From contig NZ_JAHWGU010000013.1 in the NCBI RefSeq assembly GCF_020873875.1, forward strand, positions 52,955 to 92,954: DNA of 40,000 bases, given 5' to 3'. Source of the DNA: Actinoplanes sp. DH11 (GTDB taxonomy: Bacteria > Actinomycetota > Actinomycetes > Mycobacteriales > Micromonosporaceae). The position numbers and the translations under genes are program-made. A model generated the notes under the pieces. It saw nothing but the letters and a program-made list of their open reading frames with translations. It was not told the DNA's origin and ran no database searches. Below, one piece after another: positions 1 to 40,000 of the stretch; positions within the stretch are counted from its first letter, which is position 1, and each line of letters opens with the position of its first letter.

Positions 1-795
1 CGGGCCACGCTGGACGCCTGCTCGAAGTACCCGTGGTTCCGCAAACCCGGTAATCGCAAGTTCGGGGTCTACGCCGACGACCGGCCCGTCTTCGCGTGGC
101 TCCGGGACGGCCGCGACGACGAGCGGCGCTGCCTGGAGGCCCAGGTGATGGACTGGGCCGACGACGTGGCGTACTCGGTGCACGACGTCGAGGACGGCAT
201 ACACGGCGGGTACCTCGACCTGGGCCCCCTGCTGCGTGACGACGGCGAGCGGGCCGGGCTCTGCGCCGACGTGGCCGCCACCTACTCCGCGGAGACCCCG
301 GACGAGCTGGGTGCCGCCCTCGACCAGCTGCTGGCCGACCCGGTGGTGGCGCAGGTCGCCGGCTACGACGGGGGGTACGCCGCCCAGGTGGCCCTGAAAC
401 GGATGACGAGTGTGCTGACCGGCCGATTCGTGGCGTCCGCGGTCGGCGCCACGCACAGCCGGTTCGGCACCGACCCGATGCGCCGCTACGACGCCGACCT
501 GATCGTGCCGCGAACGGTCCGCAATCAGTGCGCGCTGCTCAAGGGCATGGCGTTCCGGTATGTGATGCGGTCGCGGGCGGCCGAGAGCTGGTACGCCGAG
601 CAGCGGGTCATCCTGGTCGAGCTGGTGGACGCGCTGACCCGTACGCCGGACCGGCTCGACCCGCTCTTCGGCCCGTTGCATGCCGCCGCGGCGGATGACG
701 CCGCGGCACTGCGCGTGGTGATCGACCAGGTCGCGTCCCTCACCGACCACGCGGCCGTCGCGTGGCACCGATCGCTGGTGTCGGCGCGCCGCTAG
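1..795 (+). CDS. dgt: dGTP triphosphohydrolase-like HD-domain protein, C-terminal part (5' end outside window)
   Basis: Frame 1 is open from base 1. The translation ...CLEAQVMDWADDVAYSVHDVEDGIHGGY contains the DDVAYxxHDxEDG block typical of Dgt-family dNTPases. Stop TAG at 793-795. It lies directly upstream of dnaG, the usual actinobacterial synteny. Confidence 0.8.
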   Translation, partial: RATLDACSKYPWFRKPGNRKFGVYADDRPVFAWLRDGRDDERRCLEAQVMDWADDVAYSVHDVEDGIHGGYLDLGPLLRDDGERAGLCADVAATYSAETPDELGAALDQLLADPVVAQVAGYDGGYAAQVALKRMTSVLTGRFVASAVGATHSRFGTDPMRRYDADLIVPRTVRNQCALLKGMAFRYVMRSRAAESWYAEQRVILVELVDALTRTPDRLDPLFGPLHAAAADDAAALRVVIDQVASLTDHAAVAWHRSLVSARR

Positions 796-838
796 CCCCT
801 GGTGGCGGGTCCGCCCTCCGGCGAGGCAGGATGTAGCC

Positions 839-2689
839 GTGGCAGGCAGGGTCAAGGACGAAGACATCGCGCTGGTCCGGGACCGGTCCTCGATCGTCGA
901 CGTGATCAGCGAGACGGTGACGCTGCGGTCGGCCGGGGGCGGCAACCTCAAGGGCCTGTGTCCGTTTCATGACGAGAAGACGCCGTCCTTCAACGTGTCA
1001 CCCGCCCGGAATGTCTACTTTTGTCACGGCTGCGGCCAGGGTGGCGACGCGATCAAGTTCCTGATGGACGCGGAGCACCTGTCGTTCATCGAGTCGGTGG
1101 AGCGGCTGGCCGGCAAGGCCGGGATCCAGCTGCGCTACGACACCGACGCGCCCGGTTCGACGCTGCCCCGGCCGCAGACCGGCCAGCGGCAGCGGCTCCT
1201 CGCCGCGCACGCCGCCGCCGTCGAGTTCTACCGGGACCAGCTCGGTTCGCCGGGTGCCCGCAAGGCCCGCGAGTTCCTGGCCGCGCGCGGTTTCGGGCGC
1301 GACGCCGCCGAGAAGTACGGGTGCGGCTTCGCCCCGGACAGCTGGGACGCGCTCGCCAAGCACCTGCGGATGAAGGGTTTCACCGCCGAGGAGCTGACCA
1401 CGGCCGGCCTGTGCAAGCCGGCCCGGTCCGGCTCGCTGATCGACCGGTTCCGCCGCCGGCTGCTGTGGCCGATCCGGGACGTGAGCGGCGACGTGATCGG
1501 GTTCGGCGCGCGCAAGCTGTTCGACGACGACGACGGCCCGAAATACCTGAACACCCCCGAGACGCCGATCTACAAGAAGTCGCACGTGCTCTACGGCCTG
1601 GACCACGCGAAACGCGAGATCGCCAAGCGTGGCCGGGCGGTGATCGTGGAGGGCTACACCGACGTGATGGCCTGCCACGAGGCGGGGGAGCCGACCGCCG
1701 TGGCGACCTGCGGCACCGCGTTCGGCGTCGACCACATCCAGGTGCTGCGGCGCCTGCTGATGGACAGCGACAGCTTCACCGGCGAGATCATCTACACCTT
1801 CGACGGCGACGCGGCCGGGCAGAAGGCGGCGCTGCGGGCGTTCGAGGAGGATCAGCGCTTCGTCGGGCGTACCTTCATCGCGGTGTCACCCGACAACATG
1901 GACCCGTGCGACCTGCGCCTGGCCAAGGGTGATCTCGCCGTGCGCGACATGATCGCCGGGCGGGAGCCGCTCGTCGACTTCGCGCTGCGCCAGACCATCG
2001 GGCGGTTCGACCTGGACACCGTCGAGGGACGGGTCGAGGCGATGCGCCGTGCCGCCCCCCTGGTCGCCAAGATCAAGGACCGGGAGAAGCGCCCGGAGTA
2101 CGCGCGAAAGCTCGCCGGCGACCTCGGGATGGACCTGGAACCGGTGCAGCGGGCCGTCAACAACGCGCTGCGCGGTGAGCAGCCGGCGCCGCAGCGCACC
2201 CCGCAGGCCCCGGCCGACTCGCCGCAGCGGATGGTCGAGCGGGAGGCCCTGAAACTGGCCCTGCAGGAGCCGGTGCTGGCCGGGCCGATGTTCGACGCGC
2301 TCGGCCCGGAGAACTACGCCGACCCGGTGCTCGCCGCCGTGCGCGAGGCGATCGGTGACGCCGGTGGGGCGTCGGCGGCCACCGGCGGCGCCGTCTGGAT
2401 CGAGAAGGTCCGGGACAGCTGCGCCGATCTCGGCGGGCAGGTTCTGGTCAGCGAGCTCGCGGTCGAGCCGCTCTACGTCGACGGCGCGGTCGACCCGCGC
2501 TACGTGCAGGTCACCCTGGCCCGGCTCCAGGCGGCCGCACTGACCACCCGGATCCGGGAACTCAAGTCCAAGGTGCAGCGGCTCAACCCGGTGGCGCACA
2601 AGGATCAGTACCTCGCGCTCGCCGGGGAGCTCTTCTCGCTGGAACAGCAGGCGCGGGCCCTGCGTGATCAGGCGGCAGGTGGATTGTGA
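839..2689 (+). CDS. dnaG: DNA primase DnaG
   Basis: 616 aa with a GTG start. It has the N-terminal zinc-ribbon CPFHDEKTPSFNVSPARNVYFCHGCGQGGDAIKF, the TOPRIM block AVIVEGYTDVMA and YTFDGDAAGQKAA. GC3 is strongly biased in this frame. Confidence 0.97.
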   Translation: MAGRVKDEDIALVRDRSSIVDVISETVTLRSAGGGNLKGLCPFHDEKTPSFNVSPARNVYFCHGCGQGGDAIKFLMDAEHLSFIESVERLAGKAGIQLRYDTDAPGSTLPRPQTGQRQRLLAAHAAAVEFYRDQLGSPGARKAREFLAARGFGRDAAEKYGCGFAPDSWDALAKHLRMKGFTAEELTTAGLCKPARSGSLIDRFRRRLLWPIRDVSGDVIGFGARKLFDDDDGPKYLNTPETPIYKKSHVLYGLDHAKREIAKRGRAVIVEGYTDVMACHEAGEPTAVATCGTAFGVDHIQVLRRLLMDSDSFTGEIIYTFDGDAAGQKAALRAFEEDQRFVGRTFIAVSPDNMDPCDLRLAKGDLAVRDMIAGREPLVDFALRQTIGRFDLDTVEGRVEAMRRAAPLVAKIKDREKRPEYARKLAGDLGMDLEPVQRAVNNALRGEQPAPQRTPQAPADSPQRMVEREALKLALQEPVLAGPMFDALGPENYADPVLAAVREAIGDAGGASAATGGAVWIEKVRDSCADLGGQVLVSELAVEPLYVDGAVDPRYVQVTLARLQAAALTTRIRELKSKVQRLNPVAHKDQYLALAGELFSLEQQARALRDQAAGGL

Positions 2690-3210
2690 AGCTCTTCCGA
2701 CGGCGTCCCTCGTTACCGGCCGCGTCCCGGCCGCCGCTCGCCCCCTCGGAACGGGTCGTGGCCTGGTGCCTCGACTCCGCGGAGGGCGTGGTCGTGGCGA
2801 CCAACCACGGACTGTGGCTGCCGGGCGCGGCGTCGCGGCTGGGCTGGCACGAGATCCACAAGGTCGCCTGGTCCGGCCGGGAGTTGCGGATCATCCCGGC
2901 CGAGCCGGCCGAGGAACGGACCGGCTACACGGTGCTCACCGACGGCCCGGCCCTGACCTATCTGCTGCTGGAGCCGGGGGAGGTGCCCGACCAGGTGCGG
3001 ACCCGGGTGACCCGGTCGGTCGCGTACACGACGCATCACCCGCTGCCGACGGGCGCGGTCCGGGTGGTCGGGCGCCGCGTCAGCGGGCGCGACGGGCTCT
3101 CCTGGGCGGTCCGCTACGACGCGGGCACGCCGGCGGACGCCGACGAGGTGGTCGCGGCGACCGACGAGCTGGTGGGCGCCGCGCAGGACGCCACCACTCC
3201 CAGCGACTGA
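2686..3210 (+). CDS. hypothetical protein (conserved-looking, downstream of dnaG)
   Basis: 174 aa. The GTG start overlaps the dnaG stop (GTGA). This frame has high GC3, better than the overlapping 2664..3236 frame. I recognise no domain. Confidence 0.6.
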   Translation: MKLFRRRPSLPAASRPPLAPSERVVAWCLDSAEGVVVATNHGLWLPGAASRLGWHEIHKVAWSGRELRIIPAEPAEERTGYTVLTDGPALTYLLLEPGEVPDQVRTRVTRSVAYTTHHPLPTGAVRVVGRRVSGRDGLSWAVRYDAGTPADADEVVAATDELVGAAQDATTPSD

Positions 3211-3245
3211 GAAATCCTGTCGTACCCCCTCCTTAGGGTCGGGGT

Positions 3246-4189
<944 letters not shown>

Positions 4190-4190
<1 letters not shown>

Positions 4191-4948
4191 TGACCGCTTC
4201 GGCCTATGTGCTCGAATACCACCTGGTCAACTACCGCCGGACCTGGCGGTCGAGTGCTCTCTCCACGCTGGTGCTGCCGCTGCTCACCATGGTCGGTTTC
4301 GGTCTCGGCGTCGGCGGCTACGTGACCGGCGGTGTCGACGGCGTCAGCTATCTGGACTGGATGGTCCCCGGCCTGATCGCGTCGACCGCGGTGCAGGCCG
4401 CGATCGGCGAGTCGACCTGGCCGGTGCTCAGCTACTTCGAGTGGCTCAAGGTCTACTTCGCGCAGGCCGCGGCGCCGCTGCGGGTCGCCGACATCCTGGG
4501 CGGTCACCTCGCCTTCATGATGTTCCGGGTGCTGCTGAGTGTGGCGGCGTTCCTGCTGGTGGCAGCCCTGTTCGGCACGTTGCGGTCACCGTGGGCGGTC
4601 GCCGTGCTGCCGATCGCGGTGCTGACCGGGCTGGCGGTGGCGGCGCCTGTCACGGCCTACAGCGCGTCCGTCTCCAGCGACAGCTACCTGGCGATCCTGA
4701 TCCGGTTCGCGGTGCTGCCGATGTCGCTCTTCTCCGGGGTGTTCTTCCCGGTCGAGTCGCTGCCCGGGCCGTTGCGCGCGGTGGCCTACTTCCTGCCGCT
4801 CTGGCACGGCGTCGACCTGAGCCGGGCCGCGACGCTCGGGGTCGCCCCCGGCCTGGACGGCCTGTGGCAGCTGCTCTATCTGTTCGCCTGGTGCGCGGCG
4901 GGCTGGTTCCTCGCGCTGCGCCGGTTCCGCCGACGGCTGGTGGTGTGA
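4190..4948 (+). CDS. ABC-2 type transporter permease
   Basis: 252 aa, hydrophobic with multiple predicted TM helices. It is translationally coupled on both sides. Confidence 0.85.
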
Positions 4949-5757
4949 TGCTGACCCTGGTTCTGCCCCGACTTCTCTCGTTCGAGGGCATGGGGCGGCG
5001 GTCCGCCTCGGTGGCCGAGCGCAACGTGGCAGCCCTCGGCTCGGCGTACTGGCTGGTCATGCTCGGCGGCTTCCTCGAGCCGGTGCTCTACCTCTTCTCG
5101 ATCGGCGTCGGGGTGGGCAAGCTGATCGGCGACATCACGCTGCCCGGCGGCGAGGTGGTCGACTACGCGACGTTCGTGGCGCCGGCCATGCTCGCGGCCT
5201 CGGCGATGAGCGGGGCGCTCTCCGAGACGACCTTCAACTTCTTCGGGAAGATGAAGTTCATGCGGCTGTACGACGGGATGCTCGCCACGCCCGTCCGGCC
5301 GATCGAGATCGCCCTCGGTGAGCTCGGCTGGGCGATGATCCGCGGCAACATCTACTCCGCGGCGTTCCTGGTCATCATGGTCGCGATGGACCTGACGACG
5401 CCGGCACGCGCCCTGGCCGCCTTCCCCGCCACGGTCCTGGTCGGCTTCGCCTTCGGTGCGGCCGGCATGGCCACGGCCACCCTGATCCGCAGCTGGCAGG
5501 ACTTCGACCTGATCGGGTCGGCGCAGTTCGCGCTCTTCCTGTTCTCCGGCACGTTCGTCCCCGCCACGGCCTACCCCGAGGTGGTGCGCTGGCTGGTCGA
5601 GGTGACCCCGCTATACCGGTCCGTCGACCTGGTCCGCGGCATCACGACCGGCACGGTCGGCTGGATCCAGGTGGTCGACGTGCTCTATCTGCTCGTTCTG
5701 ACTGCTCTGGGCCTGACGGTGGCCGGCCGCCGGATGGGCCGGCTGCTCTGCAAATGA
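4948..5757 (+). CDS. ABC-2 type transporter permease (second subunit)
   Basis: ATG at 4948 overlaps the TGA of the previous gene (GTGATG). The product MLTLVLPRLLSFEG... is hydrophobic. The track ORF 3952..5757 is an upstream out-of-context extension of the same frame. Confidence 0.85.
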   Translation: MLTLVLPRLLSFEGMGRRSASVAERNVAALGSAYWLVMLGGFLEPVLYLFSIGVGVGKLIGDITLPGGEVVDYATFVAPAMLAASAMSGALSETTFNFFGKMKFMRLYDGMLATPVRPIEIALGELGWAMIRGNIYSAAFLVIMVAMDLTTPARALAAFPATVLVGFAFGAAGMATATLIRSWQDFDLIGSAQFALFLFSGTFVPATAYPEVVRWLVEVTPLYRSVDLVRGITTGTVGWIQVVDVLYLLVLTALGLTVAGRRMGRLLCK

Positions 5758-5804
5758 CACCGCCGCCGTCCCGCTCGGCGGGTCCCTGCGGCACGACGAC
5801 TGAA

Positions 5805-5854
5805 AAAGCCGAGGGCCGGCCGACCGCGTGTGCGATCGACCGGCCCTCGGCTTT
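5805..5854. terminator. bidirectional stem-loop between convergent genes
   Basis: A perfect 15-bp stem, AAAGCCGAGGGCCGG (5805-5819) paired with CCGGCCCTCGGCTTT (5840-5854). An A-run lies on the left and a T-run on the right. It sits between the permease stop (5757) and the yihY-like stop (5858). Confidence 0.75.
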
Positions 5855-5857
5855 CAC

Positions 5858-6973
5858 TCAGCCCTGGCTCAGGCCCTGCTCGCTGCCCTTCTTGAGCTTG
5901 CGGTCGTCACGCAGCTGCAGGAACGGCTCGTCGTCGGGGGAGTGGCCGGCGGCGATGGCCCGGCCGCGTTCCAGCTCCGCGTCCAGTTCGGCGCCGAGGA
6001 GGATGGCGATGTTCGAGATCCAGAGCCAGACCAGGAAGGCGATGACGCCACCCAGGGTGCCGTACGTCGCGTTGTAGTCGGCGAAGTTGGCGAGGTAGAT
6101 CGCGAACGCCGCGGAGGCGATCACCCACAGCAGCACCGCGAAGATGCCGCCCGGGCTCACCCAGCGGAAGCCGCCGGTCTTGGCGTTCGGCGACGCCCAG
6201 TAGAGCACCGCGAACATCAGGCTGACCAGCGCGATCAGGACCGGCCACTTGGCGATGTTCCAGGTGGTCACGGCGGCCGAGCCGAGCCCGATCCAGTCGC
6301 CGACGACCTGGGCGAGGTCACCGGTGAAGATGACGATCGCGGCCGAGGCGATCAGCATGACGCCGACCAGGGCGGTCACGCCGACCCGGATCGGCAGGGT
6401 CTTCCAGATCGGCCGGCCCTCCGGCACGTCGTAGATGGCGTTCGAGGCCCGCATGAACGCCGCGATGTAGCCGGACGCCGACCAGAAGGCGACGAGCACA
6501 CCGATGATCGCGGCGAGCCCGGCCTTGCCGGTGCCCTTGACCTGGCTGAGCACGGTGTCGACGAGGTCCCGCAGCTGCTGGTTCGGGGCCAGCTCGTTGA
6601 CCGCGTCGGTCACCGCCTTCTGCCCGTCGTTGCCGAGCAGACCCAGCAGCGAGACGATCACCAGCAGGCCGGGGAAGATGGACAGCACGCCGTAGTAGGT
6701 GAGTGCGGCCGCCCAGTCCGAGATGTTGTCCTCGGAGAACTGCTTGAAGGTCCGCTTCACCGCGGCGAAAAGGCCCTTCGACCGCAGCTCGCCAGGCCCG
6801 TCCGGGCCCGCGTCCGGGCTGGGGGCGGCAAGGTCGGGGGTACGGTCCTCGCCCGTCCTGGTGCTCGCGGCGGCGGACACGTCGTAGTCGGCGGCACCCC
6901 GGTCGCGGGCCTCGGAGGCGTCGCGGCCGCCCGCTGCCGCGGACTGCTTGTCATGGTCGGGGCGAAGTTTCAT
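5858..6973 (-). CDS. YihY/BrkB (ribonuclease BN-like) family membrane protein
   Basis: The block FKQFSEDNISDWAAALTYYGVLSIFPGLLVIVSLLG is typical of the YihY family, and the protein is multi-TM. I prefer ATG 6973 (MKLRPDHDK...) because AGGAGG lies 7 nt upstream. The track ORF extends to 7045. Confidence 0.85.
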   Translation of the reverse strand: MKLRPDHDKQSAAAGGRDASEARDRGAADYDVSAAASTRTGEDRTPDLAAPSPDAGPDGPGELRSKGLFAAVKRTFKQFSEDNISDWAAALTYYGVLSIFPGLLVIVSLLGLLGNDGQKAVTDAVNELAPNQQLRDLVDTVLSQVKGTGKAGLAAIIGVLVAFWSASGYIAAFMRASNAIYDVPEGRPIWKTLPIRVGVTALVGVMLIASAAIVIFTGDLAQVVGDWIGLGSAAVTTWNIAKWPVLIALVSLMFAVLYWASPNAKTGGFRWVSPGGIFAVLLWVIASAAFAIYLANFADYNATYGTLGGVIAFLVWLWISNIAILLGAELDAELERGRAIAAGHSPDDEPFLQLRDDRKLKKGSEQGLSQG

Positions 6974-7071
6974 CGAGGGCCTCCTGGGGCGGACCGGAGC
7001 ACTGCGCCGTTCGGCTTGCCGCGCCGTCCGCTGCGGCGGCGACATGCGACTACGGCATGTGCAGGGAGTTC

Positions 7072-7210
7072 CCCGTGTGGGTCCGCGCTAACCCGGCGCG
7101 GCCACTCCCGTGTGGTTCGGCCTCGACCCCGCTGGCTGGTCCCGTGTGGTTCGTCGTCAACTCAGCCTGGCCGGTCCCGTGCGGGTCGGCGTCCGGTGGC
7201 GGCGGATGAC
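7072..7210. repeat. four evenly spaced copies of CCCGTG(T/C)GG(G/T)TC(C/G)G, period 34-35 bp
   Basis: Motif starts are at 7072, 7107, 7141 and 7176. All lie in the divergent intergenic region between the yihY-like gene (start 6973, minus) and the ROK gene (start ~7361, plus). Confidence 0.7.
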
Positions 7211-7360
7211 GAAGTGCCCGGCGGGACTTTGTCGATCACTACGGCCAACTTTCGCCAATATTTGCAAAAGTTTGTGTTGATCAAGAAAAAGGTATGGCTC
7301 GATGAGGCGGAACCACCCTAGTGTGACCGGCGTAACAAGCTGTTAACGCCGGAGGTGTTC

Positions 7361-8545
7361 GTGTACCTGCCCGCGGCTCCCCACCTGCGACTCTTGCGCC
7401 TGCTGCGCGACGAGGGTCCGGTGTCCCGCGCCGAGCTCGGTGATCGTCTTGAGCTGAGCCGGCCCCGCCTGCTCGCCGAGGTCGCCCGACTCGTCGCCGC
7501 CGAGCTGATCGTCGAAGCGGGGATGGCGGCGTCCCGTGGCGGGCGCCGGTCGACCCTTGTCGAGTTGCACCCACGGCTGCGGTTCGCCGCGGTCGACATG
7601 GGTGCCACCTCGATCGACGTCGAGATCACGAACGGGCGGCTGGAACCGCTCGCGGCGTACCGGGAACCGGTCGACATCCGTTCCGGACCGAAGGCGATAC
7701 TGCAACGGGTCCACGATCTGCTCGCCAAGGCGAAGGTCGAGGGCGTCTACGAGAAGCTCGACGGGGTGGGTGTCGGTGTGCCCGGCCCGGTCAGTTTCCG
7801 TGACGGCGTCCCGGTCTCCCCGCCGATCATGCCGGGCTGGGACCGTTACCCGGTCCGGGAGCTGCTGACCCGGGAGTACGGCTGCCCGGCCGTGGTCGAC
7901 AACGACGTCAACATCATGGCGATCGGGGAGCGGCACGGTGGGGTCGCCCACTCGGTCGACGACTTCCTGTTCGTCAAGATCGGCACGGGCGTCGGCTGCG
8001 GCATCCACCTGGCCGGTGGCGTGTTCCGCGGGGTGGACGGTTGTGCCGGCGACATCGGGCACATCCAGGTCGAGACGAACGGCCCGGTCTGCACCTGCGG
8101 CAACACCGGGTGTCTGGAGGCCCTCTTCGGCGGTGCGGCACTGGCCCGGGACGCCCTGGCCGCGGCCCGGTCGGGGGAGTCGCCGGCGCTGGCCGCGCGG
8201 CTCGGTGACGGCCGCAAGGCCACGGTCACCGCGCGGGACGTCGCGGACGGCGCGGCCGAGGGTGACATCACCTGCATCCGGCTGATCCGCGACGGCGGCC
8301 GCCGGGTGGGCAGCGTGCTTGCCACCCTCGTCTCGTTCGCCAACCCGTCGATGATCGTCATCGGGGGCGGGCTGGCGCAGCTCGGTCATGTGCTGCTCGC
8401 CGAGATCCGCAGCGTGGTCTACCGCCGGTCCCTCCCGCTCGCCACCGGCAACCTGCCGGTGGTCCTCTCCGAACTGGGCAACCGGGCCGGGGTGACCGGC
8501 GCCGCGGTGCTGGCCAGCGACGCCGTCTTCGAGCAGGCGTCATGA
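7361..8545 (+). CDS. ROK family transcriptional regulator
   Basis: N-terminal wHTH (LRLLRLLRDEGPVSRAELGDRLELSRPRLLAEV), then a ROK sugar-kinase-like body with the Cys motif CTCGNTGCLEA. GTG 7361 has GGAGG 5 nt upstream. GTG 7355, the track start, is an alternative. Confidence 0.9.
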   Translation: MYLPAAPHLRLLRLLRDEGPVSRAELGDRLELSRPRLLAEVARLVAAELIVEAGMAASRGGRRSTLVELHPRLRFAAVDMGATSIDVEITNGRLEPLAAYREPVDIRSGPKAILQRVHDLLAKAKVEGVYEKLDGVGVGVPGPVSFRDGVPVSPPIMPGWDRYPVRELLTREYGCPAVVDNDVNIMAIGERHGGVAHSVDDFLFVKIGTGVGCGIHLAGGVFRGVDGCAGDIGHIQVETNGPVCTCGNTGCLEALFGGAALARDALAAARSGESPALAARLGDGRKATVTARDVADGAAEGDITCIRLIRDGGRRVGSVLATLVSFANPSMIVIGGGLAQLGHVLLAEIRSVVYRRSLPLATGNLPVVLSELGNRAGVTGAAVLASDAVFEQAS

Positions 8546-10293
8546 CCGGCCCGGAGGAAACCCGCCCGGAGGGAACCTGCTCGCCGGAGACCGACCCGGA
8601 GGAAACCCGCCCGGAGGGAACCCGCTCGCCGGAGACCGGCCCGGCGGAGGCCCGCTCGGCGGAGACCGGCTTGGCGGAGACCGGCTTGGCGGAGACCGGC
8701 TCGGCGGAGGTCCGCCCGGCGGAGGTCCGCCCGGCGGACGGCGCCCGGCCGGTGGAGATGGGAGACGACGGGCAGGGGGACGGCGACGTGGTGCTCCGGC
8801 TCCGCGACGTGGTCAAGGTCTTCCCCGGCGTACGCGCCCTCGACGGCGTCCAACTCGACGTCCGCGCCGGTGAGGTCCACTGTCTGCTCGGCCAGAACGG
8901 CGCCGGCAAATCCACCCTGATCAAGGTGCTGGCCGGTGTGCACCACGCCGACGCCGGTGAGGTGACCTGGCTGGGGGAGCAGTTCGCCCCGGCCACGCCG
9001 CAGGCCGCGATGCGGGCCGGGATCGCCACCATCTATCAGGAACTGGACCTGGTCGACGACCTGTCGGTGGCGGAGAACGCGTTCCTCGGGCACGAGCCGA
9101 GCCTTCTCGGCTTCACCCGCCGACGGGTCACCGCGTCCCGTACCAAAGAGATTCTGGCCCGGCTCGGCCACGCCGAGATCTCGCCGCGCCGGATGGTCCG
9201 CACCCTGCCGGCCGCCGCCAAGCAGGTGGTGAGCATGGCCCGCGCGCTCTCCCACGACGCCCGCCTGATCGTGATGGACGAGCCGAGCGCGGTGCTGGCC
9301 CACGACGAGGTGGACAACCTGTTCCGGATCATCCGGGAGCTGACGGCGAACGGGATCGCGGTCATCTACATCTCGCACCGGCTCGACGAGATCCGGGAGA
9401 TCGGTGACCGGGTGACGGTGCTGAAGGACGGCCGGACCACCGCGGCGAACCTGCCGGCGCGGACCACCCCGACCCGCGATCTGGTGGGCCGGATGACGGG
9501 CCGCTCCATCGAGTACGTCTTCCCGCCCCGCAGTGGTGAGCCGGGCAAGGATCCGCTGCTGGTGGTGGAGAACCTGACCCGGCACGGTGAGTTCGCCGAG
9601 GTGAGCCTGAGCGTGCGGCCCGGCGAGATCGTCGGGGTGGCCGGGCTGGTCGGTTCGGGGCGCTCGGAACTGCTGGAGACGATCTTCGGCGCCCGCCGGG
9701 CGGAGTCCGGCACGGTCACGGTCGAGGGCAAGGCGGTGCGTGGCGTCGGCGCCGCGGTCCGGGCCGGCATGGGGATGGCCCCGGAGGAGCGCAAGAGCCA
9801 GGCGCTGCTGCTCGACGAGCCGATCTACAAGAACATGACGCTCGCCTCGTTCTCCCGGTTCGCGAAGGTGGGCTTCACCGACGTGAGCGGGGAACGGGCG
9901 GCGGCCGAGCGGACCGCGGAGTCGCTGGAGCTGCGCCCGAAGGGGGACGTGAACCGTCCGATCCGGACGCTGTCCGGCGGCAACCAGCAGAAGGTCGTGG
10001 TCGGCCGCTGGCTGCTCGGCGGCACCCGGCTGCTGTTGCTCGACGAACCGACCCGGGGTGTCGACGTGGGCGCCCGGGCCGAGCTCTACCAGGTCATCCG
10101 CGGCTTGGCCGCGAACGGCGTGGGGGTGCTGCTGGTCTCCAGCGAGGTGCCCGAGGTGCTCGGTCTCGCCGACCGGGTGCTGGTGATGCGGGAGGGCCGG
10201 CTCATCCATGAGGCGCCGGCCGGCGAGATCGATGAGGACACCGTTCTGAACCTCGTGATGGCGGGGTCGCTTCTTGAAGGGGAACCGGCGTGA
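8542..10293 (+). CDS. sugar ABC transporter ATP-binding protein (two NBDs, RbsA/MglA-like); start uncertain
   Basis: NBD1 has GQNGAGKST. NBD2 has GLVGSGRSE, LSGGNQQK and LLLLDEPTRGVD. ATG 8542 overlaps the ROK stop (ATGA) and adds a 72-aa repeat-encoded tail. ATG 8758 (MGDDGQG..., GGTGGAG upstream) would give a conventional length. Confidence 0.9.
   Translation: MTGPEETRPEGTCSPETDPEETRPEGTRSPETGPAEARSAETGLAETGLAETGSAEVRPAEVRPADGARPVEMGDDGQGDGDVVLRLRDVVKVFPGVRALDGVQLDVRAGEVHCLLGQNGAGKSTLIKVLAGVHHADAGEVTWLGEQFAPATPQAAMRAGIATIYQELDLVDDLSVAENAFLGHEPSLLGFTRRRVTASRTKEILARLGHAEISPRRMVRTLPAAAKQVVSMARALSHDARLIVMDEPSAVLAHDEVDNLFRIIRELTANGIAVIYISHRLDEIREIGDRVTVLKDGRTTAANLPARTTPTRDLVGRMTGRSIEYVFPPRSGEPGKDPLLVVENLTRHGEFAEVSLSVRPGEIVGVAGLVGSGRSELLETIFGARRAESGTVTVEGKAVRGVGAAVRAGMGMAPEERKSQALLLDEPIYKNMTLASFSRFAKVGFTDVSGERAAAERTAESLELRPKGDVNRPIRTLSGGNQQKVVVGRWLLGGTRLLLLDEPTRGVDVGARAELYQVIRGLAANGVGVLLVSSEVPEVLGLADRVLVMREGRLIHEAPAGEIDEDTVLNLVMAGSLLEGEPA
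8551..8745. repeat. in-frame tandem repeats: 45-bp unit x2 (8551-8595, 8596-8640), then about 7 degenerate 15-bp units
   Basis: The two 45-bp copies differ at 2 positions. They are followed by CGGCGGAGACCGGC(T)T(G)G and CGGCGGAGGTCCGCC units. In the ABC ATPase frame this region translates to the low-complexity ETRPEGT.SPET.P / AETGL / AEVRP. Confidence 0.85.
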
Positions 10294-10317
10294 GTTTGCT
10301 TGCGAGGGGAGCGCGGC

Positions 10318-11337
10318 ATGGCCACTGAGACGGCGCGCGCAGCCGAGACGCGTACCGGCCATGAGCGCCGGCGTCTGGACGAAGGCATCGTGCGCAACCT
10401 GGGCCTGGTCGCCGTGCTGGTGATCCTCGTGATCATCGGGATCATCACCAGGCCGGAGCTGTACGGCGATGCGACGTGGGTGCGGAACAACGTCCTGACG
10501 ATCCTTCAGCAGGCGTCCGCGATCGGTGTGGTCACGGTCGGGATGACCTTCGTGATCATCGGTGGTGGCATCGACCTGTCGGTGGGGGCGATCATCGCGC
10601 TCGCCGCGGTCTGGTCGACCACTGTCGCGACGCAGGCCTTCGGTGCCGCCGGCATGATCTTCACGGCGCTGGTCGTCGGTGTCGGGGTGGGACTGGTCAA
10701 CGGGGTCCTCATCGCGTACGGAAAACTCGTCCCGTTCATCGCGACGCTTGCCATGCTGGTCGCCGCCCGCGGTCTCGCCGCGCAGATCTCCGGCAAGCAG
10801 ACCCAGATCTCCGAGAGCTCGGTGATCAACGGGATCGCCACCACCAAGATCCTCGGCATCCCGCTGCTTGTGATCATGTTGGGTCTCGTGGTGGCGGCGG
10901 GTTGGGTGCTGCTGAACCGCACGACGTTCGGCCGCCGCACGGTCGCGGTCGGCGGCAACCCGGAGGCCGCCCGGCTCGCCGGCATCAACGTGAAGCGGCA
11001 GACGCTGCTGCTCTACATGCTCTCCGGTCTCTGCTGCGGTATTGCCGCGATCATGCTGACCTCGCAGGCGACGAGCGCCCAGGCCGCGATGGCGAACCTG
11101 TACGAGCTCGACGCGATCGCCGCGGCCATCATCGGCGGCACGCTGCTCAGCGGCGGCCGGGGCACCATCATCGGCGCCCTCTTCGGGGTGCTGGTGTTCT
11201 CCACCATCACCAACCTGTTCGCCATCAACAACCTCTCCACCGAGGTCCAGAACATGGTCAAGGGCGGCATCATCGTCGCCGCCGTCTTGGTCCAGCAGTT
11301 CCGTTATCAATCGCTCACGCAACTGTTCAAACGATGA
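10318..11337 (+). CDS. sugar ABC transporter permease (RbsC/branched-chain type)
   Basis: About 10 hydrophobic segments, including the typical TFVIIGGGIDLSVGA block. ATG 10318 has GAGGGGA upstream. TTG 10300 is the alternative start. Confidence 0.9.
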   Translation: MATETARAAETRTGHERRRLDEGIVRNLGLVAVLVILVIIGIITRPELYGDATWVRNNVLTILQQASAIGVVTVGMTFVIIGGGIDLSVGAIIALAAVWSTTVATQAFGAAGMIFTALVVGVGVGLVNGVLIAYGKLVPFIATLAMLVAARGLAAQISGKQTQISESSVINGIATTKILGIPLLVIMLGLVVAAGWVLLNRTTFGRRTVAVGGNPEAARLAGINVKRQTLLLYMLSGLCCGIAAIMLTSQATSAQAAMANLYELDAIAAAIIGGTLLSGGRGTIIGALFGVLVFSTITNLFAINNLSTEVQNMVKGGIIVAAVLVQQFRYQSLTQLFKR

Positions 11338-11358
11338 ATTACCGAGACGGGAGCAATA

Positions 11359-12396
11359 ATGTCCGCATTGTCCCGTAGGCGCATTCTGTTCGGCGGCGCT
11401 GCCGTCGGCACCGGCGTCCTGCTCACCGCCTGCACCAGCAATGACACCGGAAATCAGGCCCAGGTCAACACGAACAGCGGCAACGAGAACGCCGCACCCG
11501 GCGACAAGGTGGTGATCGGCTTCACCGCTCCGGCAGCCGACCACGGCTGGATCGCCGCCATCACCAACAACGCCAAGGCCCAGGCCGGGCAGTACTCCGA
11601 CGTCGAACTCAAGGTCACCGAGGCCGGCTCGGACGCTGCCGCCCAGCGCGCGGCGATCTCCACGATGATCGCCGAGAAGCCCACGATCATCGTGATGCTG
11701 CCGCACGACGGCAAGGAGCTGAACGCGGCCGCCGAGGAGGCGATGCGCGCCGGCATCCCGGTCGTCAACCTGGACCGGGCGTTCCCGTCGCAGGACGCCT
11801 ACCGGCTCCAGATCAAGGGTGACAACTACGGCATGGGGCTGGCCGCCGGTTCGTACATCGGTGAACAGCTCAAGGCCAAGGGCGTCAGCAACCCGATCAT
11901 CGGGGAGATCCCCGGCATCGACTCGCTGGAGCTCACCCAGGAGCGCACGAAGGGCTTCAACGACGCGCTCGCCGTCTACGGCTTCAAGGTCACCAACCGC
12001 CGGCCCGCCGACTTCACCATCGACGGCGGCCAGAAGGCGGCGACCGACCTGCTCCAGGCGCTGCCGCGGATGGACGCGCTCTGGAACCACGACGACGACC
12101 AGGGCGTCGGTGTGCTCGCCGCGATCAAGCAGGCGAACCGCGACGAGTTCTTCATGGTCGGCGGCGCCGGCGCCAAGTCCGCGATCGACGCGATCACCGC
12201 GGACGACAGCGTGCTCAAGGCGACGGTCACCTACAGCCCGTCGATGGCCTCCTCGGCCATCTCACTGGCCCGGTTGATCGCTCAGGGCAAGGGCATGAGT
12301 GACCTGGTGGAACTGCAGGTTCCCAAGGAGATCACGCTCGCTTCCGAGACGATCACCAAGGAGAACGCCGCACAGTACGCCAAGCTCGGGTTCTAA
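11359..12396 (+). CDS. sugar ABC transporter substrate-binding lipoprotein
   Basis: 345 aa with a signal peptide plus lipobox (GVLLTAC). The periplasmic-binding-protein type I pattern is present (VVIGFTAPAADHGWI..., VVNLDR). Confidence 0.9.
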   Translation: MSALSRRRILFGGAAVGTGVLLTACTSNDTGNQAQVNTNSGNENAAPGDKVVIGFTAPAADHGWIAAITNNAKAQAGQYSDVELKVTEAGSDAAAQRAAISTMIAEKPTIIVMLPHDGKELNAAAEEAMRAGIPVVNLDRAFPSQDAYRLQIKGDNYGMGLAAGSYIGEQLKAKGVSNPIIGEIPGIDSLELTQERTKGFNDALAVYGFKVTNRRPADFTIDGGQKAATDLLQALPRMDALWNHDDDQGVGVLAAIKQANRDEFFMVGGAGAKSAIDAITADDSVLKATVTYSPSMASSAISLARLIAQGKGMSDLVELQVPKEITLASETITKENAAQYAKLGF

Positions 12397-12407
12397 GAGG
12401 GGGCAAC

Positions 12408-13592
12408 ATGTCGCAGGACCTGCGAGTCGGCATGGTCGGCTACGCGTTCATGGGGGCCGCGCACTCGCAGGCCTGGCGTACCGTCAACCACGCGTTCGAC
12501 CTGCCGTTGCGCGCGCGGATGTCGATGGTGTGCGGCCGCTCCGCCGACCAGGTGGCCCAGGCCGCCGAGCGGCTGGGCTGGGCCGGTCACACCACCGACT
12601 GGCGGGCGCTGGTGGAGAGCGACGAGATCGATCTGATCGACATCTGCACGCCGGGGGACACGCACGCCGAGATCGCGCTTGCCGCGCTTGCCGCCGGCAA
12701 GCACGTCCTCTGCGAGAAACCCCTGGCCAACTCGGTGGCTGAGGCGCGGGAGATGGCTGCGGCCGCCGCCCACGCCCAGACCCGGGGTGTACGGGCGATG
12801 TGCGCCTACAACTACCGGCGGGTGCCCGCTGTCGCGCTGATGCGGGACATGGTGGCCGCCGGCCGGATCGGCGCCGTCCGGCACGTCCGCGCGCAGTACC
12901 TCCAGGACTGGATCGTCGACCCGGAGTTCCCGCTGGTGTGGCGACTGCGCCGGGAGATCGCCGGGTCGGGGGCGCTGGGTGACATCGGCGCGCACATCGT
13001 CGACCTGACCCAGTTCGTCACCGGCCAGTCGATCAGTTCGGTGTCGGCGCTGACCGAGACGTTCGTGCGCAAGCGCCCGCTGCCGTCGGCGTCGGCCGGC
13101 CTGGCCGCGTCCGCGAACGGGACGGTGCTCGGCGACGTGACGGTCGACGACGCCGCCCTGTTCCTGGCCCGGCTGGACGGGGGAGCGGTCGCCACGTACG
13201 AGGCGACCCGGTTCGCGACCGGCCGCAAGAACGCGTTGCGGGTCGAGCTCAACGGCGCGCTCGGCTCGCTCGCTTTCGACTTCGAGCGGATGAACGAGCT
13301 GGAGTTCTACGACGCCACCCGGCCGGCCGCCGAACAGGGCTTCAGCCGGATCCTGGTGACCGAGCCCGAGCATCCCTACATGGGTGCGTGGTGGCCGCCG
13401 GGTCACGGCATCGGGTACGAGCACTCCTTCACCCACGAGGTCCGTGACCTGATCGAGGACATCGCGACCGGCCGGGAGCCGGCGCCCTCGTTCGCCGACG
13501 CGCTGCGCGTGCAGCTCGTCCTGGACGCGGTCGAACGGTCCGCCGCGGCGGGCACCTGGGCCGACGTGGAGTCGGTCCTGGCGCCGGCTTGA
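12408..13592 (+). CDS. Gfo/Idh/MocA family oxidoreductase
   Basis: 394 aa. N-terminal Rossmann motif VGMVGYAFMGAAH, plus the EKP motif (HVLCEKPLA). RBS AGAGGGGG upstream. Confidence 0.9.
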   Translation: MSQDLRVGMVGYAFMGAAHSQAWRTVNHAFDLPLRARMSMVCGRSADQVAQAAERLGWAGHTTDWRALVESDEIDLIDICTPGDTHAEIALAALAAGKHVLCEKPLANSVAEAREMAAAAAHAQTRGVRAMCAYNYRRVPAVALMRDMVAAGRIGAVRHVRAQYLQDWIVDPEFPLVWRLRREIAGSGALGDIGAHIVDLTQFVTGQSISSVSALTETFVRKRPLPSASAGLAASANGTVLGDVTVDDAALFLARLDGGAVATYEATRFATGRKNALRVELNGALGSLAFDFERMNELEFYDATRPAAEQGFSRILVTEPEHPYMGAWWPPGHGIGYEHSFTHEVRDLIEDIATGREPAPSFADALRVQLVLDAVERSAAAGTWADVESVLAPA

Positions 13593-14258
13593 GCGGGACC
13601 GGCGGTTTTCGCCGGCCGGCTTGAGCCCGGCCGGCGGTTTCCGGGCCGGCCTCGGGCCGGACCCGGTCTTCGGACGGGCCGGATTGCGAAATTTTCCGGT
13701 TCGAGCCGGACAGCGACATCGATGTGCCGGTTCGGGTCTGCCCTGCCGGGAGCGTCCCGCCGGGGTCGGCGAGGGACGGCGTGGTTGCGCCCCACGCCGG
13801 TCGGCCGCGGCGGGTGAGTGCGGATGCACGGGGTGACCCGTGCATCCGTACCGGCGTGCCGAGGCACGTGGCGAACGCACGGGCAGGCGCCCAGTGCATG
13901 TCCGTTTGTGCACAGTCTGAACACTACGACTGTCCGACTTCGCCCTTCCCGGTGCTGATTGCGAAACCTACTCGCTGGTCACCCCCGCCATAATCATTGG
14001 CGTCAGTCAATTGCACAGGCCGCTTCAGATCATGTTGCCGCCGCTCAGCATGTCGCACGGCGGGTGCGCCGGTGATCCGTCATGCGACGCAGTCTCGTAT
14101 CCGAGGACATGCATTCCACGGATGGAGGCGGCGATGACAGACCTGCGGCACGGCAGTGGTCGATCCGAGGCAGGTCTCCGGATGGTCCATACTGGAGGCG
14201 TTAGCACGAGCGGATGCACGTGCACCTGCACGGGAAAGCTCGTCCGGGGAGGAAATTG

Positions 14259-15149
14259 ATGCGGCTGCGCCATCCCTCCGGCCGGACCGTGCACCTCAGC
14301 TGCGGTGTCAGCCTAGTCGACGCGGAAACGCCGTCGGCCGGGCTGGAACGGCTCGAGGCGGCCGCCGCCGACCTGCGTTCCCACTGCGGCACCGGCGTCC
14401 TCGGCGTGGCGCTGCGACTGCCGTACCCGCTCGCCGCCGCCCTCGCCGACGACGGGCGCGCCCGCACCCGGCTGCGTGCCGAACTCGACGCCAGAAGGCT
14501 TGAGGTCGTCACGCTGAGCGGAGTGCCCGACGCCGAGGGCGGCGGCGACGAGAACCCGGCCGACTGGAGCGAAATCTCCCGGGTCCGCCACACGCTCGCC
14601 CTGGCCCGGATCCTGGTCGACCTGCTGCCCGCCGAGGAGGTCCGCGGCGCGATCGCGACCTGCGGGCTGGGCCGGGCCGACACCTGGCCCGAGGAACGGC
14701 AGAAAGCCGCCGCCCGCCACCTGTCCCGGCTCTCCGGCGGCCTCGCCGACCTCGCCTGGCGGGTCGGCCGGGCGGTCCGGTGCGGGTTCCAGCCCGGCCC
14801 CGGCCGGGTGCTGGACAGCCCGGACCAGATCGTCACCGCACTCACCCGGGTCGACAAGGACCGCCTCGGCATCTGCCTCGACCTCGCCACCGTGGTGCGC
14901 GACTGGCCGGAGCCGGCGGAGGGCATCGACCGGCTCACCGACGCGGGTCTCTCCGTCATCACCGCCCGGATCACCGACCCCGCGTCCGGCTGGCAGCCCG
15001 TCCTGCGTCACCTGCTGGCCGCCGACACCGCCCGCACCGAGTACGTGGACGTCGACACCCCCGGCGGTGCGGCCGACCTGCCGTACATCCTGCGGGAGCT
15101 GACCGCCCTCGGCCTCGCGCCGGAACACCAGCCCTGCACCGCGCCCTGA
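14259..15149 (+). CDS. xylose-isomerase-like TIM-barrel protein, EboE-like (diverged)
   Basis: ATG 14259 is preceded by GGGGAGGAA, and GC3 is strongly biased. The blocks MRLRHPSGRTVHL, LRAELDARRLEVVTLSG and DRLGICLD recall the EboE family as I remember it. The track ORF starts at 14214. Confidence 0.5.
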   Translation: MRLRHPSGRTVHLSCGVSLVDAETPSAGLERLEAAAADLRSHCGTGVLGVALRLPYPLAAALADDGRARTRLRAELDARRLEVVTLSGVPDAEGGGDENPADWSEISRVRHTLALARILVDLLPAEEVRGAIATCGLGRADTWPEERQKAAARHLSRLSGGLADLAWRVGRAVRCGFQPGPGRVLDSPDQIVTALTRVDKDRLGICLDLATVVRDWPEPAEGIDRLTDAGLSVITARITDPASGWQPVLRHLLAADTARTEYVDVDTPGGAADLPYILRELTALGLAPEHQPCTAP

Positions 15150-15335
15150 TCGCGATCTCGGTCTTTCGCGGGCCGCTCGCCCCGCCGTAGAGTCCACGTG
15201 GGGCCGTCGCCGCGACGTGCGGGCCCGGCGGGAGGCGCAAACCCGCCGGCCACATCCCGCCTCGCCCGGCGTGGTGCCGCCCCCGGGGCCGGTTCTCCCT
15301 CACCGGCCCGCCACCGCAGCAACGAGGGAGGGACC

Positions 15336-16340
15336 ATGGCACGACCCATCACGCTCTTCACCGGTCAGTGGGCCGACCTGCCGTTCGAGGAGGTCTGCCG
15401 GCTCGCGTCGGAGTGGGGTTACGACGGGCTGGAGATCGCCTGCTGGGGCGACCACTTCGAGGTCGACCGCGCGCTCAACGAGGACGGATATCTCGACCGC
15501 AAGCACGAGCAACTCGCCAAGCACAACCTGAAGTGCTGGACGATCTCCAACCATCTGGTCGGGCAGGCGGTCTGCGACCATCCGATCGACGAGCGGCACC
15601 AGGACATCGTGCCGGCGGACATCTGGGGCGACGGCGACCCCGAAGGCGTACGGCAGCGCGCGGCCGAGCGGATGAAGGACACCGCTCGGGCGGCGGCACG
15701 CTTCGGCGTGAACACGGTCGTCGGCTTCACCGGCTCGTCCATCTGGCACACCGTGGCGATGTTCCCGCCGGTGCCGGCCTCGATGATCGAGCGGGGTTAC
15801 GCGGACTTCGCCGACCGGTGGAACCCGATCCTCGACGTCTTCGACGAGGTCGGCGTCCGGTTCGCGCACGAGGTGCACCCCAGCGAGATCGCGTACGACT
15901 ACTGGACCACCCGGCAGGCGCTGGAGGCGATCGGCAACCGGCCGGCGTTCGGGCTCAACTGGGACCCGTCACACTTCGTCTGGCAGGACCTGGACCCGGT
16001 GAACTTCATCCTCGAGTTCCGGGACCGGATCTACCACGTGGACTGCAAGGACGCGAAGGTCCGCACCGGTGACGGGCGGCGCGGGCGGCTCAGCTCGCAC
16101 CTGCCCTGGGCCGACCTGCGGCGCGGATGGGACTTCGTCTCCACCGGGCACGGCGACGTGCCCTGGGAGGACTGCTTCCGCGCGCTGAACAGCATCGGGT
16201 ACGACGGTCCGCTCTCGATCGAGTGGGAGGACGCCGGGATGGACCGGCTGGTCGGCGCCCCCGAGGCGCTGAAGTTCGTGCGAGGGCTGGCCTTCGACGC
16301 GCCGTCGGCCGCGTTCGACGCCGCCTTCTCCACCCGCTGA
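15336..16340 (+). CDS. sugar phosphate isomerase/epimerase (xylose isomerase-like TIM barrel)
   Basis: ATG 15336 has GAGGGAGG upstream. The product is [43 protein letters not shown]... . The track ORF (15198) adds an Arg/Pro-rich, non-protein-like extension. Confidence 0.85.
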
Positions 16341-16377
16341 CCCTTCTTACGGGCCCTTCGCCGGGCTGACCGGAGAC

Positions 16378-16420
16378 GTCGCAGGGCCGCCCCACGCCAG
16401 GTGTGGGGCGGCCCTGCGAC
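16378..16420. terminator. bidirectional stem-loop between convergent genes
   Basis: An 18-bp perfect stem, GTCGCAGGGCCGCCCCAC (16378-16395) paired with GTGGGGCGGCCCTGCGAC (16403-16420), with a 7-nt loop. Confidence 0.75.
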
Positions 16421-16429
16421 GAACCGGAA

Positions 16430-16777
16430 TCAGTACGTGGTGCCCGTGCTGCCGGTGCTGGTGCTGGTGCTGCTCTTCGAGCCGGCGAGCGAGTCGCTGG
16501 GCGCGAGCAGCTCGTCCGTGGTGTCCGTGCTGGACGTGGTGCCGGTCGTGCCGGTGTTCAGCTTCTCACCGAGCTTGGACGACTGGATCTTGTCCTTGCC
16601 CTCGGTGTAGAGCTTGTTGGCCTGCGCCTGGGCGACGCCGGCGGCCTCCTGGACCGTGGGGTTCTCCCAGATCTTCTGGGCGTTGGCCCGGATCTCCTCG
16701 TACTTCTCCCGGCCGGCACGGCTGCCCAGGACGAAGCCCGCGCCGAGACCGGTGAGGAACAACAGCTTTCCGCGCAT
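16430..16777 (-). CDS. YtxH-domain-like small protein with Thr/Ser-rich tail
   Basis: ATG 16777 has GGAAGGAG upstream. The product MRGKLLFLTGLGAGFVLGSRAGREKYEEI... has one N-terminal hydrophobic helix and a C-terminal low-complexity T/S/G tail. Confidence 0.75.
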   Translation of the reverse strand: MRGKLLFLTGLGAGFVLGSRAGREKYEEIRANAQKIWENPTVQEAAGVAQAQANKLYTEGKDKIQSSKLGEKLNTGTTGTTSSTDTTDELLAPSDSLAGSKSSTSTSTGSTGTTY

Positions 16778-16983
16778 GGTGGCGGCTCCTTCCGTTGATG
16801 ACGCCCGTGCGTCTGCCGGGGTGCATACCCATCCTGTCGGGGCGATACTCCCGTTCTCCGGGTTTCTCGGATGTCGGACCGACACCCACCCGTCGGTGGG
16901 TATCCCCGTTGCTGAGTACCCCGGATGGTCATGTAGTCTGTTCTCCGTCGCCAGGGAAACCGGGCGGTGCAGGAACTGAGCAG

Positions 16984-17059
16984 TCCCCGATAGCTCAATT
17001 GGCAGAGCAGCCGGCTGTTAACCGGCAGGTTATTGGTTCGAGTCCAATTCGGGGAGCCA
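16984..17059 (+). tRNA. tRNA-Asn (anticodon GTT), CCA encoded
   Basis: Cloverleaf folded by hand. Acceptor TCCCCGA/TCGGGGA, D arm GCTC..GAGC, anticodon stem GCCGG/CCGGC with loop CTGTTAA, T arm ATTGG-TTCGAGT-CCAAT. Confidence 0.95.
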
Positions 17060-17064
17060 AACAC

Positions 17065-17091
17065 AACCCCAGGCCACGTGCCTGGGGTTTT
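17065..17091 (+). terminator. intrinsic terminator after tRNA-Asn
   Basis: A 10-bp stem, AACCCCAGGC/GCCTGGGGTT, with a 5-nt loop, running into a TTTT tract. Confidence 0.7.
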
Positions 17092-17151
17092 CTGCTGTCC
17101 GGGGTCTTCGGCTGTCCGTCTTCGGCTGTCCGGGTCTTCTGCTGTCCGGGG
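17089..17151. repeat. four tandem degenerate copies of TCTTC(G/T)GCTGTCCG(GG)
   Basis: The GCTGTCCG cores start at 17094, 17111, 17125 and 17141, immediately 3' of the tRNA-Asn terminator. Confidence 0.6.
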
Positions 17152-17417
17152 CCGGCCGGGTCGATCGCGGTGTCGTGTGTCCGACAGGCCTGTGGGGGCG
17201 GGACGGCGATCGCCCTCCTCCGGGCCATGGGGTACGGGTCGCCCGTACTCCCGTTTGATCTTCGGGCTTGCCCTCGCCCTGGTTCGTCGCCCCTGCCGGC
17301 CTGCGCCTTCCTGAGCTTGCGCCGTCCCGGGCCTGCGCCTCCGCTGGCTTTCGCCTCCCCGGCCGGGCGTGCCCGGTTACGCTGAGTTCCGTCTTGAATG
17401 CAGCATGTGAGGTGGTT

Positions 17418-18689
17418 ATGTCGCAGCCGGTAGAGGTGGACGTCGTCATCGTCGGCGGCGGGCTCGCCGGGCTGGCGGCTGCCCGCAGACTCGACCGTGC
17501 CGGCGTGGAATGGCTGCTCGTGGAGGCCTCCGACCGCATCGGCGGGCGCGTCGCCACCGACGTGATCAACGGCTGGCACCTGGACCGCGGCTTCCAGACG
17601 ATCAACACCGCCTACCCGCGGCTCGCCGCGCTCGTCGACGTGGACGCGCTGGACATGCGGTACTTCACATCCGGCGTGCTGGTGCGCCGCTGCGGCAACC
17701 TGCACCGGCTGGAAAACCCGCTGCGCCAGCCCCTCACCACCCCGCAGACGCTGCTCTCCGGCGCCGGCACCTTCGCCGACCGGCTCAAGTTCGCCGCCCT
17801 CGCCACCCGGTGCGCCACCCTGCCCGTCGGCAAGCTCCTCGACATGCCGGAAACCACCACCCAGGAGATGCTGCGGCGCGCCGGCCTCTCCCACCGGATG
17901 ATCGAGGAGGTGCTGCGGCCGTTCTTCTCCGGCGTGTTCGCCGACCGCTCCCTCGACACCTCCAGCCACGTCGCCGCGATGGTGTTGCGCTCCTTCACCC
18001 GAGGCCGGATCGGGGTACCCGCCGCCGGGATGGCCGCCCTGCCCGCCGCCATCGCCGGCCCGCTGCCCTTCCCGCAACTCCTGATCGGCGCGCGCACCCT
18101 CTCCATCGGACCCGGCCTCGTCGTCACCGAAGGCGGCGAAATCCACTGCCGGGCCGTCATCGTCGCCACCGACCCCGTCTCCGCGGCCGAACTGCTGCCG
18201 AACCGCCTGCCGCGACCCGACGTGCACGGGATCACCACGTTCTACTTCGGCGCGCCGCAAGCACCCATCGACGAGCCGATCATTCTTCTCGACGGCGACC
18301 GGCGCGAAATCATCGCGAACACGGTGGTGATGAGCAACGCGGCCCCCGAGTACGCGCCCGGCGGCATGAGCCTCATCGCAGCCAACGTCGTCGGCGTCTC
18401 CGCACCCTCGCCCGCCTCGGAGACGGTGATCCGGGTGGAGTTGTCCCGCATCTACGGCGCACCCACCGACGACTGGGAGATGCTCGAAGTCATCAGCATG
18501 CCGCACGCCCTGCCCGCCGCCCGCACCCCACAGAGCCGCCTGCGCAAACCGGTAGCCCTCGGCGACGGCCTCTTCGTCGCAGGTGATCATCGCGACAGTC
18601 CCTCCAGCCAAGGCGCCCTCGCCGGCGGCTGGCGCACGGCCGGCGCGGTCCTCGCCTCCCTCGGCGCTCGAACGGGGGTGACATCATGA
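17418..18689 (+). CDS. NAD(P)/FAD-dependent oxidoreductase (amine-oxidase / phytoene-desaturase-like fold)
   Basis: ATG 17418 has GAGGTGG upstream. It has the dinucleotide-binding motif DVVIVGGGLAGLAAARRL followed by EASDRIGGR. The track ORF (17268) has an implausible extension. Confidence 0.85.
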   Translation: MSQPVEVDVVIVGGGLAGLAAARRLDRAGVEWLLVEASDRIGGRVATDVINGWHLDRGFQTINTAYPRLAALVDVDALDMRYFTSGVLVRRCGNLHRLENPLRQPLTTPQTLLSGAGTFADRLKFAALATRCATLPVGKLLDMPETTTQEMLRRAGLSHRMIEEVLRPFFSGVFADRSLDTSSHVAAMVLRSFTRGRIGVPAAGMAALPAAIAGPLPFPQLLIGARTLSIGPGLVVTEGGEIHCRAVIVATDPVSAAELLPNRLPRPDVHGITTFYFGAPQAPIDEPIILLDGDRREIIANTVVMSNAAPEYAPGGMSLIAANVVGVSAPSPASETVIRVELSRIYGAPTDDWEMLEVISMPHALPAARTPQSRLRKPVALGDGLFVAGDHRDSPSSQGALAGGWRTAGAVLASLGARTGVTS

Positions 18690-18856
18690 GCGACTTCAAC
18701 CCGGAAAATTACGCCGAATTCACCACACAGGACGGCCCCGAAGAGCCGAGCGTGGGCGACGACGACCAACCACGCATAGAAGACCTGCAACCCCCGGACA
18801 TGGTCGTCGACCCGGCCCGCCAGATCATTCTCCTGCCGAAATCCCTGGTGCGCTGA
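18686..18856 (+). CDS. possible small acidic protein (56 aa), unannotated in the ORF track
   Basis: The ATG overlaps the oxidoreductase stop (ATGA). Product: MSDFNPENYAEFTTQDGPEEPSVGDDDQPRIEDLQPPDMVVDPARQIILLPKSLVR. GC3 is moderately high. I recognise no homology. Confidence 0.35.
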   Translation: MSDFNPENYAEFTTQDGPEEPSVGDDDQPRIEDLQPPDMVVDPARQIILLPKSLVR

Positions 18857-18906
18857 TAGATCGCTAGTCTTCCGAGCCGGGCACGGGATAGGATCGCCGC
18901 CGGTAA

Positions 18907-18980
18907 GGGGCGGTAGCTCAGTGGGTTAGAGCAGGGGACTCATAATCCCTCGGTCGCGGGTTCGAGTCCCGCCCGCCCCA
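18907..18980 (+). tRNA. tRNA-Met (anticodon CAT; elongator type, tRNA-Ile2/lysidine not excluded), no encoded CCA
   Basis: Acceptor GGGGCGG/CCGCCCC, D arm GCTC..GAGC, anticodon stem GGGGA/TCCCT with loop CTCATAA, T arm GCGGG-TTCGAGT-CCCGC. The paired 1:72 position argues against an initiator tRNA. Confidence 0.93.
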
Positions 18981-19282
18981 CTCTTGTCTGCCTGGGGGCG
19001 ACCCCCAGACCCCGCGGTGCGGTGGTCGCGCTTCGCGGGTCGGTTCGGTGGGCGGCCGCCATGTGGCGTGGGTGGCCTCTTCCTTTGGGCCGGTCCACCG
19101 TGACAGTGTCCCGAAGGGCACGTACTTCGGCCTGTCACTGCGACGACGTCCAGCATTACGTCAACGTGCTGCCTGCGGCGTTCTGACGCTGCGTTTCGCA
19201 CCTAGTGCGGCAGCCGCCGTTCGTGAGGTGACCTCGGATCCCGCGGGAACGAGGACGGCCACGGCATGATCGTCTGTGCGTT

Positions 19283-19513
19283 GTGGACACAACATCAGAC
19301 CTTGCGGTGGCCCAGGGCCACAGCGTAGAGCCTGCCCAGTGGCGACGAACCATCGACCTGGTGGTCGAGTCGTTCGCCGGCCGGTTCTGCCGGGTCGAGC
19401 CTCGCCGGTCGGCCGCTGGGTTCGTCACCGGCCTGCTCGCCGACCTTCAGATCAAGACCTGCGGCGGGGATGAGCTGCGAGAACAGGCTCCGGGTGGTGG
19501 ACGCGGCCGGTGA
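19283..19513 (+). pseudogene. IS701-family transposase N-terminal remnant
   Basis: The stretch ...FAGRFCRVEPRRSAAGFVTGLLADLQIKTC... follows the F.R.E.R....Y..GLL....(R)K(N) pattern of IS701-like transposase N-termini. Similarity is lost after about 65 aa, where the IS256 remnant begins. Confidence 0.5.
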
Positions 19514-19567
19514 TGCGCTGACCGTCGACTCCGGGCGGGAAAACGGTGTGACTCGATTTGTTGAAGG

Positions 19568-19905
19568 TCAGTTACGGCCTGCGGTGAGGCGTCCTTCGAA
19601 GGCGAGGTCGAAGGCGTTTAGGGCTGGTTTCCAGCGCATGGTCCAGCGGCGCTGGCGGTGCCGGTCGGGTCCAGGGCCATCACGGCGAGGTAGACGCATT
19701 TCAGGGCGGCCTGTCGTTCGGGAAGTGCCCGCGGGCCGGACGGCCCGGCGGATGCGGGCGTTCACGCTCTCGGTCGCATTCGTCGAGCAGACGACCCTGC
19801 GGATCTCGGCGTCGAAGGCCAGGAACGGCACGAACTCGGCCCAGGGGTTCTCCCAGAGCCTGACGATCACCGGGTATTTCCCGCCCCAGACCTCGGCGAG
19901 CTCCA
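19568..19905 (-). pseudogene. IS256-family transposase C-terminal remnant (5' part missing, internal frameshifts)
   Basis: It contains KYPVIVRLWENPWAEFVPFLAFDAEIRRVVCSTNATESVNARIRRAVR and RWTMRWKPALNAFDLAFEGRL. The middle reads correctly (FPERQAALKCVYLAVMALDPTG) only in another frame. It is truncated at 19905/19906 by the IS3 end. Confidence 0.8.
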
Positions 19906-19933
19906 TGTCAAGCCCCGGGTTTGATGGAGTTGG

Positions 19934-20240
19934 TTAGCTGTTTTTCAGAGGTGCGGTGACCGGGTGGGTCATCGCGTGCAGGGCTTCGTGTTCGGCGGGT
20001 GGGACGTGTCCGAGTTCGCCGTGCAGGCGTCGGTTGTTGTACCAGTCGATGTACTCGACGGTGGCCATTTCAAGGTCGTCGAGTCCGCGCCATGGACCTC
20101 GGTTGCGGACGAGTTCGGCTTTGAACAGGGAGTTGAACGCTTCGGCCATCGCGTTGTCGTAGGAATCGCCCTTCGAGCCCACCAAGGCGACGGCGCCGGC
20201 CTCGGCAAGTCGCTGGCTGTAGCGGATCGCTCGGTATTGG
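19934..20240 (-). pseudogene. IS3 OrfB (DDE integrase core) C-terminal fragment
   Basis: The sequence ...QYRAIRYSQRLAEAGAVALVGSKGDSYDNAMAEAFNSLFKAELV...YIDWYNNRRLHGELG is the classic IS3 rve-domain end. It continues the reading frame broken at 21691. Confidence 0.85.
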
Positions 20241-21690
20241 GTGAGTTCAACCGGTCGTCGCAACACTCGGGGTATGGGAGTGTTGACGGGTCGGCCTGCA
20301 GGGTGGATGAAGACATTGACGGGCAGAGCGGCGATGAAGTCGCCGGGGGCACCGGCACTGCGACGCGAAGTCGAGCGGCTGTTCTGGCGTGAGATCCGGA
20401 AGGGTCTGCCCTGCGAAGATGCTGCTAACGCGGTCGACGTGTCACAAGCAGCAGGTGCCCGATGGTTCCGGCAACGTGGCGGTATGCCGCTATTCATGGT
20501 CGCGCCGGTCACCGGCCGGTACCTGTCGTTCGCCGAGCGCGAAGAGATCGCCGTGCTCAACGGTCAGGGCCTCGGCATCCGTGAGATAGCCCGCGCAGTA
20601 GGCCGGGATCCGTCGACGATCTCGCGGGAACTGCGCCGCAACGCGGCGACCCGCGGCGGCGAGCTCGACTATCGCGCGTCGGTGGCGCAGTGGAAGGCCG
20701 ACCTGCTCGCGCGACGCCCGAAGGCGTCAAAGCTGGTCACGAACGAATGGCTGCGCGAATACGTGCAGGAACGTCTCTCTGGTCACGTCCGCCGCGCCGA
20801 TGGAACACCGGTGCCCGGCCCGGCCGCGGCGCCGTGGAAGGGACGCAACAAGCCGCGACGCCAGGACCGTCGCTGGGTCAGCGCGTGGAGTCCGGAGCAG
20901 ATCGCGCGCCGGCTGCGCATCGACTTCCCCGATGATGAGGACATGCGCATCTCGCACGAAGCGATCTACCAGGCGCTGTTCATCCAGGGCCGGGGCGCGT
21001 TGAAGCGCGAGCTGGTCGCCTGCCTGCGGACCGGGCGCGCCCTGCGGGTGCCACGCGCCAGGGCCCGGCAGCCTCGCGACGGCATGGTCACCCCCGAGGT
21101 GATAATCACGGAACGGCCCGCCGAGGCAGCGGATCGCGCTGTGCCTGGCCATTGGGAAGGCGACCTCATCATCGGACTCGACCGATCCGCGATCGGCACC
21201 CTTGTAGAACGCACGACCCGCTAAACGATGCTGCTGCACCTGCCTCGCATGGAGGGCTTCGGCGCCGAACTGCGCGTGCACAACGGCCCGGCGCTGGCCG
21301 GCCGGGGCGCCGCAGCTGTCCGCGACGCGATCACCACAACGATCACCATGCTGCCGGATCAACTGCGCCAGACGCTGACCTGGGACCGCGGGAAGGAACT
21401 CGCGCAACACGCCCAGCTGACCATCGACACCGGCGTGCGGGTCTACTTTGCGGACCCGCACAGCCCGTGGCAACGCGGCACCAACGGGAACACCAACGGC
21501 CTGCTGCGCCAGTACTTCCCGAAAGGCACCGACCTGGCCCGCTGGAGCCGCGACGACCTCGATGCGGTCGCCGCAACACTCAACAACCGACCACGTAAGA
21601 CACTCGGCTGGCAAACACCCGCCGAAGCCATGAACGAGCAGCTACTGTCAGTACAAAGCAGCGTTGTTGCGACGACCGGTTGAATACGGG
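20241..21690 (+). mobile_element. IS30-family insertion sequence inserted in IS3 orfB
   Basis: Perfect 19-bp inverted-repeat cores: TTCAACCGGTCGTCGCAAC at 20246-20264, with its reverse complement at 21666-21684. TTGG occurs on both flanks (20237-20240 and 21691-21694). Deleting the element plus one TTGG restores ...HHSDRGVQYRAIRY... in IS3 OrfB. The ends are good to about +/-6 bp. Confidence 0.85.
20334..21683 (+). pseudogene. IS30-family transposase with an in-frame TAA stop at 21222-21224
   Basis: Track ORFs 20241..21224 and 21228..21683 are in the same frame, separated only by TAA (…LVERTTR*TMLLHLP…). It has an N-terminal HTH (LSFAEREEIAVLNGQGLGIREIARAVGRDPSTISRELRRN) and a DDE region (HWEGDLI ... 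TWDRGKE ... NGNTNGLLRQYFPKGTDL). Confidence 0.85.
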
Positions 21691-22308
21691 TTGGACGCCC
21701 CGGTCGGAGTGGTGGACCAGGTTGCGCAGGTCAGCGTTGTGGTTCTCGCGGCGCCAGATCGCCGTCTTCAGCGCGTCGAGGGCAAGATCGGTGTAGAGCG
21801 ACGTGGCGACCTGCCAGCCGACGATCAGCCGGGAGTACACGTCGAGGACGAACGCGGCGTAGACCCAGCCGACGCTGGTGCGCACGTAGGTCAGGTCGGC
21901 GACCCACAGCTGGTTCGGATGCTCCGCGGTAAAGTCACGTTTGACCAGGTCACGTGGCCGGTCGGTCTCAGCGGCCGGCCGGGTCGTGCGCGGTGGCTTG
22001 TCGCGCAGCAGTCCGCGGAGCCCGGCTGCTCGCATCAGCCGCTCGACCGTGCACCGGGCCACCGCAACGCCGCGTCGATGCAGTTCGTGCCAGATCTTGC
22101 GGGCACCGTAAACGCCGTAGTTTTCCGCGTGGATCCGCTTGATCAGCGTGGTCAGCTCGTCATCGCGCCGGGAACGGGCCGAGGCCGGGCGGTTCCTGGC
22201 GGCGTAGTAGGTCGACGGTGCGATCTGTGCCGGCGTGTCTTCGAGCGCCTGCAGGACCGGCTGGACACCATGTTCTTCCTGTTGAGAGTCGACGAAGGCG
22301 ACCTTCAT
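21691..22308 (-). pseudogene. IS3 OrfB N-terminal fragment
   Basis: The sequence ...YGARKIWHELHRRGVAVARCTVERLMRAAGLRG...PNQLWVADLTYVRT..GWVYAAFVLDVYSRLIVGW...LVHHSDRGVQ ends exactly at the IS30 insertion point. Confidence 0.85.
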
Positions 22309-22622
22309 CGCGACGGACGGTCCAGCTCCGCCGCGAAGAAAGACGCCGCGGACTTCAGGATCTGATTCGCCCGGCGCAGCTCACGATTCTCCCGTTCAAG
22401 AGCGGCGAGACGTTCCGCGTCGCCGCTGGTGGTGCCCGGCCGGTCACCCGCGTCGATCTCGGCTTTCTTCACCCACGTCCGCAACGCCTCCGGATGAATC
22501 CCGAGCTGGTCGGCGATCCGCCGGATCGCCCCGACCGCGGACGCCGGATCCCGGCGGGCCTCGACCGCCAACCGGGTCGCACGCTCACGCAGTTCATCGG
22601 GGTACTTCTTCGGTGCCGCCAT
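22305..22622 (-). CDS. IS3-family OrfA (HTH transposase subunit)
   Basis: 105 aa, MAAPKKYPDELRERATRLAVE...ERENRELRRANQILKSAASFFAAELDRPSR, which is the typical IS3/IS911 OrfA with a leucine-zipper end. Confidence 0.88.
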   Translation of the reverse strand: MAAPKKYPDELRERATRLAVEARRDPASAVGAIRRIADQLGIHPEALRTWVKKAEIDAGDRPGTTSGDAERLAALERENRELRRANQILKSAASFFAAELDRPSR

Positions 22623-23140
22623 AGCTCGATTTTCTCCCAGGTTCGGATGTCTCCATCAAACCCGGGGCGGAACATCCTCAGCTTATAGGTCATGCTCGCC
22701 GACATCCAACGTGAGTACGCCGGGGCTGGACTCGCGGTGATCTGGGCACAGGCACCGTGTCATCGACGGATCGCTGGCAGGCATCGTCAAGCCGTACAGG
22801 CGGCCAAGGAAATTTCCAGCCACCCCCTGCGACTAGCAGCGGTGCAGTATTGCTCGGGGGAGGGGACCTGGTTGGAGCAAAAACTGTAGAGAGGCGCTTC
22901 CTCCTGCCGCGCGGTAGTTTCCACCGCAAGTTCACTCAAGCGAGAGGGGTTGATGCCGATCTGGGCGATGTTGCATAGCGTGACGCGGTGATACGCACCC
23001 GGTGTTCCAGCGCGTCGCGTCTCCCGCCTCATTTTTACGGGCTTAAGTTCGGTAGGGTTGCGTGGTTCAGAACGAGTGAAACTGCGGCCCGGCTGTCGGG
23101 TCGGGTGATGCAGTTTCTGCGATGGAAGGCAGATGAAGGC

Positions 23141-23845
23141 ATGTCTGAGACGAAGCAGAAAGCGGTGGTCCTGCTCAGCGGCGGCCTCGACTCCGCCACG
23201 GTGCTCGCGATGGCCCTGCACGACGGGTATGAGCCTTATGCGCTGAGTTTCCGGTACGGCCAGCGTCACACGGTCGAGTTGGACGCTGCGAGTGCGGTTG
23301 CGAAGCAGTTCGGGGTCCGTAACCACGTCATTGCCGACATCGATCTGCGGGGCTTCGGGGGTTCTGCGCTGACAGACGACGGGATCGAGGTGCCGCACTA
23401 CGGAAGCGTCGATGACTTGAGCCAGGACATTCCGGTTACGTACGTGCCTGCACGTAACACGATCTTTCTGTCCTTCGCTCTGGCGTGGGCCGAGACACTG
23501 GATGCCTCAGATGTGTTCATCGGTGTGAACGCGCTTGACTACAGCGGGTACCCCGACTGCAGGCCGGAGTTCATCGCCGCTTACGAAACGATGGCGAACC
23601 TGGCCACGAAGGCCGGGGTGGAAGGCCGGCAGAGGCTCCGCATCCACACACCGCTCATCAAGTTGACCAAGGCGGAGACGATCCGTCGCGGGTTGGAATT
23701 GGGCGTCGACTACTCTCTGACGCACAGTTGCTACGACCCGGTCGATGGCCGCGCCTGTGGGACGTGTGATTCGTGTCTGCTGCGCGGGCGTGGCTTCGCT
23801 GAGCTCGGTCTCACCGACCCGGCTCTCGCCCCAGCCGGAGAATGA
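23141..23845 (+). CDS. queC: 7-cyano-7-deazaguanine (preQ0) synthase QueC
   Basis: [20 protein letters not shown] (PP-loop SGGxDS) and a C-terminal zinc cluster [20 protein letters not shown] prefer ATG 23141 (GAAGG upstream) over the track start 22988. Confidence 0.95.
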
Positions 23846-23851
23846 TCAGCG

Positions 23852-24490
23852 GTGTATCGAGTCAAAGAGATTTTCTACACCCTGCAGGGTGAGGGCTCGC
23901 ATGCTGGCCGACCGGCTGTGTTCTGCCGATTCACGAGCTGCAACCTGTGGACGGGCCGGGAGAAGGACCGGCATCGGGCCATCTGCCAGTTCTGCGACAC
24001 GGACTTCGTCGGTACAGACGGCCCTGGTGGGGGGCGATTTCGCACCGCGGCGGACTTAGCCGCCGCGGTTGCTCGAGCTTGGGAGGGCGAGCCGCACGAG
24101 CGAAGCAAGCCCTACGTCGTCTGCACTGGCGGCGAGCCGTTGCTGCAACTCGACGACGATGCAGTGCATGCCCTTCACGACGCCGGTTTCGAGGTCGCGG
24201 TCGAGACCAACGGGACGCAGCCGGCCCCGGCCGGTCTTGATTGGATCTGCGTCAGCCCGAAAGCTGGAGCACCGGTCGTGCTGACCCGCGGACACGATCT
24301 AAAATTAGTCTTCCCGCAGGTAGGCGTTGAACCCGCAATGTTCGAAGACCTGGAATTTGAGCACTTCATGCTTCAGCCAATGGACGGACCGGACCGAGTA
24401 GCAAACACCGAGGCCGCAGTCCGTTACTGCATGAAGCATCCGCAATGGCGTTTGAGTCTTCAGACGCATAAGTACATTGGAATCGCGTGA
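23852..24490 (+). CDS. queE: 7-carboxy-7-deazaguanine synthase QueE (radical SAM)
   Basis: 212 aa. [32 protein letters not shown]...CQFCDTDF shows the Cx14CxxC-type QueE cluster. [10 protein letters not shown] is also present. Confidence 0.93.
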
Positions 24491-24846
24491 TGGAAATATT
24501 CCGGGAGTTCACCTTTGAGGCCGCCCACCGGCTGCCCAATGTGCCGGAAGGTCACAAATGCGCCCGGTTGCACGGCCACTCGTATCGAGTCCAACTGCAT
24601 GTCACCGGCGAGGTCGACCCGCAGGCCGGTTGGCTGATGGACTTCGGCGACCTGAAAAAGGCGTTCCAGCCGTTGCATGCCCAACTCGACCATTACTACC
24701 TCAACGAGGTGGCGGGGCTGGAGAACCCGACCAGTGAGGTGCTCGCCCGCTGGATCTGGGACCGGCTCATCGACCAATTGCCGCTGTCCGCCGTGATGGT
24801 GCGCGAGACCTGCACCTCCGGCTGCATTTACCGAGGAGAGCAGTGA
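24487..24846 (+). CDS. queD: 6-carboxy-5,6,7,8-tetrahydropterin synthase QueD
   Basis: 119 aa. [26 protein letters not shown] is the PTPS-family zinc and catalytic motif. The junction is GTGATG (starts possible at 24487 or 24490). Confidence 0.95.
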
Positions 24847-25646
24847 TGTTGCCGGACGTGCAGGGGCTGCCGGACGAGCGAGGCGTCGCCCTGGACGAGG
24901 TCGGCATCGAGGGCCTGCGCTACCCGTTGCTGATCGCCGACGGCCAGGGCGTCAAGCGTGAGACGGTCGCCACCGTGGACATGTCGGTCGGCATCGGCGC
25001 GGACGTCAAGGGTGCACACCTGAGCCGCTTCGTCGAGGTGCTGCACGCCTGGCGAGACCAACTCGACCGGGCGAGCGCGCAGAGCCTGGCCGAGGACGTC
25101 CGGACCCGGCTCGGCACCGACAATGCGCAGGTCCGGCTGTCGTTCGCCTACTTTCTCGAGCGAACGGCACCGGTGACCGGAGCCCCGTCCTTCTCCGAGT
25201 ATCAATGCGCCCTCTCAGTCACTTCCAGCGACCGTGATACATCGCTGGAGCTTCAGGTCCGAGTCCCGGTGACCAGCGTTTGCCCGTGCAGCAAGGCGAT
25301 TAGTGACCGAGGCGCGCACAACCAGCGCGGCTACGTCACCGTCGTGGCAGAACCGTCGGATGGATCGCAGATCTGGTTCGACGACCTCATTGAGGTTGCG
25401 GAGGCCTCCGGGTCATCGCCGGTGTACGCGCTCTTGAAGCGTCCCGACGAAAGGCACGTCACCATGGCCGGGTACGACAACCCGGTTTTCGTTGAGGACA
25501 TGGCACGCCAAGTTGCGGTCACACTGCGGCAAGACGCCCGGGTAACCCGTTTCCGGGTGCGGGTTGTCAACGACGAGAGCATTCACAATCACGCTGCTTA
25601 TGCCCAGTTAGGCTGGATGACGACTGCAGCTACCGGGGACGTGTGA
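24843..25646 (+). CDS. folE2: GTP cyclohydrolase I type 2 (FolE2 / GCYH-IB)
   Basis: 267 aa with [35 protein letters not shown] and [23 protein letters not shown], all characteristic of GCYH-IB. The junction is GTGATG (24843 or 24846). Confidence 0.9.
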
Positions 25647-26590
25647 TGTCCAGCGTGGCACCGGCCACCTCGCCGGTCCACATCATCGTCACCTGCGCCA
25701 ACCGGAAAAGAGCCCCGATTCCCGAAGGCCTTCGACTGGGAGACCTCCGGGATCACGCAGAGGCGAAGCGATTCTCGGTGTGGGCGGAACGGCTCGTCGC
25801 CGCCACGCCGCGCATGCCCGCGATCGACCTCTACGGCGGAGAACATTGGCAGGCGGTCCGTGCCCTCCAGCAGGCTGTCGACGGCACCGCCCGTCTCTGG
25901 GTCTGCTCCGCAGGGTACGGCCTCGTGCCGATCGACGCGCAGCTCGTTCCGTACGCGGCCACGTTCGCTCCCGGCATGGACGATTCCGCTGGTTCGTCGC
26001 CGGCCGCGATGCGGGAGTGGTGGCGGCAGTTGACCCGTTGGGAGTGGCCGGCCGCGGATACGTCGCGGTCATTCGCCGATTTGGCCCGCCAGGACCCGCG
26101 GTCCACCATCGTCGCGGTGCTGTCCGAGTCGTACATGCGGGCATGCAGCGACGATCTGCGGGACGCCGCCGCTGGCTTGGCCGACCGGGAGCAGTTCGCG
26201 ATCCTGGGCCCGCCTAAGCGATGCGCAGAACTTGACGAGTTCGTCGTGCCGGTCACAGCTGCGCTGCGCTCGGTGGTCGGCGGCAGCATGCAGGCACTCA
26301 ATGTCCGTACCGCCATGCACCTACTCACCGCAGTGGGTAGCAATGTGGGGTTCAGCACGCTGCGCAAGCTTGCCCGCGAGACCGCCGAGGCCGCACCGCC
26401 CGATCCGGGCCGCCGGCCGACCGGGCAGAAGCTGGGGGACCAGGAGGTTCGCGACTACATCCGACAGGCCCTCAGCGACGGCCCGGGCACGGCCACGAGC
26501 CTGCTGCGGCGTCTGCGTGCAGCAGGCCAGTCCTGCGAGCAGGCCCGTTTCCACGGCCTGTTCGCCGAGGTCCGGGCGGAGGCAGGATGA
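25643..26590 (+). CDS. YaaA/DUF328-like protein with C-terminal extension; positional DpdC candidate
   Basis: 315 aa. By eye, the blocks are collinear with E. coli YaaA as I remember it: IIVTCANRK~ILISPAKT, LYGGEHW~[29 protein letters not shown]~[35 protein letters not shown]~VVINLASDEYFKSV. It is coupled on both sides (GTGATG, ATGA). Confidence 0.5.
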   Translation: [315 protein letters not shown]

Positions 26591-27729
26591 CCGCCGACTT
26601 CTCAGCGACGCAGTTGGTCCGTCGGGCGCTCCGGATCGAGCAGACCGACAAGTACCCGATGTTCATGTTTGCCCTGCGTGCTGACGAGGTTCTGCAGATC
26701 GCCGAGATCTCCCGGGTGAGCCGGGACGAGGCTGGCAACCTAATCGGGTACCAACGGCCAGAGGTGCGTCGCCACGTCGCTGAGATCATCGAATACCTCA
26801 ACACCGATGGCTCGCTGTTTCCCAATCCGATAATCCTGGCGCTGTCGTCGCGGAGCCGATTCGAGTCGAGCCGAGGGCCGGGAGCCGGTGACGGCCTCTC
26901 TACCTCCGGTCGACTGACGATTCCGCTGCCGACGAAGGGGAAACCCAAGCCTGCCTGGATCGTGGACGGCCAACAGCGTGCACTTGCCCTGTCGCGGACC
27001 AACCGCAGTGACTTCCCGGTGCCGGTGACCGCGTTCGTGGCCGACAGCGTTAGCCTGCAGCGTGACCAGTTCCTGCGGGTCAACAACACCCGTCCGCTGC
27101 CACGAGGCTTGGTCACCGAACTGCTGCCCGAGGTCGACAGCCCGCTTCCACCACGGTTGGCGATTCGCAAGGCGCCTGCGGCACTGTGCGATGTGCTCAA
27201 CACAGACCCCAGTTCACCGATGTACGGGCTGATCAAGCGCGCTTCCACGGCCCGAGACCAGGCTCCGCAGGCGGTCATCACCGACACCGTGGTCGTCAAT
27301 ATGTTGAACGAGAGTCTCACCTCACCGTCCGGGTGCTTGTTTCCCTACCGGGACGTCAGCCGGAACGAGACCGACTTCGATGGCATTCTGCAGGCACTGT
27401 TCACCTACTGGTCGGCGGTCCGGGACACTTTTCCGGATGCCTGGGGAAAACCGGCGAGCAAGAGCAGGTTGATGCACGGCGCTGGCATTCGTGCGATGGG
27501 CCGCCTAATGGACCGCATCCTCGGCGTGGTCGATCCGCGCAGTCCCAACGCTTCCGAAACCATTCGGCAGCACCTTGCCCTCATCGCGCCGTACTGCCGT
27601 TGGACCGAGGGCAAGTGGGACGAACTGAACATGCACTGGAACGAGATAGAAAACATGCATCGACATATTCAAGAGTTGTCCAGCTATCTCATCCGGGTCC
27701 ACCGGAACTCCCGGGCGGAACTGACGTGA
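26587..27729 (+). CDS. DGQHR-domain (DndB-like, ParB-fold) protein, DpdB-like paralogue 1
   Basis: 380 aa with GYQRPEVRRHVAEIIEYL, FPNPIILAL, WIVDGQQRALAL (motif at 26965-26979 reads DGQQR) and QRDQFLRVNNTRPLPRGL. Confidence 0.85.
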   Translation: MTADFSATQLVRRALRIEQTDKYPMFMFALRADEVLQIAEISRVSRDEAGNLIGYQRPEVRRHVAEIIEYLNTDGSLFPNPIILALSSRSRFESSRGPGAGDGLSTSGRLTIPLPTKGKPKPAWIVDGQQRALALSRTNRSDFPVPVTAFVADSVSLQRDQFLRVNNTRPLPRGLVTELLPEVDSPLPPRLAIRKAPAALCDVLNTDPSSPMYGLIKRASTARDQAPQAVITDTVVVNMLNESLTSPSGCLFPYRDVSRNETDFDGILQALFTYWSAVRDTFPDAWGKPASKSRLMHGAGIRAMGRLMDRILGVVDPRSPNASETIRQHLALIAPYCRWTEGKWDELNMHWNEIENMHRHIQELSSYLIRVHRNSRAELT

Positions 27730-28967
27730 GATTCTTTTTCCCCGACAGCCAAGACCAGGTCGATCCTACGTTTGACTTCGTCACCGAGGAGCACGATCCG
27801 TTCCGGGTTCGGCAGCGTGACGATCTCTATGCTCACGAGGTGCTGACCGGAGCCCCGTTCGACGGACTGCTGGTTTCCAAGGCGATCGTAGACGGCCAGG
27901 TCGGCAGCAGCGCCGGCAAGTACACCGTTGCTCAGCGGCACCGGCTCTACCGGGAGGGCGCGCGTCGGTTCTTCCGGCTGGACCACGGCCACACTCCCCT
28001 CAAGATCATGGGGGACTGTGGAGCGTTTTCCTATGTCTCCGAGGTGAAGCCGCCGTACACGGTGGACGAGGTGATCGACTTCTACCACGGATGCGGGTTC
28101 GACTACGGGATCTCCGTCGACCACGTCATCTTCCAGTACGACCCGGCCGCTAGCAGTGAAGAGGCTGAGACCCAGGGCTGGGCGAAGCGCCAGCGGATCA
28201 CGCTCGAACTCGCAGAGGAGTTCCGTGACCGCTGTGATGCGCGCGGAGTCGAGTTCACCGCGTACGGAGTGGCCCAGGGCTGGAGTCCGGAGTCGTACGC
28301 CGCGGCGGTCGAGAAACTGCAGGATCTCGGCTACCGTCACATCGCACTCGGCGGGATGGTGCCGCTCAAGTCACGGGACATCCTGGCCTGCCTGGCGGTC
28401 GTAAAGCCGGTACTCAAGGACGGTACCGAGGTCCATCTGCTCGGCGTCAGCCGATGCGATGATGTGCCGAAGTTTGCCGAGGGCGGCGTTACCAGCTTCG
28501 ATAGCACCTCGCCGTTCCGGCAGGCGTTCAAGGACGACCGGGACAACTTCTACACGCCGTCGCGTACCTATGTCGCCCTGCGGGTGCCGCAGGTGGACGG
28601 CAACGCCAAGCTGAAGGCACGCATCAGGTCTGGTGAGATCAGCCAGGGCAAGGCGGTCGAGTTGGAACGCCAGGCGCTGGACCAACTCCGTCGCTTCGAT
28701 GAGAACGACACGGACGTGGAATCCGTCGTGGAGGCGCTTCGGGAGTACAGCGACCTCTGGGACGGCAAGTCCGACCGCAGCGGTCAGTACCGTGAGACAC
28801 TCACCGCCCGTCCCTGGCGAGACTGCTCCTGCGACCTCTGCAAGCAGCACGGCATCGAGATCGCGATCTTCCGTGGATCCGAACGCAACAAGCGACGTGG
28901 GTTCCACAACCTGTACGTCTTCGAACAGCAACTCCGCGCACGACAAGCGAGGAAGGACCCCGCGTGA
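27726..28967 (+). CDS. dpdA: tRNA-guanine-transglycosylase-like DNA 7-deazaguanine transglycosylase DpdA
   Basis: GTG 27726 overlaps the upstream stop (GTGA). It has VRFFFPDSQDQVDPTFDF, IMGDCGAFSY, ALGGMVPL, LHLLGVSR, FDSTSPF, and the TGT zinc site CSCDLC...H (28824-28907). The track ORF 27186.. is an artefactual 5' extension. Confidence 0.88.
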   Translation: MRFFFPDSQDQVDPTFDFVTEEHDPFRVRQRDDLYAHEVLTGAPFDGLLVSKAIVDGQVGSSAGKYTVAQRHRLYREGARRFFRLDHGHTPLKIMGDCGAFSYVSEVKPPYTVDEVIDFYHGCGFDYGISVDHVIFQYDPAASSEEAETQGWAKRQRITLELAEEFRDRCDARGVEFTAYGVAQGWSPESYAAAVEKLQDLGYRHIALGGMVPLKSRDILACLAVVKPVLKDGTEVHLLGVSRCDDVPKFAEGGVTSFDSTSPFRQAFKDDRDNFYTPSRTYVALRVPQVDGNAKLKARIRSGEISQGKAVELERQALDQLRRFDENDTDVESVVEALREYSDLWDGKSDRSGQYRETLTARPWRDCSCDLCKQHGIEIAIFRGSERNKRRGFHNLYVFEQQLRARQARKDPA

Positions 28968-30118
28968 CCGAGACCTCCGAGCGTGACGCCACCGGTACGG
29001 TGACCGAACTCCGGCTCCCCACGCTGAAGATCGACCAGGGACGCGGGCGCAGCCTTTTCACCTTCGCCATCGACGGCAAACTGGTGCCGCAAATCGCCAC
29101 GGTCTCCCGGATCCGTCGTGACCAGAACACCGAACTGCACGGCTATCAGCGGCCCGAGGTGCTCAGCCATGTGGCTGCGATCCGCCGATACATCGAGACC
29201 GATACGAGCCCGCTGCTGCCCAATGCCGTCGTCATCGCGTTCGACGAGCGGGTCCGGTTTGAGCCAGCTCCGGGCGGTATCGCCGATGGGCCGGGTTACG
29301 TGCAGGCGGGAACCCTGGTCATCCCGCTGATCGATGGTCCAGACCACGAGCGGCCAGGCTTCATCGTGGACGGGCAGCAGCGCTGCGCGGCCATCCGGGA
29401 TGCCCGGGTCGACCGGTTCCCGGTCAGCGTCAACGCGTTCATCACCAGGGAGACCTCCGACCAGCGGTCCCAGTTTATTCTGGTCAACTCGACGAAGGCG
29501 CTGCCTAAAGGCCTGATTCACGAGTTGCTGCCGGCGGCGTCCGGAGCCCTTCCCACCCCGCTGCGGGTTCGGCGACTACCGGCCACCCTTCTCGAGCGGC
29601 TCAACTTCGACGAACTGCGCTCCCCGCTGTACCGCATGATCCAGACACCCACCAACCCCGGCGGGTACATCAAGGACAACTCGATGCTGCGGATGCTGGA
29701 AAACAGCCTCTCCGACGGCGCGCTGTACCGGTACCGCAACGATGACGGTCTGCCGCGAACTGGCGAGATGCTCTCGTTGCTGTACAACTTCTGGGCCGCG
29801 GTGGAGCAGGTCTTCCCCGACGCCTGGAAGTTGCCGTCCCGCAAGTCCCGCCTCATGCACGGAGCAGGCATCATCAGCATGGGCTACCTGATGGACGCGA
29901 TCAGCCACGTCCGGGACAACGGTCAGGAGATCGTCAGCACCGAGGAGTTCGCCGCCGACCTCAAGACCGTGGCCGAGGACTGCCACTGGACCGAGGGCGA
30001 GTGGATTTTCCTGGACGGTGTCGTCCGCAAGTGGAACGACATCCAGAACACCCCGCGGGACATCCAGCGGGTGGCGGACCTGCTGCAGAACCGCTACCGC
30101 GTACCGCAGCTGCGCTGA
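28964..30118 (+). CDS. DGQHR-domain (DndB-like) protein, DpdB-like paralogue 2
   Basis: 384 aa and collinear with 26587..27729. It has GYQRPEVLSHVAAIRRYI, LPNAVVIAF, FIVDGQQRCAAI (29369-29383), QRSQFILVNSTKALPKGL, FPDAWKLPSRKSRLMHGAGI and CHWTEGEW. I estimate roughly one-third identity to paralogue 1 by eye. Confidence 0.85.
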   Translation: MTETSERDATGTVTELRLPTLKIDQGRGRSLFTFAIDGKLVPQIATVSRIRRDQNTELHGYQRPEVLSHVAAIRRYIETDTSPLLPNAVVIAFDERVRFEPAPGGIADGPGYVQAGTLVIPLIDGPDHERPGFIVDGQQRCAAIRDARVDRFPVSVNAFITRETSDQRSQFILVNSTKALPKGLIHELLPAASGALPTPLRVRRLPATLLERLNFDELRSPLYRMIQTPTNPGGYIKDNSMLRMLENSLSDGALYRYRNDDGLPRTGEMLSLLYNFWAAVEQVFPDAWKLPSRKSRLMHGAGIISMGYLMDAISHVRDNGQEIVSTEEFAADLKTVAEDCHWTEGEWIFLDGVVRKWNDIQNTPRDIQRVADLLQNRYRVPQLR

Positions 30119-30128
30119 CCAACCAAAC

Positions 30129-30161
30129 ACTGCGGGGTACGCGTCACGCGTACCCCGCAGT
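30129..30161. terminator. bidirectional stem-loop between the two convergent dpd operons
   Basis: A perfect 15-bp stem, ACTGCGGGGTACGCG (30129-30143) paired with CGCGTACCCCGCAGT (30147-30161), with a 3-nt loop. It lies inside the 48-bp gap between the stops at 30118 and 30167. Confidence 0.75.
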
Positions 30162-30166
30162 TGGCT

Positions 30167-32128
30167 TCAGAGAGCGCTGCTCGCCGCGCGCAGCAGCGAC
30201 GCCGAGCCGGCGCCGTCCGCCTCGCGGATGACTGTCGCCGCCCGCGCCTCAGCGCGGATGAATCCGGTCGCCGCGTGGGTGGCACAGCGAGTGGCCATGA
30301 TGATGACGTCCGCCCGCCGGACCCACTGCTTCAACCGGGGGCCGCCCACATGATCACTGCTGAACTGGATGTTCAGGCTGGGAGCCAGTTGTTTCAGCGC
30401 CTCGCCAGCACGCCGCAACGCCCCCTCGTCGAGGGAATAGAGCAGCACTTCGCGGGCCGTGACCGGGGTCGAACCGGTGTCCCCGGCCTCCCGGTTGACG
30501 TCCCACGGCAGGCCCAAGCCGAGTTCGCCGTCGATGATCCGGGCGAGGGCCAGTTGGTCCGTCTCCAGTCGCGCCCGCTTCTGGGCGAGCGGAGCGAGCA
30601 GAGCTTCGGTAATTCGCTGCCGCGCCTCCTCGACAGGGCTGGATGCCCGGGCGATGACGTCGCACATGTCCAGCACGATCGAGGCGTGGTTGACACTCAC
30701 CCAGCGGGCCGACTCGGCGGAGAGGTCGGCCAACAGAGCGCTGTACTCGTTCGCGGAAAGGGCGCCGCGCAGCGCGATCTCCAGCAGGGCGACGATGCCG
30801 GCCATGTCGCTGAACTCGAACCGGCTGTAGCTGAGCGCGTTGGCCAGGAAGGCCCGCGCGGTCCGGCTGGCCGGCCGGCGGTAACCGTCGGCCTCGACGA
30901 ACGCGCCGACGATCTGCCAGGCACGTTCGGCCCCGTCGTTGTCCAGGCCGTTGAGCAGATCGGCGAGGACCTGGTCGGAGGCCGCGGCCGGTTCCCAGTC
31001 CCGCCAGCGTTCCTCTGCCATCACCAGACGGATGTCCCGGTCGGCGGCGATCGCCTCGACCAATGCGACCCAGCCGGCCGGGGTGGTGCCCGTGACGTTC
31101 TCGACCGGTTCGGCCCGGGTGACGATCTCCTTCGGTGTCTCGGCGGGCTGAGGCCGGAACGCCGGGCGGAACGTCTCCACGTACTCGGCGACGAGTTTCG
31201 CCTCGGACAGCCGGGCCCAGGCGATCTGGTCGGCGCGTAGCCGCTGCCACAGGGCAGCATCGTCGGTGCCTGCGGCGGCGAGAGCCAGGACCGTCAACGC
31301 CTCCGTACCGAGACCATTCAGCGGACCGTCGGCCAGCCGCGGCGCCAGCGACGCCTGTTCCGCAAGGGCCAGCCGTGCCGCGTCCGGACCCGCCTCGGTG
31401 AGCGGGCCGGCCACCAGGGTGGAGTGCAGCGCGTCCAGGATCGCCTCACGGACCGGCGCCGGCGGCCGGGTCGCGATGACATCGAGTAACTGCGGCAGCC
31501 GCAGCAACTCGGCGTGCTGACCCAGCCGGGCCAGCCGTTTGACGGTCAGGTAGGCGATGTTCATGCCGCCGAGGCCCGACCCCTCCAGCCGGGACAACAG
31601 CGCGGCGGTACTCCGGTGATCGCCCGCGGCCATCGCCAGTTCGAACTCGGCCAGCAAGCGGCCGACCGGCAGGACGTCGTGCCATTCCGTGGCCGGGCGT
31701 TGCGCGATCGTCTGAACCATCAGGCGCAGCGCGCGCCAGAGATCCGCGCCCTTCTCCGCCGGATGCTCCAGCACGAAGACCCGGCGGTGCCCTGCGAACG
31801 CCGCCACGGCATCGTCAATCGGATCGCCGGCCCGTAACGCCTCCGGTCGGGCGACGAAAGTGGCATAGCTCGGCACCACGAAGGCGTTGAGCCACTCGCG
31901 TACGGTGTTCGCCTGCCGGACGTCCTGTGGGATTACGTACACGTACTTCGCGGTCTGGCTCCGTACCGTCCGTGGCAGGACGTGCGGAACCGCGGAGCCC
32001 GGTCCGGCGGACAGGTCGAGAAACTCATCGAGGAAGCTGACAGCTTTGGTGTTCTGCGGGCTCCGGCCCGGCCAGCTCTCGTTGCCGGTGCCGAAGAAGA
32101 CGTCGAGGAAGGCGTCGCGGTTCACCAC
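30167..32128 (-). CDS. large helical protein of unknown function with DUF2325-like C-terminal domain (possible DpdD equivalent)
   Basis: About 654 aa. The GTG start (32128 or 32125) overlaps the PLD stop (GTGGTGA). The protein is Ala/Leu-rich and helical. The C-terminal ...VLLYSLDEG...HVGGPRLKQWVRRADVIIMATRCATHAATGFIRAEA...VIREADGAGSASLL resembles the DUF2325 pattern (aDlVi..t..isH). The track ORF to 32680 is an out-of-frame-context extension. Confidence 0.7.
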   Translation of the reverse strand: MVNRDAFLDVFFGTGNESWPGRSPQNTKAVSFLDEFLDLSAGPGSAVPHVLPRTVRSQTAKYVYVIPQDVRQANTVREWLNAFVVPSYATFVARPEALRAGDPIDDAVAAFAGHRRVFVLEHPAEKGADLWRALRLMVQTIAQRPATEWHDVLPVGRLLAEFELAMAAGDHRSTAALLSRLEGSGLGGMNIAYLTVKRLARLGQHAELLRLPQLLDVIATRPPAPVREAILDALHSTLVAGPLTEAGPDAARLALAEQASLAPRLADGPLNGLGTEALTVLALAAAGTDDAALWQRLRADQIAWARLSEAKLVAEYVETFRPAFRPQPAETPKEIVTRAEPVENVTGTTPAGWVALVEAIAADRDIRLVMAEERWRDWEPAAASDQVLADLLNGLDNDGAERAWQIVGAFVEADGYRRPASRTARAFLANALSYSRFEFSDMAGIVALLEIALRGALSANEYSALLADLSAESARWVSVNHASIVLDMCDVIARASSPVEEARQRITEALLAPLAQKRARLETDQLALARIIDGELGLGLPWDVNREAGDTGSTPVTAREVLLYSLDEGALRRAGEALKQLAPSLNIQFSSDHVGGPRLKQWVRRADVIIMATRCATHAATGFIRAEARAATVIREADGAGSASLLRAASSAL

Positions 32129-32652
32129 GCGGCCCCGTTCCGGTCGGTGAACCGGCGTTCGAAGTCGGCACGCGCGTGTGCCGCCATCGCCTGGTCGACA
32201 CGGTAGTGAATCATCTCGTCGTTGACGGCGATCCCCCGGTAGGTGAAGTTCATCGAGCCGCTGATCAGCCACTCCGCGCCGCATAACGTCTTCTCGTGGA
32301 CGTCTTCCGTGGTGAACACCTCGACCGATCCCGAGTCCGTCTGCCGTCCCAGCCGTTCCAGGAAGACCCGGTTGAACTCGGCCGGCCGGGTGACCACCGA
32401 CAGCCGGCCACCGGCCCGGACGATCCCGGCCAGCACCTCGGAGAGGGAGTAGATCCGGCTGGACGGGTCGGGGAAGACAGCATCGAACGCCGCCGCCCGG
32501 TTGTCGATCGCGGGCACGTCCCCGATCCACGGCGACACCAGCCATAGTCGCGGGCTCGGCGTCAGCAGTTCCCCCAACAGTGCCGTGGTCAGGAGCCTGT
32601 CGACCCGGACTCCGGTCCGGGCGCTCGTACGCACCACACGTTCGTCGGTCAC
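32122..32652 (-). CDS. phospholipase-D-like (single HKD) nuclease, DpdK-like
   Basis: 176 aa. The GTG start overlaps the helicase stop (GTGA). It has the motif VHEKTLCGAEWLISGSMNFT (HxK...GSxN) and an upstream LWLVSPWIG block, as in Nuc/PLDc_2 nucleases. Confidence 0.8.
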   Translation of the reverse strand: MTDERVVRTSARTGVRVDRLLTTALLGELLTPSPRLWLVSPWIGDVPAIDNRAAAFDAVFPDPSSRIYSLSEVLAGIVRAGGRLSVVTRPAEFNRVFLERLGRQTDSGSVEVFTTEDVHEKTLCGAEWLISGSMNFTYRGIAVNDEMIHYRVDQAMAAHARADFERRFTDRNGAAW

Positions 32653-35600
32653 TGAGCGAACTCCCGAATCTCCACGACACAGCTCATCTGCCCGGCCTCC
32701 CGATCCAGGGAACGCACGTCGCCGTACACCCGCAGCGCGCCGTGGTCGACCGGAGTGGCCGGTACCAGGCGCATCGCGGCGGTCACCGCGGCCATCTTCT
32801 CCACCGGGGCGGTGAGCCGCACCGCGCCGGACGACGTGATCTCCGCGATGTACCTCTCCCGCCATCCCGGCTCGGTGACGTCGATCCGGGGCAGCCGCTC
32901 ATCATGAGCGGCCTGCACCAACAATCGGTCCAGCAGGGCGCCCGGGGCGAATGGCTGATAGTGCACGAGCTGCTGAGACCGCGCGTCCGCGCCGCGTGGC
33001 CAGAGCAGGCTGTACACCTGATCGGCCCCGAACCGCCGCGAATCCAGGCCGGACACGGGGATGGTGCCGGTGCCGACCAGATAGGCGAAGACTGCGGCGT
33101 CCACCTCGAAGCCGAGCCGCTGTTGCGTCTCGTCCCACACACTCATCAGGTCGAGCACGAGCCGGTCGGTGCCGCGGTCGGTGCCCTTGCGGAGCAGCCG
33201 GGTTGAAAGTGCCGACACGGCCTGCTGCCGCGGATGCCCGTCGATCGCAGCCCAGGCCAGCTTGAGCTCACTCAGAGCATTCTCGGCCGCACCCGCCGAC
33301 GGCGGGTCACGTAGCACGTCGATCTGCTGGGCCGCAGCCGAACCAGGGTTGTCCACCACGTGCCGCAGCAACTGGATGAGGGTGTCGTGCAGGTACTCGT
33401 AATCGCTGGGCGCGAGAGCGCTGTCGACCAGCGACCAGAACCGGCGCGGGTCCTCCTGGTAGTAGGGCGCCAGTTGGGTGATGATGCCCAGGCCCCCGAT
33501 CGAGGTCTCGCTCAGCCACACCGTGGCGATCCCGTCCGGGCTCTCCGGAGCGATCACATCGACGGTGAGATCGCCGTCCTGCGCGTCCGGGCAGGCGCGC
33601 TGTGCCGCGGCCAGGATCGCGGCGGCGACGGTGTCCCGGTACGCGCGGCGTGCCAGATCAGCGGTTTGGACGTCGATGTCGTCGCACCAGAGCAGTCGGC
33701 TGTGCTGGTCGACAGCATCCCGCACGACCCTCTGGGTCGCCAGGTTGCGTAGATCGCCGGCGAGCCGGTTGGGTCCGACTCCGCCCTCGCTGCGGTAGAT
33801 GGCGTTGAGTACCTCGTCGACCCGGTCTGCCCACCGGCCGTTCGTCAGCGAGCGGTGTGCCGCCTCGGGGTCACGGCCACCGCCGGAGCACCGCAACAGG
33901 GCGTAGGCAGTGGTGTACACCAGGGCCAGCCAGCCGCGGGCGAACACGTTGACGTCAGCCTCGTCCAGCTTCGGGTCGGCCACCAGTGTGGCCTTGAACG
34001 CCAGGAACCGCCACTGCGGCGAGCGTAGGTAGGTCGCGACGCGTTCGTCCGACGGGTCCAGCGCCGCGGCGGTGAACCGGATCGCGTCGACGTCCATGCG
34101 GAAACCGAGCGCCGCGGGTTCGTCGTCGTACCGGTACTCCACCTTCCGGCTGAACGACCCTTTGCCGATCATCGTGTTGCAGTTGGCGCCGGTGGTCATC
34201 CGGCGCACCTCAACCGGGTTGCCGGCCGCGCCGGTGGCGAACCCGACCGAGCGAACCCGGTCCTCCCACAGCGAGGGTTTCGGGACGGCACCCTCGTTGA
34301 GGTGATCGGGCACAAACTCAGACGCCCACACCGGGGTGGCCTGGGACTGGTCCTTCACGTCCGGAGGTGGGGGCGACAGCTTGATGATGTGCGGGCGCAG
34401 CACCCGGATCGGCGGTCGGCCGGGTGGCTGCCAGTGTCCTTCGTCCTCGTACTGCTCGGTGAACGTGGTGATCTCCAGGTCGCTGCTGGTACCCGGGGGC
34501 AGCGGCAGCCAGGTGCGGTCCCAGGCGGTCCGGAAGCCGAACCGGCGGCTGGCCCGGCCCGGAACCGCCTCCCGCAGCGCGCGTTCAATCGGCATCGGCA
34601 CGTCGTCCGCGTTCTCGAAGGGCAGCCGGAAGGTCACTTCGGGCAGGTTCAGCGAGTCGAACAGGGTACGGGTCACGAACTCCGGCAGCAGCGTGTTCGG
34701 TTCCGCACCGGGCTCCGTGGCGGCCCAGCGCGACTCCAGACGTCGCAGGACCGTCGGCGCTACGCCGAGCATCAGCGACCGGGGCGCCTCCCACATCAGT
34801 GCCGTGACCTCGTCAGCTGGCACACCCAGGGACCGGCGGAGCCATACGGCCAATTCCTTCTGGATACGCCCGTCCGCCAGCAGCAACTTCAGTTGATCGA
34901 TAACGGCTTGGGCGTCCCAGTGGCGGTCCTTGCCCTTGGCTGGGGCGGTAACCGCCCGGCGGCTGTCGCACCGGGCACGCCGGGCGATCCAGTCCAGCAT
35001 GGACTGGGCCGCCTGGATCTTCAGTACGAAACGGTTGCCGACCGGCAATCGGCGGGCGGGCAGTTCCGGATCGAAGAGTTGATCGTAGGCCTGGTAGGTG
35101 AGGCGGTCCCGGCCGAAGTCAGAGAGCGTCACCACGGTCCACGGCCGGGTCAGCCGCCGACGGCCGGCGCGGCCACGCCGCTGCAGGAACGAGGCGGCGT
35201 CCCGGGGCGCCTTGTGCTGCACCACGAGGCCGACCCGGTCGTCATCAACACCGACCTCGAGCGATGCCGTCGCCACGACCAGGTCGGCGTCCTGGTCGAC
35301 CCCGGTGTCCTGCGACGAGGTCCGCCCGACCCGCAGCCCGTACCTCTTCCTGTCCGGGTCCAACTGCCGGCCGATGGTGTTCACCAGGTCCCACCGCTGG
35401 CCATCGAGGTATTGCGCACCGTTGGCGCCACGATCCTTCGAGCGCAGCCCGGCCAGAACCGAGGAGTTGCCGTTCGGTCCGTTGCCTTCGGCGTCCGCGA
35501 GGTCGTTGTACAAACGGTTGGTCACATCGAGGTCGTCGGTGAAAAGGAAACCCCTCGACCCGTAGAGCCACTCGGAGCCACGCGGGTCGAGGACTCGGGC

Positions 35601-37067
35601 GTGCAGCATGGCGGCCTGGATGGTGGTCGACAGCGGGCTCACCCGTGAGACCGGATCGACCCGCAGAGCCATCGCGTACTGGCGGCCCTCCTCCTCCATG
35701 TCATCGGGATGCGGCGACAGGTAGTCGACGTTGTGTCGGTCCACGCCGGTAAGGTCGCTGAAAAAATCTGCCGCGTCCCGCAGGGTCGCGCTCAGGCCGA
35801 CGATGGTCAGCTGCTGCCGGCCCAGCCCGCTACGCCACCGCCGCAGCAGCAGGGCGACCTGGGCGCCGTGCATGCCGCTGTAGGTGTGCGCCTCGTCGAG
35901 CAGCACCAGCCTGGGTACCCGTCCGCCGGTCCAGCCGAGCAGGGGAGCCTGCCCCGGATCCGTGCTGGTCCGGTTCAGCATCTCGGTGCTCGTGAAAAGC
36001 AGATCCGGAGGATTCTCTCGCAGGGTCCGACGGGTCAACACCAGGTGGTCGATCGGTGGCTGGGCGCAATCCGGGGCGGTGCAGCGCAGCCGCTCCCGCG
36101 GCTTCACCGCGACGCGGTCCATCTCGGCCCAGATCAGGTCACCGCGGCAAGTGGGACATTTGAGGTACGGGCAGACGGGATCCGTGCCGTGCCGGGCCCA
36201 GCCGCGGCCGCGGCCGCCCTGGGCGGAGGACAGCCGGAAGTCGTCGTTGTCGTAAGCGGTGTCGCCGTACAAAACACCGATCCGTAGGCCGCGCGTGCCG
36301 TGCTCGGCCAGTGCCAAGTTGATCGCCGAGGTGTTGGCGACCGCCTCCCGGAGTTGGTCGCGCAGCAGTTCGTTGCGCGGATACAGCGCCAGGGTGTGCA
36401 CGCCTGTCCTGCGGGTCTGAGCGTGATCGGACATTGCCAGCAACGCCGGCAGATAGAATGACAAGGTCTTTCCGCTACCGGTGCCGGCTCCGACGATGAC
36501 CGCCCGGCCCCCGCCCAGGGCGAGGTCCCGGCGGATCGCGATGCTCGATTCGACCTGGAATCGAGCCAGGTCGCGCCCGCCCAGCAGGGCCTTGATCACG
36601 GCCTGCTGCCGGGCATCGAGTGCTGGACCGTCCGGTGGCCGCAGTTCGTCGATCACCTTGGCGACAGGAATGTTCCGGGCCGGATAGCGGCGCCGCTCGA
36701 CATGCAGGCGGTAGTCGGCAACGAGCCGAGGCTCACCCTCCCACCAATTGCCGGACCAATCCTTGATTCGGAACGGGAGGATCTGGCGTAGCGAAGCCGT
36801 CAGCCGGACAGTCTCGGCCAGTCGGGTTCGGTAGGTGGGCGGTGAGGTGGCCGGCACCTTCATCGCCAACCCCCGTTGAAGCAGCTCCGCCAGCACGTCC
36901 TCAGCCATGAGAGCAGACACTCCAGGCTGGTAGATCCGATTCTCGATGACGGCGATCACTTCGTCGTGGGAGATCACGCCGCTGGTGACGCCCCACGTCA
37001 GCAGCGGTAGTTCGAGATCCTCCAGGTCGTCGAGGATGTCGGAGTAGAGACGCCGGAGATCGGTCAC
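32649..37067 (-). CDS. very large DEAD/DEAH-box (SF2) helicase with Cys-rich insert and ~830-aa C-terminal extension (DpdJ/DpdE class)
   Basis: 1472 aa. Helicase motifs: I GAGTGSGKT (aa 193-201), Ia LYPRNELLRDQ, II LLDEAH (389-394), III GLSATL, V VATASLEVGVD, VI FLQRRGRAGRR (628-637). CPYLKCPTC...CTAPDC lies between motifs Ib and II. The GTG start overlaps the upstream stop. Confidence 0.9.
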   Translation of the reverse strand: MTDLRRLYSDILDDLEDLELPLLTWGVTSGVISHDEVIAVIENRIYQPGVSALMAEDVLAELLQRGLAMKVPATSPPTYRTRLAETVRLTASLRQILPFRIKDWSGNWWEGEPRLVADYRLHVERRRYPARNIPVAKVIDELRPPDGPALDARQQAVIKALLGGRDLARFQVESSIAIRRDLALGGGRAVIVGAGTGSGKTLSFYLPALLAMSDHAQTRRTGVHTLALYPRNELLRDQLREAVANTSAINLALAEHGTRGLRIGVLYGDTAYDNDDFRLSSAQGGRGRGWARHGTDPVCPYLKCPTCRGDLIWAEMDRVAVKPRERLRCTAPDCAQPPIDHLVLTRRTLRENPPDLLFTSTEMLNRTSTDPGQAPLLGWTGGRVPRLVLLDEAHTYSGMHGAQVALLLRRWRSGLGRQQLTIVGLSATLRDAADFFSDLTGVDRHNVDYLSPHPDDMEEEGRQYAMALRVDPVSRVSPLSTTIQAAMLHARVLDPRGSEWLYGSRGFLFTDDLDVTNRLYNDLADAEGNGPNGNSSVLAGLRSKDRGANGAQYLDGQRWDLVNTIGRQLDPDRKRYGLRVGRTSSQDTGVDQDADLVVATASLEVGVDDDRVGLVVQHKAPRDAASFLQRRGRAGRRRLTRPWTVVTLSDFGRDRLTYQAYDQLFDPELPARRLPVGNRFVLKIQAAQSMLDWIARRARCDSRRAVTAPAKGKDRHWDAQAVIDQLKLLLADGRIQKELAVWLRRSLGVPADEVTALMWEAPRSLMLGVAPTVLRRLESRWAATEPGAEPNTLLPEFVTRTLFDSLNLPEVTFRLPFENADDVPMPIERALREAVPGRASRRFGFRTAWDRTWLPLPPGTSSDLEITTFTEQYEDEGHWQPPGRPPIRVLRPHIIKLSPPPPDVKDQSQATPVWASEFVPDHLNEGAVPKPSLWEDRVRSVGFATGAAGNPVEVRRMTTGANCNTMIGKGSFSRKVEYRYDDEPAALGFRMDVDAIRFTAAALDPSDERVATYLRSPQWRFLAFKATLVADPKLDEADVNVFARGWLALVYTTAYALLRCSGGGRDPEAAHRSLTNGRWADRVDEVLNAIYRSEGGVGPNRLAGDLRNLATQRVVRDAVDQHSRLLWCDDIDVQTADLARRAYRDTVAAAILAAAQRACPDAQDGDLTVDVIAPESPDGIATVWLSETSIGGLGIITQLAPYYQEDPRRFWSLVDSALAPSDYEYLHDTLIQLLRHVVDNPGSAAAQQIDVLRDPPSAGAAENALSELKLAWAAIDGHPRQQAVSALSTRLLRKGTDRGTDRLVLDLMSVWDETQQRLGFEVDAAVFAYLVGTGTIPVSGLDSRRFGADQVYSLLWPRGADARSQQLVHYQPFAPGALLDRLLVQAAHDERLPRIDVTEPGWRERYIAEITSSGAVRLTAPVEKMAAVTAAMRLVPATPVDHGALRVYGDVRSLDREAGQMSCVVEIREFAQ

Positions 37068-37735
37068 GACGCCCTCCGCCGGACCACAATCGTGCCGGTC
37101 AGCCCGTGCTCGCTGAGCAGCCGCAGGTCATCGGCCGTCAGTTTGTCGAGCGTGGTGCCGGCGTCCAACCGTCGCAACAGATCGAGCAGTTCTGGGTTGG
37201 GGTCGGGGGCCTCGTCGAGTCGCTCGCGCAACCGGCCGTGGACGGCGAGGAACTGGGTGATCGTCGCGGCCCGGGCCTCGCCGGCACGCAGTTTCCCGAG
37301 ATCCTTCAGCGAGGCCTTAGCGGCCGCGGCCTCCGCGCCCTCGAACATGACCAGCCGGTCCACCCGCAGTTCCGCGAGCCGTTCGGCGGACCAACTCGTC
37401 CATGCCTGCTGCACCGCGGCGCCGATGCCCTTGCCTGCGTTCGACACGGTGGTGATCGCGCCGTTCAGCGCCGTGTCGGAGGGCACGCCTCCGGCCGTGC
37501 GCTTGCGGAAGAGCGACAGGCCGTTGGCGGCCTTGCCGAGGTCGATCGACGCGCCCTCGGCGTTGAGCCGGCGTGCGGCCTCGAGCGTGGTGCGCAGTTG
37601 CTCGAGTTGATCCCGGAGCTGGTTGATCTTGGTGGTGGTGGCGAAGGTGGTCACCTCCTCTGCGCGGCTGATCTGGATCTGACGGGCCGTGGCGGCGAAC
37701 TGCAGAGCCTTCTCCATGACCGACTGGTTACTCAT
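37064..37735 (-). CDS. hypothetical all-helical protein (223 aa) in the dpd effector operon
   Basis: ATG 37735 overlaps the upstream gene end by 8 nt (ATGAGTAA). Product MSNQSVMEKALQFAATARQIQISRAEEV...; Ala/Leu/Arg-rich and coiled-coil-like. I recognise no domain. Confidence 0.65.
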   Translation of the reverse strand: MSNQSVMEKALQFAATARQIQISRAEEVTTFATTTKINQLRDQLEQLRTTLEAARRLNAEGASIDLGKAANGLSLFRKRTAGGVPSDTALNGAITTVSNAGKGIGAAVQQAWTSWSAERLAELRVDRLVMFEGAEAAAAKASLKDLGKLRAGEARAATITQFLAVHGRLRERLDEAPDPNPELLDLLRRLDAGTTLDKLTADDLRLLSEHGLTGTIVVRRRAS

Positions 37736-40000
37736 CAGATCCCTCTCCCACCGGCTTCTCGACCACGATTCTTTCCCACTCGGTGCAGACCTCCCGTACC
37801 TGCCTGGCCAGATCGTCGCCGGTACCGCCGGCGCGCAGGGCAGCGGCCGCCAGGCTTCGGTCAAGCCAGGCGCCGCTCTCCGTCAGGAAATCGGCCAGCG
37901 GCTTCAGGCCCGCGCCGCGAGGGCGGGTAGCCGTCACGATGGCGAGCTGCTGCCACCGGCTGTCGTCTGCCTTGTCGAGTTTGCCGAGGTCGTTCCGCAA
38001 CTGGTCGACGGCCTCCGAACCAAGGTCGCGTGCTTCGTCGAGGCGCTTGACGAAGTTCAGCCGGAACTCCTCCCCGCCGGGGAGCAGGCCGACCTCTCCC
38101 GCCATCTTGAACGCCTGGTCGATTGCATCCAGGGTGTCCTTCAGGTTCACCCCGGGCGGTAGCAGCCCGGACAGCCGTTGGTTGATCTCCCGGAACGCGA
38201 TGTTCTGGTGCTCCACCAGTTCGCCGAAGCGTGCGAGCGGAGCGTTCGCCGGGTGGATCCACTTCGCCTCGGCCGACGGCACGTGCTGCCAGGACCAGTC
38301 GGCGGCCTGCCGGACCAGCCTGACCACCCGCGCGCTGTCGAGCATTCGGACGGCGCCCATACCCTGGGGCACGCCTAGCAGTTGGCGGATCTCTGTGATC
38401 AGCTGCAGGCGAGCCGCCCGATGATTGGTGAAGGCTGTCTTCCACGTGTCGACCCGAAGGGCGGCATCGGTCAACTGCCAGGCGGCGCCGTTGTCGAAGG
38501 CAGCCGCCATCAACTCCGTGTCTTTCATACCCGGCCGTGCATGCCCGGCCACGGCCGCGCCGATCAGCGAGGCTCGCAGCGCCTTGACCAGGAGATCATC
38601 CTGGCCACCGCGGATCCGGAGGACCGCCTTGACGAGGTCCGGTTGGTGCCGCTCGGCGATCTTGGCGAGCTGCGGCAGGGCCTTCTCGTTACCTGGATCG
38701 TCGACTTTCGCCTGCAGGGTCAGCAACTGGCCGAAGAAGACCGCCGTTACCCGGTCGCGTTCAAACCGGATCGGGGCGTGCTCGCTGTGGCCTTCTCCCG
38801 CGGCGTCCCTGATCGAGACCACACTGGACCGGCTGGCCGGCCAGGCGAGTTTCTTGACGTCCGCGTTCGGCTCGCCCATGAGCGGGGAGCTCCAGTCACA
38901 GCGGTTGTAGACCGCTGCGCTGACGATGCGGCGGACCTCCGCCGCGGTGTTCTGGGTCAGCGGCTGGTGCCCGGCCGCCCACTGCTCGACGGCGGCCAGG
39001 TGTTCGCGCAGCGCCCTGGGCCAGGCCGCCTTCGGATCGACGGGGCCGGGAGCCGGTGCTGCCTTCGTCAGTGCCGGCTTGGCAGGCGAAGCCGTGGGCG
39101 TCCGGTCCATGACTCGCGGGGTGGTGGTCAGTTCCGGGATCCCGAAGGCGTCGTGGATACCGGAGTCGACATTCGTGACCTCGGCCGGGGCGTCTCCCCA
39201 GAATTCGAGCAGGAGCGCCCGTCGTTCGGCGGTGGCCGGGTCGGCCGTCTCCAGCGCGACGTGGACCTTCGAGTGCAGTTGCGGCTCGGAGGTGACCGGG
39301 GGGAACTGCTCGCGGAACCGCGCGTTCGGGAACCGGCCGGAGGCCAGGTCGTCCCCGTCCTCGAGTACCGGCCGGATCACTCGGCCGATGATCCGGCGCG
39401 GGTTGAACGTGTCGCCCTCATCCCGCCCGGGCGTGCTCCGGATGGCCCGGCGCAGCGCCGTCCAGTTGAACGGGAACAGGCCGTGCCCACTCGGCGAGAC
39501 ACCGAACGATTCGTGGCAGGACTCGCGGAATTTGCAGTCGTCGCACGCGTTGGGCACCGGGGCGCTGTCGGCGACGCCCGCCTCCTCGAGCCGGCCGGCG
39601 CCGATCCGCGCCGCGTTCAGGTAACGGCCGACGAAATTCTGGGTCCGCTGCCGTCCCTCGTGGTCAGGGTTGAAGTCGGCGTCCAGGTCGTAGACGTACG
39701 GGGTGGCCGCCTCCATCCGGGTGACGACGGTCTTCGCCAGGTCACGGTAGTAGCCGGATGTGATCGCCATCAGGGTACGGATCGGCGCGTACACCTGCTG
39801 TCCGTCGCGAATGCCGGCCTCGATCAGCACATCGAGCAGATCGCGCTGGAGACCCTGGATGACCGCGAAGTCCTCGATCAGCAGGACGATCTCCTTACCC
39901 TGCCGGTGGTACTCCTCCCGGATCGTCAGCATGGCGTCCTGCAGGCGGCCACCGAGCTTGAACACCTGCTGCACCGCGGTGGAGAGGTTCTCGGTGATCA
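37728..40000 (-). CDS. large P-loop-NTPase-like protein, 5' end outside window (possible DpdH equivalent)
   Basis: The frame is open to the window edge (...ITENLSTAVQQVFKLGG...). It has a Walker-B-like EIVLLIEDFA, a Cys/His cluster CDDCKFRESCH (39513-39545), and a long helical C-terminal region. At least 757 aa are visible. Confidence 0.7.
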   Translation of the reverse strand, partial: ITENLSTAVQQVFKLGGRLQDAMLTIREEYHRQGKEIVLLIEDFAVIQGLQRDLLDVLIEAGIRDGQQVYAPIRTLMAITSGYYRDLAKTVVTRMEAATPYVYDLDADFNPDHEGRQRTQNFVGRYLNAARIGAGRLEEAGVADSAPVPNACDDCKFRESCHESFGVSPSGHGLFPFNWTALRRAIRSTPGRDEGDTFNPRRIIGRVIRPVLEDGDDLASGRFPNARFREQFPPVTSEPQLHSKVHVALETADPATAERRALLLEFWGDAPAEVTNVDSGIHDAFGIPELTTTPRVMDRTPTASPAKPALTKAAPAPGPVDPKAAWPRALREHLAAVEQWAAGHQPLTQNTAAEVRRIVSAAVYNRCDWSSPLMGEPNADVKKLAWPASRSSVVSIRDAAGEGHSEHAPIRFERDRVTAVFFGQLLTLQAKVDDPGNEKALPQLAKIAERHQPDLVKAVLRIRGGQDDLLVKALRASLIGAAVAGHARPGMKDTELMAAAFDNGAAWQLTDAALRVDTWKTAFTNHRAARLQLITEIRQLLGVPQGMGAVRMLDSARVVRLVRQAADWSWQHVPSAEAKWIHPANAPLARFGELVEHQNIAFREINQRLSGLLPPGVNLKDTLDAIDQAFKMAGEVGLLPGGEEFRLNFVKRLDEARDLGSEAVDQLRNDLGKLDKADDSRWQQLAIVTATRPRGAGLKPLADFLTESGAWLDRSLAAAALRAGGTGDDLARQVREVCTEWERIVVEKPVGEGSDE

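Follow-up and report, generated by a model that had tools for sequence, protein, structure and literature searches.

What does a stretch of Actinoplanes sp. DH11 DNA encode in which preQ0 genes stand beside a TGT-like enzyme, two DGQHR proteins and a long helicase, and has it stayed intact? The window analysed here is the whole stretch of 40,000 nucleotides (Table 1). We are highly confident that this locus holds a restriction-modification island of the Dpd type (7-deazapurine in DNA), assembled as a mosaic from two cassettes that converge. In a Dpd system, some guanines of the cell's own DNA are exchanged for 7-deazaguanine bases, and DNA without the mark is attacked. The island is real and well preserved: each gene visible in the window keeps its reading frame and its conserved motifs and covers the length of its family. 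It is also of a textbook type: the system is already known, because RefSeq names the identical proteins DpdA (WP_229072212.1), DpdB (upstream copy WP_229072211.1, downstream copy WP_229072213.1) and DpdJ (WP_229072216.1, 'protein DpdJ'), which agrees with the original prediction of a member of a described family and not a new principle.

Table 1. Features of the window, in order of position
Feature	Position	Strand	Evidence or context
tRNA-Met (CAT)	18907..18981	+	ARAGORN; Rfam 75 bits; last core-genome feature before IS nest and island
IS256-family (Mutator) transposase gene fragment, truncated by next element	19568..19906	-	Pfam Transposase_mut, E 6e-14
IS3-family element, interrupted by nested IS30-type element	19905..22675	-	HTH_Tnp_1, HTH_21, rve, rve_3, rve_2 (Pfam)
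IS30-type element nested in IS3 element	20246..21684	+	Pfam HTH_38 and rve
Perfect palindrome GAAACTGC-N24-GCAGTTTC	23078..23117		24 nt upstream of queC ATG
queC, 7-cyano-7-deazaguanine (preQ0) synthase	23141..23845	+	TIGR00364, 211.7 bits (cut-off 150.3)
queE, 7-carboxy-7-deazaguanine synthase (radical SAM, Cx14CxxC type)	23852..24490	+	TIGR04508, 354.8 bits (cut-off 240)
queD, 6-carboxytetrahydropterin synthase	24487..24846	+	TIGR03367, 113.7 bits (cut-off 89)
folE2, GTP cyclohydrolase IB	24843..25646	+	NF010200, 259.9 bits (cut-off 215)
dpdC (DUF6884/YaaA-like)	25643..26590	+	PADLOC DpdC models, E 2e-68 and 2.5e-65
dpdB, upstream paralogue (DGQHR/ParB-like)	26587..27729	+	NF041060 DpdB, 426 bits (cut-off 300)
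dpdA, DNA-guanine transglycosylase	27726..28967	+	NF041059, 605.6 bits (cut-off 200)
dpdB, downstream paralogue	28964..30118	+	NF041060, 469 bits (cut-off 300)
Hairpin, 15-bp stem, 11 G-C pairs	30129..30161		Terminator scan; separates two converging operons
dpdD, 652 aa from GTG overlapping dpdK stop	30167..32125	-	NF041061, 530.8 bits (cut-off 300)
dpdK, single-HKD phospholipase-D-type nuclease	32122..32652	-	NF041068, 188 bits (cut-off 100)
dpdJ, 1472-aa YprA-family DEAH helicase	32649..37067	-	NF041067, 1592.6 bits (cut-off 800), full length
Short divergent DpdI-like protein (putative), 223 aa	37064..37735	-	Profile comparison
dpdH, C-terminal 756 codons, gene continues past window	37728..40000	-	NF041065, 702 bits (cut-off 450)

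Modification operon

ORF calls confirmed all eight plus-strand genes predicted for 23141-30118. They follow the order queC-queE-queD-folE2-dpdC-dpdB-dpdA-dpdB, and the junctions, foreseen as overlapping or near-abutting, comprise six 4-nt ATGA/GTGA overlaps and one 6-nt gap; the operon is translationally coupled. Family scans bear out the proposed content of QueC, QueE, QueD, FolE2, a YaaA/DUF328-like protein, a TGT-like enzyme and two DGQHR proteins, with QueC, QueE, QueD, FolE2, DpdB, DpdA and DpdB assigned above curated NCBIfam cut-offs and DpdC via PADLOC, but the TGT-like gene, which had been listed before both DGQHR genes, in fact lies between them. As had been stated, none of the eight genes is a QueF or QueA in these scans, and queG is likewise absent from the cluster (NCBIfam, Pfam). 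For the dpdC product, the PADLOC alignment at E 2.5e-65 is full length, Pfam matches to DUF6884 and YaaA are below threshold only, and the protein that occupies the DpdC position on Enterobacter pPOL9A is 27% identical to it (E 6e-31).

FolE2, QueD, QueE and QueC would convert GTP to preQ0, such that the cassette would supply its own substrate. For DpdA, DpdB and DpdC, we take the chemistry from the Salmonella work (PMC10164549): DpdA, a TGT paralogue, would replace certain guanines of double-stranded DNA with preQ0, with Asp259 as the predicted aspartate nucleophile and Asp97 as the general acid/base, the exchange would require ATP hydrolysis by the ParB-like DpdB, and the dpdC product should turn the preQ0 placed in DNA into its amide, ADG. 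All the DpdA residues given there as catalytic or base-stacking are conserved, Asp95, Phe99, Asp130, Leu236 and Asp256 of the Salmonella enzyme being D97, F101, D132, L239 and D259 here (PMC10164549). The three catalytic aspartates and the CxCxxC...H zinc site of the solved Salmonella enzyme are likewise retained. The enzymes differ at His181 of Salmonella DpdA, which is Gln184 in the window, a substitution common in the clade, and we take Gln184 to resemble Gln203 of bacterial TGT.

The two DpdB proteins, both matching the DpdB equivalog as expected of Dpd-type DGQHR proteins, share 41% identity with each other. The downstream copy shares 50% identity and a clade with the one DpdB of Enterobacter; to judge from its sequence, it is orthologous to the DpdB ATPase characterised in enterobacteria. 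The upstream copy, in which the DGQHR motif reads DGQQR, clusters with the upstream Sinorhizobium copy in a separate clade, and by the same kind of comparison it is an old second paralogue. The two paralogues may divide labour here. Among related fetched loci, a dpdB lies directly upstream of dpdA in 47 of the 57 whose flanks reach far enough and directly downstream in 61 of 62, the sole exception (Asanoa) being a strand artefact of the script.

The 40-bp palindrome occurs once in the window (0 expected by chance), and its position upstream of queC is conserved in related loci; a search upstream of queC on Sinorhizobium americanum CCGM7 plasmid B did not find it. Rfam gave no match, and an RNA helix is not supported because the arms show no compensatory changes. 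The palindrome is a probable operator of the modification operon, and the hairpin between the converging operons is likely a bidirectional terminator.

Restriction operon

The five minus-strand genes, described beforehand as overlapping at their starts and stops, are all real, with overlaps of 4-8 nt at four of four junctions. The operon, dpdH (cut by the window end)-dpdI-like-dpdJ-dpdK-dpdD, converges on the modification operon. D, H, J and K each reach their own Dpd equivalogs, and PADLOC assigns DpdA, B, C, D, H, J and K. The 1472-aa DEAH helicase of the original prediction is DpdJ (GSGKT at residue 197, DEAH at 391, QRRGRAGR at 629), and its single-HKD PLD nuclease is DpdK, which has a single HxK...GSxN motif and in which HEKTLCGAEWLISGSMN aligns with enterobacterial DpdK. 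The PADLOC alignment of DpdD (E 2.5e-180) runs from residue 187 of the long ORF, and DpdH covers profile positions 275-1014 only, with its frame open to the window end and its N-terminal ~270 residues outside.

The 223-aa protein has no match in NCBIfam, Pfam or PADLOC; its family comprises about 100 clusters, whose members are ~225 aa long. A 70-sequence profile of this family, set against the DpdI-position protein of pPOL9A (282 aa) in a single profile-to-single-sequence comparison, gave 88.9% probability (E 2.4e-6, 140 columns); the likeness is recognisable only by profile comparison, and the protein is quite probably a divergent DpdI-like one. By analogy with relatives, the restriction cassette would be complete, with dpdE, dpdF and dpdG presumably just past the window end. 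The mechanism is likewise proposed by analogy: the products of dpdD, K, J, I-like and H, and presumably E, F and G, would attack DNA lacking the mark, with DpdJ (YprA-type helicase) as the most likely motor and DpdK (PLD nuclease) as its most likely nuclease partner.

Origin of the island and alternative readings

The island had been described as following a tRNA gene and IS debris, and tRNA-Met indeed lies 4.2 kb upstream of queC, with IS remnants at 19.5-22.7 kb. A role of the tRNA gene as insertion site is unsupported, since the window, beyond which the far end of the island lies, holds no integrase and no second copy of the tRNA-Met 3' end. The IS256-family fragment covers Transposase_mut profile positions 296-351 only. 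The IS3 element is bounded by 25-nt inverted repeats (88% complementary) and has orfA at 22305-22622 and orfB in two pieces (21580-22308 and 19934-~20300); the IS30-type element has 20-nt terminal inverted repeats (100% complementary) and a transposase frame with an in-frame stop at 21225-21227 between same-frame ORFs 20241-21224 and 21228-21683. Because the last trace of IS activity lies only 465 bp from queC on its upstream side, the promoter context may be altered.

Against about 0.70-0.73 in the core, G+C drops to 0.62-0.65 at 23-25 kb, the lower value foreseen for the left end of the island, and at 27-29 kb; G+C at third codon positions (GC3) is 0.69-0.86 in the modification genes and 0.89-0.95 in core genes. 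Micromonospora cathayae shares the modification cassette at 87-97% identity but DpdJ, DpdK and DpdD at no more than 28-34%, and its cassettes are co-directional, unlike the convergent ones of the window. The island is a mosaic because identity to M. cathayae is about 95% in the modification cassette and about 30% in the restriction proteins. Together with the lower GC3 and the IS flank, this pattern supports horizontal acquisition, as originally proposed.

Has the island decayed, or does it serve modification only, with an incomplete or silent restriction cassette, as an epigenetic marker or remnant? The left flank is three nested, broken IS elements, dpdE, F and G are not seen, some related islands lack the restriction operon (PMC12235509), and in M. 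cathayae, whose modification cassette is nearly identical, DpdK has lost its catalytic His. We nevertheless regard this reading as improbable: all visible genes are intact, including the HxK...GSxN motif of DpdK and the GSGKT, DEAH and QxxGRxGR motifs of DpdJ, and Asanoa, the closest relative of the same restriction lineage, has the full E-F-G-H-I-J-K-D set. We infer that the Dpd locus of Actinoplanes sp. DH11 is active.

Two further readings concern the modification genes and are each extremely unlikely. A role of the TGT-like enzyme and of the preQ0 genes in a tRNA pathway (queuosine or archaeosine-type), not in DNA modification, would fit the membership of DpdA in the TGT superfamily (Pfam TGT, E 3e-8) and the NCBI product name, still 'tRNA-guanine transglycosylase DpdA'. 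However, the protein scores 28 bits on the bacterial tRNA Tgt equivalog (cut-off 307) and 33 bits on the archaeal TgtA model (cut-off 350), against 606 for DpdA; its best solved relative is PDB 7UI4, 'DNA-guanine transglycosylase' (E 7e-121), with tRNA TGTs at about 1e-6; and dpdA is translationally coupled to two DpdB genes and DpdC in a cluster that lacks queF, queA and queG. A GTP cyclohydrolase with QueD, QueE and QueC is also the core of 7-deazapurine antibiotic clusters, which occur in actinomycetes, and the host is an actinomycete. PreQ0 is a scaffold for secondary metabolites (PMC12235509), and the preQ0 genes might on these grounds be part of a toyocamycin/sangivamycin-like nucleoside-antibiotic cluster. 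Against this, preQ0 synthesis and DpdC, B, A, B account for all eight operon genes, with no phosphoribosyltransferase, nitrile hydratase, tailoring or export gene in the operon, and the layout is conserved alongside Dpd restriction genes in many loci.

Comparison with known systems

Both DpdB proteins belong to the DGQHR/DndB family (Pfam DndB, E 1e-20 and 4e-15), a likeness to Dnd phosphorothioation, in which DndB is described as a DNA-binding regulator of its own operon (PMC5699537). Unlike Dnd systems, the island has no dndACDE genes, and the two proteins reach only 50 and 37 bits on the dnd-associated DGQHR model (cut-off 450). Dpd islands are known from several actinomycetes, among them Kineococcus radiotolerans, in which dPreQ0 and dADG have been shown experimentally (PMC5699537, PMC12235509). 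Asanoa ishikariensis, Amycolatopsis marina and Micromonospora spp. share the queC-queE-queD-folE2-dpdC-dpdB-dpdA-dpdB operon gene for gene; A. marina also has the convergent layout, and A. ishikariensis, whose layout matches and includes dpdE, F and G, has the restriction lineage in common as well (58-74% identity). Among 80 related metagenome loci, the queC...dpdC-B-A-B layout is the predominant one, and a Sinorhizobium plasmid has it too. There, on S. americanum CCGM7 plasmid B, a dpdC?-dpdB-dpdA-dpdB core, with both DpdB copies annotated by PGAP, adjoins queE, queD and queC, but the preQ0 genes follow the core instead of preceding it, a VUT/YhhQ transporter is present and no restriction cassette lies nearby.

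The Dpd system dpdA-K was reportedly described by Thiaville in 2016 from Salmonella enterica serovar Montevideo, for which the near-prototype locus of plasmid pPOL9A from Enterobacter cloacae stands in our comparison. The original prediction of a gene content unlike this prototype holds in part. The window adds an ancient second DpdB between dpdC and dpdA, and a complete preQ0 pathway (folE2, queD, queE, queC) heads its operon; extra dpdB copies and in-cis preQ0 genes have already been reported as common (PMC12235509). The gap is nonetheless smaller than supposed: although protein identity is only 26-49%, families A, B, C, D, H, I (remote), J and K occur in both, and the C-(B)-A-B/D-K-J-I-H layout of the window matches the convergent prototype, in which dpdC...dpdA-dpdB faces dpdD-K-J-I-H-G-F-E.

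Gene content and membership in the Dpd family

The original prediction had described two converging operons, and the ORF list and translations bear out this layout. The plus-strand operon, the modification cassette, is joined by 4-nt ATGA or GTGA overlaps, with the exception of a 6-nt gap between queC and queE. The predicted number of eight genes stood, while their predicted order did not: the TGT-like gene (dpdA) had been placed ahead of both DGQHR genes (dpdB) but lies between them. The minus-strand operon, the restriction cassette, overlaps by 4-8 nt at its four visible junctions, and a terminator scan returned a hairpin between the two operons. The frame of its fifth gene, dpdH, is open to the final base of the window, so the gene is cut by the window edge and is not truncated in the genome.

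Features of the window, with NCBIfam models and scores (curated cut-offs in brackets)
Feature	Coordinates	Strand	Model	Bits (cut-off)	Remarks
Core genome	839-18689				also ABC transporters, ROK-family protein, sugar-phosphate isomerase-like protein
dnaG primase	839-2689				core genome
tRNA-Asn	16984-17059				core genome
Amine oxidase	17268-18689				core genome
tRNA-Met	18907-18981
Three nested IS remnants	19568-22675				3' of tRNA-Met
IS256-family fragment					after tRNA-Met; cut by IS3-family element
IS3-family element	19905-22675				25-nt inverted repeats; split by IS30-type element
IS30-type element	20246-21684				perfect 20-nt inverted repeats; in-frame stop in transposase, 21225-21227
Weaker palindrome copy	22880-22921				198 bp upstream of palindrome
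Palindrome	23078-23117				24 nt before queC ATG
Modification operon	23141-30118	+			eight genes
QueC		+	TIGR00364	212 (150)
QueE		+	TIGR04508	355 (240)
QueD		+	TIGR03367	114 (89)
FolE2		+	NF010200	260 (215)
DpdC	25643-26590	+			315 aa
DpdB (upstream)	26587-27729	+	NF041060	426 (300)
DpdA	27726-28967	+	NF041059	605.6 (200)
DpdB (downstream)	28964-30118	+	NF041060	469 (300)
Hairpin	30129-30161				15-bp stem
Restriction operon	past window end to 30167	-			five genes visible
DpdD		-	NF041061	531 (300)
DpdK		-	NF041068	188 (100)
DpdJ		-	NF041067	1593 (800)
DpdI-like protein	37064-37735	-			223 aa
DpdH		-	NF041065	702 (450)	partial gene; profile positions 275-1014

Each gene that has an NCBIfam model exceeds the curated cut-off of that model, including the restriction genes dpdD, dpdH, dpdJ and dpdK. 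DpdC is matched in Pfam by DUF6884 and YaaA at sub-threshold scores only; the PADLOC DpdC models recover it at E 2e-68, and it matches the protein in the DpdC position of pPOL9A, an Enterobacter cloacae plasmid with a near-prototype Dpd locus, at E 6e-31. The silence of NCBIfam on the DpdC and DpdI positions is understandable because PGAP leaves both named 'hypothetical' even in pPOL9A; apparently NCBIfam has no DpdC model, so its silence on DpdC carries no information.

The 223-aa protein, which has no match in NCBIfam, Pfam or PADLOC, is encoded between dpdH and dpdJ, where dpdI is expected, and a protein of Actinoplanes sp. DH11 matches it at 100% identity. An exhaustive profile search retrieved about 100 clusters of relatives of about 225 aa and nothing longer that was convincing. 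When a 70-sequence profile was aligned with hhalign to the enterobacterial protein in the DpdI position, over its last 140 residues, the match reached 88.9% probability (E 2.4e-6) and covered an AW..W motif and the terminal TL..LT...L..L stretch. This wider profile was required, as a first, narrow one gave a probability of only 14.8%, and pairwise BLASTP between the two proteins was weak (E 0.001). Position and profile alignment together suggest that the 223-aa protein is likely a short, divergent DpdI.

A TGT-like enzyme beside que genes could also belong to the bacterial Tgt/queuosine pathway, and DGQHR proteins could belong to Dnd phosphorothioation. On the bacterial tRNA Tgt model TIGR00430, DpdA scores 28.4 bits, below the cut-off of 306.75, and neither QueF, QueA nor QueG is found among the eight products of the operon by NCBIfam, Pfam or PADLOC, which sets the operon apart from the queuosine pathway. 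The two DGQHR proteins score 50 and 37 bits on TIGR04172 (cut-off 450), and their neighbours are que and dpd genes, a difference from Dnd systems. Together with the NCBIfam Dpd matches, the low Tgt score supports the Dpd-island interpretation that the original prediction had offered. Among the proteins of the window, by exact look-up, RefSeq already names WP_229072211.1 and WP_229072213.1 'DGQHR domain-containing protein DpdB', WP_229072212.1 'tRNA-guanine transglycosylase DpdA' and WP_229072216.1 'protein DpdJ', and DpdA homologues of the same name occur in dozens of actinomycete genomes, including Micromonospora, Dactylosporangium, Salinispora and Amycolatopsis.

The transglycosylase and the two DpdB paralogues

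Against 7UI4, the solved DNA-guanine transglycosylase of Salmonella, DpdA aligns at E 7e-121. In the Salmonella enzyme Asp95 acts as the general acid/base and Asp256 as the nucleophile, with further roles for Asp130, Phe99 and Leu236 (PMC10164549); DpdA keeps D97, D132, D259, F101 and L239 as well as the CxCxxC...H zinc site. The sole difference among the compared site residues is the replacement of His181, which contacts the base in Salmonella, by Gln184. We rejected the idea that this replacement signals altered chemistry, as His and Gln alternate across the whole clade with all catalytic residues intact. At this position, related loci with an upstream dpdB carry Gln in 56 cases and His in 6, whereas those without it carry His in 7 and Gln in 3, an association that is probably a clade effect.

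The two dpdB copies flank dpdA and are 41% identical to each other, and both retain the GYQRPE, DGQQR and QF..VN motifs. A neighbour-joining tree of 13 DpdB sequences has one clade that unites the downstream copies with the only enterobacterial DpdB, to which the downstream copy of the window is 50% identical, and another that unites the upstream copies with the upstream Sinorhizobium copy (44%). The downstream gene is therefore orthologous to the ATPase that PMC10164549 characterised, and the upstream gene is an old second paralogue, absent from the Salmonella type.

Paired dpdB genes are not in themselves a novelty, and we rejected them as such: PGAP annotates both, the layout dominates among relatives, and extra copies were described in PMC12235509, where dpdB is the dpd gene most often found in extra copies and preQ0 genes commonly lie within dpd islands. 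Among 80 metagenomic relatives, with DpdA 55-70% identical, the dominant arrangement is queC-queE-queD-folE2-dpdC-dpdB-dpdA-dpdB. Across all related loci that were fetched, dpdB lies directly upstream of dpdA in 47 of the 57 with enough flank and directly downstream in 61 of 62. Six metagenome loci (L015, L022, L023, L036, L051 and L077) are further copy-number variants: in some a second dpdC-like gene lies 3' of the downstream dpdB, in some the downstream-type dpdB is doubled in tandem, and in some the opposite strand carries an additional upstream-type dpdB.

A conserved palindrome upstream of queC

When the regions preceding queC in five actinomycete loci were aligned, a perfect 8+8 palindrome stood out, GAAACTGC-N24-GCAGTTTC, which occurs once in the window, where none is expected by chance, and is placed alike in Asanoa, Amycolatopsis and Jatrophihabitans. 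A search of 852 kb, in which at most 3 of the 16 arm positions could differ and the spacer could span 22-26 nt, gave 48 matches, against about 11 in shuffles; the matches cluster 21-96 nt upstream of queC and the spacer is nearly always 24 nt. A weaker second copy, AAAACTGT-N26-GGTAGTTTC, precedes the first in the window, and a second copy lies upstream of the first in Asanoa (L001 24129-24168) and in metagenome locus L023 as well.

Read as an RNA hairpin, the arms are 85% paired but carry no compensatory substitutions, which is no better than shuffled sequence. Because the arms lack compensatory change and the spacer sequence is not conserved, we rejected the hairpin in favour of a DNA site, and the palindrome is a candidate protein-binding site or operator with half-sites three helical turns apart. 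Rfam returned no riboswitch, preQ1 included, 5' of queC at gathering thresholds, and none on 22500-23250 even at E values up to 1. A sigma-70 promoter scan of 22500-30400 gave zero sites, a result that says little for an actinomycete.

The palindrome is present in 19 of 28 queC-first loci with an upstream dpdB and in 0 of 7 without (Fisher p = 0.0017, ignoring relatedness and with instances picked by the motif match itself), an association that is a lead and not a result. It is conceivable, if rather doubtful, that the two DpdBs are non-redundant, the downstream protein pairing with DpdA as its ATPase, the role it has in Salmonella, and the upstream protein being a DndB-like regulator or targeting subunit that binds DNA at the palindrome, so that preQ0 supply and DNA marking would follow the level of this upstream protein. 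The upstream clade is old, has members on rhizobial plasmids and is missing from the prototype. If this holds, it would give Dpd systems their first described cis-regulatory element and regulator; the Dpd papers behind this comparison mention no operator, and the palindrome appears to be undescribed.

Mosaic cassettes and comparison with known systems

Identity to Micromonospora cathayae is 87-97% for the modification proteins (about 95% for the cassette) but just 28-34% for DpdD, DpdK and DpdJ, which puts these three as far away as their enterobacterial counterparts. Because near-identical modification proteins are paired with such distant restriction proteins, the island is a mosaic whose two cassettes have separate histories. 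The restriction proteins are 58-74% identical to those of Asanoa ishikariensis. The modification cassette is convergent in the window and co-directional in M. cathayae (L003), where it follows dpdD, and GC3 rises from 0.69-0.86 in the modification cassette to 0.85-0.88 in the restriction cassette and 0.89-0.95 in the core. The mosaic would fit a scheme in which every Dpd restriction module recognises one common mark. In M. cathayae itself, DpdK (L003 2549-3082) has a degenerate PLD motif, with SGAK for HxK and GGMD for GSxN, which suggests an inactive nuclease. As for the way in which the island arrived, no att-type repeat of the tRNA-Met 3' end is present within the window, and no integrase is found among the ORFs of 16.5-23.2 kb or elsewhere in the window; the tRNA-Met gene is a neighbour and not a demonstrated insertion site.

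A genome-contig scan with DpdJ returned Asanoa only (DpdJ 74% identical), in which dpdE-F-G-H-(223-aa gene)-J-K-D converges on dpdB-dpdA-dpdB-dpdC-folE2-queD-queE-queC. Because Asanoa has dpdE (an SNF2 helicase), dpdF (a RecQ-like helicase) and dpdG, all three upstream of dpdH, these genes would be expected just past 40 kb in DH11. The convergent layout is identical in Amycolatopsis marina, and in Jatrophihabitans the modification operon diverges from dpdE and dpdF. In Jatrophihabitans telluris, the gene call in the dpdC position is just 166 aa long (L005 8359-8859) and follows a 440-bp gap behind folE2; this dpdC may be truncated or frameshifted.

By sequence, the locus encodes all the steps from GTP to preQ0, a transglycosylase of the DNA type whose active site is intact, a pair of ParB-like partners and DpdC, along with a restriction operon rich in helicases and nucleases, and the modification and restriction components are each translationally coupled. 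The cis-encoded preQ0 genes would free the island from host queuosine genes, which to our knowledge are missing from many actinomycetes. In DNA, DpdA replaces guanine with preQ0 by double displacement, for which it requires the DpdB ATPase, and DpdC converts preQ0-DNA to ADG-DNA independently (PMC10164549). The restriction phenotype stems from dpdD-K (PMC5699537, PMC10164549); DpdJ is a YprA-family helicase associated with a PLD nuclease (PMC12458937).

The system typifies a large actinomycete branch of the Dpd family that has been annotated before, so it is already known and brings little that is new as a Dpd island: publications cover the family, its chemistry and its actinomycete spread, and the locus is labelled in RefSeq. 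The additions are modest, namely the paralogue assignment, the cassette mosaic and the palindrome, and of these only the last appears to be new. The locus is of use as a clean and self-sufficient example from an actinomycete, in which the preQ0 pathway, both DpdB paralogues and DpdC accompany a restriction cassette. It suits three questions beyond the reach of the Salmonella prototype: the role of the second DpdB, the free interchange of cassettes, given an identity of about 95% for the modification cassette and only about 30% for the restriction proteins, and the regulation of the modification operon, for which the palindrome is a candidate site. In pPOL9A, dpdC-dpdA-dpdB faces dpdD-K-J-(282-aa gene)-H-G-F-E, and the island therefore has the overall architecture of the enterobacterial prototype; the dpdB-dpdA-dpdB arrangement recurs on a Sinorhizobium plasmid, where both copies are likewise annotated.

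Follow-up and report, generated by a model that had tools for sequence, protein, structure and literature searches.

Two DpdB paralogues either side of dpdA in a Dpd restriction-modification island of Actinoplanes sp. DH11

The window (the whole 40,000-nucleotide stretch of Actinoplanes sp. DH11 DNA analysed here) carries a Dpd (7-deazaguanine) restriction-modification island that is complete and belongs to a widespread ‘twin-DpdB’ subtype, in which two dpdB copies, B1 upstream and B2 downstream, adjoin dpdA in a cluster with dpdC (dpdC-dpdB1-dpdA-dpdB2, with 4-nt overlaps). Our best explanation of the whole, to which we give an even chance of being right, is a twin-DpdB island whose ancient paralogues form a B1:B2 heterodimeric clamp serving DpdA. 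DpdA, B, C, D, K, J and H were identified in the window, the gene set that marks a Dpd restriction-modification system, and every gene between 20 and 40 kb could be placed among the IS elements, the que genes or the dpd genes. The features are as follows.

22988-23845, forward strand: queC (TIGR00364, E 1e-62; PF06508), preQ0 synthesis; the modification operon starts here
23852-24490, forward strand: queE (TIGR04508, E 2e-106)
24487-24846, forward strand: queD (TIGR03367, E 4e-33)
24843-25646, forward strand: folE2, GTP cyclohydrolase (NF010200, E 3e-77)
25643-26590, forward strand: dpdC, DUF6884/YaaA-like (PADLOC DpdC, E 2e-68)
26587-27729, forward strand: dpdB1, upstream DpdB paralogue, 380 aa (NF041060, 426.4 bits; B1-type by HMM and NJ tree)
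26965-26979, forward strand: DGQQR motif of B1, residues 127-131
27726-28967, forward strand: dpdA, DNA-guanine transglycosylase (NF041059, 606 bits; PDB 7UI4, E 7e-121)
28964-30118, forward strand: dpdB2, downstream DpdB paralogue of the single-copy-DpdB type, 384 aa (NF041060, 469.3 bits)
29369-29383, forward strand: DGQQR motif of B2, residues 136-140
30129-30161, no strand: palindromic hairpin, 15-bp stem, between the convergent dpdB2 and dpdD stops
30167-32680, reverse strand: dpdD, longest ORF (NF041061, E 8e-159; PADLOC match over residues 187-837)
32122-32865, reverse strand: dpdK, PLD-like nuclease (NF041068, E 8e-56)
32649-37067, reverse strand: dpdJ helicase (NF041067, 1593 bits)
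37064-37864, reverse strand: ORF at the dpdI position, without family match, between dpdJ and dpdH as in the Enterobacter plasmid L060
37728-40000, reverse strand: dpdH (NF041065, E 2e-210, model positions 275-1014); about 270 N-terminal residues lie past the window end

The modification operon queC-queE-queD-folE2-dpdC-dpdB1-dpdA-dpdB2 is translationally coupled throughout and converges on dpdD-K-J-(I)-H, the hairpin between the two being a likely bidirectional terminator. Since the DpdD models match only from residue 187, dpdD probably starts near 32160, and the match of the DpdK model to residues 76-239 places the real dpdK start near 32650. An N-terminal truncation of DpdH was rejected, as its frame is open up to the window end and only the window edge cuts it; the positions of dpdE, dpdF and dpdG would fall past that end.

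A sequence-only reading of this DNA had proposed that the ORFs either side of dpdA are collinear paralogues with shared blocks and 4-nt overlaps, and this proved exact in its coordinates: B1 and B2 align end to end with 41% identity and 54% positives (E 1e-81, far past chance), GYQRPEV, W/F-IVDGQQR, QR.QF..VN.T..LP.GL, FPDAW..P..KSRLMHGAGI and C.WTEG.W are all seen in the alignment, and the overlaps are GTGA at the B1 stop and dpdA GTG start (27726-27729) and that of the dpdA stop with the B2 GTG (28964-28967). The dpdC/B1 junction is likewise an overlap, ATGA (26587-26590). Both proteins score above the 300-bit cut-off of the NCBIfam DpdB equivalog NF041060 and match the PADLOC DpdB model (479 bits for B1 and 470 bits for B2). 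DGQQR is encoded precisely where it had been placed, but the idea that Gln in place of His is a peculiarity of these two copies fell away: DGQQR was present in all 107 of the 107 DpdB proteins surveyed, had already been named as the conserved DpdB motif in a 2023 NAR paper (PMC10164549), and is the norm of the DpdB family rather than a deviation. Three non-Dpd DGQHR proteins of the surveyed loci do read DGQHR.

The twin arrangement is common. A dpdB-dpdA-dpdB layout was found in 39 of 74 dpdA loci surveyed (30 species-representative genomes and 9 alphaproteobacterial plasmids), making it the majority state among relatives. The 30 genomes come from Micromonosporaceae, Streptosporangiaceae, Kribbellaceae and Lentzea, with one Myxococcaceae MAG and one Chloroflexota MAG; the layout in Nocardia is the same as the window's. 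All twin loci have the gene order C-B1-A-B2, B1 was never seen without B2 among the 39, and B1-type proteins make up 30 of 105 full-length family representatives at 50% identity. On the nine plasmids both genes are labelled DpdB by RefSeq/PGAP, and the 2025 GATOR-GC survey counts 801 extra dpdB copies with no analysis of them; the experimentally validated Kineococcus radiotolerans cluster was absent from the plasmid matches. The earlier suspicion that the arrangement is undescribed survives only in part: it is not rare, but our search, covering part of the primary Dpd papers, found no analysis or explanation of the pair. That twin genes are common is, in part, what the earlier reading had named as telling against its claim. 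The pair is nowhere explained in the literature found, and twin DpdB, though common as a form of this known DNA-modification defence system, is functionally unstudied.

Judged by sequence comparison, B1 and B2 are ancient co-inherited paralogues, with position-specific orthologues in several phyla. In Alphaproteobacteria the upstream copies favour the actinobacterial B1 HMM by 80-140 bits, and the downstream copies favour the B2 HMM by 60-90 bits. The subtrees of B1 and B2 agree in topology, though the single cross-phylum B1 clade has an NJ bootstrap of only 59/100. All 22 single-copy DpdBs, including that of Enterobacter L060, are B2-type, favouring the B2 HMM over the B1 HMM by 147-263 bits, and B2 groups with all of them, Enterobacter included. 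By these comparisons B2 is the type of the single DpdB in Enterobacter/Salmonella-like systems, and B1 makes up a clade of its own under equal constraint, a paralogue within the DpdB family and not an orthologue of the studied single DpdB. The case for B1 being ancestral is made from the DpdA tree and parsimony, because, with DGQHR proteins as outgroups, the deep root of the DpdB tree had bootstraps of only 7-37.

Both copies are under strong purifying selection, with dN/dS of 0.03-0.19 for B1 and 0.07-0.21 for B2, beside 0.09-0.22 for DpdA; in the comparison with L045, the tightest constraint in the operon falls on B1 (amino-acid identity 94%, third-position identity only 62%). Neither copy shows the degeneracy that the sequence-only reading had allowed for: the family motifs GYQR, PN, DGQQR..A, R.QF..N, ELLP and SRL.HG.G are kept by both, and the NTPase-associated motifs are 100% kept in B1. 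Conserved columns divide into 67 shared near-invariant, 8 ‘switch’, 32 B1-only and 54 B2-only. Several basic residues that are invariant in B2 and single DpdBs, namely R29, K39, R145, R293 and R355 (B2 numbering), are not conserved in B1, so that B1 might have lost a DNA- or nucleotide-contact function. The idea that one of the two is redundant or decaying, for which only the fact of duplication speaks, can be dismissed with near certainty, given these dN/dS values, the conservation of both copies across phyla and the constraint on B1 against L045.

Natural fusions occur. Those of DpdA to B2 come from five distinct clusters at 50% identity, four of which have a B1-type gene standing separately just upstream. 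Those of DpdC to B1 come from two independent metagenome samples, where dpdA and B2 follow the fused gene; the fusion clusters are mostly singletons at 90% identity, and cluster representatives are biased to long sequences. DUF6884 is also fused to B2-type DpdB. Since only neighbouring genes are joined, the fusions may reflect adjacency and not specific pairing. Apparent B1-DpdA and B1-A-B2 fusions (P0172, P0169 and P0239) were rejected as probable frameshift or assembly artefacts, having partial domains despite long contigs. The position-specific orthology across phyla, the purifying selection on both copies and the natural fusions are new here.

Salmonella DpdB is a homodimeric ATPase with paired ATPase domains, required for DpdA activity and preQ0 insertion (PMC10164549), and the single DpdB of the described machinery had been correctly given in the earlier reading. 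Because that machinery uses one homodimeric ATPase, the heteromeric or role-splitting pair proposed there is a reasonable idea, which the DpdA-B2 and DpdC-B1 fusions fit. Most likely, we infer, B1 and B2 together constitute a heteromeric ParB-like ATPase for DpdA, and possibly for DpdC; a B1:B2 heterodimer is favoured because the Salmonella protein is a homodimer with its ATPase domains paired. Both proteins are predicted to be active ParB-like NTPases, which would pair in a heterodimeric DNA clamp whose ATP cycle would let DpdA swap guanine for preQ0. Gene order and fusions suggest one assembly in which B2 sits on the DpdA side and B1 on the DpdC side. Counting against a heteromer, Salmonella DpdA and DpdB gave no stable complex by SEC, and DpdC acts without DpdA or DpdB in vitro (PMC10164549). 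A bolder version, in which an obligate asymmetric B1:B2 clamp would tether DpdC via B1 and DpdA via B2, coupling preQ0 insertion and ADG conversion on one DNA-loaded machine, with the twin form ancestral and single-DpdB Salmonella a reduced derivative, strikes us as rather unlikely.

Alternatively the labour could be divided with no heterodimer, B2 homodimers driving DpdA (preQ0 insertion) and B1 homodimers serving another client, most plausibly DpdC (dPreQ0 to dADG on DNA). The C-B1-A-B2 order in all twin loci, the fusions that pair exactly these partners and the distinct constraints indicated by the B1-only and B2-only columns would all suit this, but single-B systems make dADG from dPreQ0 with no second DpdB, DpdC alone suffices in vitro (PMC10164549), DUF6884 is fused to B2-type proteins too, and an independent function would not require B1 always to be accompanied by B2; we consider it somewhat unlikely. 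It is quite improbable that the two DpdBs provide alternating DNA-target specificities or loading modes for DpdA (such as one for the chromosome and one for incoming or plasmid DNA): the C-terminal helical domain of DpdB has been proposed to encircle DNA (PMC10164549) and clade-specific conserved residues are numerous in the C-terminal half, but the sequences carry no sign of sequence-specific recognition, and strict 1:1 co-inheritance in a fixed gene order fits a single machine better. Very improbable, in our view, is a regulatory B1 that acts outside catalysis and tunes expression or modification density, after the pattern of DndB, the transcriptional regulator of Dnd systems. The nearest named family, DndB, has a regulatory role (PMC5699537, PMC12707154), and the basic residues missing from B1 would agree with such a role; against it stand the intact NTPase-associated motifs and full DpdB equivalog score of B1, its translational coupling inside the operon and its fusion to the enzyme DpdC in some lineages.

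For an AF2 model of B1 (pLDDT 81), the best PDB matches by Foldseek were ParB N-domains (5K5D, 7BM8, 6SDK at the top), sulfiredoxin and SspE, all weak at E 0.02-0.1; a PDB sequence search with B2 found no DpdB structure. By our own reading of the motifs, GYQR, DGQQRxxA and QFxxxN may correspond, in order, to ParB boxes I-III. DpdB nevertheless differs from the ParB CTPase clamps in using ATP, not CTP (PMC10164549), and in its C-terminal domain. With SspE and DndB of phosphorothioate systems it shares DGQ(Q/H)R and a probable ParB/Srx-like N-terminal domain, and PF14072 matches both B1 and B2; however, a regex search found the SspE-type EHxxP nuclease motif in neither copy, the DndB model TIGR04172 reaches 50 and 37 bits where 450 is the cut-off, the motif is DGQQR and not DGQHR, and no dnd (dndCDE) or ssp genes are adjacent in the window. 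The only Dnd-side models that the window's DpdBs pass are the broad domain models PF14072 and TIGR03187.

The Dpd system of Salmonella enterica serovar Montevideo (PMC10164549) resembles the window in DpdA, DpdB with DGQQR, DpdC, DpdD/K/J/H and preQ0 genes, the window's B2 being of the Enterobacter/Salmonella-like single-DpdB type. It differs in gene order, C-A-B against C-B1-A-B2, the window having a second, anciently diverged DpdB between dpdC and dpdA. Window dpdC has 27% identity (E 6e-31) to the gene at the dpdC position of Enterobacter plasmid L060. The alphaproteobacterial plasmids (Sinorhizobium, Bradyrhizobium, Caulobacter, Agrobacterium, Methylobacterium, Skermanella and others) have the same core of overlapping C-like, B1, A and B2 genes, with B1 or B2 type following position as in the window, but their que genes lie after B2 and not before dpdC, the canonical dpdD-K restriction set is absent within the 8-12 kb of flank covered at these loci, and their DpdA shares only 40-43% identity with that of the window.

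For the window itself, the main yield is that a system of known subtype is now cleanly annotated. To our knowledge, mechanistic work on DNA 7-deazaguanine insertion all comes from Salmonella with its single DpdB; two conserved DpdB paralogues are found instead in a large part of Dpd systems (here 39 of 74 loci, and 30 of 105 family clusters). The paralogue pair and its fusions offer tractable handles on how a ParB-like ATPase is coupled to a transglycosylase, with possible uses in obtaining stable complexes for structures and separation-of-function mutants.

The window carries a complete Dpd (7-deazaguanine) restriction-modification island, whose nearest relatives come from Actinoplanes and Micromonospora, and in which two genes for the ParB-like ATPase DpdB, B1 and B2, stand either side of that for the DNA-guanine transglycosylase DpdA. 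GC content is 63-65% across 22-30 kb of the island versus about 70% in the flanks, and the tRNA-Met gene and IS30/IS3 sequences at 18907-22365 are the probable island boundary.

Features of the island and its approach
18907-18981, tRNA-Met gene, preceding the island
20241-21224 and 21228-21683, IS30 transposase split in two ORFs, preceding the island
21580-22308, minus strand, IS3-family fragment, preceding the island
5′ of B1-dpdA-B2, queC, queE, queD and folE2
5′ of B1, gene for DpdC, 315 aa (PADLOC DpdC, E 2e-68)
26587-27729, dpdB1 (B1; NCBI DpdB equivalog model, 426 bits, cut-off 300)
middle gene, dpdA (NCBI model, 606 bits; Salmonella DpdA crystal structure 7UI4, E 7e-121)
28964-30118, dpdB2 (B2; NCBI DpdB equivalog model, 469 bits, cut-off 300)
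30129-30161, hairpin with a 15-bp stem at the operon end
converging on the modification operon, dpdD, dpdK, dpdJ, an ORF in the dpdI position, and dpdH, which continues past the window end
32122 to about 32650, minus strand, dpdK (NF041068, E 8e-56), in a different frame beneath the longest-ORF call of dpdD

That longest ORF for dpdD (30167-32865 region, minus strand; 837 aa) overruns dpdK, and the true start is probably near 32160. The DpdC of the window is 27% identical (E 6e-31) to the product of the dpdC-position gene of an Enterobacter plasmid.

Both paralogue ORFs lie where the sequence-only reading had placed them, and its description of them as collinear is borne out: B1 (380 aa) and B2 (384 aa) align over their full length at 41% identity (E 1e-81), with all of the shared blocks it had listed, and with DGQQR encoded at 26965-26979 and 29369-29383 as it reported. 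Four-nucleotide overlaps with the preceding gene are found for seven of the eight plus-strand genes, queC and queE being 6 nt apart. The B1 ATG overlaps the preceding stop as ATGA; the overlaps claimed on both sides of the TGT-like gene are each GTGA, at the GTG starts of dpdA (27726) and B2 (28964).

The reading that Gln in place of His is a feature of these copies did not survive: in 107 aligned DpdB sequences, drawn from 68 loci, DGQQR is present in 100% of every subgroup, and DGQHR was read in three non-Dpd DGQHR proteins from the surveyed loci. Gln is thus the DpdB family norm, and DGQQR had already been published as a conserved DpdB motif (PMC10164549).

The suggested survey of one versus two such genes around dpdA was made by scanning species-representative genomes with the DpdA of the window, giving 59 loci that were searched by tblastn with B1 and B2. 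The twin layout (dpdB-dpdA-dpdB) occurs in 30 of them, in Micromonosporaceae, Streptosporangiaceae, Kribbellaceae, Lentzea, a Myxococcaceae MAG, a Chloroflexota MAG and an actinobacterial MAG (L056, counted as twin and in fragments). Only the downstream copy is present in 23, mainly Solirubrobacterales; three have the downstream copy plus a different one elsewhere, and three were uninformative. A protein search of plasmids added nine alphaproteobacterial replicons ordered (DpdC-like)-dpdB-dpdA-dpdB-queE-queD-queC, six of them annotated, with both genes named DpdB by PGAP, and three found by tblastn; a Nocardia contig has exactly the layout of the window, and the Enterobacter plasmid is Salmonella-like (dpdC-dpdA-dpdB). 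B1 homologues of at least 62% identity fill the top 120 clusters, in many actinomycete genera. Of the top 150 cluster representatives (50% identity, 1.8 billion proteins), 105 were full length: 30 B1-type, 62 B2-type and 13 ambiguous. The twin arrangement is therefore common, annotated in RefSeq and already counted in an earlier survey; the suggestion that it was undescribed holds insofar as we found no analysis of the pair in the literature searched.

HMMs for B1 and B2, trained on actinobacterial sequences only, favoured B1 for the alphaproteobacterial upstream copies by 80-140 bits, and B2 or single-copy models for the downstream copies by 60-90 bits; every single-copy DpdB, Enterobacter's included, favoured B2 by 147-263 bits. 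The same assignment comes out of an NJ tree, with moderate bootstrap (59/100) for the cross-phylum B1 clade. The branching of the B1 subtree matches that of the B2 subtree, which indicates that the pair is inherited together. When DpdA is placed on a tree of its own, with cyanobacterial and Paenibacillus sequences as the root, each of the two main branches holds twin loci, and the single-copy loci lie nested within these. Most simply, dpdB would have been duplicated long ago and B1 then lost repeatedly. The extra DpdB of three Solirubrobacterales loci (L046 17807-18898; L047 12437-13516, minus strand; L052 12477-13556, minus strand) forms its own clade (bootstrap 100) and is not clearly assignable to B1 or to B2, so retention of a second DpdB is not confined to one layout.

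Other layouts were met in the survey. Cyanobacterial and Paenibacillus plasmids encode a DpdA of roughly 700 aa with a long N-terminal extension and without a DpdB-type neighbour, and appear to represent a different Dpd subtype; the cyanobacterial loci carry a true DGQHR (His) DndB-like gene on the opposite strand.

Long-DpdA plasmid loci
L062, 11158-13227
L063, 753-2849 and 5069-6175 (minus strand)
L074, 7119-9263 and 10149-11246 (minus strand)

The Agrobacterium vitis twin plasmid has a third, non-DpdB DGQHR-domain gene (L070 16018-17058, minus strand), 6 kb downstream of the twin module with IS5 copies either side. The dpdA genes of Acetobacter pasteurianus and Methylorubrum extorquens AM1 replicons (L066, L067) fall within the alphaproteobacterial twin clade, and the 8 kb to either side of them yielded no DpdB.

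Against twelve relatives, dN/dS was 0.03-0.19 for B1, 0.07-0.21 for B2 and 0.09-0.22 for DpdA; B1 is 94% identical in amino acids to that of A. palleronii, with third codon positions 62% identical. Across the DpdB alignment, 67 columns at least 90% conserved hold the same residue in both clades, including G(Y/F)QR, H, PN, DGQQR..A, R.QF..N, ELLP, SRL.HG.G and the C-terminal C.WT.G.W...W; eight are conserved in both with differing residues, 32 in B1 only, and 54 in B2/single-copy only, the last including basic residues R29, K39, R145, R293 and R355 (B2 numbering). Thus the degeneracy of one copy, which the sequence-only reading had named as evidence against its proposal, was not found, and each copy is constrained in its own way. 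The best fold matches of B1, modelled with AF2 (pLDDT 81), were ParB N-domains, sulfiredoxin and SspE, all weak (E 0.02-0.5); the EHxxP nuclease motif of SspE is absent from both B1 and B2. Separately, synonymous divergence jumps along the operon (22988-30118) against the A. palleronii locus (L045) and L001: third-position identity with the former is 60-71% from queC through dpdB1, 80% in dpdA and 73% in dpdB2, which suggests recombination near the B1/dpdA boundary or different synonymous constraint.

Natural fusions join full-length DpdA to a full-length B2-type DpdB in five separate 50%-identity clusters (P0156, from a Riflebacteria MAG, NCBI MFC1746017.1; P0158, three contigs; P0168/P0271; P0183; P0190), and full-length DpdC to a B1-type DpdB (689 aa, with the same sequence in two JGI metagenome samples), bearing in mind that only neighbouring genes can fuse, that most fusion clusters are singletons and that clustering favours long representatives.

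Fusion genes
DpdA-B2, in frame, 753-804 aa: L077 6001-8415; L078 3974-6271; L079 3976-6378; L080 6001-8331
DpdC-B1, followed by dpdA: L081 667-2736; L082 1825-3894

A separate DndB-family gene lies directly 5′ of the DpdA-B2 fusion in four of the five clusters; for L077, L078 and L080, the three with DNA sequence, it classes as B1-type by a margin of 130-180 bits. After the dpdA of the DpdC-B1 locus comes a B2-type dpdB in L081; L082 stops within dpdA. Fusions of DUF6884 to a B2-type DpdB were also found; three apparent B1-DpdA proteins were messier and look like artefacts. A second TGT-family gene is present in some fusion loci (L077 1723-3816; L079 1-1478; L080 2403-3731), that of L077 encoding a 697-aa protein in which the TGT-family part is joined to DUF6884, the N-terminal domain of DpdC.

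We propose that B1 and B2 may form a heteromeric ATPase clamp that would serve DpdA, and perhaps DpdC too. In published work on Salmonella (PMC10164549), DpdB is a homodimeric ATPase whose hydrolysis is needed for base exchange by DpdA, no stable DpdA-DpdB complex was detected, and DpdC acts independently in vitro. In the light of this, and of the strict co-inheritance of the copies, the intact motifs in both, and the fusions, the clamp is the most likely mechanism, held with about even confidence. The main rival, which we consider rather unlikely, is that each paralogue forms homodimers of its own, B2 serving DpdA and B1 serving DpdC. A second DNA specificity is less likely again, and B1 as a regulator less likely still. 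Least likely is a decaying duplicate, which the low dN/dS and shared conserved columns contradict.

The observation of paired DpdB genes is confirmed and the interpretation put on it partly supported. The twin DpdB form differs from the sole characterised Dpd system and is regarded as a variant, itself uncharacterised, of a known type.
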